From positions 224,001-288,000 of the forward strand of contig CBDBHB010000007.1 in the NCBI GenBank assembly GCA_965205505.1: 64,000 nucleotides of DNA, in the 5' to 3' direction. Position 1 is the stretch's first letter, and each line of letters begins with the position of its first letter. The translations under genes were made by a program, and so were the position numbers. Shown piece by piece: positions 1 through 64,000 of the stretch. The DNA is from Acidobacteriota bacterium. Lineage in GTDB: Bacteria; Acidobacteriota; UBA890; WLXD01. The notes under the pieces were generated by a model that worked only from the letters and a program-made list of their open reading frames with translations, ran no database searches and had not been told where the DNA came from.

Positions 1-3000
1 TCCCCCAGACGGCTCGGAGTCGCCCCGACGCTCGCGGCGGTAGCGTTGCTGGCAACCACGGTCGGCGTGGCGTCAGCGGGATCTGCCCGCGATCAACGAC
101 CGCAGTCGGTGGACGAGCTCGCCCAGGCCTCCGGCCAGACCGGAGCGGCGGGCCGGGATGCCCCGGCGTGGGACGTCACTGCGGCGCGCGGACGAACCCG
201 AACCATCGACTTCGAGACCCGCGAGGGCACCTGGATGTCTGTCGACATCTCGCCCGACGGCCGCTGGGTCGTCTTCGACCTGCTGGGACACATCTACCGG
301 GTCTCCGCCGACGGCGGCGCTGCCGAGTGCCTGACTCAGGACAGCGGCGTTGCGGTCAACTACCAGCCCAGCTACTCGCCCGACGGGACGACGATTGCCT
401 TCGTCTCGGACCGCACCAACCAGCCGAACCTCTGGCTGATGGACAGCAACGGCTCCAACCCGCGAGCCGTATTCCGCGACGACGCTGTGCGCGTGGCGAA
501 GCCCGCCTGGACACCGGATGGCCAGTACATCCTGGTGCAGCGGCGACCCGGCGGAATCTGGATGTACCACCGAGACGGCGGCGACGGGATCTCGATGTTG
601 GGCGACGAGTTCGACTCGGCCGGCTGGCCGTCGGTCTCCTCGGACGCTAGGTACCTGTACTTCGATCTCGCCAAGAACGTCGGCCTCGTCGGAGCGGTGG
701 GGGGCGCCCGGCAAGTTCGGCGTGCCGAGCTCTCCAGCGGCGAAGTGATCAAGATCACCGCAGGGATCCCCGACACCCAGATCCGCCTCTCCAGCGGCGG
801 CGGCTACGCGGCGGAGATCTCGCCAAACGGTCGCTGGCTGGCGTTTGCCCGGCGCATTCCGAACGGCACCGTGAGCTTCAAGGGGCACCGCTATGGGCCG
901 CGCACCGTTCTCTGGTTGCGCGATCTGCAGAGCGGGACCGAGCGCCTGCTCATGGACCCGATCGAAAACGATCGGGTCGAGATGCGGGGCTGGGACGTTC
1001 TACCGGGATACAGCTGGGACCTCGAGGGCCGATCCATCGTCATCTCGCAGGGCGGCAAGATCCGTCGCATCGACATCGCCAGCGGCGAGGTGAGCACGGT
1101 TCCCTTCACCGCCGGCGTGCATCGCGTCATCTCCGAGCGCGCTTACGCGCCGTTCCGCATCGACGACGAGCCGTTCGACGCCAAGTTCTTGCGCTGGCAC
1201 ACGCTGTCTCCGGACGGTAGCAGGCTGGCGTTCGAGGCTGCAGGCCGCATCTGGGTGATGGATCGAGATCCCGAGAGTGGTCTCCAGCGCGGCGAGCCAC
1301 GACGCCTGACCCCCGAGTCGTTCGAGCCCTTCGAGCTCTCCCCGGCCTGGTCACCCGATGGTGAGTTCATCGCCTTCACCAGCGCCGACGAGGCAGCGCG
1401 CGGCCACATATGGAAGGCGTCGGCCGAGGGCGGCGCCCCCGAGCAGCTCACCGAGACCGAGGGGGAGTACCTGAATCCGGTCTGGAGCCCGGGCGGGCGC
1501 GACATCGTCGCGGTGCAGGGATCGGGCGTCACCAGCCACGGTCGCGGCTGGATGTTCAACCCGTACTACCAGCTAGTGAACGTCGCCGCCTCGGGAGGGT
1601 CCGCTCCCGGCGAGGTGATCACGATGATCAATCCACCTTCCGAGGTGGGCGTCTACGGGGTCTCGAGGCGCTCGATCACGCAGCCCTCCTTCGGTCCCGC
1701 GGGGCGAGTCTACTTCGCCGAGGACCAGGAGAACGCCGACGGCGACGCGGTCGTCGCGCTCGTTTCCGTGCGGCGCGACGGCGGCGACGAACGGGTACAC
1801 ATGACCTTCCCCTACGCCGACGAGATCGCCCCGTCGCCCGACGGCCGCTGGGTCGCCTTTCAGGAGGGCGACAACGCCTACATCACGGCGTTCCCCGCCT
1901 TCGGCACCGGCGGTAAGCCGCCGCAGATTCAGAAGCGCCAGGGCGACCTCCCGGTGCGTCAGGTCAGCTTCGAAGGCGGCATGTTTCTGCGCTGGCGCAG
2001 CGCCAACGAGCTCGAGTTCGGCAGCGGCAACCAGCACCACCTCTATCGGGTGGACACGCGAGAAGTGCAGAGCACCGAGGCGCGGCTGAAGCTGTCGCGT
2101 CGCATCCCCGACAAGGCGATCGCTATCGGGCTCACCGGGGCGCGAATCGTCACGCTCGACGGTGATGTGGTGATCGAGAGCGGCACGGTCGTGGTACGTG
2201 GCAGCCGCATCGTTTGCGTCGGGGAATGCGCGCTCGACGTCGATCGGGTGGTGGACGTGACCGGCGCGACGATCATCCCCGGCTTCATCGACATGCACGC
2301 CCACCACCATCGCGAGACCCGCGGGGTGATCGGCAGGAAGAGCTTCGAGGCTGCCGTCTACCTGGCCTACGGGGTCACCACCGACCTCGACAACTCGATG
2401 TGGAGTCAGAACATCTTCACCACCGCCGAGCTGGTGCGCTCGGGCGCCATCCTGGGGCCCCGCACCTTCAGCACCGGCCCGCCGCTGTATCGGGGCGATT
2501 CCTTCCGGCAGAACGAGATCTCCAGCTACGAGGTGGCGGAGCAGAACATCGCCCGCCTGCAGTCGTGGGGCGCGGTGTCGCTGAAGCAGTACATGCAGCC
2601 GCGCCGCGACCAGCGCCAGTGGATCTCGGACGTGGCCCGGAAGGTGGGGCTCATGGTCACCGCCGAGGGGGGCGATCTGAACTACAACCTGGGCATGATC
2701 ATGGACGGCCAGACCGGCTGGGAGCACCCGCTCGACTACCTGCCCCTGTACAGCGACGTCACCACCTTCTTCGGGCGAGCCGAAGCTACCTACTCGGTCA
2801 CCTTCGGGGTGGGCTCAGCGCCGTGGAACGAGAACTACTGGTATGCGGAGAGCAACGTCTGGGAGGACGAGAAGCTGATGAGCTGGATGCCGTGGCGGAC
2901 GATCCTGCCGCACGCCCGCCGGCGACCGCTGCGTCCCGCCACCGACTACAACTTTCCGTACCTGGCGCAGGCGGTGGAGGACATCATCGAGGCCGGCGGA

Positions 3001-3384
3001 CACGGCGCCATCGGCGCGCACGGACAGGGCCACGGGATCGCGCCCCACTGGGAAGTGTGGATGGCCGCCTCCGCGATGGGGCCGCTCGGGGCGTTGAAGC
3101 TGGCCAGCCAGCAGGGTGCCTACTTTCTCGGTGTGCAGGAGGATCTCGGCTCGATCGAGGTCGGCAAGCTGGCGGATCTACTCGTCCTGAGATCCAATCC
3201 CCTGGACGACATCCGCAACACCACCGACATCCGCTACGTTATGCAGGGAGGCATCCTGTTCGAGGCCGAGACGCTCGACGAGGTCTGGCCAGAGCAGCGA
3301 CCCTACGGTGCCCGTCCGTGGATGGAGCAGGACGCGCTCCGTGCCGACGACCGCCCGATCGACTACTGGGACCGACGTCAGTAG
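1..3384 (+). CDS. Secreted TolB/PD40 beta-propeller + amidohydrolase fusion protein (5' partial)
   Basis: Frame is open from base 1 (SPRRLGVAPTLAAVALL..., signal-like). Many SPDG/WSPDG repeats, C-terminal PGFIDMHAH metal motif and GSIEVGKLADLLVL amidohydrolase signature. Confidence 0.85.
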   Translation, partial: SPRRLGVAPTLAAVALLATTVGVASAGSARDQRPQSVDELAQASGQTGAAGRDAPAWDVTAARGRTRTIDFETREGTWMSVDISPDGRWVVFDLLGHIYRVSADGGAAECLTQDSGVAVNYQPSYSPDGTTIAFVSDRTNQPNLWLMDSNGSNPRAVFRDDAVRVAKPAWTPDGQYILVQRRPGGIWMYHRDGGDGISMLGDEFDSAGWPSVSSDARYLYFDLAKNVGLVGAVGGARQVRRAELSSGEVIKITAGIPDTQIRLSSGGGYAAEISPNGRWLAFARRIPNGTVSFKGHRYGPRTVLWLRDLQSGTERLLMDPIENDRVEMRGWDVLPGYSWDLEGRSIVISQGGKIRRIDIASGEVSTVPFTAGVHRVISERAYAPFRIDDEPFDAKFLRWHTLSPDGSRLAFEAAGRIWVMDRDPESGLQRGEPRRLTPESFEPFELSPAWSPDGEFIAFTSADEAARGHIWKASAEGGAPEQLTETEGEYLNPVWSPGGRDIVAVQGSGVTSHGRGWMFNPYYQLVNVAASGGSAPGEVITMINPPSEVGVYGVSRRSITQPSFGPAGRVYFAEDQENADGDAVVALVSVRRDGGDERVHMTFPYADEIAPSPDGRWVAFQEGDNAYITAFPAFGTGGKPPQIQKRQGDLPVRQVSFEGGMFLRWRSANELEFGSGNQHHLYRVDTREVQSTEARLKLSRRIPDKAIAIGLTGARIVTLDGDVVIESGTVVVRGSRIVCVGECALDVDRVVDVTGATIIPGFIDMHAHHHRETRGVIGRKSFEAAVYLAYGVTTDLDNSMWSQNIFTTAELVRSGAILGPRTFSTGPPLYRGDSFRQNEISSYEVAEQNIARLQSWGAVSLKQYMQPRRDQRQWISDVARKVGLMVTAEGGDLNYNLGMIMDGQTGWEHPLDYLPLYSDVTTFFGRAEATYSVTFGVGSAPWNENYWYAESNVWEDEKLMSWMPWRTILPHARRRPLRPATDYNFPYLAQAVEDIIEAGGHGAIGAHGQGHGIAPHWEVWMAASAMGPLGALKLASQQGAYFLGVQEDLGSIEVGKLADLLVLRSNPLDDIRNTTDIRYVMQGGILFEAETLDEVWPEQRPYGARPWMEQDALRADDRPIDYWDRRQ

Positions 3385-3395
3385 GCGTCGGGTGC

Positions 3396-3457
3396 TTGAC
3401 GCGACCGAGCCAGCCAGTAAGATGCGTTAGTTGATATTGAGACGCGGTCTCAATATC
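3396..3457 (+). promoter_or_regulatory. Sigma70-like promoter with Fur-like operator upstream of TonB receptor
   Basis: TTGACG(3396)-N16-TAAGAT(3418), followed by perfect palindrome GATATTGAGAC-GCG-GTCTCAATATC (3433-3457). Confidence 0.7.
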
Positions 3458-3510
3458 GCCGCCAACATCGGTCCGCGCATCTCGTGCCACCCCCGGGCTG
3501 TTCGCCCCTC

Positions 3511-5787
3511 ATGAGCACCATGTTCTGCCCTCGCCGCTGTCCGCTAGCCTTTGCTGCCACGCCGGCGCTCGTTCTTCTCCTTGTATCGCTGCTCGCCATA
3601 CCCGCAGATGCCCAGCAGTCGGGCGACGACGGGGCGAAGTCGTCGGCGCAGAAGCAGGAGGAGCACAAGCCGCGGATCGACGAACGCATCATGGTCGTGG
3701 GGAGTGCCGAGGGCATCGAGTTCATCCCGGGGTCGGCAAGCCGGATCGAGGGCGCCGAATTGCTGCGCACGCAGGCGGCGTTCGGGGATATTCACCGGAT
3801 GCTGAGGTCGGTTCCCGGGGTAAACGTCCAGGAAGAAGAGGGCTTCGGCCTGCGGCCCAACATCGGCTTGCGGGGTTCGGGCTCAGAGCGTTCCTCCCGC
3901 ATCACGCTCATGGAGGACGGGACCCTGATCGCTCCCGCACCCTATGCAGCACCCTCCGCCTACTACTTCCTCACCGCGGGCAGGATGGAGGCCGTCGAGG
4001 TGCGCAAGGGCTCGAGCCAGATCAAGTTCGGGCCGCGGACCAACGGCGGCGCCCTGAACCTCGTCTCGACGCCGGTGCCCGATGCGTTCAACGTGCGCGC
4101 CGAACTGGGCGGTGGCAGCCACACGACCGCCAAGGGCCGCCTGTCGGTCGGTAGCAGTTCGCGCAACTGGGGCTGGATGCTCGAGACCTACCAGCTCCGC
4201 AGCGAAGGCTTCAAGCAGATCGATGGCGGCGGCGAGGCCGGTTTCCACCTCGGTGACTACCTGGGGAAGCTGCGGTACCGGACGGTCGGTAGCACCGACT
4301 CCTTCCACGAGATCGAGGTCAAGCTCGGTTACGTGCAGCAGCGCGGCAACCAGACCTACCTCGGCCTGACAGACGCCGACTTCCGGGCGAATCCGGTGCG
4401 CCGCTACGCCGGCTCGCAGCACGACCGGATCGAGACCGAGCACCGGCAGCTCCAGCTCCGCCACTACGGGATGTTCAGCCCGACCGTCGACCTGACCACG
4501 GTTGCCTACCGCAACGACTTTCAGCGCAACTGGTACAAGCTGCAGAGCGTTCAGGGTGCCGGGCTCGCGAGCGTGCTCGAGAGCCCACTGACCTACGCCG
4601 AGGAGTTCGCCATCATACGCGGCGCCGACAGCGCCCGCGATGCACTGAAACAGCGCCACAACAACCGCGAATACTACGGGCAGGGGATCCAAAGCGTCCT
4701 GGGCCTGCGCCTCGGCAGCGGTGCCACCTGCCAGCAGCTGGAGGTCGGCGTGCGCTACCACGCCGACCAGGAGGACCGGTTCCAGAGCGAAGATGGCTAC
4801 CAGATGATCAGTGGGCAGAAGACGCTCACCAGCGTCGGCGCCCCTGGCAGTCAGGCGAACCGGATCGGCGACGCCAGGGCCTGGGCCCTTTTCGTACAGG
4901 ATCGGATCTCGACGGGGCGCTGGGCGATCACTCCGGGACTGCGCTTCGAGTCCATCGACATGACGCGAACCGACTACTCGAGAGCCGACCCGGATCGCAC
5001 AGCGCCGACCCGGATTCGCCACTCGCAGATCGATGCCCTGCTTCCCGGCGCAGGTGTCGACTACCGCATCGGACACGTTAGCAGCCTGTTCCTCGGTGTT
5101 CATCGGGGCTTCGCGCCGCCGGGGCCCGGGGCCGCCGACGGGGTCCGGCCCGAGACCAGCATCAACTACGAGCTCGGGTACCGGCATCGCGGCACCCGGG
5201 CAAAGGCGGGCGTGACGGGCTTCTTCAACGACTACGACAACCTGCTCGGGTCAGACACGCTATCGAGCGGTGGCCAGGGGACCGGCGACCAGTTCAACGG
5301 TGGCGCAGCCCGCGTCTGGGGCCTAGAGGCATCGGCCTCCTACTACCTAGCGGCGGCCGGCTCGGGGCTGCGGGTGCCCTTCGCACTCTCGTATACATGG
5401 ACCCGGGGCGAGTTCCGCACCCGCTTCGACAGCGACTACGAGCCCTGGGGGAATGTCGAGGTCGGCGACGAGCTTCCCTACTTGCCCGAGCATCAGCTCA
5501 ATGTGTCTGTCGGGCTCCAGGGAGCACGCTGGGATACGTTCGCGTCGGTGACCTCAGGCAGCGCAATGCGGACGGAGGCCGGCCAGGGGCCGATCCCGCC
5601 GCGCCGCGGGACCGATGCCTTCACCGTCGTCGATCTGACCGCTGGGTATCGGCTGAGCCGGGTCGTGCGGCTGCAGGCCGCGCTGCAGAACGCTCTTGCC
5701 ACCACCTACATCGTGGCGCGCCGGCCGGCCGGTGTGCGGCCCGGCCTGACGCGAACGTTCGTGCTCGGCCTGACCTTCTCGCGCTAG
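3511..5787 (+). CDS. TonB-dependent receptor, FecA-like
   Basis: Signal peptide; plug motifs EEEGFGLRPNIGLRG, ITLMEDG, APAPYAAP, VEVRKGS; C-terminal beta strand ending TFSR. Start uncertain (3484/3511/3520). Confidence 0.9.
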   Translation: MSTMFCPRRCPLAFAATPALVLLLVSLLAIPADAQQSGDDGAKSSAQKQEEHKPRIDERIMVVGSAEGIEFIPGSASRIEGAELLRTQAAFGDIHRMLRSVPGVNVQEEEGFGLRPNIGLRGSGSERSSRITLMEDGTLIAPAPYAAPSAYYFLTAGRMEAVEVRKGSSQIKFGPRTNGGALNLVSTPVPDAFNVRAELGGGSHTTAKGRLSVGSSSRNWGWMLETYQLRSEGFKQIDGGGEAGFHLGDYLGKLRYRTVGSTDSFHEIEVKLGYVQQRGNQTYLGLTDADFRANPVRRYAGSQHDRIETEHRQLQLRHYGMFSPTVDLTTVAYRNDFQRNWYKLQSVQGAGLASVLESPLTYAEEFAIIRGADSARDALKQRHNNREYYGQGIQSVLGLRLGSGATCQQLEVGVRYHADQEDRFQSEDGYQMISGQKTLTSVGAPGSQANRIGDARAWALFVQDRISTGRWAITPGLRFESIDMTRTDYSRADPDRTAPTRIRHSQIDALLPGAGVDYRIGHVSSLFLGVHRGFAPPGPGAADGVRPETSINYELGYRHRGTRAKAGVTGFFNDYDNLLGSDTLSSGGQGTGDQFNGGAARVWGLEASASYYLAAAGSGLRVPFALSYTWTRGEFRTRFDSDYEPWGNVEVGDELPYLPEHQLNVSVGLQGARWDTFASVTSGSAMRTEAGQGPIPPRRGTDAFTVVDLTAGYRLSRVVRLQAALQNALATTYIVARRPAGVRPGLTRTFVLGLTFSR

Positions 5788-5825
5788 CAGCGTCGGCGGC
5801 AAAGTCGTCCGGCAGCACCTTGACA
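5784..5825 (-). pseudogene. Internal Ser/Thr kinase fragment (VKVLPDDFAADA) ending at CTAG
   Basis: tcaaggtgctgccggacgactttgccgccgacgc differs at 3 of 34 nt from kinase 2 near 10835 (KVLPEDFATDA). Confidence 0.6.
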
Positions 5826-5991
5826 GTACCCCGCCCAGCGCTCGTAGCCCGGCGCCAACGTTCGATGAGAAGAAGGGCAAACCGAATTCGTGATCACTGG
5901 ATCGCTAGCCTCAGCGGGTTCCGGCGTCCTCCTTCCCGGGGCAGTAACTCAACGGCGAGCTCGGCTGTAGCGACCGACCTCGTTTCCCGCC

Positions 5992-7137
5992 TCAGCGCCC
6001 CTCCGGCCGATATACCCGAACCGGTGTGAGCTGCGCGCCCGTGAGCCCGGTCGGCTCGCTTTCGCCCACCACCGGCATCCGCAGCGTGCCGATCCCGTCG
6101 ATGGTGGCCTCGATCACCTCGCCAGGTTGGAGAAAGCGCTGCTCTCCGCGAACGGCGGTGCCCACACCGGTGCCCCCCGACGTTCCGTTGTTGATCACGT
6201 CGCCGGGGAACAGCGTGACGATCGAGGACGCATATTCGACCAACTCCCACAGCGTGTGAATCATGTCGCCTGCCGTGGCCTCCTGCATCTGCTCATCTCC
6301 GACGCTCAGCGTCTGTCGGAGGATCTCCATCGGATTCCCGTAGAATTCCTTCGGCACGATCCAGGGGCCCTGAGGGGCGAACGTGTCGTGGCCCTTGCCG
6401 ACGAACCAGTCGGACCGGAGAGGGTTACCGCCCGGTGGCCGACCGCCGCGATCAGAGATATCGAGCGTCACCGTGTAGCCGAAGATGTGTGCCTCCGCGT
6501 CGTTGGCGGAAACGTACTTGGCCGTCCGGCCGATCACCGCACCGAGCTCGACTTCCCAGTCGATACGGTCCCGACCAAACGGGATGACGATAGGGTCGCC
6601 GTTGCCGATGACCGCGCCCCGGCTGGGCTTCATGAAGAGGTACGGCACGCCGCGATTCTCACGCCGCTGGCGACGTGCCTCTACACGCTCTTCGACCGAC
6701 CCCGACTCGTTGACGTGGCTGTAGAAATTCACCGCCGCGTTGAGGATCTTGCCCGGATACAGAATGGGCGGAAGCGTGCGCACCTCGCCCAGATCATAGA
6801 TGTAGTCCGGGCGATCTCCCGTGAGCATGTCCTCTGCGATCACATGATCGACCAGCTCGTATAGGCGAGCCTTCATCCCATACTCGTACCGCCCGATGAG
6901 CTCCAACATATCGGCAGGGAGCGGGATCTGCGGATACGCGGGGTCGCGCTCCAGTGCGGCGTTGGCGCGATCGAGCGCCACGATGTAGCGGTCGCGAAGG
7001 ACGACCCCCACCTCGGGGGTCCCGTCGATCTCGAAGGTCCCGACTTTGAAGGGTTCGGCGATGGACTCGACCTGGGCCGAGCCCGACAACGGACTCGCGA
7101 GAGTCAGGAGCACCGTGAGAGCCAAGGTGTTTCGCAT
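5992..7137 (-). CDS. Fumarylacetoacetate hydrolase family protein with Sec signal peptide
   Basis: PGKILNAAVNF, IDWEVELGAVIG, DISDR, GKGHDTFAP, LFPGDVI motifs; MRNTLALTVLLTLA..SAQ leader. Confidence 0.88.
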   Translation of the reverse strand: MRNTLALTVLLTLASPLSGSAQVESIAEPFKVGTFEIDGTPEVGVVLRDRYIVALDRANAALERDPAYPQIPLPADMLELIGRYEYGMKARLYELVDHVIAEDMLTGDRPDYIYDLGEVRTLPPILYPGKILNAAVNFYSHVNESGSVEERVEARRQRRENRGVPYLFMKPSRGAVIGNGDPIVIPFGRDRIDWEVELGAVIGRTAKYVSANDAEAHIFGYTVTLDISDRGGRPPGGNPLRSDWFVGKGHDTFAPQGPWIVPKEFYGNPMEILRQTLSVGDEQMQEATAGDMIHTLWELVEYASSIVTLFPGDVINNGTSGGTGVGTAVRGEQRFLQPGEVIEATIDGIGTLRMPVVGESEPTGLTGAQLTPVRVYRPEGR

Positions 7138-7356
7138 GGGAGCGCCTCGTCGAGTCATTGGGTCCATTGAAGATCGCAGTCTTAGCGGCGGCCGCATACC
7201 CTGTCTTATCATTTCGCCCCGTCATTAAAGGCTGTCACAGGACCTGGGGCCAATTTAGTGTCATCGGTCTGTGTTTTGCTGCTCAATTCTGCGCTCTGTT
7301 GTGCCATTCTAAGATGCAACTTTCCACTCTGGTAGCGCTACCGGAAGCACGCAGCC

Positions 7357-7935
7357 TTGTCAGATCCCACCCCCCACCAAGACGACACGTCAGCGCAACC
7401 GTTCCTTAGACTGATCCGAGGATCAGCACGAGAGATCGCCATTCTCGTTTTGGGGATCTCGATCGCTTTCTCGCTGGTTGCGGATGGACGGTCCGACTTC
7501 GACCGGGCCGAATTCGATCAGGGCCTGGCCCGGGCATTTCTACTTGAATTCTTTGAACCGGCGGCCGGCGTTTACGCTGAGTTGGCCACATCGGGAAGCG
7601 TCGGGATAATCACCGATGAGTCGCTGAGAGCCAGCCTAGCGCAATGGGGAGTCCAGTTGAATTGGCTCCGCCGCTCCGAGGGATACCTGACGGCGCAATG
7701 GAACAACGAAGTATCAGTCTACTTGCGGAATCGAGCGTCTTTGGCCAGCTACCTTGGCGACCAGGGTCGGGCGATATCGGCGCCTGCATTCGAGCACGAC
7801 TATGACAAGCTCCTCGGGAGCCGAGAGTTCCACAACGTCATCGTTAAGCGCTTGCTCTACCTCAATTATCTGGTAGGCAACCACGAAACGATGCTGGAAG
7901 TGGTTGCCGACATCCTGGAGGCCATTGCTGACTGA
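7357..7935 (+). CDS. Hypothetical membrane-anchored protein (possibly internally deleted)
   Basis: 192-aa ORF with N-terminal TM segment (EIAILVLGISIAFSLV); lower-GC region. Confidence 0.5.
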   Translation: MSDPTPHQDDTSAQPFLRLIRGSAREIAILVLGISIAFSLVADGRSDFDRAEFDQGLARAFLLEFFEPAAGVYAELATSGSVGIITDESLRASLAQWGVQLNWLRRSEGYLTAQWNNEVSVYLRNRASLASYLGDQGRAISAPAFEHDYDKLLGSREFHNVIVKRLLYLNYLVGNHETMLEVVADILEAIAD

Positions 7936-7948
7936 GGCGGCGCCTCCC

Positions 7949-8035
7949 GTGGACCCTCGCCTGCCCCAGCGGTACGCTTCACGCGCTCACCCGCCCTCAT
8001 CCTGATAAGCGCCATGGAACCCGGCACCAAACTAG
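7949..8035 (+). repeat. Kinase promoter/leader module copy A (on intact kinase)
   Basis: GTGGAC-N18-TACGCT..cttcacgcgctcacccgccc..gcgccATGGAACCCGGCACCAAACTAG. Confidence 0.75.
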
Positions 8036-10725
8036 GCCCTTACGAGATCACCGAGCAGCTCGGTGCAGGCGGCATGGGCGAGGTGTACCTGGCGCAGGAC
8101 ACGCGCCTGGGCCGCAAGGTGGCCATCAAGGTGCTACCCGCTGAGTTCGCCTCTGACCCCGAGCGCCTAGCCCGCTTCGAGCAGGAGGCCCGTGCTGCCG
8201 CTGCGCTCAACCATCCGCACATCGCGGTCGTTCACGATATCGGCACCGAAGGCAACACCCACTTCATGGTGCAGGAGTACCTGGAGAGTGACACGCTGCG
8301 GGAGCCGCTGGAGAAGGGTGCGCTGCCGCTCAAGAAGGCGCTCGGCCTGGCTACCGAGATCGCCGAGGCGCTGGCTGCCGCTCACGCAGCCGGGATCATC
8401 CACCGGGATCTGAAACCGGAGAACATCTTCGTCACCAAGGAAGGTCACGCCAAGGTGCTGGACTTCGGCCTGGCGAAGCTGACCGAGGTGGCGGGGGCAG
8501 GCTCACCGGGCGGTGCAACGCAGTCACCCACGATAATGGGCACGGTGGCCGGCCAGGTGATGGGCACCGCTGGCTACATGGCCCCGGAGCAGGTGGAAGG
8601 TTCCGACAAGATTGACCATCGGGCCGACCTGTTCGCCTTTGGCTGCGTGCTCTACGAGATGGTCAGCGGTCGGCAGCCGTTCGCCGGCAAGAGCATGTTG
8701 GACATCCTACACAGGATCGCCGACGAGGAGCCTCAGCCGCTCGGCGACATCAACCCCGACCTGCCCGCTCAGTTGCAGTGGATGTTGAAGAAGTGCCTCG
8801 CGAAACAACCAGACAAGCGCTACCAAACGGCGGGCGAGTTGGTCATCGATTTGCAAGCGCTCCGAGCCGATGTCGAGTCGGGCACGGCATTCCTCCTGGG
8901 TGGCCAGCCGGTGGTCGCCGTGGAAACGGCTCGCGGCATCCCCTGGAAGCTGGCGGCTCCAGTCGCGATTCTACTCGTGGTCGTTGCTGCACTGCTCGGC
9001 TGGTGGGCAAGGCAACCCGAGCCCGGAAGCACCATCCGCCTGCAGCTCGACCCCCTCGTCGACACGATCAGGAGCCAGGGCGGCTCCGCAGTCGTGCTAT
9101 CGCCCGATGGACGGCACGTTGCCTACGTCGAGAATGGCCCGACGGGTGGAAGCACGCTGTACCTTCGCGCTCTCGACCAGCAGGACTGGACGACACTCGC
9201 GTCGTCGGCAGACAACCTGGATGCGCCGTACCATCCCTTCTTCTCGCCCGACGGGCAGTGGGTAGGGTTCGTCACCCCGACGGAGCTGAAAAAAGCGTCC
9301 ATAACCGGAGGCACCCCGCAGTCGATCGCGCCGGTGAACGCGAGTCGAGGTGCGGATTGGGGACCCGACAATACGATCGTCTTCACACCAAACCCCGCCA
9401 GCGGCCTGTCTCTCGTGTCTGCTGTCGAGGGTGAGCCGGAACCGCTCACCGAGCTTTCCGAGGGCGAGCGCAGCCACCGCTGGCCCCAGTTCCTACCCGG
9501 CGGAAAGGCCATGCTATTCACTTCGGCCGAGACCGAAGGCTTCGACAGGGCCAACCTCGAGGTCGTAGATCTCGAGACCGGCGAGCGCCAGGTCGTGCAC
9601 CGGGGCGGCACCTACGGCCGATACGTGCCGACGGGCCATCTGGTGTATTTAAACGCCGGAGCGTTGTTCGCGGTGCCCTTCGACCTCGATACCCTGGAGA
9701 CGACCGGCTCGCCGCTACCCGTCGTCGAGAACCTCGCCGCCGACGGTCAAGGCGGGGTCTCGTTCGACTTCTCCGAGACCGGGATGCTCGTCTATCACCT
9801 GAGGGATGGCGGCGCTTCGAACGCTTACCAACTCGTCTGGGTGGATCGTGACGGCCAAGTCGAGCCGCTGCCCTTCGAGCCGCGTCAGTCTGAGTTCTTG
9901 GCCCTCTCGCCGGATGACCAGCGCATCGCGCTCCAAATCCACGGAGATGATGGGGACTTCGACATCTGGATCTACGAGATCGAACGAGGGGGCAGCCAGG
10001 CGCTGCTGACCACGGAGGGCAACAGCGGAGGGCCCGTTTGGTCGCACGATGGAGAGTGGGTTTTCTTCGGGTCGGATCGGGGTGGCAATAGCGACATCTG
10101 GAAGCGCCGGGCTGACCGGAGTCTCGAAGCCGAGCTCGTGTTGGATACAGAGGCTGAGTTGTGGCCGTCGTCGATCTCGGCGAACGATGAAATGCTGCTG
10201 TTTGTCAGCGGGGTCCTCCCGAATTTCGACGTGGGGATACTGGCTCTCGATACAGGTGATACGGAAATGCTCGTCGATACCGCCGCCCTTGAGGAATGGC
10301 CCAGTTTCTCGCCGGACGGTCGCTTCTTCGCCTTTCATTCGGACGAGACCGGGCAATTCGAGGTGTACGTGCGGGAGGTATCGAGCGGTCGGACATTTCC
10401 GGTCTCTACGAGTACCCGTGGTGGCTTTTCCCCTCGCTGGTCGCGGGATGGAAGGGAGATTTACTACAGCTCCCCCATAAGCCCAGGCATCCTCGTTGCG
10501 GAAGTGGATTTGGAGTCGTTTTCCGCATCCGACCCTGTCGAAGTCTCGGACATCGTCATCCGTGGCTTGTCCCACTTCGATGTCACCGCCGATGGCCAGA
10601 AGTTCCTGGTGACGGTGCCCGCTGGTAGTGATGAGACTGGGGGCACGGCACCCAGCACACGACTCAACGTGGTTCTCGACTGGTTCGAGGAATTGAACCG
10701 GCTCGTGCCGACGGGCGGCTCCTGA
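8014..10725 (+). CDS. Hanks-type Ser/Thr protein kinase with TM and TolB/PD40 propeller
   Basis: [38 protein letters not shown] helix, SPDG repeats, C-terminal VVLDWFEEL. Confidence 0.95.
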
Positions 10726-13427
10726 TGATCGGCAAGACGCTCGGCCACTACGAGATCATCGCCCCGCTCGGTGCAGGCGGCATGGGCGAGGTCTACCGCG
10801 CACGCGACACGACGCTTGATCGCGAAGTCGCGATCAAGGTGCTGCCGGAGGACTTCGCCACCGACGCCGGACGTCTGGCTCGGTTCGAGCGTGAAGCCAA
10901 GCTGCTCGCCTCGCTGAACCACCCCAACATCGCCACCATCTTCGGCTTCGAGGAATCGGATGGTGTGCGCTTCATCTCCATGGAGTTGGTCGAGGGCGAC
11001 AGTCTCGCCGAGCGGATCGAAGCCTCCGGTCACATCGAGGTTGATGAGGCGCTGGAGATCGCCCGCAGGATCGCATTGGCGCTGGAAGCTGCTCACGAGG
11101 CTGGTGTCATCCATCGCGACCTGAAGCCGGCCAACGTGCAGGTCGCATCCGATGGCACCGTCAAGGTGCTCGACTTCGGGCTGGCCAAAGCCTACGAAGC
11201 GGAAGGCAGTGAACCGTCGTCCGATCTGAGCCATTCGCCGACGATGATGGCCACCACGGGCACCGGCGTGATCATGGGCACGGCTCCCTACATGAGCCCG
11301 GAGCAGGCGCGTGGTCAGCCAGTCGACAAGCGTGCCGACATATGGGCGTTTGGCTGCGTGCTGTACGAGATGCTGACGGGCGAGAGGACGTTCGATGGTA
11401 AGACCGTCAGCGACACACTGGCATCGATCCTAAAAGAGGAGCCAGACTGGGCCGCAGTGCCAGAACCCACGCCGGCGATGATCCAGCACGTGCTGCGGCG
11501 CTGCTTGGAGAAAGATCCGTCTCTACGCCTTCACGACATCGCCGATGCCCGCATCGAGATCGTCAACACCATCGCCGATCCAGACGGCGGCCTCACTCTC
11601 GTAGCTGGCTCTGGTGAGGCAACGCGGCCCTCCTGGTGGCGCTACCTCCCAACTCCCGTGGCCGTCGGCCTCGGTGTCGCGGCTGTTGCAGCCACGTTCC
11701 TTGCCGTCTCGACCTCGATGCGCCAGTTACCGATCGCGCCCGAAGCAGCAATGCGCCTGGAGGTGCGACTCACCGACGATGGTCTCTTGCCGTTAGGTGT
11801 TGTGCTATCGCCGGATGGCACACAGATCGCCTACGTACTGGGTAGTGGGATAACCGAAACCGAGCTCTACGTCCGCTCATTCGATGAGCTGGGGGGCGTT
11901 CGCCTGGTTTCTGGCTCTCCACACTCACCGTTCTTCTCACCAGACGGTCAGTGGGTCGGCTATTTCGATGGCTCTGACCTGAAGAAAGTGCCGGTCACCG
12001 GGAGCACCCCCCAGACTGTCGTTTCCTCCGACGTTGTCCCCGCCACCGGGACCTGGGGGGCTGACAACACGATCATCTTCGGCTCCATCGGCGGTGGCCT
12101 GTTCCGTGTGTCGGCCGACGGGGGAGAGCCAGAATCACTGACACGTCTCGATCAGGGGGAGAACGCGCACGTTTTCCCGCAACTGCTGCCGGACGGCAAT
12201 GCACTGCTATTCACGACGGTTGACTTGGACAACTCGATGGCCACCGAAGTGCTGGATCTGGAGACGAGAACACGACGTGTCGTGCAGCAGGGTGGACAGG
12301 GACGATACGCACCGACGCGCCATCTCGTGTATCAAGATCAGGGAACCCTGTTTGCCGTCCCGTTCGACCTGGGACAGCTGCAGGTGAAGGGTTCGGCGGT
12401 ACCCGTCGTGCAGGGGCTTGCCACCATTCTCGATTCGGAAGCCGCGGCGTTCGACTTCTCGAGTACAGGAACACTGGCCTATCTGGGTGGGGCCGCCGGC
12501 TCGCAGACGTATCCCGTCGTATGGGTCGACCGGCAGGGCAACACGACACCGCTGTAGGACGAGCCTGGCGTCTACAGTACTCTTCGGTTGTCTCCGGACG
12601 GCACACGACTGGCCGTGCAGGCCTCGCGGAACGACAACGAAGATGTGTGGATCTATGACCTGGAACGGGGTGCACCGACCCGGCTGACGTCCGATGCAGC
12701 CCGCGACACGAATCCTGTCTGGTCGCCAGACGGGCAGTTTCTCGCATTCTCCTCGGACCGCGACGGCCCGCCGAACATGTATCGGACTCGTGCCGACGGC
12801 TCAGGCACCGTCGCGCGGCTGACAGAGAGCGACCGTGCACAGTTCCCAGAGTCATGGTCTGCGGACGGCGGCTTGCTGGCCTACGCTGAAGCAGGCCTAG
12901 GGACCAACTACGACTTGTGGGTGTTGCCGCTTGAGGGGGATGCGGAACCTCGAGTCATCGCCAACAGCGCTGCCTTAGATACCTGGTTGGCATTCTCGCC
13001 GAATGGTCGCTGGATCGCATACGCATCCTTCGAATCAGGAAGGCCTGAAGTCTATGTCCAGTCCTTTCCTCCTGGGCCTGGGAGGCACCAAGTCTCCATT
13101 GGCGGCGGCAGCCAACCCAGGTGGTCAGGCGATGGGCGTGAGCTTTTCTACCGAACCTACACAGGGATCATGGTGGTTGCTGTGGAGACGGAAGGTGATT
13201 CCTTTGGCTACGGTACAACCGAGCAACTCTTCGAGGGGAGTTTCCGTGGTGGGGTATACGGAATGATCGACACCGGGTTCGTTTACCCGGACTACGACGT
13301 TACCGTCGACGGCCAGCGTTTCGTGATGTTCCCTGGCAGGAGTCAACGCCAGAACGACAGCGACCATGTGACGTTGATCACCAACTGGTTCGACGAGCTG
13401 AAGCGGCTCGTGCCGGCGGACCCGTAG
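10725..13427 (+). pseudogene. Second Ser/Thr kinase-PD40 gene with one in-frame TAG (12555-12557)
   Basis: TGATG coupling with kinase 1; intact kinase domain; reading continues in frame after PL*DEPGVY to LITNWFDELKRLVP. Confidence 0.85.
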
Positions 13428-13629
13428 CGCGCTTAGCCGAGTCTCGCGAACCACCTGGCAACCTTCGATCTCGCCCGTGCGCAATGCGAGGACCGGCCTG
13501 ACGGTCACCGATACCGACAACGACCCCATCGAGCACTGCATGATCGCCTACTATCTGCCACAGTGCTTCGAGCACATCCGCGCCATCGGCGAGCCCCGCG
13601 GACAAACGACTTTTGCAGCTTGAGCTGAG

Positions 13630-15318
13630 GTGACATTGAGGAAGCGCCGTAGCAGTGAAGTGACGGAAGGCGTGCAGCGCGCTCCCAACCGGGCGATGCT
13701 CCGCGCGGTCGGATTCGAGGACGAGGACTTCGACAAGCCGATCGTCGGTATCGCGAACGCCCACTCGAACCTGACGCCGTGCAACATAGGCCTCGGCGCG
13801 CTCTCGGAGCGCGCTCGGAGCGCGCTACACGAGGCGGGCGCTCGCGCTCTCGAGTTCGGGACGATCACCGTGGCCGACGGCATCTCGATGGGCACCGAGG
13901 GGATGAAATACTCGCTGGTTTCGCGCGAGGTCATCGCCGATTCCATCGAGACCGTATGCAACGGCCAGAGCTTCGACGGCGTTCTCGCCCTGGGCGGGTG
14001 TGACAAGAACATGCCCGGTGCCATGATGGCCATCGGGCACCTGAACATTCCCGCGGTGTTCGTCTACGGAGGCACCATCAAGCCAGGTCACCACGCAGGC
14101 CGCGACCTGACGGTGGTAAGCGCGTTCGAGGCGGTTGGAGAGCACGCCGCCGGCAGAATAACGGACGAGGAACTCGCGGCGATCGAGCGCAACGCCTGCC
14201 CCGGCGCAGGCTCGTGTGGTGGGATGTTCACAGCCAACACCATGTCGAGCGCCATCGAGGCGATGGGGATGAGCCTCCCGTACTCGTCCACCATGGCCAC
14301 GGAGGACGCGGAGAAGGCCGAGAGCGCGGCCGAGTCGGCTCGCGTCCTCGCCGACTGCATCGCAGCCGATCGGCTGCCGCGAGACATCGTGACGCGCCAG
14401 GCGCTCCTGAACGCCGTGGCCGTCACCATAGCGATCGGGGGTTCGACGAACGCGGTGCTGCACCTGCCCGCCATCGCTCATTCGACGGGCGTGGAGCTCA
14501 GCCTCGACGACTTCGAGCTGGTCGGTGCTCGGGTGCCCGTCCTGTGCGACCTGAAGCCCAGTGGTCGGTATGTGACGGTCGACTTCCATCGTGCCGGCGG
14601 CGTGCCTCAGGTCATGAAGGTGCTGCTCGAGCACGGTGTCCTCGATGGAGACTGCCGCACGGTGACGGGTGCAACCATCGCCGAGAGTCTGGCAGAGGTC
14701 CCGCCGGTGCCACCCTCCAACCAGGACGTGATCCGACCGTGGGGCCAACCCCTTTACCCGACCGGCCACCTGGCGATCCTTCGTGGCAACCTGGCGCCGG
14801 GCGGCAGCGTGGCGAAGCTCTCGGGCGTCAAGAACCCGCGCTTATCGGGTCCGGCCCGGGTGTTCGATTGCGAGGAGGACAGCTTGAGCGCGATCCTCGC
14901 CGGTGAGATCGGCGCTGGCGACATCGTCGTGGTTCGCTACGAAGGCCCCCGCGGTGGACCCGGCATGCGCGAGATGCTGGCTCCAACGAGCGCCCTCATC
15001 GGTGCCGGGCTCGGAGATTCGGTCGGGCTCATCACGGATGGACGATTCAGCGGTGGCACCTATGGCATGGTGGTCGGCCACGTCGTGCCGGAGGCAGCCG
15101 TCGGCGGGCCGATCGCGCTGGTGCACGAAGGCGACACGGTCACGATCGATGCGCCGGCGCGGAAGCTCCAACTGGAGGTCGACGAGGAGGAGCTGCGGCG
15201 CCGCCGCACCGCCTGGGAGCCGCCGGCTCCCCGTTATTCGCGCGGCGTTCTCGCCAAGTACGCGCGGCTGGTTTCCAGCGCCGACCTCGGCGCTGTTACC
15301 GATCTCGAACTGGAGTGA
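13630..15318 (+). CDS. ilvD: Dihydroxy-acid dehydratase
   Basis: [52 protein letters not shown] motifs. Confidence 0.97.
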
Positions 15319-15356
15319 TTGTGTCGGCGGCACATCGTAGGAGGACAGATACATTC

Positions 15357-15410
15357 ACACCTCACCATGCCGCCCGCGCCGAGCGGCTCAATAATGCCGT
15401 AGTGGCCTAG
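15357..15410 (-). pseudogene. Kinase N-terminal remnant, codons ~7-23 (LGHYGIIEPLGAGGM-EV), starting at CTAG
   Basis: Reverse strand ctaggccactacggcattattgagccgctcggcgcgggcggcatgg matches kinase starts at 10725 and 49913. Confidence 0.8.
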
Positions 15411-15480
15411 CAGGCCGTGGTGAAAGTGCGGTGGGTCTGGCGACAGGGGGTTGCGCGCGTATGCTGCGTCGTTCCTCGAT
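15407..15480. mobile_element. Half 1 of a split MITE (CTAG + 38-bp terminal repeat)
   Basis: CTAG-CAGGCCGTGGTGAAAGTGCGGTGGGTCTGGCGACAGGG is identical to 16074-16115. Confidence 0.7.
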
Positions 15481-15993
15481 GCCGATCGCAGCAAGGAGCG
15501 TCCTGCAGACGGGACTGTAGTGATCCACGGACTCCATGTACGACGTGCCGCCGGGCAGCATCAGCGTGTGGCCTCGATAGGTCATCTCGTTGCGCTTGGC
15601 ATGGCCGCCGAAATCATCGTGGTTGTCGAGCACCAGCACCCGTGCCCCGCGGCCTGCCGAGGTCAGGAAGAAATAGGCCGCCGACAGCCCGCTCAGCCCC
15701 CCTCCGACCACCACCATGTCGTAGCTCTCGCCCGTGTCGGCGACATCGGTCCAGGTGGTGCCATCGCGGAGTGCATGGGCGACCTCGAACGAACCGGGGT
15801 GACTGCCGCGCATTCCAGTCAGGGCCGGTGGATAGTATTCCTGCGCCCGGGGCGCATAGGGCGCGCCCTCGCGCGCCGACAGCCAGCCAGGTGCGATGAG
15901 CGACCCGCCGATTGCAACCCCCACGCCATTGACGAGGTCGCGTCGGGTGATGTCCCGGTGCATCCCGAGATTACGATCCCCATTCTTGGACAT
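15476..15993 (-). pseudogene. 5' fragment of spermidine dehydrogenase-like paralog
   Basis: Near-identical to 29655-30172 (Tat leader, QEYYPPALTGMRGSH, GGGLSG); truncated at ATCGA next to the MITE half. Confidence 0.9.
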
Positions 15994-16055
15994 AGCCCCT
16001 CCGATTCTCTAACGCGGGAAACTGCGTGGAACGCCGGCTTTCTCGAGTCCGACCC

Positions 16056-16077
16056 ATGGAACCCGGTACTCGACTAG
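16056..16077 (+). repeat. Kinase leader copy B (MEPGTRL) interrupted at CTAG by MITE
   Basis: ATGGAACCCGGTACTCGACTAG directly followed by the MITE terminal repeat. Confidence 0.8.
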
Positions 16078-16174
16078 CAGGCCGTGGTGAAAGTGCGGTG
16101 GGTCTGGCGACAGGGTCTTGCGAAGTGGAGGCAAGGAGAGAGGAGGAGGCGATGGTAACCTCATCGTGGACGAT
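16074..16174. mobile_element. Half 2 of split MITE
   Basis: CTAG + 38-bp terminal repeat + core gcaagg..gaggaggcgatgg..catcgtggacgat. Confidence 0.7.
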
Positions 16175-16411
16175 AGCTACAACACCCTGGACGATCCGAG
16201 CGAGCGGGCGCTGTTTACCCCCGACGATCGGCCGTGCGTGGTCGGCAGGCGGCGATTCGGTCGAATTTCCATCGCCAACTCCGATGCCGCTGCCTCCACC
16301 CACACCGACTCGGCCATCGACGAGGCGCATCGAGCTGCCCGCGAGCAACTCCTCGTTCGAAGCCGCGCCCGCCGGACAACCTACAGTACGGACGAGATGC
16401 TGCCCGGCTAG
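16173..16411 (+). pseudogene. 3' fragment of spermidine dehydrogenase-like paralog
   Basis: SYNTLDDP..RISIANSDAAASTHTDSAIDEAHRA matches 31423-31661; the shared 3' UTR continues to ~16470. Confidence 0.9.
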
Positions 16412-16501
16412 CATGTGCGCGGCGCGTGCCAGTTCGGCATCGGCACTAGGGCCGAAGGTTTCAGCAGCCCGCCCGCCGGCGACCGCGGCTCACATCGAGA
16501 T

Positions 16502-17008
16502 TTACTCGACCGGGCAGCGTACGACCTTGTCTGGCGAGTGGCCCGAGTACGAGATGATGCGCCAGCCTTCATCGTCCTTCCCGAGGATGTAAGTCACTCC
16601 ACCGACGGACATGGGGCTGCCGTCCGTGCGCCTGCGGGTATTCGTGCCGCTGACAATCGCCGAACCCGCAGTGAGGACACAGACGTTCTTGGTCGTGAAG
16701 ACCGATCGGTTCCAGTCTCGTGCGACCAGTCCAGCGATCGCCGCCTCGAAATACGCCAGATTTTCTTCCTGCGTGTGGATGCTCATTCCGTTCCCGCCTA
16801 TCGTGATCCACGGCGAGCTGAAGATCTCCGTCGATAGCGCCTGCGGATTTCTCTCGTAGTAGAAGTTGTAGTAGCGCTCGACATGGCCCTGCGCCTCCGT
16901 CTCGAGGAGGGCCTCCTCGGAGGACGTCAGCTCCTGGCCAATGGCTGGTCCGCTAGTGGCCAGGATGAGGAAAAGTGCCGCGGCGACGGTACGATAAACA
17001 TGCTTCAT
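16502..17008 (-). CDS. Secreted NTF2-like/DUF4440-type protein
   Basis: Signal peptide, GGAGG RBS, C-terminal GWRIISYSGH strand pattern. Confidence 0.65.
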   Translation of the reverse strand: MKHVYRTVAAALFLILATSGPAIGQELTSSEEALLETEAQGHVERYYNFYYERNPQALSTEIFSSPWITIGGNGMSIHTQEENLAYFEAAIAGLVARDWNRSVFTTKNVCVLTAGSAIVSGTNTRRRTDGSPMSVGGVTYILGKDDEGWRIISYSGHSPDKVVRCPVE

Positions 17009-17119
17009 GGGTTTCCTCCAGGAGGAAGAAGCTGTGGATGGGCTACGAGGCGCAGCGCCTTGATGGCAGCATCGTAGTCTAGCGTCGTGTCGCGTGCTCG
17101 GTACCGTCGAGGCCAGGAT

Positions 17120-18859
17120 CTACTCCGCTCGTCGGTAGCGGACAACTCCATCGATGATGGTGACCTCGACGCGCATCTCCATGAGGCGTTCGGGCGCGGT
17201 AAGCGGATCCTCCGTCAAGACCACGAGATCCGCCAGTTTGCCTGGCTCGATCGAGCCCTTGATCTCGTCTTCGAATCCGGCCCGGGCAGCCCAGATCGTG
17301 TGCATGCGGATCGCATCCAGCGGTGAGATCGCCTGTTCGGGGTCGATCGGCTCGCCATCGCGGTTGGTACGAAGCACCTCTCGAGTGAGGCTGAAGAGGG
17401 GGTTGATCGAGAAGGTCTGAGTACCTGCCGAGTCGGCGTTGCCCGGCGGCCGGAAGCCCATCTCCAGCAGCTTGGCGAACGGGTAGCGGATGTTCTCCGA
17501 TGGTGAGTCGGCACGACGCGGTCGGCTACCCCACATGAACGAGGCGGTGGGGACGGCGACGACACCAAGCTCGCGTGCACGGGTGAGAGCGGCTTCGCCC
17601 GCCTGGCCCGCCATATAGTTGCCCAGGTGCTCGATGCGGTGACGGTGGTCCCGATCCGGCCGCGCGATGAGCGCCGCCTCCAACGCATCAAGTGCCAGAT
17701 CCTGCGCCTTGTCGCCGATCGCGTGGACCCAGAGCTGCCAGCCGGCCTCGTGCGCTGCGGCAACGTCGCTGTTGAGCTGCGCGATCGTCCTCGTCAGCCC
17801 GAAATTCGGGATCCCCTCCCGTTCGCGACCGTAGGTCGCCGACGCCTCGCCATCGCCGTCGACGAACATCTTGATCGCACCGACACGCAGCCAGTCGTCT
17901 CCCATGCCCGAACGGACTCCGAGGGCCAGGATGGTTGCCATGTCACCAAACGGCTGGTGCCCGGGCGCGGCCGTGAAGTTCAGATGTATCCGTACCGGTA
18001 GCTCTCCCTCCTCGCGCAGCTGCTGGTAGGCACGGACTCCTCCCGTCGTCGCCGGCAGGGCGTAGACGGTCGTCACCCCGTTTTTCATCCACACGTCTGC
18101 GAGCGTGTCCCGAATGGCTTCGCGCAACTCGTCGGAGGCAAACGGCGGCATCGGGAACACATCAAAGGACTCCCGGAAGATCCCCGTGGGCTGGCCGTCT
18201 GGACCACGATCGATGCGGCCGCCGGGCGGATCCGGGAAGGCCAGGTCGATGCCGCTCATCTCGATTGCCTTTTGATTGGCGATCTGGCGGTGCATGCTCC
18301 AGCGCAGTACCACCGGATGGTCCGGCGCGACACGATCCAGCTCCTGCTTGCTGGGCATCTCCTGTCCGTAGGTCCCTTGCCCGAGGACCCAGGAGCCAGC
18401 GGGAAGCCCGGCCACCCTCTCGGCGACCTTGTCGAGGACGTCGGCGCTGGATTCGAGCGGCGGGCTGTGTACGCGCAGGATGAGGTGCTCGGAGCGCGCC
18501 GTGTGCTCGACGTGGTTGTGAGCATCGATGAAGCCGGGCAGCAGGCTCTTGCCGTCGAGCTCGATGACCTCGGTCGCCGCCCCGATCCAGGGCTCGATAT
18601 CCCGACTGGAGCCCACGGCAGCGATACGATTGCCGACGATCGCTACCGCCTCATGGAGGCTGCCCTGCGCGTCCACGGTGATGACGTTGCCACCACGCAG
18701 GACGAGGTCGGCGCGCGGGACGATCTGTTGACCCGCCGTGCAGGCGCCGCCGGCGCCGACGCCAAGGGACAGCAGAAGAAGCGCCCCTCCAGTGCCTCTA
18801 CGAAAAGCAGTCAAGGACATCGGTACATCGTCTCGCTCGGGGCAGCGATCGACCGTCAC
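17120..18859 (-). CDS. Amidohydrolase family 3 (YtcJ-like), probable lipoprotein
   Basis: LPGFIDAHNH, IKMFVDG, VHAIGD, RHRIEH, KGSIEPGKLADLVVL; 4-bp overlap with upstream gene (alternative start 18820). Confidence 0.88.
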   Translation of the reverse strand: MTVDRCPERDDVPMSLTAFRRGTGGALLLLSLGVGAGGACTAGQQIVPRADLVLRGGNVITVDAQGSLHEAVAIVGNRIAAVGSSRDIEPWIGAATEVIELDGKSLLPGFIDAHNHVEHTARSEHLILRVHSPPLESSADVLDKVAERVAGLPAGSWVLGQGTYGQEMPSKQELDRVAPDHPVVLRWSMHRQIANQKAIEMSGIDLAFPDPPGGRIDRGPDGQPTGIFRESFDVFPMPPFASDELREAIRDTLADVWMKNGVTTVYALPATTGGVRAYQQLREEGELPVRIHLNFTAAPGHQPFGDMATILALGVRSGMGDDWLRVGAIKMFVDGDGEASATYGREREGIPNFGLTRTIAQLNSDVAAAHEAGWQLWVHAIGDKAQDLALDALEAALIARPDRDHRHRIEHLGNYMAGQAGEAALTRARELGVVAVPTASFMWGSRPRRADSPSENIRYPFAKLLEMGFRPPGNADSAGTQTFSINPLFSLTREVLRTNRDGEPIDPEQAISPLDAIRMHTIWAARAGFEDEIKGSIEPGKLADLVVLTEDPLTAPERLMEMRVEVTIIDGVVRYRRAE

Positions 18860-20175
18860 ACCACCGAGATCTCGATCGGCAGCTTGGAGAGCAAGCGAGC
18901 CCCTTCTGGCTCGAACACGAACGACTGCATCAATGACTGGCCCATGAGGCTCTCGTAGTTGGTGACCATCCGTTCCTGGAAGACCCAGTCATCCGGGTTG
19001 TCGCCTAGGCCGATGGTGCTGAAGGTGTCACCGTCGTTGCGGCGACCAAACGACCAGACGAAGGGGCCGACCCAGTCCGGCGGGAAGCTTATGCCCAGAT
19101 CGTAGCCAAAGCCCCGTGGGTCCAGGCCAACGCCGTCGTAGTATTCCCTGAGCGCATCGCAGACCTCCGCAATGGGGGTGCCGGCGCGGCCGTGTTCGCT
19201 GATCACCGCGAAAGAACCGGCGTTCTTCGCATACGCCTCGACCGCCTCGGCGGGCGGATCTCCCAGCCAGTAGGTTCGAGAAGTGTTGGTATGATAGCGA
19301 TGCGCAACCCCGCAAAGGTCGGCAAACAGTGCATCACCTTGCTTGAGGACCTTGCGGGACGGGCACGCATGCGAGCCTCTGGGGTTTCTGACTCCGCAGA
19401 TCAACGCCGGAGTCCCCCCTCCTGCGGCAAACATCCCCCGCAGTGCCTCGCCGTACATCTCTAGCTCGGTGACCCCGGGGTGCAGGGCTTCACGGATGGC
19501 CTCATGGCCGGCGTCGCAAATCCGCCCCGCGTCATCCATGACGGCGATCTCCTCGGGCGACTTGACGAGTCGAACGTCGCGCATCACATCGCTGCTATCG
19601 ACGACCGTACAGCCAGCGTTGGTGAAGGCTGCCTCGAGTGACTCCGCGAGCACCGGAGGGGGCCTGTAACTCCACCGGTCGACGCCGACCGTGCCTCCGA
19701 GCCATCCTTCTGCCTGCAGCTCAGCGATGACGAACTCCATGCCGCCTTGCAGAACACGGAAGTCCTTGACCACCGTGATGGCGTCCATCGTGCCTTGATG
19801 GGCGCCGCTGTCGAAGTGAATCAGCTTGTCGTGGTCTACATGTACGGCAGTCCCGGAGCGCGGCAGCCAGCCCTTCGGCGAGTTGCCCTGGTACCAGTTC
19901 AGGATCATGCCGTGCAGGTAGCACATTCCCTCCGGCAACATCACCCACAGCAGATCGATGTTGTCTTGCGCCATGCGCTCGCGCACGCGTCGTAGGCGAT
20001 CTTGGTACTCGGCTTCCGAGAACGCAGGGTGCAGCTCATCGACCCCCACCGGGTTGCGTGATTGCTGCGCTGCTGCCAGCCTGCTAGCGGCCCCCGAATC
20101 GCCACAGCCGGCCGCCATCGCTGCTGCTGCGGACGAGCCCAAGAAAGCCCGGCGGTTAATCGCACTCTGTGTCAT
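18856..20175 (-). CDS. M24/creatinase-fold hydrolase, ectoine hydrolase DoeA-like, Tat lipoprotein leader
   Basis: GGGAGG RBS; NRRAFL..AAGC leader; FSEAEYQDRL, RLVKSPEEI, GYDLGISFPPDW with non-canonical metal ligands. Confidence 0.75.
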   Translation of the reverse strand: MTQSAINRRAFLGSSAAAAMAAGCGDSGAASRLAAAQQSRNPVGVDELHPAFSEAEYQDRLRRVRERMAQDNIDLLWVMLPEGMCYLHGMILNWYQGNSPKGWLPRSGTAVHVDHDKLIHFDSGAHQGTMDAITVVKDFRVLQGGMEFVIAELQAEGWLGGTVGVDRWSYRPPPVLAESLEAAFTNAGCTVVDSSDVMRDVRLVKSPEEIAVMDDAGRICDAGHEAIREALHPGVTELEMYGEALRGMFAAGGGTPALICGVRNPRGSHACPSRKVLKQGDALFADLCGVAHRYHTNTSRTYWLGDPPAEAVEAYAKNAGSFAVISEHGRAGTPIAEVCDALREYYDGVGLDPRGFGYDLGISFPPDWVGPFVWSFGRRNDGDTFSTIGLGDNPDDWVFQERMVTNYESLMGQSLMQSFVFEPEGARLLSKLPIEISVV

Positions 20176-20557
20176 CGGTGGAACCTCCCCAGATGGTTGG
20201 GCCGCTATCGTGGTCGCGCGGATCTCCTCTACGTTAATGGAGAAAGCCGATCGCAATGTTGACTACGCAGTTCGTCATTATATGGATCGACGCTGCCCCG
20301 TCCAGGGACCCACCGAGCGGTCCAGGGATCTCGTTCTGACCTTGGGTGTCAGGGACTCAGCCCGCATGGCTCGAACGCATTTTGACGCCCCGTCGTCCGC
20401 CTTCGATTGGCCGACGCAGATAGCCAACGAGATTCGCAGCTGGCATGGGCGCCCGCACGAGCGGAGTCTGGGACGCGATCGGTCTGCTATGGTGCGGCCC
20501 TCGGGTCGGCCTGAACGCCGCCATGCGACCGCCCTGAATAGCCCCGGAGGAGAGCCC

Positions 20558-22084
20558 ATGAGACGAGCCGTACGCCGAGCCGCGGGCCAAACTGGCCTCT
20601 GCCTACTCATCGTCGCCATCGTGACGCTAGCGCCATCCATCCAGGCACAGACCGGAGAGCGCTTCGACATCGTGCTCAGGGGCGGCCGAGTGCTCGACCC
20701 GGAAACCGGCCTCGACGCGGTGCGGAACGTCGGCATTCGCGGCGACAGGATCGATGCGATCTCGGAGGGGCCGCTGACGGGTGCTGTGGTAGTCGACGTC
20801 AGTGGACTGGTTGTGGCGCCCGGGTTCGTCGACCTCCACGCCCACGGCCAGAGCAACGAGGCCAACGTCTACCAGGCGCGCGACGGGGTTACCACGGCGC
20901 TCGAGCTCGAAGGCGGCGTGGGCGATGTCGAGAGCTTCCTCAACCAGCGCCGCGGTGACTCGATCCTGAATTTCGGCGCGTCGGTGTCGCACAGCTTCAA
21001 TCGCGTCTGGGCGATGCCCGCGAGAGCCAACGAGACCGCGCGGCTCGACGAGATGCTCTCGTCTGGGTCAGCGAGCGCCGCAAAGGTGGCCGAGCTCATG
21101 GGCGCGATGGGACGCACCGGCTACGACCCCATTGATCGCCAGGCGATCGGCGGACTACGCGATCGATTCGAACGCGGGCTGCGTGCCGGCGGCCTGGGTC
21201 TCGGTGTGCCGCACCAGTACTACCCCGACGCCGACTACGACGAGATTTTCCGCGTTTTCCAGATGGCCGCGGAGTGGAACGTTCCCATTTACACCCATGT
21301 TCGCAGCATGGACGTCGGGGCCTTCCAAGAGGTCCTCACCAACGCCGCCGTCACTGGCGCACCGCTGCACATCGTGCACGTCAACAGCAGCGGCCTCGGC
21401 GACATCGCGACGGTGCTCGACATTATCGGCGCGGCCCAGGCGCAAGGCATCGACGTCACCACCGAGGTCTACCCGTACACCGCCGGATCCGCCAACATCA
21501 GCTCGGCTCTCTTCGACGAGGGTTGGCAGGAGCTTCTGGGCATCAGCTACGGCGACCTCCAGTGGCAGGACACCGGCGAGCGCCTCACCGAGGAAACCTT
21601 CAACAGGTACCGCGTCGAGGGCGGCATCGTGATCGACCACCTGATGAAACCGGAGTGGATCGAGCTGGCCCTGCGCACGCCGTTCGTCATGGTAGCTTCG
21701 GACGGCTTGCCGTACGCGCCCGGAGCTCACCCGCGCAGCGCCGGAACCTTCTCGCGCTTCCTCGGCTACTACGTGCGCGAGCTCGAGCTCATGCCGTTGA
21801 TCGAGGCCGTCGCCAAGATCTCGCTGATGCCGGCACAACGTCTGCAGAAGGTTGCCCCGATGATGGCGCGTAAGGGACGCCTGCAGGTAGGCGCCGACGC
21901 CGACATCACGGTGTTCGCGCCTGGCCACATCATCGACACTGCCACCTTCGAGGAAGACCTGTCGTTCTCCGAGGGCGTTGAGCACGTGCTCGTCAACGGC
22001 ACGTTCGTGGTGCGCGACGGGGAGACCGTCGAAGGGGCGCGGCCGGGACGCCCGCTGCTCGGAAAGATGTACGGCGGCGGATAG
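20558..22084 (+). CDS. Secreted N-acyl-D-amino-acid deacylase-like amidohydrolase
   Basis: GGAGGAG RBS; APGFVDLHAHG, TTEVYPYTAG, HPRSAGTF, KGRLQVGADADI. Confidence 0.88.
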   Translation: MRRAVRRAAGQTGLCLLIVAIVTLAPSIQAQTGERFDIVLRGGRVLDPETGLDAVRNVGIRGDRIDAISEGPLTGAVVVDVSGLVVAPGFVDLHAHGQSNEANVYQARDGVTTALELEGGVGDVESFLNQRRGDSILNFGASVSHSFNRVWAMPARANETARLDEMLSSGSASAAKVAELMGAMGRTGYDPIDRQAIGGLRDRFERGLRAGGLGLGVPHQYYPDADYDEIFRVFQMAAEWNVPIYTHVRSMDVGAFQEVLTNAAVTGAPLHIVHVNSSGLGDIATVLDIIGAAQAQGIDVTTEVYPYTAGSANISSALFDEGWQELLGISYGDLQWQDTGERLTEETFNRYRVEGGIVIDHLMKPEWIELALRTPFVMVASDGLPYAPGAHPRSAGTFSRFLGYYVRELELMPLIEAVAKISLMPAQRLQKVAPMMARKGRLQVGADADITVFAPGHIIDTATFEEDLSFSEGVEHVLVNGTFVVRDGETVEGARPGRPLLGKMYGGG

Positions 22085-22100
22085 GCAGCCGCGCCGATTC

Positions 22101-22223
22101 CTTGATCCGATCGTTGCCACGGTGGCAAGTGTCGTGCTCCTGGCCGTATGCCTGTGTGCGAGCGCGGTGCCCGCATGGCGAGCCTCATCGGTGAGTCCCC
22201 TCGAGGCCTTCCGCACCGAGTAG
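22101..22223 (+). pseudogene. ADOP/MacB-like permease C-terminal remnant
   Basis: DPIVATVASVVLLAVCLCASAVPAWRASSVSPLEAFRTE* resembles YLPAHRATRVDPVRALRED* of the intact ADOP at 53554. Confidence 0.75.
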
Positions 22224-23564
22224 GCCCAAGTCCGGAAGCCGCGCACCCGGGGAGCCTCCCACCGGCCTCCCTCGCTCTGGTGCGCTCGTGACACCGCCTG
22301 GCCAGACAATGGCGTCGTCGTCGATCGTCAGCTGACCCGTCTTCGGGTCAACGCTGCCCACCGAGACGAAATCGACGGTCTCGCCGTCTGCCTTGTATCC
22401 ATGGCTGTTGAAGATCTGGATCGGCAAGTTGGCGCGATCGTTGGTACCGGGGACGAGCGACACGTGTCCGGTCGCTCCAGCAAAGCTCATCTGGCGTAGA
22501 TACGGCATGAGGTTATGGCCATTCACATCGACACCAGCGGCCTTGACGTCGCGGATCGCGTAGCCCACCGCGAGCATGTGGTCGTAGCTCAACGCTCCAT
22601 AGGAGAACGCCTTCGACGAGGGATCGACGGTTTTGCCGAGGCGTTTCTCGAGTGCCGTCTTGAACCGTGAGAGCGTCGGCGATTCGATGAGCCGGTTCAT
22701 GGGAGCGAAGTAGCCCAGGCTTCCGAGAACGGCTTCGGGCGCCTCGTCTGCCGAGATCATCTCCGCGGCGTAGAAAGAGTAGCCCGGTTGGTTCATCCCG
22801 AGCTCATGCAGCGCACGAAACATCGTCACGGTGTCCGGCGTAGGGCTGGTGTCGACGATGTGCCTGATGCCGGCCTGCCGCACGCTCGTCACATGCGCTT
22901 TGATCGTTGCGTACGGCGTATCGCGCGGGTAGCCGTATTCTTGGGCGATGCGAATGCCTTCACGCTGCGTAGCCTGGTGGACGACGTTCTTGGCCCCCAG
23001 TCCCCAGGCATCGGTCGTATGAAAGTACGCAATCTCCTGGACGCCAAAGTGCGCCGCGACATCGATGAGGTAGCGGTCATATTGCTCGCTCGGAGTGACC
23101 ACGCGCACGAAGTAGGGGAACTCTTCTGCCGACGACAGCACCGACGCGTTGGCGCCGCACGAGATGACCGGGATCTGGTATTTCTCTCCAACCTTGGCGA
23201 TCTCGACCGCGGGGCCGCTGCAATCCGCACCGGTGAGAACGAGGATTCCCTTCCTCATGAGCGTCTCCGCCATGAGAGCTGCGTTCTCCGGCCAGCAGTG
23301 ATAGTCGATCGTGTTCTCGTCGGTCATCCGTACGCGGTCGGCGCCCAGCATGCCTGACGCGTTGATCTCCTGGATGGCGAGCTGTGCGCCGTGCCGCTCG
23401 AAGTCTCCCCAGTCGGCATAGCGGCCGTCCCGGTAGTGGTAGGTGTACATGCCGCCGAGATCGTAGACTTCGGCTGCGCCGCTGGAATCGTGGGCTTCGA
23501 CCGCACCCATGGAAGGGACGAGCGCTGTTACTAGCAGCAAGCCTAGTTTTGTGCCGGGTTCCAT
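22185..23564 (-). CDS. Periplasmic binding protein type I / ANF-receptor (Venus flytrap) domain protein, N-terminus from kinase leader
   Basis: LTGADCSG, IPVISCGANASVLS..FPYFVR, SYDHML, FAGATGHV, IVWPGG; starts MEPGTKLG. Confidence 0.8.
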   Translation of the reverse strand: MEPGTKLGLLLVTALVPSMGAVEAHDSSGAAEVYDLGGMYTYHYRDGRYADWGDFERHGAQLAIQEINASGMLGADRVRMTDENTIDYHCWPENAALMAETLMRKGILVLTGADCSGPAVEIAKVGEKYQIPVISCGANASVLSSAEEFPYFVRVVTPSEQYDRYLIDVAAHFGVQEIAYFHTTDAWGLGAKNVVHQATQREGIRIAQEYGYPRDTPYATIKAHVTSVRQAGIRHIVDTSPTPDTVTMFRALHELGMNQPGYSFYAAEMISADEAPEAVLGSLGYFAPMNRLIESPTLSRFKTALEKRLGKTVDPSSKAFSYGALSYDHMLAVGYAIRDVKAAGVDVNGHNLMPYLRQMSFAGATGHVSLVPGTNDRANLPIQIFNSHGYKADGETVDFVSVGSVDPKTGQLTIDDDAIVWPGGVTSAPERGRPVGGSPGARLPDLGLLGAEGLEGTHR

Positions 23565-23614
23565 GGCGCGATCACACGGAGGTAGGTGAGAGGATGAAGC
23601 CTATCGCCAGAGTG
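23543..23614 (-). repeat. Kinase promoter/leader module copy C (fused to VFT gene)
   Basis: ctctggcgaTAGGCTtcatcctctcacc..gcgccATGGAACCCGGCACAAAACTAG. Confidence 0.85.
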
Positions 23615-23653
23615 GCCGGCGGCACCAGCTCTTGCGACGCTGGCGCTCGGAGC

Positions 23654-24772
23654 TCAGGCTGGTGCCGGCTCCGCCACAACGATCTTCTCGATTGCGGCGA
23701 GCGCCTGCGTAAACTGCTCGGGCTCGGTGGCGCCGAAGGCGACGCGGAAGTGCTCCGGGTGGTCGAAACAGTCGCCAGGCGACAAGAGGATCCCTTCAGC
23801 CGCTAGCCGCTCACAAAGTGGACGCGCCGAGGGTTCGTTGATGACCCACGGAAACGCAATGAGCCCGCCCGCGGGCTCGACCCAATGGAAGCGATCGGCG
23901 TGGCGGTCGAAGAACGCCCGCAGGACGGCTAGATTCTGGCTGCCAACCGACTGTGCGCGGGCCAGCACTCGTTGGCGCTGCCGGAGGGCGATCGCCGATA
24001 GGCGCTCTGACAGCGGCGACGACGAAATCGTGAAGAAGCCACGAAGGTCAAAGTAGCTCTTCTGGCGCTCCCGATCGGTGTCGACGATCCAGCCTAGCCG
24101 CAGGCCGGCCAGCGACATGGCCTTGGACATGTCCCCGATCAGCACGGCGCCGGCGACGGCTGCACCCGCCGCCGAGATTCCGGCATGCGCGATCGGGTGC
24201 TGTACTTGATCGATCGCCAACACCACGCCTCGTTGCGCCGCAGCCTCCTGGATAGCACGCATGGCGGTCGCGTCGACGGTGGCACCCGTAGGGTTGTGTG
24301 GCGTGTTGACGAGGACCAGGCCCGTGCGATCATCAATCAGGTCGATTACCGCCTGTGGATCCAGCCGAAAGCAGTCATTGCGGCTCAGCCGGTACGGACG
24401 CGGCTCCTGGTCGAAGATCGCCGGCAGCGCGCCGAAGCTCGGGTACCCCGGATTCGGGAACACGACGTTGCCGCCGGGCGTGGCGCCGGCGGCAACCAGC
24501 ATCGCGAGACCCTCCGCGGCGCCCGAAGTGATTCGGACGTGCTCCGGGGCGGAGCCCGTGTGCTCGGCGACGGCCTCGCGAAGCTCGCCCGAGCCGGTAA
24601 CGGGCGCGTAGGTGAGCGGGTCGGCGGCGATCGCGTCGGGGGTCAGATCCTCAAGGGCCAGGAGCTCGGAGAGCGTCCACACCGGCCCGGTGCTCCCGGA
24701 CAGGTCGTAGCGCAGTGGACGTGCTTCGTGCTCGTGCATCCAAACTTCGAGGGCGAAGGTCGGGATAGTCAT
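23654..24772 (-). CDS. PLP-dependent aminotransferase class I/II
   Basis: VNTPHNPTG, DMSKAMSLAGLRLGW (PLP Lys), PGDCF..HFRVAFG. Confidence 0.9.
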   Translation of the reverse strand: MTIPTFALEVWMHEHEARPLRYDLSGSTGPVWTLSELLALEDLTPDAIAADPLTYAPVTGSGELREAVAEHTGSAPEHVRITSGAAEGLAMLVAAGATPGGNVVFPNPGYPSFGALPAIFDQEPRPYRLSRNDCFRLDPQAVIDLIDDRTGLVLVNTPHNPTGATVDATAMRAIQEAAAQRGVVLAIDQVQHPIAHAGISAAGAAVAGAVLIGDMSKAMSLAGLRLGWIVDTDRERQKSYFDLRGFFTISSSPLSERLSAIALRQRQRVLARAQSVGSQNLAVLRAFFDRHADRFHWVEPAGGLIAFPWVINEPSARPLCERLAAEGILLSPGDCFDHPEHFRVAFGATEPEQFTQALAAIEKIVVAEPAPA

Positions 24773-24802
24773 CGGGTACCTCCGTACCCCCCCGTCGCGT
24801 GG

Positions 24803-25456
24803 CTACCCGGCGCGAGCTTCGGCAGATGAAAGCTGCTGGCGCGCGATTTCTGCCAGCGCCGGGACCAGATCTCCGTAGCCGGTAAAGCGTCGTTCATACT
24901 CCAGGCCTAGAAATTCCGCCGCTCCGCGCGCGCGCTCGTCCAATTGCGCATCATCGGTTTGGGCGATGTAGAGCGCCTTTGTGTAGTTGCCGAAATACAT
25001 CTCCAGTAGTTCCGGATGCCGGTCGAGACCCAGCGGGCGCTTCAGGAACGCATCGAAGTTGCGTGCCAAGAAATCTGTGATGAAGAAGGTCGTCAGATAG
25101 GCGCCGTCTGCTTCTTCGAAGGCTTGATTGCCCATGTAGAACGAAAAGCAATGCGGCCCTTCTATGCGTGACACACCATGCTTTTCGCACACTTTGTCCA
25201 GCTCGCCGCAGGTACCGCAGTCGGCGTAGCCGACGAATACATCTTGATACCCATCAGCACGCGCCTTGTGGATTGCGATATCCATGGCCGGGGCGATTTT
25301 CTCTGGATGGAAGTGGTAGTCCGCCGGCAGGCACTTCAGGTCGACATAGTCAAAACCCAACTGCGCGTTCACCGCCATGACTTCACGGGCAATCATGCCG
25401 CAGGCGATGACGCGGATCTTGCTCTTGTCTGCTGGGCGCGCCGGTTCCTTGATCAT
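24803..25456 (-). CDS. DUF1638 domain protein
   Basis: VIACGMIARE, YADCGT, GPHCFSF, FFITDFL, PLGLDRHPEL..YFGNY..YIAQT; lower GC than neighbours. Confidence 0.85.
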   Translation of the reverse strand: MIKEPARPADKSKIRVIACGMIAREVMAVNAQLGFDYVDLKCLPADYHFHPEKIAPAMDIAIHKARADGYQDVFVGYADCGTCGELDKVCEKHGVSRIEGPHCFSFYMGNQAFEEADGAYLTTFFITDFLARNFDAFLKRPLGLDRHPELLEMYFGNYTKALYIAQTDDAQLDERARGAAEFLGLEYERRFTGYGDLVPALAEIARQQLSSAEARAG

Positions 25457-25484
25457 GGCTCGAGTTTACAGACAGTCATCGCTG

Positions 25485-26123
25485 CTAGGAGACGGGGCGG
25501 CTGGTTGCCTCACCGACCGCGGCTCGGCGGCTGTATTCGAGCGCACGGAGCACGTATGCGGGGTAGACCCCGGCGCCCAGCGAGCCGGCGATAGCGTAGT
25601 TGTTGGGCCTGAGCTCGTCCGACTGGAAGGCGATCTCCACTCGGCCGCTAACGCTATTGAAGCCCTTCTCCTCGGCATGAGCGCCGATCGTGAGATATGT
25701 CCAGATGAGCGCAGTGCCAGCGCGGATGGGCCGCTCGCCATCAGGCACCCCGAGCGTCACCGCGATGCGGCCGCGGTCGGACCTCCAGCCGCGGAACCGC
25801 GTGTCCCGGAACCTACGGTTGGCGTAGGCGACGCGCTCGTAGAATGCGTCCTTGAACGGGTTTCCCTCCACCCGCAGATCGATGTCACGACGATCCCAGA
25901 AACGGGTGATGAAGGAGGCGCGCTGGTCGGAGGTCTGTAGCTCCTCCCAGATGTCGCGCTCCTCGTCGAGGATCAGGTACTCCGCCGGGCCGTCCAGCCA
26001 GCGGTCGGGGTCGCTCTCGTAGAGCGTCATCGCCTCGGCGGCGTCCTTCGGAAGCTGGCCAAGCGCCGCCGGCGCCACCGTAGGCAGCGCCAGGGTCAGC
26101 GCGGTCACCAATAGAACTCTCAT
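25485..26123 (-). CDS. GWxTD domain protein
   Basis: Signal peptide; FITRFW..R, FYERVAYAN..F, GWRSDRGRI..LG.PD. Confidence 0.85.
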   Translation of the reverse strand: MRVLLVTALTLALPTVAPAALGQLPKDAAEAMTLYESDPDRWLDGPAEYLILDEERDIWEELQTSDQRASFITRFWDRRDIDLRVEGNPFKDAFYERVAYANRRFRDTRFRGWRSDRGRIAVTLGVPDGERPIRAGTALIWTYLTIGAHAEEKGFNSVSGRVEIAFQSDELRPNNYAIAGSLGAGVYPAYVLRALEYSRRAAVGEATSRPVS

Positions 26124-26331
26124 GTCACTCCCCTGTCGTTTCACCCGCGGGCGCGTTTGATATAGGCAATCGGGAGTCTGCCGAGGCTGGTGTGCGCCGA
26201 CTCTCGGACTCTACCAGTAAGTCATGCTCCGCCGGTACCGAATGGGCCTGTCGGCACGAGTATCTCTCGCACGTCATGCTCCCCATCGCCCCGCGTTGGC
26301 GGCTGCGGCCCGGCGAACGAGGGGCGCGCCG

Positions 26332-27807
26332 TCAGGGGGTTTCGTCGAGCAGCCTTTCGAGCTCCGAGCGCAGGCTTTCGAGGATCCGCGCGTGGGAGGC
26401 TGAGTCGATCAGGTTGGTGAGCTCGTGGGGGTCGACCTCGAGATCGTAGAGCTCGTCCATACCCTCGAGCTCCAGATACCGGATGTACTTGTGGCGCTCG
26501 GTGCGAACAGCCCGGTACCCCATGCTGACGATGCGCGGAAAGACGGTGTCGGTGTAGTACTCAATGAGCAGCGATCGCCTCCAGTCGGGCTCTTCGCCGC
26601 GCATGATCGGGACCAGGGAGCGGCCATGCAGGGGGCGCGCGGGCTGCGATTCGCCGATTTCCAAGAGGGTCGGTGCCAAGTCGATACTGAGCACCAGCTG
26701 CTCGGGCATGGCTCCGGCGGTGGCGAGAGCCGGGTAGCGAACCAGCAACGGGATTCGCGCCGTCTCCTCATAGGCCAGGCGCCGCTCACCTCCCAGGCCA
26801 TGCTCGCCGTAGAAATAACCATGGTCGCCCGCCACCACCACTACGGTGTTGTCGAGCTCGGCACGTGCCTGCAGCGCGTTCAGGATCCGCCCTAGACTGT
26901 CGTCGACGCTCAGGAGCATCTCCAGACGCTGCCGTATGGTGGCGTCGGTGGTGCCGCCCCCCGGCGTCAGCGCTGAAAGGCCCTCGATCGGACGTTGAAG
27001 CGCCGGCTGGCCGACGATGGGTCGGAGGGCGTTCAGACGCCGTGAGATCGTCGCGGCGGCATAGCGTCCCCGATGTCGCTCCGCCGCTATGAAGCCGCTC
27101 GGTTGGCCGGCGACGGCGCCAGTGCTGCCGTCGTCGCGCTGCACCACGTTTGGGTGCATTGCTTTGTGTGAGAGGTAGAGGAGAAAAGGAGCGTCGCGAG
27201 GTCGCTCGATAAACTCGAGCGCGTGCTCTGTGAGCACGTCGGTTACATAGCCTTCGGACGGCGTCCGGGTACCGTCGATGTTGAGCAGCGGATCCACGGC
27301 CTCACCCTGACCGCGCATTGCCACCCAGCGATCGAAGCCGGGACGAGGGCTGTCATCGTTGCCCATGTGCCACTTGCCGATGAACGCAGTCTCGTAGCCA
27401 CTCGCCTGCAGGGCTCGCGGGAACGTTGGCAACCGGTGGGTGGCCTCGTCGCGCGCCAGATTGTCGGTGATCCCGTGCGTGTGGGCGTAGAGTCCGGTCA
27501 GGAACGACGCGCGGCTCGGCGAGCAAAGCGGGGTGGTGGTGAACGCGTTGAGAAACCGAACCCCCTCGCGGGCAACGCGGTCGATATTGGGCGTCTGCAC
27601 GAACGGGTGACCGCCGGCACCGAAATCGTCCCAGCGCATGTCGTCGACCAGAACAACGACCATGTTGGGACGCTGGGGCGCCTGAGCCACCGTCGCCCAG
27701 GCGCGCGTAGCGTCGCCCGCGCCGATGAGAGACGCAGCGAGCATGAGCGCGAAGCCCGCGCGCTTGACGGTGGCGCGAAGTCGGGACGGGAAATGCCGCC
27801 TGGGCAT
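26332..27807 (-). CDS. Sulfatase (N-acetylglucosamine-6-sulfatase-like)
   Basis: PNMVVVLVDD, CSPSRASFLTG, GKWH, GDHG, ELYDLEVDPHE. Confidence 0.93.
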   Translation of the reverse strand: MPRRHFPSRLRATVKRAGFALMLAASLIGAGDATRAWATVAQAPQRPNMVVVLVDDMRWDDFGAGGHPFVQTPNIDRVAREGVRFLNAFTTTPLCSPSRASFLTGLYAHTHGITDNLARDEATHRLPTFPRALQASGYETAFIGKWHMGNDDSPRPGFDRWVAMRGQGEAVDPLLNIDGTRTPSEGYVTDVLTEHALEFIERPRDAPFLLYLSHKAMHPNVVQRDDGSTGAVAGQPSGFIAAERHRGRYAAATISRRLNALRPIVGQPALQRPIEGLSALTPGGGTTDATIRQRLEMLLSVDDSLGRILNALQARAELDNTVVVVAGDHGYFYGEHGLGGERRLAYEETARIPLLVRYPALATAGAMPEQLVLSIDLAPTLLEIGESQPARPLHGRSLVPIMRGEEPDWRRSLLIEYYTDTVFPRIVSMGYRAVRTERHKYIRYLELEGMDELYDLEVDPHELTNLIDSASHARILESLRSELERLLDETP

Positions 27808-27994
27808 GATCAATTCACCGATTGGACTGATTCAGTAGCGCCACTCGGATCACAGTGTGGCCGAGGTGGCGCCATCCGACAACTTCTAGCTGGTTGGTGC
27901 CTCGCCGTGACGACAACCGAGGAGAGGAGGGTTAGCATGACCGATGGTTCCGAGCAGGCTCGAGTTACCGTCACAGGCTGGGGAATAGGGCGAG

Positions 27995-28651
27995 ATGCTG
28001 TTGTGTGCGACGGGTCTCGGCCGCCGTCTCGGAGACACCTGGATCTGGCGCGGCGTCGACGTGCAGCTGCAGGCCGGCGAGAATCTGGCGATCCTCGGCT
28101 CCACCGGCGCCGGCAAGTCGTTGCTGCTGCGCTGCCTCGCCGGGCTCGATGTAGCAAACGAAGGTCGAATCGCCGTCAGCGACAGGCCGCTCGACGAGTG
28201 GCAGATGCCCAGCTACCGTGCCCGCGTCGTCTACCTTCACCAGCGGCCGGCGCTCTGGGAAGGAACCGTCGAGGACAACCTGCGTGCCGTTTTTCGTCTC
28301 GCGGCCCATCGCTCGCGCGGCTACGACCGCTCCCACGGGTTGCGCCGGCTCGCGGTCTTCGAGCGTGACGAGGCATTCCTGGGAAAGGCCACGGCGCAGC
28401 TCTCGGGCGGCGAGGCCGAGATCGTCGCGCTGATCCGTGCGCTCAGCGTGGAGCCCTCGGTGCTGCTCCTCGACGAGCCGACCGCCTCGATGGATGCCAC
28501 CGCTACCCGGCAGGTCGAGAAGCTGCTGAAACGCTGGGTGTGTGACGGGCCGAATCGGGCGAGCGTGTGGACCAGCCACAACGCCGATCAGGTGCGCCGC
28601 GTCGCCGGCCGGACGCTGACATTGACCGGTACCGAGCGGTCCGCCTCGTGA
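27995..28651 (+). CDS. ABC transporter ATP-binding protein (FetA/YbbL-like)
   Basis: GSTGAGKS, LSGGE, LLLDEPT, SH motifs; coupled to a FetB-like permease. Confidence 0.88.
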   Translation: MLLCATGLGRRLGDTWIWRGVDVQLQAGENLAILGSTGAGKSLLLRCLAGLDVANEGRIAVSDRPLDEWQMPSYRARVVYLHQRPALWEGTVEDNLRAVFRLAAHRSRGYDRSHGLRRLAVFERDEAFLGKATAQLSGGEAEIVALIRALSVEPSVLLLDEPTASMDATATRQVEKLLKRWVCDGPNRASVWTSHNADQVRRVAGRTLTLTGTERSAS

Positions 28652-29448
28652 ACGGCTACTTGCAGATCGGATACGGGCAGACGGCGATCGCCGGGCTTCT
28701 CATCGTCGCCAACCTGGCGCTGTCGGCGGCGCTGAGCCTCGGTCTCGGCCGCCGTCTGCTCGTCGCGTCGCTGCGCATGAGCGTCCAGCTACTTCTCGTC
28801 GGCCTGGTGCTGGAGTGGGTCTTTACGTTGGAAGACCCCTTGACCGTGCTGGCACTCGCGGTGGCAATGGCCGCCATGGCCGGTGTGGCGGCGGTAAACC
28901 GTACCCGGCGACGCTTCGCCGGCATCTACTGGAGCAGCCTCGTCTCGGTGAGCGGCTCTTCGTTCTTCGTCACCGGGCTGGCTCTGCTGGGGATCGTTCG
29001 GGTCGAGCCGTGGTTTGAGCCCCAGTACCTCATCCCGCTCCTCGGTATGGTGCTGGGAAACACGCTCAACAGCATCTCCCTGTCGCTCGACCGCTTTGTC
29101 GAGTCGTTGGTGCAGCGACACGACGCCGTCGAAGCAACGCTGGCGCTCGGCGGCAGCCGCTGGGAGGCGGCACACGAGCACATCCGCGATGCCATGCGGG
29201 TCGGGCTGATTCCCACGATCAACTCGATGATGGTGATGGGCGTCGTTAGCCTGCCCGGAATGATGACCGGCCAGATCCTCGCTGGCGCCGAACCCGGCGA
29301 CGCGGTCCGTTACCAGATCGTCATCATGTTCATGATCGCCTCGGCGGCCGCCCTGGGCGCCTTCGGCGTGGTGTTCTTCGCGTATCGTCGGCTCTTCGAC
29401 CATCACCACCGGCTACGGCTCGATCGCCTTCGCCAGGTCGATGTCTAA
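28648..29448 (+). CDS. fetB: ABC permease FetB/YbbM (UPF0014)
   Basis: GTGA overlap; RMSVQLLLVG, IPLLGMVLGN, VSLPGMMTGQILAG, AVRYQIVIM. Confidence 0.88.
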   Translation: MNGYLQIGYGQTAIAGLLIVANLALSAALSLGLGRRLLVASLRMSVQLLLVGLVLEWVFTLEDPLTVLALAVAMAAMAGVAAVNRTRRRFAGIYWSSLVSVSGSSFFVTGLALLGIVRVEPWFEPQYLIPLLGMVLGNTLNSISLSLDRFVESLVQRHDAVEATLALGGSRWEAAHEHIRDAMRVGLIPTINSMMVMGVVSLPGMMTGQILAGAEPGDAVRYQIVIMFMIASAAALGAFGVVFFAYRRLFDHHHRLRLDRLRQVDV

Positions 29449-29457
29449 CCACGGCAC

Positions 29458-29517
29458 CGCTACCAAAGAGGGTTGGGTGAGTGGCTGAAACCTATCGCCA
29501 GAGCACATGAGATCCAG
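29458..29517 (-). repeat. Kinase promoter module copy H (promoter and UTR only, no ATG)
   Basis: CTGGAT-N17-TAGGTT: ctggatctcatgtgctctggcgataggtttcagccactcaccc. Confidence 0.8.
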
Positions 29518-29654
29518 TGTTCGGTTTGGAATGGTATTCCGGCTAGTTGACATTGGCCCTGGAGCAGCGGAGGCTGCAGGCGATCTGCACATGGGTCGGG
29601 CTCGAGAAAAGCCGGTGCACCGCGCATTTGCCGCGTTAGAGAATTGGAGGAGTT

Positions 29655-31661
29655 ATGTCCAGGAGTGGGGACCGTGATCTCGGGATGCACCGGGATATCA
29701 ACCGGCGCGATTTCATCAACGGTGTCGGGGTTGCAATCGGCGGGTCGCTCATCGCGCCTGGCTGGCTTTCGGCGCGTGAGGGTACGCCCTACCCGTCCCT
29801 GGGGCAGGAGTACTATCCGCCGGCCCTGACTGGAATGCGCGGCAGTCATCCCGGTTCGTTCGAGGCCGGCCATGCGCTCCGCGATGGCAACAGCTGGAGC
29901 GATGTCACCGACACGCGTGAGAGCTACGACATGGTGGTGGTCGGAGGCGGGCTGAGCGGGCTCTCGGCGGCCTATTTCTTCCTGACCTCGGCGGGCCGCG
30001 GCGCACGGGTGCTGGTACTCGACAACCACGATGACTTCGGCGGCCATGCCAAGCGCAACGAGATGACCTATCGAGGCCGCACGCTGATGCTGCCCGGTGG
30101 CACGTCGTATCTGGAGTCCGTGGGCCACTACAGCGCCGTCTGCAGGACGCTCCTTGCTGCGATCGGCATCGACATCGACAGTGCGACTGCCACCAGCGCC
30201 GCGGGTCGGAGGTTCTACGGATCGCTGGGCCTCGGTAGCGCCACGTTCTTCGGCAAAGAGGTGTTCGGCGAGGACCGGCTGGTGATGGGACGCGGCGGGC
30301 AATCCGGTGGATGGGCCGATTGGCTCGCCCAGACGCCGATGTCTGCCGAGGCGCAGCGAGATATCGCGCGGCTCTACGACGACGGTGCGAACCCGGACTA
30401 TATGCCCGGACTGTCGGATGCGGACAAGAAGGATCGCCTGGCGCGGATGAGCTATCGGGACTTCCTCCTCGACCTCGTCAAGGCTCACCCCGACGTGATC
30501 CCGTTCTTCAATGACCGCCCGAAGGGCAGCTTCTGTGTGGGCATCGACGGCCATCCGGCGCTCTATGGATGGGTGCAGGGCTATCCCGGCTTCCAAGGAA
30601 TGAACCTCGAGCCCCTCTCACCCGTGGGCCCCCTCGCCCACATCGGCGGCGGCCAACACGGTCGCGAGGACGAGTTCGACGACAAACCGGACATCCACTT
30701 TCCCGACGGCAACGCGACGGTGGCGCGGCTGCTGGTTCGTGCCATGATCCCGGACGCCCTTCCGGGCACCTCGCTGGGCGACTCGATGACCTCGCGCCTC
30801 AGGTACGACCGCATCGACCGCGAGGGCTCCGACGCCCGGATCCGCCTCAACAGCATGGCCGTATCTGTCCGGCACCTGGGCGACCCCGACGCGGCTCGCG
30901 AGGTCGAGATCACCTATGTGCGCGGCGGCAAGGCCGAGAAGGTTCGCGCGGCGCACGTTGTGATGGGGTGCTACAACGGGATCATCCCGCACCTGTGCCC
31001 GGAGATGTCCGACGAGCAGAAGGTGGCGCTCAAGTATGGCGTCAAGATGCCGCTCGTCTCCACCAACGTTCTCACCCGAGATTGGACGGCCTTCAAGAAG
31101 CTGGGCATCTCACGGGTGACCGCTCCGGGGATGTACCACAGCGGCGTCAGCCTGGGCCGCTCCATTCCGTTCGGTGACTACGAACCCTCCAGATCGGCTG
31201 ACGACCCGATGATCCTGCACATGTCCAGGACGCCCTGCGCTCCTGGACACCCGAAGAAGGAGCAACATCGCATCGGGCGAGAGGATCTGTTGGCCACCAC
31301 CTTCGAGACCTTCGAGCGCAACATCCGCGACCAGCTCGGTCGAATGCTCGAGGGCGGGGGTTTCGACCCGGCCCGCGACATCGAAGCGATCACCGTGAAC
31401 CGCTGGCCGCACGGTTATGCCTATAGCTACAACACCCTGGACGATCCGATCGAGTGGGCGCTGTTCGCCCCCGACGATCGGCCATGCGTGGTCGGAAGTC
31501 GGCGATTCGGTCGGATTTCCATCGCCAACTCCGATGCCGCTGCCTCCACCCACACGGACTCAGCCATCGACGAGGCGCATCGAGCCGCCCGCGAGCAGCT
31601 CCTCGTTCGGAGCCTCGCCCGGCGAAGAGCCTCCAGCACGGACGAGACGCTGTCCCAGTAG
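29655..31661 (+). CDS. Tat-exported FAD-dependent spermidine dehydrogenase-like oxidoreductase
   Basis: NRRDFING leader; YYPPALTGMRGSH, GGGLSG, DNHDDFGGHAKRNE, HFPDGNA, ITVNRWPHGYAY. Confidence 0.88.
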   Translation: MSRSGDRDLGMHRDINRRDFINGVGVAIGGSLIAPGWLSAREGTPYPSLGQEYYPPALTGMRGSHPGSFEAGHALRDGNSWSDVTDTRESYDMVVVGGGLSGLSAAYFFLTSAGRGARVLVLDNHDDFGGHAKRNEMTYRGRTLMLPGGTSYLESVGHYSAVCRTLLAAIGIDIDSATATSAAGRRFYGSLGLGSATFFGKEVFGEDRLVMGRGGQSGGWADWLAQTPMSAEAQRDIARLYDDGANPDYMPGLSDADKKDRLARMSYRDFLLDLVKAHPDVIPFFNDRPKGSFCVGIDGHPALYGWVQGYPGFQGMNLEPLSPVGPLAHIGGGQHGREDEFDDKPDIHFPDGNATVARLLVRAMIPDALPGTSLGDSMTSRLRYDRIDREGSDARIRLNSMAVSVRHLGDPDAAREVEITYVRGGKAEKVRAAHVVMGCYNGIIPHLCPEMSDEQKVALKYGVKMPLVSTNVLTRDWTAFKKLGISRVTAPGMYHSGVSLGRSIPFGDYEPSRSADDPMILHMSRTPCAPGHPKKEQHRIGREDLLATTFETFERNIRDQLGRMLEGGGFDPARDIEAITVNRWPHGYAYSYNTLDDPIEWALFAPDDRPCVVGSRRFGRISIANSDAAASTHTDSAIDEAHRAAREQLLVRSLARRRASSTDETLSQ

Positions 31662-31759
31662 GACCAGGGCATCTGTAGCCCGTGCCAGTTCGGCACTAAG
31701 GCCGAAGGTTTGCAGCAACCCACGAGCCGTCTGATCGTATCTTCGGCCCTACCCATGCC

Positions 31760-33697
31760 TTACTCCAAGCCGAACGCCAGCAATACGTTCCCGGGGGAAC
31801 CGCGCAGAATCGCGTAGCCGGAGCCGACGTACATCATGCCGTCGACGATCGAGGGCGCCGCGCCGCCGAAGCCGCCGCCGAAGCCCTTCACGCCGTTGAT
31901 GGTCTCGAAATCCCGCTGCGTGGCGAACTCCCACATCACGCTGCCGTCTTCGGTCGAGAAGGCGCGCATCACGCCGTCGCGCGAGCCGGCGAGGACCGCG
32001 CCGGGTATGGCGGTGGCGGGCGCCCAGTGACCCGAATGGCACGTCTGCCCCGATTCGGGATCCTCACAGTCGCTCGGCTTCGGCACCTCCGTGTACCAGG
32101 CACGCGAGCCGTCCTCGGCCCGCAGCGCCGCGAGGCCGCCCCTGCCGTCTTCGAGCGGGAACGGCTTCAGGTAGTACTCGCCGTCGAACGCGCCCCCGAA
32201 TCCGGCACTCGGCATCGCCAGCTCGTTGCCGGCCTGCGCCACCCACAGGATCTCACCCTGGTTGTCGGGATCCATGGCGGTGATGCGGCCGCTCTCCTGT
32301 CCTTGAATCAGAATTCGGCGACCGTCCTCGAGCGTGTGCAGTACGGGCGAGCCCGAGGCATCGTCGTTACTGCCGGTGACGAGGCCGGGACAGTTGATTC
32401 GCCGCTCCTCCGGTTGTCGCCCACAGCCGCCGCCGAATCTCTCGAGAGCCACCAGCTGCCTCCACCACAGGCGTTCGCCGGTATCCATGTCGTACGCCGT
32501 GACGGCGGCGCAAGTGCCGTCGTCGAACCCGACGTGTTGCTCGAAGAACTCGGTCATGTAGCAGTTGCCGGCGGCCGCGTAGAGAGTGCGGTGATCGATA
32601 TCGAGCGTCGGTGCGTTCCATACGGAGGCACCGGCGGGCCCGTACATCTGTGTGCCGGCCGAGTTCTTGCGCAATGGGCGAGGACGCTCGGACATCGAGT
32701 ATGTCTTCCAGGCCGTCTGCCCCGTGCTCACATCCACTGCGACGACGCTGCCCTGGAACTGGCAGCACTCGTACAACAGATCTCCGCTCGGGAGCTCCTC
32801 CCAGGATGCGACCCCGACGTACAGATGACCTCCGGCCGAGGGATCGAGCACCGGTGTGCCGGTGATCTTGGCTGCCGCATGCTCGTCCGGACGCATGACC
32901 CAGAGCTCCTCGCCGGTTTCGGCGTTGACGCCGGTGACGTAACCCCTGTAGTCCCCGAACATGGCTATGTAGCGGACTTCGGGTACATCGGTCACCTCGC
33001 TCACACTGACCGCGGTGCGCACCTGTCCTCTTGCCTCGTAGGACCAGTGCACGCAGCCCGTCTTGGCGTCGAGCGCGTAGACGAATTTGTTGTCACTGCC
33101 TATGAACAGCGCCCCGCCCACGACCGTCGGCTGCGCCCAGGATGCGGAAGCCGCATCCGGAATCGCGAACGCCCACTTCAGCTTCAGCTGCGACACCTGT
33201 GCTCCGGTAAGTCCGCCCGCTTCCGCCGGCTGGAACCGGTGGGACTTACCAGGATCGGGGGTCCAGCCGTTCCATCGCGGCCGGCTGAACGGGTCGTGCA
33301 GGGTCAACGGGCTGGTGCAAGGGTTGCTCATCGCCGCGGCGGTGCGGTCGGCGGCGTCGCCGAAGGGTTTGGCCGCCGCCAGCTCGGCCAAAGCGAGCAG
33401 GTTCTCCTCGTTCCACCCTTCGACATAGATAGCCATCGATCCCGTGGTGATCGACTCGAGCACTCGCTCGGCTGTCATCGCCGCCATGGCTTCCCGACTT
33501 GGCGCTCGGTTGCCGGCGGCGGTGTTGTCGTGGCAGGTGGCGCACCGTCCCTCGAACCCCGACCGCATGCTCGCCGGCGAGTTGCCGACCACCGGGGAGT
33601 ACTGTCCCCAAGCAATCGAGGTGGAGGAATGCCACGCCAGAGCGCTTGCAGCCAAGAACGTCACGGCACTCAACGAAAAGATGAATCGCCTCAACAT
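31760..33697 (-). CDS. Quinohemoprotein, polyvinyl alcohol dehydrogenase-like (cyt c + PQQ propeller)
   Basis: CATCH heme motif, LKLKWAF, ECCQFQGS, C-terminal SGY..PGNVLLAF. Confidence 0.88.
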   Translation of the reverse strand: MLRRFIFSLSAVTFLAASALAWHSSTSIAWGQYSPVVGNSPASMRSGFEGRCATCHDNTAAGNRAPSREAMAAMTAERVLESITTGSMAIYVEGWNEENLLALAELAAAKPFGDAADRTAAAMSNPCTSPLTLHDPFSRPRWNGWTPDPGKSHRFQPAEAGGLTGAQVSQLKLKWAFAIPDAASASWAQPTVVGGALFIGSDNKFVYALDAKTGCVHWSYEARGQVRTAVSVSEVTDVPEVRYIAMFGDYRGYVTGVNAETGEELWVMRPDEHAAAKITGTPVLDPSAGGHLYVGVASWEELPSGDLLYECCQFQGSVVAVDVSTGQTAWKTYSMSERPRPLRKNSAGTQMYGPAGASVWNAPTLDIDHRTLYAAAGNCYMTEFFEQHVGFDDGTCAAVTAYDMDTGERLWWRQLVALERFGGGCGRQPEERRINCPGLVTGSNDDASGSPVLHTLEDGRRILIQGQESGRITAMDPDNQGEILWVAQAGNELAMPSAGFGGAFDGEYYLKPFPLEDGRGGLAALRAEDGSRAWYTEVPKPSDCEDPESGQTCHSGHWAPATAIPGAVLAGSRDGVMRAFSTEDGSVMWEFATQRDFETINGVKGFGGGFGGAAPSIVDGMMYVGSGYAILRGSPGNVLLAFGLE

Positions 33698-34213
33698 GTT
33701 GCCTCCCTCGGGTTCAGCTCGAAACAACCGCTTCGGATCCGTGTCAGCCGCATGCTCGCCTCCGCTTCGGCGTCGGCGAAGGCCGTGCTCCAGGTTCCTT
33801 TGCCAGGCTAGCAGCGCCTTCGCCTGGATGTGGTCACAGCGTCACGGCCTTGTCAAGGGATTCACTGCGCAATCGATGGCTCCGCCTATCATGACCATAA
33901 CCCCCTGCTTTCCTTGCAGTTACGGGACCTGCGACAACCCGTTTGCATAGACCGCTGGCGTGCTCTCCCACGCGTCGGTACGGACCCTTCACCCGTCACC
34001 CTGGCTCCCACAGCGGGGCGATCAGAGCCGCTGAATCCTCTCCAGGATCACGGTGCCCGACGACTAGAAGTTCCTCTGTACCCGCCCCTACCACTTGCAG
34101 ACAATGCAGGGGTGATGCAGGTTGTGGAGTAGGGTCGGAAACTGGGTGGAGTTTGCGGCTGACTTCGTGTACAGACACCGTTGGAGAACGCCCGTCAGTT
34201 GAGAGCATCCACG

Positions 34214-35290
34214 ATGAACGAGAGGCTTCGGACCTCGCGCTCGCTCACGTTCCTCGCCAGCGCGGCGATAGCGCTGTCATCGTCTGCCGTGGCGCTGTCT
34301 GGCCCCGCGGCTGCGCAGACTCATGCCTCTGACGCCGAATTGTGGGAAGTATCCAGGACGCCGCATGGTCATCCGGACCTGCAAGGCAACTGGACCAACG
34401 CGACGCTTACCCCCTTCCAACGCCCTGCGAGCCTGGGCCCCGTTCTTACGTGGGAAGAGGTTGCCGACATCGAGGAGGGGCAGGCGGAAATCGTCGCCCA
34501 AGGGAACGCGCCGAGCGACCCGAACCGCCCGCCGCCTCCGGCGGGTGGTACTGATCCGGAATGCATCGATTCGGCTACCGGATGCTACAACGAGGTCTAC
34601 AGAGAGCCCGGTGAGCGGGTGGCCATTGTGAACGGTGAGCCCAGGAGCTCGCTCGTCACGCATCCGCCTAACGGACGCGTGCCGGAGCTGACGCCGGAGG
34701 GACGGCGACGGGTTGAGGAGCACAAGGCGTTCAGGAGCCAGTTCGGTCCATCAGACCATCCGGAGCTCCGACCCCTCGGCGAACGCTGCCTCGTATCGTT
34801 CGACTCCAGTGCCGGCCCGCCGATGCTTCCCAACTACTGGTACAACAACAACTACACGATCGTGCAGAACGCCGATCACGTGATGATCGTCACGGAGATG
34901 GTTCACGACGTACGCATCATCCGGCTCGGCGAGCCCACATCGCTACCGGAAGACATCCGTCCGTGGTTCGGTGACTCGTGGGGCCGATGGGACGGAAACA
35001 CGCTCGTGGTCGAGACCACCAACCTCAATCCGGATCACAGGTTCCGCGGCGTCGCTCCCTCGAAAGACCGGAAGTTGATCGAGCGCTTCACGCGCGTGGC
35101 CGCGGACACCATCCTTTACGAGTTCACCATCGACGATCCGACGATGTACACGAGCGTCTGGGGAGGCCAGGTTCCATTCAAGCAGTTCGACGACCGTCTC
35201 TACGAATATGCCTGTCACGAGGCCAACTATGGGCTCTCCAACGTGCTGAGCGGCGCGCGCTACGAGGAGAGGATGGAGGAGCACAGGTAG
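34214..35290 (+). CDS. Conserved secreted hypothetical protein
   Basis: Signal peptide; RTPHGHPDLQGNW, GDSWGRWDGNTLVVETTN, YEYACHEANY motifs. Confidence 0.8.
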   Translation: MNERLRTSRSLTFLASAAIALSSSAVALSGPAAAQTHASDAELWEVSRTPHGHPDLQGNWTNATLTPFQRPASLGPVLTWEEVADIEEGQAEIVAQGNAPSDPNRPPPPAGGTDPECIDSATGCYNEVYREPGERVAIVNGEPRSSLVTHPPNGRVPELTPEGRRRVEEHKAFRSQFGPSDHPELRPLGERCLVSFDSSAGPPMLPNYWYNNNYTIVQNADHVMIVTEMVHDVRIIRLGEPTSLPEDIRPWFGDSWGRWDGNTLVVETTNLNPDHRFRGVAPSKDRKLIERFTRVAADTILYEFTIDDPTMYTSVWGGQVPFKQFDDRLYEYACHEANYGLSNVLSGARYEERMEEHR

Positions 35291-35325
35291 CCCACCAACG
35301 CCCCCTGGAATACGGATTTCCGGCG

Positions 35326-35341
35326 CTAGCAGGCCGTGGTG
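35326..35341. repeat. Possible MITE end remnant
   Basis: CTAGCAGGCCGTGGTG, 16 nt identical to the MITE ends at 15407 and 16074. Confidence 0.45.
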
Positions 35342-35429
35342 GATTCGTGGCCTTCAAGGCACTCGTCCACTACAATCCGGCAACCAGAGCACCGATGCCC
35401 GCGGAAGTAAAACCGAGCATGTTGCCGTC

Positions 35430-37646
35430 ATGAGCAGTTCATCTGATGTTCATACGGATCCCCGGTTCACCCGGCGAGGGTTCCTGCAAGCGGCGGGGCT
35501 GACGTTCGGATTTGTCGTTGGTTCGCCTCCTCGGGATGGCGCCGCCTCGTCGTCGACAGCGGCTGAGACGCTGACGCCCAACATCTGGGTCAACATAGCG
35601 CCGGATGGAATCATCACCATCGTTAACCCGGCGGCCGAGATGGGCCAGGGATCGATGACGGCGCTGCCGATCATCCTTGCCGAGGAGCTCGATGCGGATT
35701 GGAGCGACGTTCGGATCGAGGTGTCACCCTCCGACGACGAGCTGTATGGAAATCCTGGATACGTCGGTATTCTCCGCTCCGGGGCAAGCGCCACGCTCGC
35801 GGGCTACTACGACACCTTGCGGTTGCATGGAGCGCAGGCACGTCGGGTGCTTCTCGACAGCACCGCGGCCAGATGGGGCGTGCCGGTGGAGGAGCTTGCT
35901 ACCGAGCCCAGCGTTGTCGTTCACAAAAAAAGCGGTCGCAGGTTGACCTATGGCGAGGTGGCCGGATTCACGTCCATGCCCGCGACTCCACCCGACATCA
36001 AACCGGGCGACCTCAAAGATCCAGCCGAGTTCCGGCTCATCGGCCACGACATTCCCCGGGCGGACATCCCGGACAAGGTGGACGGATCGGCGCAATACAG
36101 CATCGATGTGCGATTGCCGGGAATGCTCTACGCGACGGTGCTGAGGCCCCCGGTCAAGGGGGCGTTACCGGAGCGGGTCTCGGAGGGCGAGGCGCGCAGG
36201 ATCCCCGGTGTCGTGGAGGTCATCAGGCTCCCCTACGGGGTCGGTGTGGTCAGCGAGACCATCGAAGGGGCGCTCGCCGCCTCGGGCAAGATCGAGGTCG
36301 AGTGGCAGCAGGTAGAGGGCTCGACCTTCGACAGCGACGCAGAGCTCGAGGCCCAAGCTCGCCGAGCCCGCGAGTTGAGCAGCGAAGGTGCCAGCCGAGA
36401 AGACCGAGAGGTGAAGATCGCCCTCGATACTGCGCTCCACCACTACCGATCCGAGTACAGCACCGAGTTTGTCTATCAAGCTCAGATGGAGCCTTTGAAC
36501 GCGGTGGCCTGGGTCAAGGAGGACGGCCAACGAGCCGAGATCTGGGCCGGATCGCAAACGCCGACGTACCTGCTTCGCGTTGCCTCCGAGACGCTCGAGA
36601 TTCCTACCGAGAACATCACGCTCCACAGGATGTATCTCGGTGGCGGGTTCGGTCGCAGGTCCGATTGGAGGCACGAGTATGTCGTTGACGCCCTGTTGCT
36701 CTCTCGCGCGGTAGGCAAGCCGGTCAAGCTCGTCTGGAGCCGCGAGGACGACGTGCGCTACGGGCACTTCAAGCCCAGCAGCGCACACTATCTGCAGGCC
36801 GGCGTCGATGCCCGGGATCGGGTGATGGCCTGGGAGCACCGGATGGTGACGGACGATGTCCAGGCGCAAGCCGACCCCTACATCAGGAAGCTACGGTCAC
36901 GGCTCAGCCAGGAGGTCTTGGATGCATTGACCTTCAGCCGCAATCGAGGCATGGGCCGCTATGACTTCGGACACCGAACAAGACAAACCGAATACCGAGC
37001 CCTGCCGGTGCGTCTCGGGTGGATGCGAGGCGTCAGCACGACGCTCAACGAGTTTGCTGCCGAGTCGTTTGTCGACGAGATCGTGGTCGCCAGGGGTCTG
37101 GATCCGATCGAGTTTCGCCTGGCGCATTTGAACGAGCCCCTGGCGCGGAGAGTTCTGAACACCGTTGCCGAGATGGCGAGCTGGACTGCTGCCGGGGATC
37201 GAGGGCTAGGTGTCTCCTATGTGTCCTCCTTCGGATGCCTGATGGCAACCATCGCGGAGGTATCGGTCGATCGTAACGGATGGATCCGGGTCGCCGACGT
37301 CTGGGTCGCCGTCGACATCGGCATCCCGGTGCAGCCGCTCAACGTCGTCGGCCAGGTAGAGAGCTGTGTGGTGTATGCGCTCAGCAACGCTTTGACCGAG
37401 CGGATCTCTTTCAAGGATGGGCGTGTGCAGCAGTCCAACTTCCACGACTATCCGGTGCTCACCATGGAGTATTCGCCGCAGATCCACGTCCGCGTCGAGC
37501 GCTCGGAGAGATCGCCTATCGGAGTCGGAGACCGCTCCGGCCTCGGTGTGGCACCTGCAGTTGCCAGCGCCTTTGCCCGGCTGACCGGTCGACGATTGCG
37601 ACACATGCCCATGACCCCCGAACGCGTCCGGCAGGCGTTAGGGTAG
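35430..37646 (+). CDS. Xanthine dehydrogenase family Mo-binding subunit (isoquinoline 1-oxidoreductase beta-like), Tat
   Basis: TRRGFL, EMGQG, AEELDADW, MEPLNA, LGGGFGRR, WSREDD, QQSNFHDYP. Confidence 0.92.
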   Translation: MSSSSDVHTDPRFTRRGFLQAAGLTFGFVVGSPPRDGAASSSTAAETLTPNIWVNIAPDGIITIVNPAAEMGQGSMTALPIILAEELDADWSDVRIEVSPSDDELYGNPGYVGILRSGASATLAGYYDTLRLHGAQARRVLLDSTAARWGVPVEELATEPSVVVHKKSGRRLTYGEVAGFTSMPATPPDIKPGDLKDPAEFRLIGHDIPRADIPDKVDGSAQYSIDVRLPGMLYATVLRPPVKGALPERVSEGEARRIPGVVEVIRLPYGVGVVSETIEGALAASGKIEVEWQQVEGSTFDSDAELEAQARRARELSSEGASREDREVKIALDTALHHYRSEYSTEFVYQAQMEPLNAVAWVKEDGQRAEIWAGSQTPTYLLRVASETLEIPTENITLHRMYLGGGFGRRSDWRHEYVVDALLLSRAVGKPVKLVWSREDDVRYGHFKPSSAHYLQAGVDARDRVMAWEHRMVTDDVQAQADPYIRKLRSRLSQEVLDALTFSRNRGMGRYDFGHRTRQTEYRALPVRLGWMRGVSTTLNEFAAESFVDEIVVARGLDPIEFRLAHLNEPLARRVLNTVAEMASWTAAGDRGLGVSYVSSFGCLMATIAEVSVDRNGWIRVADVWVAVDIGIPVQPLNVVGQVESCVVYALSNALTERISFKDGRVQQSNFHDYPVLTMEYSPQIHVRVERSERSPIGVGDRSGLGVAPAVASAFARLTGRRLRHMPMTPERVRQALG

Positions 37647-37673
37647 CGGGCGTAGGCCCACCAGGAGGTTCCG

Positions 37674-38132
37674 ATGCGGTTCACCCTCACGGTCAACGGT
37701 AACGAGAAAACCGTTGAGGCCGAGCCGGACACCCCCCTTCTCTGGGTCCTGCGCGAACATATCGGTTTGACGGGCACGAAGTTTGGATGCGGCATGGGAA
37801 TCTGCATGGCCTGCACGGTCCACCTCAACGGCGAACGAGCTCTGAGCTGCCAGACGCCGATCAGCTTGGCAGCAGACCAGGAGATCACGACGATCGAGGG
37901 CCTCGCGGCCAGTCAGCATGCTCTCCTGGGGGCATGGGTCGAGGAGCAGGTGCCCCAGTGCGGCTACTGCCAGCCGGGGATGATCATGAACGCGGCTGAT
38001 TTGTTGGCGAAGAATGAGAACCCCAGCCGCGAAGATATCGTTACCCACATGAGAAACATCTGCCGTTGTGGAACCTATCCGCGGGTGATCCGCGCCATCG
38101 AGCGAGTGGCCACGGAGCTCCAACGTAAGTAG
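37674..38132 (+). CDS. 2Fe-2S subunit (isoquinoline 1-oxidoreductase alpha-like)
   Basis: GTKFGCGMGICMACTV, QCGYCQPG, CRCGTY. Confidence 0.95.
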   Translation: MRFTLTVNGNEKTVEAEPDTPLLWVLREHIGLTGTKFGCGMGICMACTVHLNGERALSCQTPISLAADQEITTIEGLAASQHALLGAWVEEQVPQCGYCQPGMIMNAADLLAKNENPSREDIVTHMRNICRCGTYPRVIRAIERVATELQRK

Positions 38133-38154
38133 GCGACCCAGAGGGTTCACGCCA

Positions 38155-39285
38155 CTACTCGAGGAGAAGTGGCTGGCCGACCAGCTTGCTCGGATCAGCG
38201 CCGGACTTCGGCACGAACTTGGCCACGGACTCCCCGTCGAAGTTGGCGACATAGACGTTGCCCTCCTGGTCCACGTCCATCTGGTGCGGACGCATCAGGC
38301 CACCGGCAAAGCCGCCCGACGTGCCGCCGTACGTGCCCCAGTGATACAGGAGATGGCCGTCTCGGTCGTACTTGATGATCCGGTTGAGGACACGTTCCAC
38401 CACCCAGACGCTGTTGCTCTCATCGATGAAGATGCCGGCCGGGCTTACGATGTTGGGCCACTCTTCGATGAACTCGCCGTTCTCCGTGAAGACCTGGATG
38501 CGACTGTTGGCCCGGTCGACCACGTAGACGCGGCGATCCTTGTCTATAGCGAGTCCGTGGACGGTGTTGAACTGTCCAGGGCCGGTCCCGTTCTCCCCCC
38601 ATTCCATGATGTACTCGCCCTGCTCGTTGTACCTGACGACGCGGGAGTTCCAGTAGCCGTCCCCAAGCAGGAAGTCGCCGTTCGGGAAAAAGGCCAGCAC
38701 CGCCGGCTGGCCGTAGTTGTAGGGACCGGGATTCTTGTTCGCCCGTGCCGCTTCCCGAGTCTGTGGGATCGGTGTATCGCCGATCCGCAGCACCAACTCC
38801 TCTCCGTCGTTGGTGAACTTGAGGACCTGCATGTAAGGCCCCCCGCCGCCGCGCTCGACGACCCAGACGTGGCGCTCGGGATCGTAGGGATTCACGTAGA
38901 TCTGGTGGGGCCAGTTGAGGATCGAGTCCCACTGCGTCCAGACCTCCGTGATGTTGCCGTTCCGATCGGCGACCACGATGGCGTTCGAGCGGGGCAGTCT
39001 CACCTCCCCGGCGTCGTTCATATCCCCCCACGTCACCGCGAAGATCCGATCCGGGTTGTCCACCGCGACTCCCGAAACCTGCCCCCAGTGCCAGGTCTCG
39101 TCATGGTTCGGCGCCGGCTTCCACCAGTCTGCGACGCCCTCGTAGTCTCCGCTCCGGTCGTCCCCACCCTTCGCCATCGTGGCTCCCGCCGGGAGCGTAG
39201 CCTGGTCCTCTTCGACGCAGGCGGGGAGCACCGCCAGCCCAGCAGCGACAACTAGGGCCACGCCGAAGCGCTCCGGTCTCATCAT
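38155..39285 (-). CDS. NHL-repeat lipoprotein (PAL-like)
   Basis: LPAC lipobox; DGYWNSRVV, GPGQFNTVHGLA, DRANSRIQVF. Confidence 0.85.
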   Translation of the reverse strand: MMRPERFGVALVVAAGLAVLPACVEEDQATLPAGATMAKGGDDRSGDYEGVADWWKPAPNHDETWHWGQVSGVAVDNPDRIFAVTWGDMNDAGEVRLPRSNAIVVADRNGNITEVWTQWDSILNWPHQIYVNPYDPERHVWVVERGGGGPYMQVLKFTNDGEELVLRIGDTPIPQTREAARANKNPGPYNYGQPAVLAFFPNGDFLLGDGYWNSRVVRYNEQGEYIMEWGENGTGPGQFNTVHGLAIDKDRRVYVVDRANSRIQVFTENGEFIEEWPNIVSPAGIFIDESNSVWVVERVLNRIIKYDRDGHLLYHWGTYGGTSGGFAGGLMRPHQMDVDQEGNVYVANFDGESVAKFVPKSGADPSKLVGQPLLLE

Positions 39286-39384
39286 TGCCTTCCCTCCCGT
39301 AGGGGCTTCCGTGGGAAGCCGGTTCAGACGACTTCACTGCTCGTGCAGGCGATCACGCAGTTCCTTTACCATGCATCGGGATAC

Positions 39385-39525
39385 CTAGCGAGCTGCATCC
39401 ACGAGCCAGCTCGACTTCAGGACGTAGCGGCTCACCTGGGCCCCGCGTGCAATGACCCGGCGAACCACGAGAAACCGAGATCCGTCGGCGCCGACGTCGA
39501 ACCCCGCCGAAGTGTACCCGGGCAC
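39385..39525 (-). pseudogene. Kinase-PD40 C-terminal tail remnant, ending TAG in CTAG
   Basis: VPGYTSAGFDVGADGSRFLVVRR..YVLKSSWLVDAAR* resembles [18 protein letters not shown] and YDVTVDGQRFVM..LITNWF of kinases 1 and 2. Confidence 0.7.
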
Positions 39526-39554
39526 TGCTCGGGCGGGGGCCCCTTTCCGCCGAC

Positions 39555-41378
39555 TCACCACCCCAACACATAATCACTCTTCGCCGGACTGACCCCTCCG
39601 AACATCACTCCGCTTTCCGGGTCGATCATCAACATCTTCACGGCGCCCGCGCCTGATGTTGCCATCCGATAGGGTTGTTGCAGCGGTACCACCTCCACTC
39701 TGTGGCCCCGCCGGCCCAGCTCCTCGCTGATGACTTCTCCCAACACCGACGGCATGGTGAGCATGCCGCGCATCCGACCGGGATACATCGACGCCGCGAA
39801 GGCGCTGCTGGTCACGGTGGCGGCCTCGACCGCCTGCTGCACGTTCATGCCGAAGTGCACGACCGCGAGAAACGCTTGCAGCATGGCTTGCGGCTGGTTG
39901 TCTCCGCCGGGCGTGTTCCACGCCAGATACGGCTTCCCGTCCTTCAGTGCGAGCGCCGGGTTGACGGTGTGTCTGGTGCGTTTACCCGGTACGAGCTCGT
40001 TCACGTCCCCCTCGTCCAGCGAGTAGTAGGGCATGCGGTTGTTCAGAACGATGCCGGTCCCATCCACGAACATGCCACTGCCGAACGTGCCGTTCACGCT
40101 GTGTGTGACTGAGACGAGGTTGCCGAACCGGTCTGCGATGGAGAACGACGAGGTCTCGCCACTTTCTTCCTGAGCCGCTGCGGGCCGCTCTACGGGCAGT
40201 GATTCGGCTTGGTACTCTGCCGCTGCACCGTCGACCACTGCGCGTTCCCGTCGTGGGTCGCCGGCAGGCGCCACCGTCATGGCGCGGTCCATCCGGATAA
40301 GCTCGCGGCGCTTTGCCGCATAGTTCTTGGAGAGCAGCTCGTCGGTCGGCACGTCGGCAAACTTGGGATCGGCTACGTAGCGGTTACGGTCGGCGAACGC
40401 CAACTTCATCGCCTCCGTAACGACGTGGATGTAGTCCACCGAGTTGTGTCCCATCTCGACCAGATCGAACTCCTCGAGGATGTTGAGCGCGATGAGCATG
40501 ACGATCCCCTGCGAGTTGGGCGCGCTCTGGTATACGTCGAGTCCGGCGTAAGTCGTCGATATGGGAGACGTCTCTTCGGCGTCGTAGGCCGCGAGGTCCT
40601 CGTACCGCAAGAGACCTCCCTCCCGCTCGTAGACGCTCCCGATGCGCCTGGCAAGGTCGCCGCGATAGAGCACGTCGATGCCGCCGCGGGAAATCGCCTC
40701 CATAGACCGAGCGAGGTCACTTTGCACGTACACGTCACCGGCACCAAGCGGGTGCCCTTGCGGCATGAGCACCAAGAGTGAAGACGGGTACGGAGAGATC
40801 TTCTCGACTGCCCGCGCGTGGTACCCGGACGCCCAGAAATCCACCGGGTGGCCTTCGCGCGCAGCCCGAATGGCGGGTGCGAGAACCTTGGCGTAATTCA
40901 TCGTTCCGTATTCGCGGAGCGCCAAGTCGAATCCGCCTGCCGCGCCAGGAACGTCGGTCGCCAGAGGGCCCGCGTCCGGGATCTCGCCGAGCTCCGTGTA
41001 GTACTCACGCGTTGCCAAAGCCGGTGCGGGCCCGGTGCCGTTGATGAACACCACTCGGTCCTCGGCGCCGAGGTAGGCAAGTATGAACCCGTCTCCGCCG
41101 ATGCCGGCCTGATGCTGCTCGACCACCGTGGTCATGTAGAACACCGCGGCGGCTGCATCGAACGCGTTGCCCCCCGCCCGCAGGATCTCCATTCCAGCGA
41201 TCGTCTCGAGTGGATGTTCCGCCGCCACCATTCCAAAGGTGCCCATTACCACCGGGCGCCAGAACGGCCTCTCGTCCGGTTGTTGTGCGAACAACCCGCT
41301 GACGTCGAGGGTGGTGGTCGACAGCAACATGGCCAACACCACAAGAATCTTGAGTACTAGTCGGGTACCGGGTTGCAT
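39555..41378 (-). CDS. Gamma-glutamyltransferase family protein, N-terminus from kinase leader
   Basis: GGNAFDAA, GIGGDGF, APNSQG, ETSSFS (Thr nucleophile), PGKR, TPGGDNQPQ; starts MQPGTRL. Confidence 0.92.
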   Translation of the reverse strand: MQPGTRLVLKILVVLAMLLSTTTLDVSGLFAQQPDERPFWRPVVMGTFGMVAAEHPLETIAGMEILRAGGNAFDAAAAVFYMTTVVEQHQAGIGGDGFILAYLGAEDRVVFINGTGPAPALATREYYTELGEIPDAGPLATDVPGAAGGFDLALREYGTMNYAKVLAPAIRAAREGHPVDFWASGYHARAVEKISPYPSSLLVLMPQGHPLGAGDVYVQSDLARSMEAISRGGIDVLYRGDLARRIGSVYEREGGLLRYEDLAAYDAEETSPISTTYAGLDVYQSAPNSQGIVMLIALNILEEFDLVEMGHNSVDYIHVVTEAMKLAFADRNRYVADPKFADVPTDELLSKNYAAKRRELIRMDRAMTVAPAGDPRRERAVVDGAAAEYQAESLPVERPAAAQEESGETSSFSIADRFGNLVSVTHSVNGTFGSGMFVDGTGIVLNNRMPYYSLDEGDVNELVPGKRTRHTVNPALALKDGKPYLAWNTPGGDNQPQAMLQAFLAVVHFGMNVQQAVEAATVTSSAFAASMYPGRMRGMLTMPSVLGEVISEELGRRGHRVEVVPLQQPYRMATSGAGAVKMLMIDPESGVMFGGVSPAKSDYVLGW

Positions 41379-41387
41379 GGTGCTGCC
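41357..41387 (-). repeat. Kinase leader copy D (fused to GGT)
   Basis: ggcagcaccATGCAACCCGGTACCCGACTAG. Confidence 0.75.
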
Positions 41388-41528
41388 CACAGTCGGATCA
41401 CCTCGAGCGTTGCTTGGTCTGCTGGATTCCGCAAGGATACCGCCGAAGCGAAAGCAGTCGAATACAAGCCAGTTTGCACTTTCCTACGAGGATCAGCTTG
41501 CTGGCTGAAAGAGACGCGGCCGACGCCA

Positions 41529-41600
41529 CTAGTCGAGTACCGGGTTCCTTGGCGCTGCCAGAGCAGGGTGAGTGAGCGCCTGAAACCTATCGCCAGAGCG
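41529..41600 (-). repeat. Kinase promoter/leader module copy E (orphan, ATG>AAG)
   Basis: cgctctggcgaTAGGTTtcaggcgctcactcaccc..ggcagcgccAAGGAACCCGGTACTCGACTAG. Confidence 0.85.
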
Positions 41601-41632
41601 GGCGAGGGACTGACCCGATCGCAACAGCTTCG

Positions 41633-42286
41633 TTAACTGGACAGGGCGAATGCGACCACCCCGATCAGGCCTACCGTGATCCCTGCCGCCCGCATCGCCA
41701 TGTCTCGCCCCGGCAAAGCTCGATCGTCGAATCGCCGTGCAACTGCGAATGCCCCCATCGCCACGGCATACTGGATCATTGCGAGTCCGAGCAAATAGCC
41801 GAAAATGGGCGTCGGCTCCGCTCCCACGATCGATTCGCCATAGGCGTAGCCATGAAAGGCTCCGGCGAGCGCCAAGCCGACCACGAGCCGCGACCGGCGA
41901 ACCTTCCTGTCCACGGCCAGGAACACGCCTGCGGCGACAACCGTAACTGCGACCGCGACCTCGCCCCCGGCGACGGTGACTCCCGTCAGGCGAAGCACAC
42001 AGCCTGCCATGGAGGTGCTCAAGAAAACGACCGGAAAGATGCCTCCTTTTGCGAAAGCCGCCGCGATAATCCCGACCGCGAGGATGAATGCGAGATGGTC
42101 AGGGCCGATGACCGGATGGGCAAGACCGGAGAAGAATCCTCCGAGAACGCTACGGGGCGCCGCGTCACCAATCATGTGATGCGCCATGGCTTCCTGTGGT
42201 TGAGTCAAGAGCACGACCGTGAGCGTCGCGAGAACTTTGCGCGCCGCAGCGGTTCGCGCAAACCAGGTATGTTGGCGAAAACCCAT
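41633..42286 (-). CDS. HupE/UreJ family Ni/Co transporter
   Basis: AHH leader end, GLAHPVIGPDHLAF, FHGYAYGE; lies downstream of the NHase genes. Confidence 0.9.
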   Translation of the reverse strand: MGFRQHTWFARTAAARKVLATLTVVLLTQPQEAMAHHMIGDAAPRSVLGGFFSGLAHPVIGPDHLAFILAVGIIAAAFAKGGIFPVVFLSTSMAGCVLRLTGVTVAGGEVAVAVTVVAAGVFLAVDRKVRRSRLVVGLALAGAFHGYAYGESIVGAEPTPIFGYLLGLAMIQYAVAMGAFAVARRFDDRALPGRDMAMRAAGITVGLIGVVAFALSS

Positions 42287-42381
42287 GCTTTGTCCTCCCC
42301 TCTCGACCTCGTCTGCTACACCCAGAACCGATCGCTCACGCACAAGATGATCCCCTCGCGCTGGAAGGCGCATGAGGTGCT

Positions 42382-42762
42382 TCAATCCGACGGACGGAGC
42401 ACGACCGGTTCTCCGTGCGGCGTGTGCCGGTAGGCGTCAGTCCAGGCCTCCTTGCGCTCGAGGAGCGCCGGCGAATCCGTTAAGCCCTTCTCCGTGACCA
42501 GCCGCTCGAGGGCGGCCACCCAATGGTGGTAGTACCGCGAGCCATCGTCTGGCTCGCCGCGCGCCGCGGCCGCACTGAGCTCGTCGCCGAGTGCGTGCGA
42601 CCATTCTTTCCAGGTGAAATATCCCTGCTCAGAGAGCTTCACGGCGAGGGCGAACGCCTGCGCCTGCCATGGTCCCGCAAACACCGGCCCTTCCTCGTCT
42701 CGAGGGAGCGGCGGCAACGCCTGGAGGCGCTCGGGGTCGAGTCGTCGATCAGGCCGGCTCAA
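42382..42762 (-). CDS. Nitrile hydratase accessory/activator protein (P14K-like)
   Basis: TTG start with GGAGG overlapping the nthB end; GPVF..PWQAQAFALAV, YYHHWVAALERL, AYRHTPHG. Confidence 0.88.
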   Translation of the reverse strand: MSRPDRRLDPERLQALPPLPRDEEGPVFAGPWQAQAFALAVKLSEQGYFTWKEWSHALGDELSAAAARGEPDDGSRYYHHWVAALERLVTEKGLTDSPALLERKEAWTDAYRHTPHGEPVVLRPSD

Positions 42763-43384
42763 GGTAGTCCTCCCACAAGTCGGCATACACGGTGTCGCGC
42801 GCCACGGCCCGGTCGCCCCAGAGATCGCGGGCGGAGAACTGCACCGTGTACACATGCTGCGGGCGGTCACCGAGCCTCTGTCCATTCTCGTCGGTGTCCT
42901 GCAGGGCGAAGATGCCATGGTCCCGGATCACGGTTCCGCGCTTGCCGCGTGTGTAGCGCGGTAGCCGTATGTGACCACGCGCGTGTATGTTGCGGGCGCG
43001 CACGCGCTGCTGCGGACGGAACAGCGGGCTCACCGGAACACCCGGCCGCTCGGACTCAGGCGACGCACCTGTCGACGCCAGGGGTGGTGCCGGCGGCGGC
43101 CGGTTCGGGTCGACCTCACCGCTCTCGAGCTCGGCGGGTGTCGCGAGATTGTTCCTGAGCACCCCATTGACAAGTATCGTGAACCAGCGCTCGTAATACG
43201 ACATGCGCAAATAGTCGGCCGCCGGGATATTTTCGAGCTCGAACCTGAAGCTCCTCCCGAGGGAGATTGTCATGGAGAGCGCGAAAACCCGGCGTTCCCA
43301 GGCCTCGTGAAACACGGGCTCGTTGGGCTCCGGCTCGATGGGCCCCATGCCGGCCATCCCACCCATGTCGTGAATGCCGTTCAT
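42749..43384 (-). CDS. nthB: Nitrile hydratase beta subunit
   Basis: [44 protein letters not shown]. Confidence 0.96.
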
Positions 43385-44112
43385 GCGCCGCCTCCCGCTT
43401 GCGGCGACGCGACCTTTGCGACGCCTATCATCGAGTCGCGCGTGATGATCTCAGCGAGTTGCACCTCGGTCATGTTCGCCGTGCCGGTCGGCCGCTCCGG
43501 TAACACCAGGTAGCGAATCTCGGCCGTGCTGTCCCACACGCGCACCTCGACGTCGGCGGCGAGCTCGAGATCGAACTCGCGAAGAACCCCGCGCGGATCG
43601 ATCACCGCTTGGGCGCGGTATCCCGCGGACTTGTACCACACCGGTGGGAGGCCAAGCGTTGGCCACGGATAGCAGGAACAGAGCGTGCACACCACCAGGT
43701 TGTGGACCTTCGGTTCGTTCTCGACCACCACCATGTGGTCGCCTTCATCACCGCCATACCCCAGCTCTGCGATCGCCTCGGTGGCGTTGGCCAACAAGCG
43801 CGCCTTGTAAGCGGGATCGACCCAGGCACGCGCCACGACCCGGGCACCGTTGCGGGGACCGATCTTGTTCTCGTAGTTATCGATCAGCGCATCAAGGTCC
43901 GCGGGGTCGACCATCTCCTTCTCGACAAGCACCGATTCCAGCGCCCTGACCCGCAGCGCGATATCCGAAGGCACGGTCTGGTGGTCATGATCCTCTGTAG
44001 GGGGTTGCGGTGTGCCCGCGACCCGTCCTTCTCCGACAATCGAAGCGGTGACCGCGGCCGCACCCTTCAGGAACTTCCGCCGGCCAACTGCCTCGTCTTC
44101 GGTCTTCGCCAC
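43381..44112 (-). CDS. nthA: Co-type nitrile hydratase alpha subunit with RR leader
   Basis: VCTLCSCY (Co-type), [28 protein letters not shown]; N-terminal GRRKFLKG. Confidence 0.96.
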
Positions 44113-44196
44113 CTCTGATACTCCTCTCAGGAAGGAGTAGCAGTATATTCTCGTGCCGGCCGAACGCCCAGAGATCCTTGTGATAGAAAGCCGCGC

Positions 44197-47125
44197 ATGA
44201 AGAGTCTCTCGTCGATTGCCTCCGTACTGGGAACGGCGGTGATCCTCTCGCTCGCGGCGGGCGCCTGTTCCTCTCCCGACCCGATCGACGAGACGGGGTC
44301 GGAGCCGCCTGGCGATCTACCGCTGATGCCGGATTGGGACGCAGAGCGCAGCGAACGGCTGGCGTTCTCAGGCGAACGGTTTCGCACGCCGGAAGGCTTC
44401 CGGGTGGAGGAAGTAGCCGGCGACGAGCTCATCGGCTCGGTGGTGAACCTCGCCTTCACCTGGGATGGACGGCCGATCGTGGCGCTCGAGCAACGAGGCC
44501 TTGTCGTTCTCGACGACGACGACGGAGACAATCGCTACGATCGAATGACGCGCATCTCGGAAGAGATAGAAACTGCTCACGGCCTCTATGTGCTCGGCCC
44601 GGGTGACCTGCTTGCTCATGCCGACGGACCGGCCGAGGGAGCCGGGCTCTATCGCGTGCGGGGCTGGCACGACGACCCCTCCGAGAGCAGCGTGGAGCTG
44701 CTACGACTGTCGAGCGGAGGGATCCAGGAGCACGGCCCGCACACGATTACCCGGGGTCCGGACGGAGCGCTCTACCTGCTCTTCGGCAATCATGTCTCCC
44801 CTGAGGTGGAGCCTTCGGTGCGCTCGCCACTTCGCTCGCTCGAAGAGGATCAGCTCCTGCCCGTCATTCTCGATCCACGCGGTCACGCAAACAGCATTCG
44901 CGCCCCGGGCGGAACCATCTGGAGAGTCGATCTCGAGGCCGATTCCTGGGAGCTGCTCGTGGGCGGCCTGCGCAATCCCTTCGACATGGCCTTTTCTCCC
45001 GCCGGTGGCCTCTTCGTCTACGAGGCCGACATGGAATGGGATAGAGGCCTCCCCTGGTACCGACCCACGAGAGTTTTGCATGCGATTCCGGCCGCTGACT
45101 ACGGCTGGCGAACGGGCGCCGGCAAAGTGGCGTTCGACAACATCGACACCCTCCCCAGCGTTGCCGACATCGGCCGTGGCTCACCGGTAGGGATGACCTT
45201 CTATCGCCACGACGCCTATCCCGCGGCCTTCGATGGCGCCCTCTTCCTCGGCGACTGGGCGCGCGGGCGCATACGAGCACTGATGCCACAGAAGCAAGGC
45301 GCCAGCTGGCAGGGAGAGCCGGTCGACTTCGTTCTCGGTGAGCCCCTCAATGTGACCGATCTCGCCGTCGGGCCCGACGGCTATCTCTATTTCACCACCG
45401 GCGGTCGCCAGACGACGGGCGGGCTGTTCCGAGTCGTGTACACGGGGCCCGACGGTGGCGGGATGGCAGGTGTGCAGGTCGGGGAAGGGAGCCCTGCGGA
45501 GGCGGCTCTGCGCCAACCGATGCCGCGATCTGCCTGGGGGCGGGCGGCCATCGAGCAACGGCGAGCGGAGACCGGCCAGAGCTGCGGAGACGGCCTCCGT
45601 GCCGCCGTGGAGGACGCAGCAAGATCGAGCCTGGAAAGACAGAGTGCTTTGGAGATCCTGCAGGTCTTCGGACCGCAGCCGTCTGTGGAGGATCTTGAGA
45701 GAAACCTGGCCACGGACGACGCAGGGCTGCGCGCCGCCATCGTCGCTCTTCTCGGCTCCCATAGAGACCCCGGCGTTTACATGGCACTTGCCGGCGCACT
45801 CGAAGACTCGGACGCCCGCACCCGGCGCCGCGCCGCAGAGGGACTCGTGCGCTCTGGCGCGCTGACTGCGGCCCAGGACCAGGTTCTCGACGCCGTGCTC
45901 GCCGGCCTGGCCCGCCGGCTCGACGAAGAGGATCGGTTCGTTCGCTACGCGGCACGTGAGGCGCTCGCTCGAGTGCACCCGGATCTCTGGATTCCCAGGC
46001 TGAAGCTCTCCGGGGCGCCGACAAACGCGTCGCTCGAGGCGCTCCTGGCCCTCGTGCATCGTCCGGGCCTCCCCAATGCCGAGCTCGTTTTCGAGCATTT
46101 GATCCTCTACGCCCGGGAGCGCCCCGGCGAGGCACTGCTCGGCTCCTTTCTGCGAGTGTTCGAGCTGGCTCTCGTGCGCGCTAGGGAGGCCGAGGTCGGC
46201 GTTGTCGGACTCGAGGAGTTGGCTCCGTCCATGATGAGGTGGTTCCCGACGGGCCGACGCGAGCACGACCGCAAGCTCGAGCGCATCCTGGCGTACCTCG
46301 CTCCGCCTGGTGTGACCGCCGCCCTGGCGGCGCGGCTTTCGCCGGACAGGATCCAGGAAGACGAGATCCACACGCTCTACGCCCTGCGCGCCATCGAAGC
46401 CGACTGGGAGGAAGGCGAGCGCCAGATGATCGTCGCCTGGTTCGACCGCGGCCGATCATTCGCCGGCGCCGCCAGCATGGTCGGCTACATCGACGCCCCT
46501 CTGGCAGCAGGTTCTGGCCAAGCTACCGCCGGCAGAACGCTTCCTGGCGCTCGACCGTCGACAAGCCTGGCTAGCGAAGGAAGGGGAGCGGATCGCGGCC
46601 CTGGTTGCCGCCGATGAGCTACCGAGCGAAGAGGAACGAAGCCAGCTGCGTCAGATGAGCTTCGACGAGTTGGCGGACTACGTCGAGTACGACGTAATGG
46701 CCTACGTAAGCTACGACCCGGACCGCGGAGAGAGGATTTTTCAGCGCGCTCGTTGCGCCGACTGCCACGTGTTCGGCAACGTAGGGCGTGGTGGCGGACC
46801 CGACCTCTCCACCGTCGTCAGCCGCTTCCGGCGCAGAGAGATCCTGGAGTCGATCGTTTACCCGTCGCGCGTGATCTCCGACCAGTACGGTGCCCTTCGC
46901 GTCGAGCTCCGAGACGGACAGTCGTACATCGGCATGCACGCCGACGAGAGCGACGACGACCTCACGCTGATCACGGCCGTCGGCGAGCGCGTCGTGCTCG
47001 ACAAGCACGAGATCGCTTCCCGCGAGGTCGCACACGTCTCCCTGATGCCGGAGGGCCTGCTCGAGGCCATGAGCTTCGACGACTTGATGAGCCTGATGCG
47101 ATACCTGGAGGAAGGCGCAAACTGA
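44197..47125 (+). pseudogene. PVC-type membrane-bound dehydrogenase-like propeller + HEAT + cytochrome c protein, frameshifted near 46497
   Basis: Lipobox AGAC; EHGPH, GLRNPFD, DMEWD, GRGSPVG; HEAT-like repeats; CADCH and GPDLS..SLMPEGL in the downstream frame; extra C in gacgcccctctgg. Confidence 0.8.
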
Positions 47126-47170
47126 GATCGCGTCCGGCGGCGGGCTCGACGCAAGCTGAGCGTACGTTTC

Positions 47171-47257
47171 CTACTCATTCCTCAGCGCTGCGAGAGGATC
47201 GACTCGAACCGCACGCCAGGCCGGCACCAGGCTGGCCACCAGCGATGTCGCCATTAT
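47171..47257 (-). pseudogene. ADOP permease C-terminal remnant
   Basis: IMATSLVASLVPAWRAVRVDPLAALRNE*. Confidence 0.8.
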
Positions 47258-47322
47258 CTACATCGAGAACATAGATGCTCGGCGAGAGTGAAAGGTTGGA
47301 ATCCGCGCGCTGCCCCGGGTGC

Positions 47323-49913
47323 TCAGCCCTCGCCCCGAGCGACATCCATGATCCAGATGTCGCCAAGGGCCTCCTCCCACGTGAAATAGAGAAAGTTGCC
47401 GTCGGTGGCGAGTGCCTCGCTTCCCGGTGCGCCGCGGCGACCAGCCAGGTCGGTGACTTGGCGTGCGGCACCGTCAACCACATCGATCTCCCACACGTTA
47501 CCGGCGCGGTGATCGACGCCGAGGGCATAGATGTGGGTGCCGTCCGGGGACCAATCGTGGTAGCCGAGGCCAGGCGGGCTGAGGGCCTCAGGGGAGCCTC
47601 CCTGGACAGGTACACGCCAGATCCGCACCCCATCACCTCGGTTCGAACGAAAGGCGATCCAATGACCGTCTGGCGACCACGTGGCCGAGCTGTCACCCGC
47701 CTCGTCGAACGTCATGCGTAGCGGCGTGCCGCCCTCGCGCGGCGCCACGTAGATGTCGTTGTTGAGGTCAGGACCTACGGCGCGGAAAGCCAACCGGCGC
47801 CCGTCTGGCGACCAGGCCGGTACGAACTGCTCGCCGACACCTGACAGCGGCACCGGCAGCGCCGCACCCCCGGCCGTCGGCATGATTCGGAGGGAACGGG
47901 CGCCATCGCGATACGCGTAGAGGGCGATCTCGGAACCATCCGGCGAGAACCGAGGAGACCAGTCGGGTTGGAGATCGGCGGTCAACTGCCGCATCTCGCC
48001 ACCCGTCGCTGGCAGCATCCAGATGTCCTTGTTGCCAGAGCGATCGGTGCTGACTGCCAAGTGCTCCGCGTCGGGAGATACGTCGACGAACTCGACCCAA
48101 GCCTGATCGAACGTGAGCTGCTCGGCGTCGGCCCACGTCGACATGCGGCTCGACAATATCGGCACGCGCCATAGGTTCGCCACGAACCGTCCTTTCGAGT
48201 AAGCAAGCTGCGACCGGTCAGGTGAGAATACCGCCTGCCGCATGCCAACACCGGCCGTGACCTGGACGGGCTCGCCATCGGGGCGCCCTGGCGCGTCCAG
48301 GCGCTGGCACCACATGTCCATGCTGGAGCCACGGTTCACCAGGTAACACAGGATGCTATCGCTCACCCACGTCGGGCTCAGATGGTGTAGCTCATCGGAT
48401 GTGATTCCCCAGCTCTCACGGTCAGAGAGCCGCAGGATGCGAATCTGCGAAGTCTCGTACTCGCGCTGCCACCCGGCGACGTAGGCAACGTGCGACCCGT
48501 CCGGCGACCAAACCGGATCGTAGCCGGGGACCTTACCCGGAAGGTCGACGCGCATCGTCGAACCTGACTCGAGGTTCATGACCTCGGCGTGACTGTCCGC
48601 CCAGGAGCGCACCACGTACAACAACTGCGTGCCGTCGCCCGACCACTGAGGGGGGCTCATGGGGATGTAGCGGACATCGGTTTGGACGCCCGGTGTCGAC
48701 GATCTTGCGAGGCAATCCTGCCAAGGCGTCGACTGCCCGTCCGGTGAATAGCTGGGATATCGATCTTCGCCGGCGTTGATCCGCGGTGCGGGTTGAGCGC
48801 ACCACTGCCGGGTTGGATGATCCATATGTCCCAATCACCGTCCTGATTGGACTGGTATGCGAGCGTTCGCCCGTCCGGCGACCAAGCCGGATAGTCCTCC
48901 ACGCCGGTTGCGCTGGTGACCTGCACCGGATTGACCAGCCTGAGTGTTGTGGGCTCCGAAGGTGCACCGAGCCATCCCCTGACCAGCCAGACGAGGCCGA
49001 CCCCGACAGCCACGAAGGCGAACAGAGCCGCCGTCGCGACTGCCACCGGGAAGACCCACTTTCGCGCCAGGCTGACCTCGATCCCGAGCTTCCCGAGGGC
49101 CTGCAGCAACTCCTCAGTGGATTGAAATCGGGCCTCGGGGTCCTTCTCGAGCGTTCGTGCGATCACTTGTCCGAGATGCGGCGACAGTCGCCCGTTGAGT
49201 CGCTCTGCAGAGACCGGCGTATGGTGGAGGATTGCGTCGAACACCGCCGCCGTCGTGTTGCCGTCGAACGGCCTCGTTCCGGTGGCCATCTCGTACCGCG
49301 TCACCCCGAGCGAGAACACGTCGCTTCGCGCATCAGTAGGCTCGCCCAGCAACTGCTCAGGCGACATATAGGGGACGGTGCCTATGGTCTGACCTGCTTG
49401 TGTCAGCTCCGTAGCTGCCTGCGTATCCTCCGAGGATTCTTCGAATAGCTTGGCGATGCCAAAATCCAGCACCTTCAACCGACCGTCGTCGGTCATCATG
49501 ACGTTGGCCGGCTTGATATCACGGTGAATCACTCCGTGGCGATGTGCAGCGTCGATTGCTTCCACCAGCGGAACCGCGAGCTCGAGCCACTCATCGGGTC
49601 GCAGACCGCCCTCCGGGATCAGTTCGTTGAGCGTCTTGCCCTGCACCAGTTGCATCGTGATGAAGGGCAGCGCGGCGCTGTCCTCGACCGAGTAAATGGT
49701 CACGATGCCTGGGTGATCGAGTGAAGCTAGGGTGCGAGCTTCCCGCTTGAAGCGCGCTATGCGCTCCGGATCGCCCGAAATGGCCCCGGGAAGAACCTTG
49801 ATCGCAACGTCACGGTCCAGGGTGGTATCCCGTGCTCGGTAGACCTCCCCCATACCGCCCGCACCGAGCGGCTTAATGATCTCGAAATGACCTAATCGGG
49901 TGCCGGGTTCCAT
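47323..49913 (-). pseudogene. Third Ser/Thr kinase-TolB/PD40 gene, frameshifted around 48780-48800
   Basis: MEPGTRLGHFEII, HRDIKPAN, DFG, TM helix; PD40 repeats continue in another frame (ORF 47323-48834). Confidence 0.85.
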
Positions 49914-49986
49914 GGCGCTGCCGTAGTAGGGCGGGGGAGCGCCTGAAGCCTATCGCCAGAGCGCACGAGATCCAACGTCAGGAGCC
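49892..49986 (-). repeat. Kinase promoter/leader module copy F (on kinase 3)
   Basis: ggctcctgacgTTGGAT(49975-49970)-N17-TAGGCT(49952-49947)tcaggcgctccccc..ggcagcgccATGGAACCCGGCACCCGATTAG. Confidence 0.85.
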
Positions 49987-50129
49987 GGGAGAGCCCCCTG
50001 GACCCGGACTCCAAGCCAGGCAACCACCCGTGTGCACCCGGAGTGCGCGCAGATGAGGGCGGACGGTCGCTCGCCAGCGCTCGCGTACTTGTGGACCTTC
50101 CGAGCGCATCGCCAGCACGCGGGCGCAAG

Positions 50130-50426
50130 AGGCTCGCCGGCCCTGCGACGGCGTTCGCGCGCAATGTGCTCGGCAAGGGACACTTTCAGCAGGCTCTGGT
50201 AGGGCACGTCTCGCTCGTTGGCGAGCGCTTTCAGCTCCTCGAGCAACGGCTGCGGCAAGCGCAGCGAGATCGTGGTGGTCGACGGCTTGAGTGCCGGAAA
50301 GGAGCCTCACACGGACTTGTCCCAATCGAAGTAGTCGACTACTTCGTTCTCTGCCCAGAACTCGCGCTCCTCGTCTTCGCTGGTCGGTTCGGGCACGTGG
50401 ACATGGCGCTTACGTTTTTTGCTCAT
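50130..50426 (-). pseudogene. BrnA/CopG-type antitoxin with in-frame TGA (50307-50309)
   Basis: SEDEEREFW..DYFDW, LKPSTTTISLRLP, DVPYQSLLK; 3' end approximate. Confidence 0.8.
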
Positions 50427-50496
50427 ACATCCTCCGCTCACGGCGGTCCATGTCACGAGCCGAGATGACTCGGATCAGCGTGTCTCGCCGCACGGT
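50410..50496 (-). pseudogene. BrnT toxin C-terminal remnant
   Basis: TVRRDTLIRVISARDMDRRERRMYEQKT* overlapping the antitoxin start. Confidence 0.8.
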
Positions 50497-50519
50497 CGTT
50501 TGTCCGGCCAACTGAGCTA

Positions 50520-50596
50520 TTGACAGGACATGTCCTATGTAGTCAACTACTATCATCTATGTAGTCAACTACTCTGCTGCCCACGTAGTCCACTTC
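50520..50596 (+). promoter_or_regulatory. Putative PadR operator array
   Basis: TTGACA at 50520; GTAGTCAACTAC at 50539 and 50561; degenerate GTAGTCCACTTC at 50585. Confidence 0.7.
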
Positions 50597-50611
50597 CGAC
50601 TGGATGCGACC

Positions 50612-50935
50612 GTGGCACGAATCACCTTCTCGACAGCGATCGTCCTGCAGGCGATTGCTACAGGTTACCGGTACGGCTTCGACATCATGGCAGCCACCGG
50701 ACTGCCCAGCGGCACCGTCTATCCGGCACTGCGCCGACTCGACCGTGACGGGTATCTAACGTCGAACTGGGAGGATCGCGAGGAGGCTCTCGAGGAGCAG
50801 CGCCCACCGCGGCGCTACTACGAGGTCGCGGAGGCGGGGCACCTCAGGCTGTCTGAGGCCCGCGGGCGCTTTCACGGTCTCGAACGGGTCGTACCGGAAC
50901 CGGCCCACGGCCCCGGGCCACGCGGAGCCGTCTAG
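50612..50935 (+). CDS. PadR family transcriptional regulator
   Basis: YGFDIM, LPSGTVYPALRRL, RPPRRYY. Confidence 0.92.
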   Translation: MARITFSTAIVLQAIATGYRYGFDIMAATGLPSGTVYPALRRLDRDGYLTSNWEDREEALEEQRPPRRYYEVAEAGHLRLSEARGRFHGLERVVPEPAHGPGPRGAV

Positions 50936-53554
50936 TTGGCGCCGGACCCACTGCCGCTGCCGATCCGAGCACTAGTGCGCCTGGCGGCTCGGCTCGTGCC
51001 GCGCGCGGTTCGCGCGGAGTTCGTCGACGAATGGAGCGGCGAATTGCACCACCAGCGTGGCGTCGCCGGACCCTCCACTCGTGCCCAACTCACCACCTTG
51101 CGCCGCTCCCTCGGCTGTGTGACCGACGCAGTTTGGATCCGCACCCATGGATGGAGCCCTGAGATGCTGCTGCAAGATCTTCGCTTCGCGCTTCGAACGC
51201 ACATGAAACGACCTGGATTCGCAGCGCTCGCTGTGATCACCCTGGCAGTCGGGATCAGCGCCAACACGGCGCTGTTCAGCGTCGTCAACGCGCTTCTGCT
51301 TGAACCGCTGCCCTATTCTGAGCCCGACCGGCTGCTACGTCTGTACGGCACGAATTCGGCTCGTGGGCTCACACATTCGAACATGAACCCGAACGATCTT
51401 CTCGACCTGCGCGAGCATTCCGAAACGATCGCGGCAGTGTCCTACTACGGCGGCTTCTCCGGGACGATGCAGGTTGACGGTGAGCCGATCCGAGTTATTG
51501 GCAGTACCGTGCACTCGAGTTTCTTCGAACTCTTCGACGTGCAGCCCGCGCTCGGACGATTCTTCACCGAGGAAGAGAACATCGAGGGCAACGGCACCGT
51601 GGTCGTGCTCAGCTACGCGAGCTGGCAGGGGCTATTCGGTGGTGATCCCGACATCGTCGGACGGCGTCTGAATTTCGACGAGCCGCACACAGTAATCGGC
51701 GTGGCCCCCGCCGACTTTGGCGATCCCTTCGGACCACGCGACATGTGGGCGCCGTGGGCCATCGCCCCAGAGAATCGGCACGGCCACTTCATGCGCGGCG
51801 TCGCCCGCATGGGTCCGGGCGTAACGCTGGAACGCGCGCAGGCGGAAATCGACGCCATCTACGCGGGGATCGCCGAGGAACACGACAAGCCGACGCGCGG
51901 CATCGCCGCGGTGCCGCTGCAGAACTCGATCGTGCAGGATACCCGTCCGTTGCTGATGCTGCTGTTCGGTGCGGTCGGCTTCTTGTTACTGATCGTGTGT
52001 GCCAACGTCGCCTGCCTCATGCTGGCCCGCGCGATAAACCGCCGGCAGGAGGTCGCGGTACGCATGGCGCTGGGCGCCGGTCGTGGCCGTCTCGTCCGTC
52101 AACTGGTCAGCGAGAGCCTGCTGCTGGCGACAGCCGCCGGCGCAGTCGGATTGGCGATGGCTCGCGCCCTCGTCGGATTCGTCGAGGCCTCGGCAACCTC
52201 CGAGCTGCCACAGGTGTTCAACGTCGGGCTCGACGCGCGAGTCGTCGGCTTCTGCCTGCTCACTACGCTTGGCGCTGGGCTACTGTTTGGCGTCGCTCCA
52301 GCGTTGCATGGCACCCGCGCCGACCTAGCGAACAGCCTGCGAGACCGCAGCACGGAAACAGGCGCCGGACGACGGCGTGGCCTGCGAGGCGCGCTGGTGA
52401 TCATGGAGGTAGCGCTGTCGCTGATGCTGCTCGTCGGCGCTGGCCTGATGCTCCGCAGCCTGGGTAACCTGATGTCGGTCGATCCTGGCTTCGACCCTCG
52501 CGGCGTGCTGACCTTCCGGATCTCCGTACCGGCCACCGAGTATCCGGAGACGGTGACCGTGCCAGTCTTCTACGAGCAGTTCATCGAACGGCTGGAGAGC
52601 CTGCCGGGTGTCGCCGCCGCGGGTGCGACGAACCGTCTGCCATTCAGCGGCTCCTTCTCCTGCGATATGTTCATGCTGGAGGGCTGGCCAGCACCCGAGG
52701 CGGGTCGCTGGGAGTGCGCCGAGGAGCGTGTGATCGCCGGCGACTACTTCCGCGTCATGGGCATCGACATAATCGACGGCCGAAGCCTAACGCCCGAAGA
52801 CGGCGCCGATGCGCAGAATGTGGTGCTCGTGAGCCAGACCATGGCAGATCGTTACATGCCGAACCGCCCCCTCGGCCGGGGCTTCACCTGGGGCAAGATC
52901 GACGACGACACTGTCTATCGGCGCGTGGTCGGTGTGATCGAGGACGTCAAGCACGTAGACTTCGCTAGCGACTCTATGACCGAAGTGTACATGCCGCACC
53001 GGCAGTATCCGTACTACCGCACGATGTTCATCGTGGTGCGCGGCGGCGACGCGACGGCAATGGTCGCGCCGGTGCGGGGTGCGCTCCGCGAGCACGACCC
53101 CAACATCCCGATCTACCAGGTTGCAGCGCTCTCGGATCTGGTCGACGCCAGCTTTTCCAAGGCTCGCACTGGCGCGCAGGTGCTGGCCGGTTTCGCGACG
53201 CTTGCGCTGGTGTTGGCCTGCGTGGGGTTGTACGGCGTGCTCGCGTACATGGTGTCGCAGCGGAAGCACGAATTCGGCATCCGCATGGCGCTCGGCGCCC
53301 GCGGCAAGGACGTGGTGTCGATGGTGCTCCGGCAAGCCGGGACCATGGTCAGCGTCGGCGTGGGGCTAGGTCTGCTCGGGGCATGGGCTCTCTCGGGAGC
53401 ACTCGGTAGCGTGCTCTTTGGCGTGGAATCGAACGATCCGGAGACCTACGCCTTCATCTCCCTCCTGCTGTTTGCTGTGGCGGGCGCGGCGGGCTACCTG
53501 CCGGCCCACCGGGCGACCCGCGTCGATCCGGTTCGTGCATTGCGCGAGGATTAG
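50936..53554 (+). CDS. ADOP family duplicated ABC/MacB-like permease
   Basis: LQDLRFALR, GISANTALFS, LLIVCANVA, RMALGAGR twice, RATRVDPV.ALR; no adjacent ATPase. Confidence 0.93.
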   Translation: MAPDPLPLPIRALVRLAARLVPRAVRAEFVDEWSGELHHQRGVAGPSTRAQLTTLRRSLGCVTDAVWIRTHGWSPEMLLQDLRFALRTHMKRPGFAALAVITLAVGISANTALFSVVNALLLEPLPYSEPDRLLRLYGTNSARGLTHSNMNPNDLLDLREHSETIAAVSYYGGFSGTMQVDGEPIRVIGSTVHSSFFELFDVQPALGRFFTEEENIEGNGTVVVLSYASWQGLFGGDPDIVGRRLNFDEPHTVIGVAPADFGDPFGPRDMWAPWAIAPENRHGHFMRGVARMGPGVTLERAQAEIDAIYAGIAEEHDKPTRGIAAVPLQNSIVQDTRPLLMLLFGAVGFLLLIVCANVACLMLARAINRRQEVAVRMALGAGRGRLVRQLVSESLLLATAAGAVGLAMARALVGFVEASATSELPQVFNVGLDARVVGFCLLTTLGAGLLFGVAPALHGTRADLANSLRDRSTETGAGRRRGLRGALVIMEVALSLMLLVGAGLMLRSLGNLMSVDPGFDPRGVLTFRISVPATEYPETVTVPVFYEQFIERLESLPGVAAAGATNRLPFSGSFSCDMFMLEGWPAPEAGRWECAEERVIAGDYFRVMGIDIIDGRSLTPEDGADAQNVVLVSQTMADRYMPNRPLGRGFTWGKIDDDTVYRRVVGVIEDVKHVDFASDSMTEVYMPHRQYPYYRTMFIVVRGGDATAMVAPVRGALREHDPNIPIYQVAALSDLVDASFSKARTGAQVLAGFATLALVLACVGLYGVLAYMVSQRKHEFGIRMALGARGKDVVSMVLRQAGTMVSVGVGLGLLGAWALSGALGSVLFGVESNDPETYAFISLLLFAVAGAAGYLPAHRATRVDPVRALRED

Positions 53555-54054
53555 TGTGTGCGCTGGGAGCCTGAGCGTCGCCATTGTCGCCGTCGCCACC
53601 GGGGAGTGCTGACGCCGTGACGATCATGACGATGGAATCTCCGCGAGCCGGCCCAGCCCCCTTCTGAACGCCCTATGCGAACTCTCTACGAACTTGGGAT
53701 GGCCGACGAGTAGAACGGATGCCTACGGGACGGGGCTCGGCGCGTCATCCGCGTCATGTCAGGGGAATGGAGGATCAGGTGAAATGAGCCACCCAACGGA
53801 GAGCGCCAGCGTACTCTTTCAAGAGGCAGGGGAACCGGTCAACAGAACTACGCTCCCAGTCCAATCGTCACATATAAGCCCCGCCTCCCCGCTGATTGGA
53901 CGCTGGGGATGGGGCGCTTTGGCGGTCCCCTCGTCCGCAAGGCTACGCAAAGGCCCAGTGTTCAGGTGCCTAGCCGGCTTCGCCCCGTAGTAGTACCGCG
54001 AAAGGGTCGACGAAACGCCGCCGCACCGAAGATGGTGAACATGACGCTCGCCCA

Positions 54055-56250
54055 TCACCCGGTCTCCGTCACCCGCAGGGAGAGCAGGCGCACCGCCTGT
54101 TGTTCCGCTGCCACATCGACGATCTTCAGCTCGACCAGGTATTGACCCGGATCCAGATCGGGCAACGGCAGCACACCCTCGTGGATACCCGGGTAGGCAA
54201 GCGGCAGGGCCGTTAGCGAAACCGTTGCGATGGGTGCGTTGACCCCCTCGCGACGAACCGTGAGCGCGACCTCCGGGCTGGCCGCACCACTGACCTGCAC
54301 GCTCGTGGCAAGCTGAAGGCCGGCACGAACGGCCGAGGTCACCAGCGGCCGGAGCATCCTGGCTTCGGTGTCCAGGGCAACGAGCATGGGATCGGCGACG
54401 AGCCAGCGATCCTGGCTAGGCGGCACCTCGACCTGCAGCCTGGCGGTGCCGATGCGATCGCCCACTTCCTCACCCACGAACATGCGCACGTCATAGACAC
54501 CCGGGTCCACCTGGAATTGCCTCACGTAGTTAAAGAATCGTGCCGGGTTCGCTGTGGACGGCGTTCCTTCCGCAGCCTCAGGTGCCACTGTCGTATGGAA
54601 CTCTCCGCGCAGCTCGCCGACACTACTGTAGGCGACGGCGTGCACCTGGAAGCGCGAGATGCCGAGTCGCTGAACCATCTGCTCGTCCATCCCCGATTCA
54701 GCGTCGCCGGTCCCGAAGGCGGGCGCCCAGCTGCCGCGGACCGTCTCCTCCTGTCCCGGCAAGCCGATGACCAGGAAGATGCTCGAAGAGCCGTCTGCGG
54801 TGAATCGATGGAGCGCTTGCGCCGGCACAGGTCGACCCGCCACGGACCCCGGAAACGACAGTGCGGCAGTGACCTCGCGCTTGATCCGTTCCAAAGCCGG
54901 CTGCTCCCGGTACCCCGGGCGCGCACGCACTTCGGCGGCCGGAACGTCGACCCGGACCTGGATCTCGTGGTACTCGCCGTCCTCGTGAGGTTCCGGCGGC
55001 TCATAGAAGATCATGTAGAACTGCGTCGAGTCGACGTACTGCTCCTGGAAGGCGCGGTCGAGATCGGCCCAGCCGATGAACGATCGGCCTCCCGTGCTAG
55101 CCGCTACCTCCGCCAGTGGAGCCGTCAACTGGGCATACGCCGGGCGTATGTTTCGCCGCAGCGCCCTGCCCACCTGGTTATCTCCGACCGCTGCCCGGGT
55201 GCCCAGCGAACCGAGCTCCGAGATCGGTCGAGGGTCGATGGTGTAGATGCTGACGTTGCCGCTGTTGGCGGCCTCGATCAGAGTGGCCATCAGTTCGAGC
55301 GCCCTCTGGTCGGGCGATGACCAGGTTGTGAGGGTCGAGCTGCCCATACCCGCGGCCACGACCTCCTGCACTGTCGCGGCAAAGGCGCCGAAGGGTCCGC
55401 TTTCGGTGATCATGACGCCCGACGAGATCCACACCAGGGCCGTCCGGCCCTCCATGACCGAGAGGGCATGGGTAAGCTCCGTGAGCTGACGCAACGTGTA
55501 CCCGAGACGCTGTCGCGCCAGCTCGCCATCCCTCTTCGCCTTTTGCTCCGCGGCCCGGACCACTTCGCGGACTTTGTTCGACGAACTCCCAGGGCCGTTC
55601 AGTACAGCGAGCGCGGCCTTCATCATGGGGTCGTACTCGCGGCCTATGCGATCGAAGATCGAGTCGCTCGACGGCCCGGCGTCGATCACCAGCTGAGCAG
55701 CGTTCCGCAACGTATCTCGATCGGTGGTCAACGGTGCCAGCTGGCGCAGCGCACCGCCGTCGCCGAGCATGAACACGCTGCGCGGGACCGCCAGATCCCC
55801 CTCTCCCTCGAACAGATCTCGGAACGCCTCCGCCAGCTGTGGATAACCAACCCGATCAAGGCTCGGCTGATCGACGAAGTAGACGATTGCTCCGAGGGTG
55901 GCAGCGCTCCACATATCGGGAGTCGGCCCACTCGAGCCACGAGAGCCGACGCTCGTGACCCGTCCACTCTCCACGCGGACCAGCTGAACGCCGGTAATCT
56001 CCTGCACGACCCCGTCTTCGAGCAGGCGGAAATCCTCTGCTGTCAGGTCGTCGATGAAGTTGTCGTCGCCGTCGGTGACCACCGTGTCGACGCGGACGCG
56101 GGTGACGGCGGAGCGGAACTGCGTCGGCTCCTGCAGCAACAGGTGCCGGGCCTCAGCATGCGAACCAACGACGGCGACGGTCGACAGGCAAAGACACGCC
56201 GCCGTCAGCGCGAGCGCCTTGAAACGCGCCGAAACCAAGACTTTATCCAT
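54055..56250 (-). CDS. VWA domain protein (acidobacterial VWFA-related)
   Basis: Signal peptide; FRSAVTRVRVD.VVTD, DLTAEDF.LLEDG, GRTALVWISSG, YTIDPR, TGGR, RARPGY. The ORF-track extension to 56745 is IS antisense. Confidence 0.85.
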   Translation of the reverse strand: MDKVLVSARFKALALTAACLCLSTVAVVGSHAEARHLLLQEPTQFRSAVTRVRVDTVVTDGDDNFIDDLTAEDFRLLEDGVVQEITGVQLVRVESGRVTSVGSRGSSGPTPDMWSAATLGAIVYFVDQPSLDRVGYPQLAEAFRDLFEGEGDLAVPRSVFMLGDGGALRQLAPLTTDRDTLRNAAQLVIDAGPSSDSIFDRIGREYDPMMKAALAVLNGPGSSSNKVREVVRAAEQKAKRDGELARQRLGYTLRQLTELTHALSVMEGRTALVWISSGVMITESGPFGAFAATVQEVVAAGMGSSTLTTWSSPDQRALELMATLIEAANSGNVSIYTIDPRPISELGSLGTRAAVGDNQVGRALRRNIRPAYAQLTAPLAEVAASTGGRSFIGWADLDRAFQEQYVDSTQFYMIFYEPPEPHEDGEYHEIQVRVDVPAAEVRARPGYREQPALERIKREVTAALSFPGSVAGRPVPAQALHRFTADGSSSIFLVIGLPGQEETVRGSWAPAFGTGDAESGMDEQMVQRLGISRFQVHAVAYSSVGELRGEFHTTVAPEAAEGTPSTANPARFFNYVRQFQVDPGVYDVRMFVGEEVGDRIGTARLQVEVPPSQDRWLVADPMLVALDTEARMLRPLVTSAVRAGLQLATSVQVSGAASPEVALTVRREGVNAPIATVSLTALPLAYPGIHEGVLPLPDLDPGQYLVELKIVDVAAEQQAVRLLSLRVTETG

Positions 56251-56427
56251 GATCGAAGAGTACTTTGCGAACGACCCATGACACAGTGCCCTGCGACGGA
56301 TATCTGGCCAACCGGCTGGGCGGCATCTAGATGAGATGAGAAGGCCAACCTCCTGAACGCAGTAGCCTGACGGCTCTGCAAACGTTTCTTCAAACGTAAC
56401 GGGCTCGAAGCCCAAGGAGGTTGGCCG

Positions 56428-57470
56428 ATGACAAGTGTAACGATTGGACTGGACGTAAGCGACCGGTACAGCCGTATGTGCGTGCTCGACAGTAAGGGCA
56501 GGGTGATGGAGGAAGGGCGGGTGAGGACGAGCCCGGAGGGGCTGGCGAGGCGGTTCGGGTGCGAGGAGCCCGCTCGAGTAGTGCTGGAGGTTGGAACGCA
56601 CTCGCCGTGGATGAGTGAGCAGTTGAAGCAACTGGGTCATGAGGTGCTGGTGGCTAACCCGAGGCGGCTGAAGCTGATCTATGGCGAGCACGGACCGACC
56701 GGTTGGATGCCGAGCACCTGGCACGAGTGGGCAGAATGGACCCAAAGCTGCTTAAGACGGTGCAGCATCGAGGCAGACAAGCGCGAGCGGATCTAGCCGT
56801 GATTCGGAGCCGAGATGCTCTGGTAAAGAGCCGCACGCAGTTGGTGAGCCATGTGCGTGGTGCGGTCAAGTCGGCCGGTTGTCGTATTCCCAGGTGCTCG
56901 ACGCCGGCGTTCGCGCGCACCGCGCCAGAGCACATACCGGAGCGGCTCAAGGGAGCGCTCGAGCCGGTGCTTGAAACGATCGCCATGCTGACGGGCAACA
57001 TCCAGCAATACGAGCGTCAGATCGTGCAGCTGTGCCAGGGGCGATACCCGGAGACACAGCAGCTCCAGCAAGTGGCCGGGGTCGGAGCTCTGACCGCACT
57101 GGCGTATGTGCTGACGCTCGAGGAGCCGGAACGGTTCAATACCTCCAGAGCCGTGGGCCCGTACCTGGGACTGAGACCGAAGAAACGGCAGTCGGGGGAC
57201 AAGGACCCTGCGCTACGAATAACCAAGGCGGGCGACAAAATGCTCCGACGCCTGTTGGTGGGCTCGGCGCATTACATCCTGGGCCCCTTCGGGCCCGATA
57301 CTGAGCTCAGACGCTGGGGGCTCAAGCTGGCCGGACGCGGTGGTCCTCATGGCAACAAAAAGGCAGCAGTTGCTGTCGCCCGTAAGCTCGCCGTTGTGCT
57401 GCACCGACTGTGGCTGAGTGGAGACGAGTACGAACCGTTGCGCGCACCTGTAGAGGTTTCAGCAGCATGA
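56428..57470 (+). pseudogene. IS110 DEDD recombinase/transposase, frameshifted near 56690
   Basis: IGLDVS, VVLEVG, TDRLDA across the shift, GVG, YLGL.P...QSG, AVARKLA. Confidence 0.9.
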
Positions 57471-57499
57471 ACTAACTCGCAACCAGGAGGTCGGTAGGG

Positions 57500-57700
57500 C
57501 GACGCGACCCAACGGTTATCGATCTGACCGCCCGGTCCGGGCGACTGCGAAGGTCACTACGAGCTTCGAGCTCGGCAGCTAGATTGCAGCGCCTCGAATC
57601 GGGACGGACCCCAGAATGCACCGGACGACCTGAATCCTCGTCCACCAGAGTGCGAATAGGAGCATGGCGTGCAGATCGATTCTTCGCTGGCCACCACATT
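57500..57700 (+). ncRNA. Predicted bridge/seek RNA of the IS1111 element
   Basis: Stem CTGCGA/TTGCAG enclosing an internal loop AGGTCACTAC / GGCAGCTAGA capped by GAGCT-TCG-AGCTC; loop strands match the flanking target. Ends approximate. Confidence 0.7.
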
Positions 57701-57766
57701 GCCCTTGACCGAACTAGGCCTTCTCATAGAAGTGGCCTGAGTCAGAGGTTCGTTGCATATTGCTGG

Positions 57767-57866
57767 GACGAGATGGGGGCAAGCTCAAGGCGCGGAGAGG
57801 AAGGCGATGCAGTGGGTATCGTCGACGAGGCGCAACGCCGATATCGCCCGCAACTGCCCATCTGTC
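57767..57866 (+). repeat. Degenerate MITE-like palindromic repeat
   Basis: Core caaggcgc..gaggaaggcgat..atcgtcgacgag..gcaacgccg resembles the 15407/16074 MITE core; imperfect IR gacgagatggg/cccatctgtc. Confidence 0.55.
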
Positions 57867-57873
57867 CGGAGGA

Positions 57874-57972
57874 TGGCGGCGAAATCGGCCCGTCTGCGGC
57901 GTTGCTCCTCCTCGAAGATGGGCAAACATCGTCTCGTCGTCGCGCCTGGCATCCGGACCCATTTCGCCACCA
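57874..57972 (-). repeat. MITE-like palindromic repeat, inverted copy
   Basis: IR tggcggcgaaatcggcc / gacccatttcgccacca; reverse core ccaggcgcgacgacgagacgatg..catcttcgaggaggagcaacgccgcag. Confidence 0.6.
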
Positions 57973-58063
57973 CGATACGCAACGATCATCTGTTACAGGC
58001 CACTAGTTCGGCCGACGATGCACCACTGCCATGTTCTCTGAGAAGGCGAAGGGACTCCTCGAC

Positions 58064-58158
58064 CTAGTCGGGTACCGGGTTCCATGGCGCTCCCCGAAGG
58101 GTGTCGGTTAGCGCGTGAAGCCTCCAGGCACAGGAAACGAGATCCAACATCAGGAGCC
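58064..58158 (-). repeat. Kinase promoter/leader module copy G (orphan)
   Basis: ggctcctgatgTTGGAT-N17-GAGGCTtcacgcgct..gcgccATGGAACCCGGTACCCGACTAG. Confidence 0.85.
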
Positions 58159-58812
58159 CGCCGCGTGGAGTGACTGCAGCGCCGTCGCGATGGCAACGTG
58201 ATATCCGGGGTCGATTGGCAGCTCCTGACGCAGCAAAACCTGGCGGTTCAGCGTGCCGCGCATCAAACCACGCTCGGAGTGCGAGTGCCCGGGTACGATC
58301 GCGTGGACGAGCTCGTGGACCACGACTCTGGCAAACGCCCGAGCTGTCGGGCGGTTGTACCGGGCGGCCGGCGGCCGGCCTGCTTGTTGATTTACATTCA
58401 ATACTCGAAGCACTCTCAGCGGGAAAACGATGACGTGCCTGCGAGGATGGGGCTCCGCTACGACGATGCCCATTGCCCGGCGCTTCACCCCCCATGCCGA
58501 CGGCGCTTTGCCGGAGAAGAGCACCAGAAACGATCCCGCGCCGTTCACCTGCCACTGATGATCTCCAGCCTCCGCGTGCACCTGCTCCTCGGGAGACCAT
58601 GTGGCGTCGATACCGGCGGCGCGAAGGATTGCCAGCGCATCATCGCCAATCGCGGCCAGGAAGTCGGGGCTGAAACCGAAGCGATCGGAAACCACGACAT
58701 GCACCCGCCAAGGCTCGTGAGTCCCTGGCGAAGGCGGCTCCACAGCGCCAAGGGCGGGGCCAGAGCAAGCGATTCGTAGTGCGACCAGCGCCAAGGGCGT
58801 AATGCGCCGCAA
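58150..58812 (-). CDS. Secreted putative zinc metalloprotease (HExxH)
   Basis: Signal-like N-terminus; VVVHELVHAIVPGHSHSERGLM metzincin-like motif. Confidence 0.65.
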   Translation of the reverse strand: MRRITPLALVALRIACSGPALGAVEPPSPGTHEPWRVHVVVSDRFGFSPDFLAAIGDDALAILRAAGIDATWSPEEQVHAEAGDHQWQVNGAGSFLVLFSGKAPSAWGVKRRAMGIVVAEPHPRRHVIVFPLRVLRVLNVNQQAGRPPAARYNRPTARAFARVVVHELVHAIVPGHSHSERGLMRGTLNRQVLLRQELPIDPGYHVAIATALQSLHAAGS

Positions 58813-59053
58813 ACCGATCCTGTCATCGGGGATACAGGAGGGGAGCTGGCAGCGTGGGCCGCTGCCGCGCAGTTTATAGATTGGCCGCGCGGCAGGCCAG
58901 TCTCACACCACCCGGACACGGCTGCGTGGCAGTCCGAGCGGGCTTCCTGCTGTCTTCAGGTCGAGGGTGCTTCCCGTGCGCTCAGGGTGCCCTGGACAAC
59001 TGCACCAGATGTTCCTGCGGCCCCTGCATCGCCACCAATGGGTCGAGACGCCC

Positions 59054-60469
59054 TTAGCCCTGCGGCTCGAGCCTTCGGACCACCCAATCCGAGGTCCAGT
59101 AGACCAGGAAGCACAGCACCAGCAGAATCACGGGGAAACCGGGCGACAGCACTTCCGTGTCCGCGCCACCCGAGGCGATGTTGCGGATGATCTCATAGAG
59201 CCACAGGCCGATGCCGGTGACCAGTGTCAGCGTACCAGGGATCTTACGTGCGTCTTCGTGGTATAGCGCCGCCCACAGCACGATGAATGACGGAAGCGTG
59301 GCGGCGTAACTGCCCTGTATGAGATCGAAGGCGCGCGTGCCCGAGAGCGCCACCCAGGCGCTGATCACGGCAATGACCACGACGGATATTCGGGTCAGGG
59401 TAATGAGGCTGATCCGGTCCTTGAGAATCGGGCCGACGACGTTGCGGGCGACGACGCTGGCTGGTGCCAGAAGCCCGCTGTCGACGCTGGACGTGACCGC
59501 GGCTGTGAGGGTCAACGCGAAGATAACCGAGAGGGTCGGCGAAAACAGCTGCTCGGCCAACGCCGGGATGACGCCCTGAACGACCGACTCGTCGAGAAGC
59601 AAGTTGCCGGCAAGTCCGAGGAGAACCGGGAATGCGCCGAAGAAGATGTACAGAACCCCGGCTGCGACGGTGGAGCGCGCGGCGGTCCTCGCGGACCGCG
59701 CCGCGAACATCCGTTGTGCGAGATCCTGCGTCGCGACGTTGGCGAACACGCCAATGAAGATCAGTCCGACCCACGTTTGCATCTCTTCCAACGAACCGGT
59801 GGGAACCCAAACGAGCAGTTCGGCGTCGAGCTGGTCGAACAGTGCGGCAGTACCGGACAACGGACCGTCACCCAGCTCCGCAAGAACACGGAACGTGAGG
59901 ATGACGATACCGATCAACAGCAGGCCCAGCTGCACGATGTCGGTCATCGCGACCGACCACAGGCCGCCGACCAACGTGTACAGGGTCAGCACCGTCGTGA
60001 TCAGGATGACGCCCGTCGAGATCGGCAGGTCGAAATAGACGTTGAGCACGCCAGCAAGCCCCAGCAGCTGGACCGCCACCCAACCGATGTAGCTGATCGA
60101 TACGAACGCCTGCAGCTTCTCCGCAATCGTACCGAATCGCGCGCCGATGACATCAGCAAGCGTGAGGAGCTTCGTTTCCCAAAGGCGCCGGGCAAAGACC
60201 CCGCCGGCCAAGATCAGGCAGAACCCGATGCCGATAGGCTCGAGAACCGTTATCTGGATTCCGTCGGTGCGTACCGTGTCTGCGGTGACGAGGATGGTCT
60301 CCGCGGCGTACCAGGTGGCCATTATCGTGGCCGTCGTCATGATGCCTGACAGGCCGCGGCCAGCGACGATGTAGTCCTCGCCCGTGTGGATTCGCTTGCT
60401 CGCCCACAACGAGATCCCCACCATCAAGGTGAAGAACACTACGAGGCCGATCCCTAGTGCCAGTTGCAT
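59054..60469 (-). CDS. Sodium:solute symporter (choline transporter-like clade possible)
   Basis: DYIVAGR, ATW, YTLVGGLWSVAMTD..Q, QDLAQRMFAA, SSVDS; many TM helices. Confidence 0.9.
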   Translation of the reverse strand: MQLALGIGLVVFFTLMVGISLWASKRIHTGEDYIVAGRGLSGIMTTATIMATWYAAETILVTADTVRTDGIQITVLEPIGIGFCLILAGGVFARRLWETKLLTLADVIGARFGTIAEKLQAFVSISYIGWVAVQLLGLAGVLNVYFDLPISTGVILITTVLTLYTLVGGLWSVAMTDIVQLGLLLIGIVILTFRVLAELGDGPLSGTAALFDQLDAELLVWVPTGSLEEMQTWVGLIFIGVFANVATQDLAQRMFAARSARTAARSTVAAGVLYIFFGAFPVLLGLAGNLLLDESVVQGVIPALAEQLFSPTLSVIFALTLTAAVTSSVDSGLLAPASVVARNVVGPILKDRISLITLTRISVVVIAVISAWVALSGTRAFDLIQGSYAATLPSFIVLWAALYHEDARKIPGTLTLVTGIGLWLYEIIRNIASGGADTEVLSPGFPVILLVLCFLVYWTSDWVVRRLEPQG

Positions 60470-60532
60470 CGCGACTCGGTTCTTTGTCCTTCTCAGATGT
60501 GTGACAACGTCGCCGGTTCGGAGATAGCCGAG

Positions 60533-61372
60533 CTACGGTCGAGGGTTCCCGATCCCCTCCACCTCGGCGATGAAAGCCAAGGTGTGTTCCGTCACCTCGT
60601 CGGTGACCGACATGTGGCCACGGTCTTCGTAGTGGACGAAGCGGTGGTGAACACCGGCCCCATCGAGTGCGGCGGCCATGTCTACGGCCTGCTGCATCGG
60701 CACGGAACGGTCGTCATCCGAGTGCACGATGAGGATCGGCTTGGTCCCGGGGCCGATGTTGTGGATCGGCGACGCGATCCTGCGTGCCTCGCGGGCGGCG
60801 CCCTCGACCGGCGTCCAGAGATCCCCCCACGACAGCGTATTCAGGTCGTAAGGACCGGCGGCGCTGATGACGGCCCGCACGTCGGTGCGAAAGTTCTCCC
60901 AGCCGCCGACCCGCTCGTAGGGTCCCTCGCCCAGGGTGGCCACCAGGGCCACGAGATGGCCGCCGGACGAGTTGCCGATCAGGTAGATGCGATCCTGATC
61001 GATGCTGTACTCGTCGGCGTGCGCGTGCACCCAGCGAATCGCCGTCTGGACGTCCTGATAGGCGGCCGGCGCGGGAGAGGCACCGACCAGGCGATAGTCG
61101 ATCGTCATGGCGAAAAACCCCCGACCGGCCCACTCGGCGACCTGGAGTCCGGCATCGTTGACCCGCTGGCCGGCGCGCCACCGACCACCGTGCACGTACA
61201 TGATGACGGGCAGGTCCTCGCCGCCGACCGGGTAGGCGAGGTCCGCAAGGACCGCCGAGCCAAGCGTGCGACTGTAGATGACGTCCGTCTCGACGGTTAC
61301 CGGTACCTGCGCCTGTGCAACGGTCGGTACCAGTAGCGTCAGAACCACGAGGGTAGTGATCGATCTCGACAT
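60533..61372 (-). CDS. Secreted alpha/beta hydrolase (esterase/lipase)
   Basis: VHGGRW, IDYRL, GNSSGG nucleophile, HSDDDRSVP, GH. Confidence 0.9.
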   Translation of the reverse strand: MSRSITTLVVLTLLVPTVAQAQVPVTVETDVIYSRTLGSAVLADLAYPVGGEDLPVIMYVHGGRWRAGQRVNDAGLQVAEWAGRGFFAMTIDYRLVGASPAPAAYQDVQTAIRWVHAHADEYSIDQDRIYLIGNSSGGHLVALVATLGEGPYERVGGWENFRTDVRAVISAAGPYDLNTLSWGDLWTPVEGAAREARRIASPIHNIGPGTKPILIVHSDDDRSVPMQQAVDMAAALDGAGVHHRFVHYEDRGHMSVTDEVTEHTLAFIAEVEGIGNPRP

Positions 61373-61528
61373 TCCGGTCTCCCGATCGATGGTGTATCCC
61401 AAATGCTCTGGCCATGCGATTCTGGTGGGCCTTCAGGTCAGTCTTCCACGCGTCGCCCAGCTCTCTCCGCGCGGAGGAAGCATATAGTCATGCCGGCTGC
61501 ACAAGAGGCTGTCAGGGAGGTAGTCGAG

Positions 61529-62629
61529 ATGTCACATACCAGCCGATTCAGATCAACACTCGTCGCAACGCTTGCAGCGCTGGCCGTGGTGATGGCTCCC
61601 GCGGAGTCAAGCGCCCAACACAGTAATCCGTATCGCGCCTTGTACGGATGGGCAAAGCTCCCGGAGGGGAGGACTCTGGGGGTGGTGGCCGGCATATACC
61701 TGGATCCCGATGGCCAACACATGTGGCTGATGGACAGGTGTGGTGGGAACAACTGCGCTGGCGTTGACGTAGACCCGATCCTCAAATTCGACCTGCACGG
61801 GAACCTGGTGACGAGCCTTGGCAAGGGGCTCTTCGGGTGGCCTCACGGTTTCTTCGTGGACCACAACGGAAATCTCTGGGTGACCGAGGGATCGCCGGCA
61901 GGAGAACCTCGAGGAGAAGCGGGATTCAAACTCGGCCGGGGGCACCAGGTCTTCAAGTTGAGCCCGGAGGGAGAGGTATTGATGACCCTGGGCGAAGCCG
62001 CCGCCCCCGGCGACGACGAGACGCACTTCAATGGACCCTCCCATGTGCTGGTCGCCCCCAATGGCGAGATCTGGGTCACGGACGGGCATCGCGGTGGCAA
62101 CAACCGCCTGGTTAAATTCTCGCCGGATGGGACGTTCGTCATGCAGATCGGAGGTGGCGTGGACGCGGCGACCGCTGAACGCGGTCTGTTCAACGATCCC
62201 CATCACCTCGCAATGGATTCCCGAGGTCGGCTCTTCGTTTCCGACCGGGGCAACAATCGGATCCAGATCTTCGACCAGGAGGGGACTTTCATCGGGCTGT
62301 GGACTCATTTCGGGAGACCGAGCTCGATCGCCATTGATGATCACGACAGGATTTATGTGGTCGATGGCACGACATCATTGACCGGTGTCCTGGACACAGA
62401 GTTCCCGGGCGGCGGGAGCTATGGGTACGACCGGGGTATCTGGATCGGCAGCGCCAAGACCGGTTCGATCGAGACCTTCATTCCCGAGCTTCAGCTCTCC
62501 GGATTTGCGGAGAACGGCCAACCTCTCGGCGTCGCTCAGGAGTTCATTGGATTGCATCCCGATGGCAGCATCCTCGTGGGGGAAGTCACGGGCCAGCGCC
62601 TGGTGCAGTGGATCCGGGTCAGGAATTAG
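61529..62629 (+). CDS. Secreted NHL-repeat protein (PAL-like)
   Basis: GGGAGG RBS, signal peptide; WPHGFFVD, FNGPS, DGH..NNRLVKF, DRGNNRIQIF. Confidence 0.85.
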   Translation: MSHTSRFRSTLVATLAALAVVMAPAESSAQHSNPYRALYGWAKLPEGRTLGVVAGIYLDPDGQHMWLMDRCGGNNCAGVDVDPILKFDLHGNLVTSLGKGLFGWPHGFFVDHNGNLWVTEGSPAGEPRGEAGFKLGRGHQVFKLSPEGEVLMTLGEAAAPGDDETHFNGPSHVLVAPNGEIWVTDGHRGGNNRLVKFSPDGTFVMQIGGGVDAATAERGLFNDPHHLAMDSRGRLFVSDRGNNRIQIFDQEGTFIGLWTHFGRPSSIAIDDHDRIYVVDGTTSLTGVLDTEFPGGGSYGYDRGIWIGSAKTGSIETFIPELQLSGFAENGQPLGVAQEFIGLHPDGSILVGEVTGQRLVQWIRVRN

Positions 62630-62815
62630 CCGACTCGTGATGACGCAGGCATGTCCGGGGGAGACACTGGCTCAACCGCCTTGCCCTGTGTTCTCGCGTT
62701 CTGCTAGTTTCGCCAAGCACTCAATCGGAGTCCCCGGTCCTGTCTCAGGACGGCACTTCGTGCGGACTGGGGCTGGACACTATCGATCTTCCGGTTCTTC
62801 CTTATCGGGGCTGTC

Positions 62816-64000
62816 ATGAAACAAATCATTTCATTGTCCATACTCTTTCTGCTCTGGGCCATGGGCCTTGCGGCCAACACAGAGTTTGACGTCAGGGCAC
62901 ATTACGACCGTTCGGTTTACAAGATTCCGGTACGCGACGGCATCAAACTACATACTGTCGTCTACACCCCCAAGAACAAATCACAGACATATCCTTTCCT
63001 GATGGTACGCACCCCCTATTCCGCCAGCCCGTATGGTCCCGACGAATTTCATCCGCCTGAATGAATAGCACCAAGTGATGATTTTCTGGAAGATGGCTAT
63101 ATTTTTGTATTTCAAGATGGACGCGGTACGTATCAGTCTGAAGGAGAATGGATCAATCTTCGACCGGTCCGCAGCGACGACAGCGGCATAGATGAAGCGA
63201 CGGATAGTTACGATACGATCGAGTGGCTGGTCACGAACATTTCAGGAAATAGCGGACGGCTGGGCCAGTGGGGGATCTCCCATCCCGGCTGGTATACGGT
63301 GATGGGCATCATTGGTGCACATCCGGCACTCAAGGCAGCGTCCCCTCCGGCGACGACATTTGATCCCTTTCTCGGTGATGATTCCCATCATAACGGCGCT
63401 TTCACGCTGCTGGGCACGGAATGGTGGTTTGCCATGAGCGTTGCCAGTGGCCCCAATCGCGGCAGGCTGAATGGAATCCGTCCCAAGCCTATGGATCACG
63501 GCACGCCGTGGGCTTATGAGTTCTTTCTGAATGCCGGACCGACGGATCAACTCAACGAGCGACACTATGAAGGGCAGATGACCCAAGTATGGCAGAACGT
63601 AATCCAACATCCGGACTACGATGAGTTTTGGAAGAGCATAAATGTCGCGCGGTCGCTCGGCAATGTCACGATACCTGTCTTGAATGTGGCGGGATGGTTC
63701 GACTCGCCTGACCCCTACGGGGCCATCGCAACGTATCAGACCATCGAGGAAAAGAACCGCGAAAACCACAGCACGCTTGTCGTTGGCCCCTGGCGGCATG
63801 GCGGTTGGCGTGCGGATGACGGATCAACGCTGGGAGACATCCAGTTTGGCGCCAAGACTTCTGAATATTTTCAGAAGGATATTATTTTCCCCTTTCTTCC
63901 AGTACTACTTGAAAGATAAGGGGAGCTGGTCCCCTTCCGAGGCCACAATGTTTGAAACCGGGAACAACAGGTGGCGTCGCTTCCAACAGTGGCCTCCAAA
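62816..64000 (+). pseudogene. CocE/NonD (glutaryl-7-ACA acylase/X-Pro DPP-like) hydrolase; in-frame TGA 63062, frameshift near 63893; runs off window
   Basis: RDGIKLHT, RTPY, QDGRG..SEG, WGISHPG, GWFD, VGPWRHG; visibly lower GC. Confidence 0.85.

Follow-up and report, generated by a model that had tools for sequence, protein, structure and literature searches.

The sequence block that recurs before unrelated genes in this genome appears to be the native 5′ end of a kinase gene family, made up of a sigma-70-like putative promoter, a short leader and the first codons of PD40-type Hanks Ser/Thr kinase genes. Most copies of this module are probably relics of such genes that still bear the putative promoter, some of them reused before unrelated genes. 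The kinase family is genus-specific and much expanded, and the module is restricted to one genus of uncultured Acidobacteriota. Searched with a 243-nt profile made from 12 genomic copies, the genome yields 64 copies (E<1e-3) that bear the promoter or leader, 8 of them in the window (the whole 64,000-nt stretch analysed). Only 6 of the 64 are followed by a complete kinase catalytic domain, in four cases within ORFs of 827-903 aa.

The module and its copies in the window

Genome-wide, the promoter consensus consists of a -35 element TTGGAT or GTGGAC, a 17-nt spacer and a -10 element TAGGCT (the most informative positions being T, A and the final T), followed by a C-rich leader ending in GCGCC, with the ATG next. 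An earlier, sequence-only reading had proposed the same series of elements, which holds across the genome, apart from a leading GGCTCCTGA that is present only in copies 49913 and 58085 and lies outside the family consensus. Conservation begins abruptly on the -35 side, at profile position ~47, while the 3′ end is variable; no target-site duplication, terminal structure or inverted repeats were seen at the module ends.

Seven matches to the 22-mer ATGGAACCCGGYACYMRACTAG (up to 3 mismatches) are found in the window, at 8014(+), 16056(+), 23564(-), 41378(-), 41550(-), 49913(-) and 58085(-), and none in 100 dinucleotide-preserving shuffles. The eighth copy, which runs from 29516 to 29458(-) and lacks the ATG part, was found with the profile (E=2.6e-6). 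All eight copies listed in the earlier reading are thereby recovered. The features concerned are:

7946..8035, + strand: module copy 1, intact, with -35, -10, leader, ATG at 8014 and CTAG at 8032-8035; heads a kinase (profile positions 13-242, E=2.5e-62)
8014..10725, + strand: 903-aa Hanks-type Ser/Thr kinase, PD40 repeats at its C-terminus; the module's native cargo (Pkinase 4.8e-49, PD40 1.1e-23)
15357..15411, - strand: second half of a kinase start split by MITE-2, CTAG then GCCACTACGG...; inverted relative to 16056 (profile positions 129-184)
16056..16077, + strand: 22-nt start fragment, ATG to CTAG, without promoter or leader, cut at the CTAG by MITE-2 (22-mer search and MITE-2 copies)
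16074..16173, + strand: truncated MITE-2 end, first letters CTAGCAGGCCGTGG (MITE-2 genomic copies)
22185..23564, - strand: periplasmic binding protein, 459 aa, N-terminus MEPGTKLG plus signal peptide (ANF_receptor 5e-38, Peripla_BP_6 5.7e-27)
23541..23614, - strand: module copy 3, with -10, leader and 8 codons, no recognisable -35; junction GGC/TTG (profile positions 62-135)
29458..29516, - strand: promoter and leader only, ending 2 nt before the ATG position; orphan (profile positions 51-109)
39555..41378, - strand: gamma-glutamyltranspeptidase (GGT), start MQPGTRL plus signal peptide (G_glu_transpept 6.9e-131)
41357..41392, - strand: partial module in frame with the GGT gene, comprising the final ~14 nt of leader and ATGCAACCCGGTACCCGACTAG (22-mer search and sequence inspection)
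41529..41610, - strand: module copy 5, with -10, leader and the 22-mer with AAG for ATG; ends at CTAG (profile positions 52-133)
48657..49913, - strand: kinase ORF, 418 aa (Pfam domain search and kinase-domain survey)
49892..49988, - strand: module copy 6, complete, heads a kinase gene (profile positions 37-238, E=3.9e-43)
56327..57739, + strand: IS110-family insertion sequence, abutting the MITE-1 tip (Transposase_20 3.6e-17)
57731..58007, + strand: MITE-1, 277 bp, terminal inverted repeats starting AGTGGCCTGTAACAG, flanked by CT on one side and AG on the other (flank inspection)
58061..58150, - strand: module copy 7, with promoter, leader and 22-mer, ending at or just past CTAG; deletion relic (profile positions 47-136; ortholog in the closest relative)

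The assignments of the earlier reading are confirmed. The two said to head kinases, 8014 and 49913, precede Pkinase plus PD40 genes; in the latter the PD40 part lies in another frame (47326-48834), and the gene is either frameshifted or misassembled. Neither of the two proposed orphans, 41550 and 58085, has its own ORF, and the copy said to run into a MITE, 16056, abuts MITE-2. Copy 29458 faces a convergent UPF0014 gene, into whose 3′ end it points, and is divergent from an FAD-oxidoreductase gene. Between copies 41550 and 41378 lies a 151-nt stretch of unique sequence (41379-41529), whose final ~14 nt are the leader remnant of 41378. Kinase homology ends exactly at the CTAG in 16056, 41378 and 41550, at the CTAG or at most ~3 nt past it in 58085, and 2 nt past it in 23564, where the TTG of the junction is likely the native start codon of the binding-protein gene.

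As had also been proposed, copies 23564 and 41378 run in frame into unrelated signal-peptide genes, those of the ANF_receptor/Peripla_BP_6 protein and of gamma-glutamyltranspeptidase; the fused N-termini are presumably translated. Orthologs were sought for native MEPGT-type starts, with a mixed outcome: the binding-protein ortholog in one further genome of the genus (G002) begins MTPSTKLG, a module-derived start still in frame, while that in another (G003) has a start that is not module-derived, and its locus holds the same upstream neighbour, only a degenerate promoter-like stretch and no kinase. At least one in-frame fusion is thus evolutionarily stable, having been kept in a second species. 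In the 10 family genomes searched, no GGT ortholog exceeded 39% identity.

Breakpoints, CTAG and mobile elements

The sequence-only reading held that breakpoints concentrate at the CTAG of codons 7-8, and that CTAG-directed recombination (IS5-like or site-specific) repeatedly exchanges the ORF behind a shared promoter and start. Genome-wide, however, homology in the 58 truncated copies (stubs below) stops at scattered points between -27 and +297, counted from the ATG: 7 at -27..-8, 7 at -2..+10, 1 at +18, 10 at +22..+31, 25 at +33..+102 and 8 at +142..+297. Only 4 of the 58 fall precisely on the CTAG (+22). The 10 within +22..+31, five of which lie in this window, compare with ~3.6 expected in any 10 nt under an even spread of breakpoints over -27..+102, a small excess that fits the insertion of two MITE families at CTAG in this genome.

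That CTAG is a mobile-element target was correctly anticipated. The left flank of MITE-2 is CTAG in 60 of 65 genomic copies (those matching the whole 93-nt query), and both halves of the kinase start that it split lie inside the window, at 16056(+) and 15411(-), the latter half (15357..15411) adjoining a second MITE-2 end at 15407-15478. A further copy, C8:710957, likewise has a MITE-2 insertion at the CTAG of codons 7-8. The flanks of MITE-1, which lies 56 nt from stub 58085, identify its target as CTAG as well. These elements resemble IS5-superfamily MITEs, with terminal inverted repeats, CTAG flanks and many copies, and explain copies 16056 and C8:710957; they are nevertheless separate from the kinase module, which has neither inverted repeats nor a target-site duplication and is not part of them. 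The IS110 element has 28 near-full-length copies in the genome, 94.6-99.8% identical, and its transposase is the sole mobile-element protein among the window's 199 stop-to-stop frames of at least 130 aa, none of which has a tyrosine or serine recombinase domain.

Site-specific recombination is the basis of expression-site shuffling in shufflons, invertible promoters and mycoplasma surface-antigen loci, where, as at the fusions here, one promoter and start serves alternative coding sequences joined in the first codons. The module differs in having no recombinase (among the window's frames), no fixed crossover site and, in four metagenome runs, no alternative junctions. Junctions 23564, 41378 and 41550 are spanned by contigs of all four runs, which come from four studies, and junction 29458 by contigs of three; no alternative form is seen in any of them at these four junctions, although contigs can miss rare variants. 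In favour of CTAG-directed exchange are the two MITE families, the cluster at +22..+31 and the scarcity of CTAG in the genome (5,853 sites, against 19,712 expected given the base composition). It is highly improbable all the same: 48 of 58 breakpoints lie elsewhere, the CTAG cases looked at are ordinary (MITE-2 insertion at 16056 and C8:710957, a relic of deletion at 58085, and at 23564 a joint past the CTAG, probably at a native start codon), the only recombinase domain found in the window is that of the IS110 transposase, and the four junctions are unchanged across studies. The scattered breakpoints largely refute this mechanism, and CTAG is better seen as one fragile point among many than as the engine. 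What stands of the original interpretation is the shared promoter and start before unrelated genes, the stable fusion, and CTAG as a MITE target.

Related genomes and downstream genes

Nine loci allow a comparison of this genome (G000) with its closest relative (G004) or with further genomes of the genus (G001, G002, G003). They comprise one deletion, two erosions, one partial loss in the relative, four shared stubs and an ambiguous case, the binding-protein locus. Gain at an empty site was seen at none of the nine (0/9), which runs counter to CTAG-directed swapping: the stub is ancestral or a product of deletion or erosion wherever comparable, never a cassette at an empty site. At the locus orthologous to stub 58085, G004 has the module with an intact 895-aa kinase, and the flanks are syntenic; G000 carries 56 nt, MITE-1 and the IS110 element in place of the stretch from ~+22 to ~50 nt beyond the stop. 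At the GSDH locus, the G004 stub extends to +14 and is followed by a spacer of ~90 nt, and in G000 a ~104-nt deletion has cut it back to +2; the ADH locus has a stub that is shorter by 61 nt in G000. Upstream stubs are common to G000 and G004 at the cytochrome c and sulfatase-TPR genes, to G000, G004 and G001 at the beta-lactamase-family gene, and to four species, with frameshifts, at the aldehyde dehydrogenase gene.

The proposal that a shared promoter, leader and start precede many unrelated genes extends well beyond the binding-protein and GGT genes: of 45 loci scanned beyond the window, 22 have a Pfam-bearing same-strand ORF that starts within ~135 nt of the junction. The 58 stubs are biased towards a position before co-directional genes: downstream coding is co-directional in 30, opposite in 12 and unclear in 16, as called by a crude GC3-phase rule for which 7 known genes were the only check. 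Among stubs that precede a co-directional gene, 16 of 29 keep the 13-nt -10 block intact, vs 7 of 25 others (one-sided Mann-Whitney p=0.018). The block is also perfectly conserved in 4 of the 12 stubs with an opposite-strand gene downstream; such conservation in apparent orphans is unexpected for neutral relics, and may reflect gene conversion among copies or an unseen function.

Origin of the truncated copies

Gene decay with promoter reuse is the likeliest explanation of these observations. The kinase body would be lost by deletion, sometimes initiated by MITE insertion at the CTAG in codons 7-8, or else rearrangement would part it from its front end; further small deletions would then wear down the useless remnant. 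The promoter-proximal part would be preferentially kept where it still drives the next co-directional gene. Retained promoter function would lead breakpoints to pile up by the promoter, leader and first ~100 nt, place junctions usually just upstream of a gene start, and let a few stubs become the translated N-terminus of the downstream protein. We infer both promoter activity of the module and selection for its retention. The front-end pile-up itself is very strong: breakpoint density is ~0.35 per nt at -27..+100 vs ~0.0015 per nt beyond +300, and tblastn depth along the 903-aa kinase falls from ~53 matches at aa 13-35 to ~30 in the catalytic core (at ≥55% identity, from 24 at the front to 4-7 in the core, with 3-4 along the PD40 region). 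Erosion plus selection would account for this, and an intrinsically directional mechanism could also lie behind it.

It is conceivable, though rather unlikely, that the module (from -80 to a variable 3′ end) is instead a duplicative mobile promoter copied upstream of genes, its stubs being insertions and not relics; it could arise by one-sided homologous invasion and illegitimate joining, or through gene conversion that spreads out of promoter-only copies. The family fits the published concept of putative mobile promoters, whose mechanism was left open (Nijveen, Matus-Garcia and van Passel, 2012; PMC3575422): closely similar promoter-region DNA precedes non-homologous genes in one genome, without an attached transposase, and some copies reach into the ORF. 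The abrupt start of conservation and variable 3′ end, the front-end excess, the junctions directly before gene starts and the kinase-free G003 binding-protein locus would all suit such movement, as would the ADH locus, where the G000 stub is 87% identical to non-orthologous G004 copies and only 81% to its positional counterpart, vs 98% for the gene. These identities hint at conversion or swapping. The case against movement lies in the nine loci without a gain, in the featureless module ends, and in the lack of near-identical copies: modules are 87% identical to their nearest neighbour (median) and at most 95% over 87 nt, compared with 94.6-99.8% among the IS110 copies, suggesting no recent burst. 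The module also departs from the published examples in having an identifiable source, the 5′ end of a kinase paralog family, in its very large family (64 copies, with 77 matches to the core 22-mer in a relative's genome), and in comparisons that favour relics of deleted genes over movement.

Ectopic homologous recombination among the 60-80 dispersed copies, with crossovers or conversions in the ~150-240-nt conserved module reshuffling downstream DNA and keeping the core uniform, would leave stubs mostly redistributed. Breaks of synteny between G000 and G004 at or beside modules (L096, L097, L098, and 29458 and 41550 in the window) are consistent with it, as are the ADH identities and the uniform -10 block even in orphan stubs. 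So is a contig joint, 23568/41566, seen in all four runs, most simply explained by another module copy matching both. As the main force it is distinctly unlikely, since crossovers within the module leave it whole and cannot make stubs ending in the kinase coding part, and the deletion and erosion cases would go unexplained. It is an addition to gene decay with promoter reuse, not a substitute.

Promoter capture by deletion or rearrangement, as cited in PMC3575422 from Blount et al. (E. coli citrate use) and Bongers et al. (Lactococcus ldh), similarly juxtaposes a gene and a foreign promoter; as presented there, these are single adaptive events in experiments, whereas the module shows dozens of junctions of one promoter family, most of them old and some decaying. 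Correia elements, ERIC and REPIN are likewise dispersed repeats able to supply promoters to neighbours (PMC3575422), but they resemble transposons and have defined ends. The module is abrupt only at its -35 end and variable at the other, and includes kinase coding sequence. Large Ser/Thr kinase paralog families in a genome rich in mobile elements also recall the acidobacterial genome described by Challacombe et al. (2011; PMC3174227), in whose main text a term search finds neither "promoter" nor "upstream". The kinase paralogs are given there as generally <50% identical, whereas the 5′ modules here are 74% (all pairs) to 87% (nearest neighbour) identical.

Module copies and what they precede

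The core 22-mer of the kinase start module (ATGGAACCCGGYACYMRACTAG, up to 3 mismatches) matches the window seven times, and 100 dinucleotide-preserving shuffles of the window not once. When the flanks of these copies are aligned, a promoter-like block and a C-rich leader are found upstream, common to the copies. The source genome (G000; 5.98 Mb, 64% G+C, 9 contigs, with the window at 224001-288000 of contig C7) has 44 matches in all. An nhmmer profile of 243 nt, made from 12 copies and having the ATG at position 112 and the CTAG at 130-133, gives 105 hits in this genome at E<1, of which 64 have E<1e-3 and cover promoter or leader positions. One of the 64, covering profile positions 51-109, is the ATG-less eighth copy of the sequence-only reading. 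The elements of the window discussed here are:

8014 (+), intact module heading a kinase gene, 8014-10725 (Pfam: Pkinase 4.8e-49, PD40 1.1e-23)
15411 to 15357 (strand opposite to 16056), kinase continuation, CTAG then GCCACTACGG..., 660 nt from 16056
16056 (+), start fragment, joined directly to MITE-2
23564 (-), stub before the binding-protein gene (22185-23564)
29516 to 29458 (-), promoter-only copy, without ATG
41378 (-), stub before the GGT gene (39555-41378)
41550 (-), stub in tandem with 41378
49913 (-), intact module heading a kinase (48660-49949; Pfam: Pkinase 9.4e-48)
56327-57739, IS110-family element (transposase at 56371-57467)
58085 (-), stub

Over 58 copies, the information profile has no conservation 5′ of profile position ~44 and rises sharply at CCGT (47-50). 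The putative -35 (TTGGAT or GTGGAC, positions 50-55) and -10 (TAGGCT, positions 73-78, most informative at T73, A74, and T78) are separated by 17 nt, and a 13-nt block around the -10 (GCGATAGGCTTCA) is nearly invariant; these motifs and their spacing resemble those of a sigma-70-type promoter. A sigma-54 reading of the -35 region was set aside, the GG-N10-GC spacing (judged by eye) suiting just one of the two sequence variants. The leader carries an inverted repeat (GGCGCT...AGCGCC) directly 5′ of the ATG; its reading as a hairpin was dropped, as RNAalifold predicted no consensus structure for 46 leaders (consensus MFE z-score -0.27). An Rfam scan of the window yielded no family at gathering score.

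The genes headed by intact modules have the Pkinase and PD40 domains of Hanks-type Ser/Thr kinases. A complete kinase catalytic domain lies behind only 6 of the 64 copies, four of these ORFs being 827-903 aa long. The depth of tblastn hits along the kinase falls from ~53 for N-terminal fragments to ~30 for the catalytic core (24 vs. 4-7 for close paralogs), with no corresponding surplus of C-terminal fragments. Two kinase genes in the window appear split across frames, 47326-49913 into a 418-aa kinase and a 503-aa PD40 ORF and 10725-13427 into a 610-aa kinase and a 279-aa PD40 ORF; these may be frameshifted pseudogenes or assembly errors. The former region is matched contiguously, at 88%, in the relative G004.

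Unrelated Pfam domains and products behind modules include sulfatase, cupin, cytochrome c, GSDH, beta-lactamase, Rieske, Aldedh, SSF, DUF1800, DAO, 2-Hacid_dh, ectoine synthase, a binding protein, and GGT. By a GC3-phase rule that was correct for all 7 window genes checked, coding sequence downstream of the 58 truncated copies is co-directional in 30, opposite in 12, and unclear in 16. Outside the window, a Pfam scan of the 45 loci where a forward ORF reaches 100 aa or more placed the start of a Pfam-bearing same-strand ORF within ~135 nt of the junction at 22 of them, from many unrelated families, in agreement with the original proposal of a promoter and start shared by unrelated genes. Stubs with a co-directional gene keep the 13-nt block intact in 16 of 29 cases, and the remaining stubs in 7 of 25 (one-sided p = 0.018); of these 23 perfect blocks in 54 stubs, 4 come from the 12 stubs whose downstream gene is on the opposite strand.

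Some stub-plus-gene units are themselves duplicated (M24 peptidase loci, two; lipoprotein-like ORF loci, three), so the number of independent truncation events is somewhat below 58. In three paralogous ORFs (C9:1410213, C9:1136115, and C8:1078888), ~28 codons of kinase are fused to a lipoprotein-like signal sequence (...GAGGM.EVYRAR|S..RCAALLLA.LLAPSC); the internal kinase Met could be the real start codon.

In the other four genomes of the genus, the 22-nt core has 77, 19, 19, and 7 matches with up to 3 mismatches; each of 36 further relatives has 0 or 1, which is the level of the reversed-pattern control. A scan for exact matches with one genome per species found it in two Acidobacteriota MAG records and one actinobacterial genome. 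The latter, a single match in Cryobacterium, is probably due to chance in a G+C-rich genome.

Breakpoints, CTAG, and mobile elements

Breakpoints were located by comparing 66 copies with one another in blastn (the 64 and, in addition, two window copies holding the 22-mer only) and counted from the A of the ATG, so that the CTAG ends at +22. Homology is lost before +300 in 58 copies: 7 end at -27 to -8, 7 at -2 to +10, 1 at +18, 10 at +22 to +31, 25 at +33 to +102, and 8 at +142 to +297. The sequence-only reading had held that CTAG-directed rearrangement repeatedly swaps the ORF behind a shared start, and had allowed that breakpoints scattered genome-wide would count against this. They are scattered, so that by its own standard the proposal of CTAG-directed swapping does not hold up, and no single fixed crossover site is recognizable among the junctions; only four copies (16056, 41378, and 41550 in the window, and C8:710957) end exactly at the CTAG. 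An even spread over -27 to +102 would put ~3.6 ends in each 10-nt interval, vs. the 10 observed at +22 to +31, a modest excess at or just past the CTAG. Five of these ten fall inside the window, which is why the pattern was apparent there.

Of all orderings of the four bases, CTAG is the least frequent in G000 (5,853 sites vs. 19,712 expected from base composition). The small excess of ends at it fits two MITE families with CTAG flanks. MITE-1 (277 bp, 19 full-length copies, 30-nt inverted ends) is flanked on the left by CT in 11 of 19 copies, with an IS110 end there in 6 of the remaining 8, and on the right by AG in 14 of 19. Of the 65 MITE-2 copies matching the whole 93-nt query, 60 have CTAG on their left. 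Terminal inverted repeats, many copies, and CTAG flanks, as expected of CTAG-inserting MITEs of the IS5 superfamily, are thus all present. MITE-2 is very abundant (398 BLAST hits to a 1.4-kb query containing it); its copies in the window (16074-16173 and 15407-15478) are truncated, the full element being longer than the 93-nt query.

The start fragment at 16056 runs into MITE-2, and its missing kinase continuation at 15411 adjoins another MITE-2 end; since each half abuts MITE-2, a MITE entered kinase codons 7-8, and a later inversion, with a duplicated FAD-oxidoreductase fragment, parted the halves. The promoter-only copy at 29458 is divergent from a paralogous FAD-oxidoreductase gene, and the 16056 and 29458 loci look like complementary remnants of a single ancestral gene pair. 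In all, the FAD-oxidoreductase gene occurs about three times, in part or whole (15476-16058, 16173-16470, and 29537-31663 of the window, and C7:296300-296878); one of these copies has been broken and inverted, and its joints carry MITE-2 ends.

The window's IS110-family element has 28 near-full-length copies in G000, 94.6-99.8% identical. Of the 19 full-length MITE-1 copies, 9 have the IS110 element joined directly to their tip (6 at one end, 3 at the other), where the flanking CT would lie, which suggests that the element targets the MITE-1 end. Some IS110 relatives do target repeats. Insertion of IS110 at the kinase CTAG was considered for stub 58085 and ruled out: the element adjoins the MITE-1 tip, and the stub is 56 nt from that MITE. 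In a Pfam search for recombinases covering all 199 stop-to-stop frames of at least 130 aa in the window, the IS110-family transposase was the sole mobile-element protein.

Contigs from four runs of four studies span the junctions at 23564, 41378, and 41550 unchanged, and those of three of the four runs also that at 29458, with the proviso that contigs lose rare variants. A joint of 23568 with 41566, with 9 letters between, is present in contigs of all four runs and is most simply a further module copy matching both places.

Module loci in related genomes

The closest of the four same-genus relatives (G001-G004) is G004, with 93-98% nucleotide identity in genes. At none of the nine loci with a usable comparison has a module been gained at an otherwise intact empty site; what is found at compared loci is deletion, erosion, or shared ancestry. 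The G004 locus syntenic to stub 58085 has a module and an intact 895-aa open frame with a kinase-like start; G000 has 56 unique nt, MITE-1, and an IS110 element in place of the stretch from ~+22 to ~50 nt past the stop codon, and the stub is a deletion relic. The beta-lactamase-family gene has an identical stub end (profile position 136) in G000, G004, and G001; in G002 and G003 it has another upstream neighbor, without the module. The aldehyde dehydrogenase stub, found in four species, has frameshifts and has lost its -10 in G000 and G004, indicating that it is decaying. At this locus G004 also has a 173-bp MITE with CAGGGTGCTG... ends and CTAG/CTAA flanks (a CTA duplication), which G000, G002, and G003 lack; it looks like a recent insertion within an old kinase stub.

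The promoter-and-leader copy at the cytochrome c locus and the promoter-only copy at the sulfatase-TPR locus are contiguous in G004. Both G004 copies of the GSDH locus keep a stub to +14 and a spacer of ~90 nt, where G000 has a deletion of ~104 nt that leaves the stub at +2. The G000 ADH stub is 61 nt shorter than that of G004; the two modules are 81% identical and the genes 98%, and the upstream flank is on another G004 contig. For DUF1800, G004 holds the 3′ part of the stub only, the promoter part being gone.

Orthologs divide on whether the binding protein at 23564 took its start from the module, as first proposed. That of G002 (88% identity) has a module-derived MTPSTKLG start and leader, while that of G003 (86%), which follows an aminotransferase gene as in G000, does not: it has a degenerate promoter-like stretch, AAGGAG, and a TTG matching the G000 codon after GGC. 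The 23564 junction is thus probably at the native start codon, 2 nt past the CTAG.

No GGT ortholog above 39% identity was found in the 10 family genomes searched, and in G004 the gene downstream of HupE is a sulfatase-like one (by sequence) instead of GGT. At the Rieske locus, relatives hold only paralogs, without the module, and the SSF gene is missing from the corresponding G004 site, so neither comparison was informative. The 151-nt stretch between 41378 and 41550 is unique in G000. A 59-nt part of it (41407-41465) has a 92% match at one unrelated G004 intergenic site; as a clue to origin this was discarded, as it does not account for the tandem pair. Compared with G004, 22001-42000 is a mosaic, with segments on at least six G004 contigs or in distant places, and the GGT and binding-protein genes are missing from G004. 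This is a plastic region.

Probable kinase loss and promoter reuse

Among described concepts, the "putative mobile promoter" comes closest: upstream regions of one genome share 80% identity or more across 50 nt or more, and the coding sequences downstream are not paralogous (PMC3575422); a literature search for the phrase led to that paper alone. Its filters discarded promoters that reach into ORFs, and the mobility implied by the name was not demonstrated there, the mechanism being left open. Module identity between nearest neighbors among the 58 copies has a median of 87%, above the 80% of that paper, in comparisons that span at most 87 nt of module in place of its -150 to -50 window; the downstream genes are non-paralogous apart from the few duplicated units. 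Actual mobility would have been visible as gain, of which the nine compared loci have none. Over all pairs the median is 74%, and among pairs aligned along all 87 nt the highest identity is 95%; nothing in these values points to recent copying in a burst. Expansions of kinases and other paralogs in an acidobacterial genome are described in the main text of PMC3174227, where the words "promoter" and "upstream" do not occur.

The simplest account of all the observations is kinase loss with promoter retention and trimming. A large, old, genus-specific kinase family would be losing members in a MITE- and IS-rich genome, the promoter-proximal piece being retained because it still serves the next gene, and the dead coding remainder being trimmed over time. 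Such decay would leave ragged 3′ ends with a pile-up near the promoter, junctions just 5′ of gene starts, and an occasional donated N-terminus. We infer that retention of the promoters is selected, that they are active, and that the fused N-termini are translated.

The intact -10 blocks of several orphan stubs are not well explained as relics, and their conservation exceeds what a generic -10 element needs; it could mark a site for a dedicated factor, or homogenization by gene conversion. Gene conversion or recombination among dispersed copies probably acts alongside kinase decay: it would fit these blocks, the divergence of the ADH module next to a near-identical gene, and the synteny breaks at modules. 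A genuinely duplicative step, with the promoter itself mobile, is conceivable for old events, but has against it the lack of gain at the compared loci and of any recent burst. It also seems doubtful, if worth stating, that the -10 block and -35 are recognized by a sigma factor or regulator dedicated to them, and that promoter propagation has brought unrelated genes into one kinase-type regulon. Promoter stubs would then be kept, converted, or copied, occasionally donating a start codon and N-terminal peptide, with dozens of recruited genes, mostly secreted or catabolic, and active copying (by one-sided homologous invasion or gene conversion) would go on alongside decay. Were the promoters co-regulated, the genus would be a natural experiment in regulon rewiring.

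With kinase decay as its source, this would be an unusually large and clear case of bacterial promoter reuse, in which the origin of a "mobile promoter" family is visible: a kinase paralog family in decay that loses its gene bodies but keeps its front ends. On this account, deletion and selection without transposition can produce a dispersed repeat that is abrupt at one end and ragged at the other. Annotation of these MAGs would have to reckon with kinase relics, which short MEPGT... ORFs would often be, as would N-terminal extensions of secreted proteins.

Unconnected with the module, the window encodes a PadR-family regulator followed by a MacB_PCD/FtsX permease (50543-53551), a pairing typical of Acidobacteria.

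Follow-up and report, generated by a model that had tools for sequence, protein, structure and literature searches.

Introduction

The closest described systems to the locus studied here are the IS1111-family elements ISEc11, ISPa11, ISKpn4 and ISPst6. According to the text of Siddiquee et al. (2024, PMC11187229), IS1111 elements encode a protein of about 340 aa, a DEDD transposase in these four, with the motif GL-P----SG, have 11-bp subterminal inverted repeats followed by terminal extensions of 7 bp and 3 bp, and carry a non-coding region downstream of the gene; in their seekRNAs the match to the top strand lies 5′ of the match to the bottom strand, and the two overlap. A second point of reference is the bridge RNA of IS621 and ISCro4 (Durrant et al. 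2024, PMC11208160; Hiraizumi et al. 2024, PMC11208158), described with two internal loops, one for the target and one for the donor, that devote one strand to each DNA strand. The strand order of IS621 is reversed compared with IS1111, and both of its pairings include the core (PMC11208160).

Here we analysed an element in a 64,000-nt stretch of an Acidobacteriota bacterium (GCA_965205505.1 CBDBHB010000007.1:224001-288000; hereafter the window), whose source genome comprises 5.98 Mb in 9 contigs. With the four IS1111 members, as their report presents them (PMC11187229), it shares the transposase type and motif, the repeats and extensions, the non-coding region 3′ of the gene, a top-strand match 5′ of the bottom-strand match with overlap at the insertion point, and one orientation per site; it differs in its target and in a left match of only about 4 nt. 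It also has a clear second loop that appears to track its own ends, which lies outside the target analysis given in that report. As far as the two IS621/ISCro4 papers describe (PMC11208160, PMC11208158), it resembles those bridge RNAs in having a target loop and a candidate donor loop with one strand per DNA strand, a core dinucleotide in both pairings, and a base beside the core that tracks the partner DNA, reminiscent of handshake guides. In contrast to them, its RNA lies 3′ and not 5′ of the gene, its loop strand order is reversed, its core is AG and not CT, and its subterminal repeats are long. Protein similarity to IS621 and ISCro4 is confined to the C-terminal domain (E 6e-9 and 6e-8), and every match among plasmid-borne IS110-family genes had <60% protein identity (best among the matches listed, 36%) and a generic name. 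The system is a further IS1111/seekRNA-type element, of a kind already known.

IS4321 and IS5075 reportedly target the terminal repeats of Tn21-family transposons, as Partridge and Hall are said to have described in 2003. Like them, the element in the window is an IS1111-family element with the end of another transposable element as its specific site; rather than lying inside the repeat, its site extends from the CTAG host duplication over the initial 6 bp of a MITE repeat. We conclude with high confidence that positions 56329-57730 hold an IS1111-family insertion sequence with a DEDD recombinase and a 3′ two-loop bridge/seekRNA that would read CT-AG-TGGCCT, mostly at MITE ends.

Results

Anatomy of the element

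Judged by its protein and its ends, the element is an IS1111-family insertion sequence (IS110 family, IS1111 group in ISfinder), as a sequence-only reading of the window had proposed from one copy; family profiles, repeats, extensions and the downstream non-coding region agree on this. The protein of intact copies (348 aa) scored 64.6 bits against PF01548 (cut-off 29), 62.3 bits against PF02371 (cut-off 21.3) and 205.5 bits against NCBIfam NF033542, "IS110 family RNA-guided transposase" (cut-off 140). It contains GLRPKKRQSG, which fits GL-P----S(T)G, and the S and G were invariant in protein alignment A1. With 348 aa the protein falls in the 330-350 aa range of IS1111 transposases, and with 11 bp the repeats fall in the family range of 11-13 bp. 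The architecture is AGATGAG plus repeat on the left and repeat plus AGA on the right (Table 1), with 260 nt of non-coding DNA 3′ of the transposase gene (57471-57730) versus 99 nt 5′ of it (56329-56427). Given the empty site CT-AG-TGGCCT, extensions of 7 bp on the left and 3 bp on the right lie beyond the repeats and no target is duplicated, the shared AG being assignable to either side; boundaries at 56329-57730 are therefore an exact fit to the IS1111 extension rule stated in PMC11187229. Insertion was both site- and orientation-specific, with 27 distinct sites, all CT/.../AGTG(G/A)CCT, in a single orientation.

Table 1 Features of the element, its predicted RNA and its target in the window
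Feature	Position	Strand	Details
Left target CT, last two bases before the core, of the MITE-flanking CTAG	56327..56328	+	Sole conserved left-flank bases; C in 25/27, T in 26/27 distinct left junctions
Insertion sequence	56329..57730	+	1402 bp in window copy, 1406 bp in intact copies; boundaries from 109 unoccupied CTAGTGGCCT versus occupied CT/AGATGAG...CATAGA/AGTGGCCT
Left terminal extension AGATGAG, 7 bp	56329..56335	+	First AG is the core copy; most relatives have AGATGNG
Left subterminal inverted repeat ATGAGAAGGCC	56336..56346	+	Perfect reverse complement of 57717-57727 (11/11); kept in relatives
Transposase gene, disrupted by loss of 4 bp after 56692	56428..57470	+	Frames 56428-56796 and 56703-57470; Pfam DEDD_Tnp_IS110, Transposase_20
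Predicted bridge/long seekRNA	57529..57669	+	Closed by CGCC 57529-32 / GGCG 57666-69; consensus of relatives
Target-binding loop (predicted), outer stem 5′ half (GGGCG.CUGC)	57539..57548	+	Pairs with 57586-57594; CG/UA/GC/AU exchanges in RNAalifold
Right target guide (predicted) AGGUCACU	57551..57558	+	Pairs with top strand AG+TGGCCT (57731-38): 7 Watson-Crick pairs and 1 G:U
Cap hairpin CGAGCU-UCG-AGCUCG	57560..57574	+	Hairpins of other sequence here in relatives
Left target guide strand (predicted) GCAGCUAGA	57575..57583	+	Sites match CUAG (57579-82) only; A57583 is the third base of the left end
Target-binding loop (predicted), outer stem 3′ half (GCAG CGCCU)	57586..57594	+	RNAalifold, structure count
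Second-loop 5′ strand GGACCCCAGAAU, candidate right donor guide	57606..57617	+	Only 3/7 pairs with AGATGAG in the window element
Second-loop inner stem and cap hairpin	57618..57653	+	Stem GCAC 57618-21 / GUGC 57650-53; cap GGACGA 57623-28 / UCGUCC 57638-43
Left donor guide (predicted) AUAGGAG	57656..57662	+	Equals right-end top strand ATAGAAG (57726-32) at 6/7; the mismatch gives a G.T wobble
Outward-facing -35-like TTGACC	57705..57710	+	20 nt from right end; TTGAC at most 16 nt from the right repeat in 57/63 relatives
Right subterminal inverted repeat GGCCTTCTCAT	57717..57727	+	11/11 complementary to 56336-46
Right terminal extension AGA, 3 bp	57728..57730	+	Empty versus occupied sites, relatives
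Right target: core AG + TGGCCT	57731..57738	+	31/32 right junctions; the remaining one TGACCT
MITE, 270 bp, left end is the target	57733..58002	.	CTAG on both sides: left copy split by the insertion sequence, right copy 58003-06

Copies in the source genome and the frameshift

BLAST returned 33 matches to the element in the source genome, 28 of them full-length (98.3-100% identity) and 5 partial. Ten of the 28 full-length copies, among them the one at G000 C7:9910-11325, have an uninterrupted 348-aa transposase frame. The frameshift that had been noticed in the window copy was confirmed, since ACAA is missing after 56692; the same four bases are absent from 12 of the 28 copies, the window copy among them, and present in 16. 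Because of the frameshift the N-terminal piece of the window copy falls below the Pfam cut-off (DEDD_Tnp_IS110, 26.6 bits), and Transposase_20 reaches 63 bits. With ten intact copies at hand, the repair of the ORF proposed in the sequence-only reading is unnecessary for a functional test.

The 4-bp deletion and six SNPs combine in nearly every way among the 28 copies (window 56692, 56432-33, 56832, 57131, 57691 and 57726). The many SNP backgrounds of the deletion suggest that the copies have undergone gene conversion with one another, or that the consensus of a 28-copy repeat was assembled with errors, so that the broken or intact state of any single copy is uncertain. The idea that the 12 frameshifted copies form one trans-mobilised lineage was rejected as unsupported, the deletion occurring on many SNP backgrounds. 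The predicted RNA region is identical across all 28 copies, save a 1-nt deletion in one.

Three 5′-truncated copies (G000 C9:311919-313151, C8:147545-148316 and C8:892028-892379) retain the RNA region and the right end, adjoining AGTGGCCT. Two pairs of copies (G000 C6:513837 and C6:423086; C6:13158 and C6:189948) have 50 nt in common on one flank and differ on the other, a pattern that would be consistent with copies recombining with each other or with flanking repeats that are duplicated. Sequencing runs (X1-X17) from 10 studies with several organism labels, two metatranscriptomes included, also contained near-identical copies of the element, and the main contig across the window insertion site in X1, X4 and X16 is the intact ACAA version.

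The insertion site and its core

Exact word counts in the source genome gave 109 unoccupied occurrences of CTAGTGGCCT (13.5 expected from composition), 2 of CTAGTGACCT and 87 of CTAGTGTCCT; occupied junctions were counted 31 times as TAGAAGTGGCCT and once as TAGAAGTGACCT. CTAGAAGTGGCCT had 0 occurrences in the 5.98 Mb. The 109 against 0 establish that the empty site is CT-AG-TGGCCT, entered as CT/AG-TGGCCT with the core AG, and that the AGA flanking on both sides is part of the element.

A different geometry had been proposed earlier, in which AGA is a core or duplication of 3 nt, the empty site is CTAG-A-AGTGGCCT (reconstructed in the sequence-only reading as CGGCATCT-AGA-AGTGGCCT) and the two guide matches abut. 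The window copy taken by itself can be read this way, since TAGA stands at both of its junctions and both loop strands are readable against CTAGA and AGTGGCCT. The genome counts speak against it, as do contigs that cover unoccupied sites, whose alignment with the window begins at 57731. Relatives differ in their right extension (GGA, AGA, AAG, GGC, GGG) and begin their left end with AG, so that the junctions share only AG; this geometry is almost certainly wrong. The preferred target derived from it, GGCAGCTAGAAGTGACCT, contains an AGA foreign to the target: its boundaries were off by 3 nt and the predicted target therefore does not exist, the guide matches overlapping on the AG core and not abutting.

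With AG as the core, the left flanks vary between copies as far as CTAG, and positions further upstream are variable. Right junctions read AGTGGCCT in 31 and AGTGACCT in 1 of 32 occupied junctions, a set that takes in partial copies and is not fully independent (distinct left flanks, n=27), and most run on into a dispersed repeat. At sites outside that repeat, flank conservation ends after TGGCCT, and contigs from other samples diverge from the window before 56327 and after 57738. The occupied sites comprised 31 TGGCCT, 1 TGACCT and 0 TGTCCT, versus 111 TGGCCT/TGACCT and 87 TGTCCT among empty ones (Fisher p=6.4e-8).

The element lands on the ends of a MITE

The dispersed repeat at the right flanks is the terminal inverted repeat (TGGCCTGTAACAGATGATCGTTGC...) of a MITE with terminal inverted repeats of about 30 bp and at least two subfamilies in the genome (TGGCCT... 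and TGTCCT...). With a search anchor that ignores the first 6 bases, 164 MITE ends were found, 151 of them unoccupied, and CTAG stood directly before 114 of these 151; paired ends had a modal spacing of 270 bp (27 pairs). Most insertion sites consist of the CTAG duplication and the terminal repeat of this abundant, approximately 270-bp MITE. As the MITE provides most of the 10-bp sites (CTAG duplication plus terminal repeat TGGCCTG), the insertion sequence lands on MITE ends.

The MITE ends also bear on whether AGTGGCCT might be the true right end of the element and not its target, with insertion at CTAG only. In favour of such a reading, the sequence follows all 32 right ends, those at non-MITE sites included. 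Yet at 69 of the 151 empty ends the MITE repeat itself opens with the hexamer TGGCCT, one copy has TGACCT, relatives with the same repeats and extensions carry unrelated sequence there that matches their own guide, and the rule of a 3-bp right extension would no longer hold. We consider this reading extremely unlikely, and AGTGGCCT is treated below as target.

A search of the source genome revealed no autonomous partner of the MITE: the sole end pair more than 700 bp apart encloses a 565-aa ORF without a transposase domain, and the single PF01609 match has no MITE-type repeats nearby. Short palindromes of the type TGGCCTGACTCAGGCCA, which look like two abutted MITE-like termini, also follow CTAG (for example G000 C6:378487 and C9:3038108). 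In the closest relative (G004), the orthologous left flank (90% identity) continues into unrelated sequence with neither MITE nor insertion sequence, so this genome supplies no empty site for the window insertion.

The predicted target-binding loop

The stem CUGCGA 57545-50 / UUGCAG 57584-89 encloses a 9x9 internal loop with the strands AGGTCACT (57551-58) and GGCAGCTAGA (57574-83); stem, loop and cap hairpin were found to be present and to fold as the sequence-only reading had described. A 76-nt hairpin containing them is predicted at -37.1 kcal/mol (z = -2.9; 2 of 200 shuffles equally stable), and the stability of the whole 260-nt non-coding region is unremarkable (z = -1.45).

The complementarity of AGGTCACT to AGTGGCCT at 57731-38 with one G:U, also reported there, holds. 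Pairing of the right guide is perfect for TGACCT and includes a U:G wobble with TGGCCT. A U in the guide opposite G or A, and not T, fits the occupied TGGCCT and TGACCT sites and the absence of TGTCCT among them. Comparison of the flanks of other copies with the loop had been set as a test of the RNA-guide reading, and all 32 occupied junctions, being TGGCCT or TGACCT, agree with the right guide. On the 3′ strand, CUAG corresponds to CT plus AG and pairs with the bottom strand, so that both guide matches overlap on the AG core. The site predicted from the guides is (GCAG)CTAG-TGACCT, and the site used is NNNNCTAGTGGCCT.

The left guide appeared to be used over a short stretch. The five bases 5′ of CTAG matched it at 1.81 of 5 positions at occupied sites (n=27) and at 1.64 of 5 at empty sites (n=107; p=0.28), and per-position matches upstream of CUAG were near composition. 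Left recognition is accordingly about 4 nt here, compared with 5-6 in relatives. The letters of the 9/10 match between GGCAGCTAGA and GGCATCTAGA (56322-31) that had been noted earlier are correct; its GGCA part is chance, only CT being conserved before the core, and with no detectable use of the upstream bases the match is partly fortuitous for the window copy. One left junction (G000 C8:914022) stands alone in having TTAG in place of CTAG; GCAG lies just 5′ of it and agrees with the stretch of the left guide that otherwise goes unused. This single case (n=1) gives a hint that a mismatch can be offset by additional pairing on the left.

Guides and targets change together in relatives

A search of 4 genomes of the same genus did not recover the element, and beyond its own genome the best match had 52% identity; matches at E<=1e-20 occurred in 13 of 101 genomes, its own included. 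A contig scan with a single protein query gave only 1 distant locus (43% identity), and a metagenome contig scan with a 4-protein alignment found 562 relatives among 600 stretches, of which 80 were kept (49-71% protein identity). In most metagenome relatives the repeats recur, the left end is AGATGNG, the right extension is GGA or AGA, and the right flank opens with AG. Their non-coding region follows one plan: GACUGCG, a variable stretch of 9 nt that ends in CU, a hairpin, AGA preceded by 5-7 variable nt, and UNGCAGCRCC; then a spacer, GGAcCCCAnnnUGCACC, a further hairpin and AGAGUGCGrAUrrrAGC..GGCG.

The fold was assessed on a MAFFT alignment of 20 sequences fitted to no structure, with a five-helix structure drawn from the window sequence and the alignment itself. 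In this fold 78% of cells were paired, compared with 32-48% when partners were slid, and two-sided changes occurred in 17 of 29 pairs; 0 of 500 shuffles reached the observed values. Together with the 76-nt hairpin, these counts bear out the fold that had been put forward for the downstream region. An Rfam scan of 56200-57900 (E up to 1) matched no family.

For the comparison of guides with flanks, 83 loci were reduced to 69 with both RNA anchors, 51 with both flanks with AG, and finally 42-44 guide groups. The left guide matched its own left flank over a mean of 4.18 contiguous bases, compared with 0.36 for the flanks of other elements (44 groups, p=7e-45), and the right guide formed 7.12 versus 4.08 Watson-Crick pairs of 9 with its right flank (42 groups, p=5e-24), p-values that are overstated because the elements are related and hence non-independent, and that come from a heuristic extraction. 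The earlier view of the loop as target-binding, with one strand for each DNA strand, is upheld by this covariation. Its RNA-guided account of the insertion site thus survives in the agreement between guide and site, and fails in the target that it named.

We also considered that the protein reads the MITE end directly, the loop complementarity being a by-product or the RNA having another role. The involvement of RNA in site choice is something we infer here, and the left guide adds little beyond CTAG, both of which leave room for such a reading. Guide and flank, however, change together in 42-44 independent guide groups with different targets, and dependence on seekRNA is described as experimentally shown for four IS1111 members (PMC11187229); recognition by the protein alone is therefore very unlikely, and an RNA-guided choice of site is preferred.

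A second loop that appears to track the element's own ends

The inner stem of the second loop was kept in 20 of 20 aligned sequences, with 3 of 4 pairs invariant and one two-sided change in a single sequence; its cap hairpin varies in the same alignment, with changes on both sides. The motif AU-rrr-AG that follows GUGCG equals the right end, running from the final two bases of the repeat through the 3-nt extension and the core. In 57 of 58 relatives, which between them have five different triplets, the triplet of the motif is the same as the 3-nt right extension. The sole exception is the window element itself, where AGG stands against AGA and would form a G.T wobble with the bottom strand.

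The 5′ strand of the second loop contains a triplet complementary to left-end bases 5-7, at 2.52 versus 1.71 of 3 (50 relatives, p=1e-9). In the left-guide strand of the target loop, the base after the core equals the third left-end base in 56 of 58 relatives, among which the four AGG cases may be one lineage; on our analysis this match recalls the handshake guides described for IS621 (PMC11208158).

Expression and the predicted circle junction

No sigma-70-like promoter was found in the integrated copy. The outward-facing TTGACC near the right end would be half of a circle-junction promoter, a type of promoter known for the IS1111 family according to PMC11187229. Joined ends would place GAAGAT 18 nt downstream of it, and since this -10 is weak (3 of 6 matches to TATAAT), the junction promoter remains putative. 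At the junction, ...CTTCTCATAGA would be followed immediately by AGATGAGATG..., a single AG being present and TGGCCT absent. Contigs of four runs contained no circle junction or excision joint, which is neutral either way because contigs drop rare forms. RNA-library contigs from two metatranscriptome runs cover 56511-57760 (X16) and 57016-57725 (X17); with DNA carry-over possible, this coverage does not imply transcription.

Just 5′ of TTGAC, a short hairpin of the type GGSCA-CCAC-rUyGSCC (57688-57703) is kept in most relatives. A C at 57691, which 10 of the 28 copies have, weakens it in the window copy.

Discussion

In the mechanism that we propose, the 3′ non-coding region would encode a two-loop bridge/seekRNA of about 140 nt. 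Its first loop would hold two target matches that overlap on the AG core, the element entering between CT and AG, and its second loop would recognise the joined element ends, AUAGGAG matching the right end and CCC... matching the left end weakly. Production of this RNA, its binding by the recombinase and the direction of the reaction are presumed from sequence features. The window copy would be disabled by its 4-bp deletion, with 10 other copies intact. The candidate donor-binding second loop, the MITE end as target and the 10 intact copies had all been missed when the window was read by itself.

Tentatively, and with slightly more doubt than conviction, we regard the element and its metagenomic relatives as an undescribed IS1111-type clade with a fixed AG core and a complete two-loop 3′ bridge RNA. 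In the element studied here left recognition would have shrunk to CTAG, so that it may colonise every CTAG-flanked MITE end, whatever DNA lies beside it; published target logos or ISfinder lists might already include the clade.

In an uncultured bacterium of soil type, the locus offers an IS1111-type system that has multiple copies and is well resolved: element, target, guides and candidate donor loop are readable from the sequence. More than 40 related guide/target pairs amount to natural reprogramming experiments. For engineers of bridge RNAs and seekRNAs, the clade supplies candidate orthologues that have an AG core and a 3′-encoded RNA, and the element itself is an example where some 4 nt seem to suffice on one side. 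For genome biology, one mobile element uses the insertion scars of another as landing pads. All of these points are unsurprising in kind. If the reading of a shrunken left recognition is true, the element would parasitise the scars left by the insertion of another transposon and would be a natural instance of programmability on one side only.
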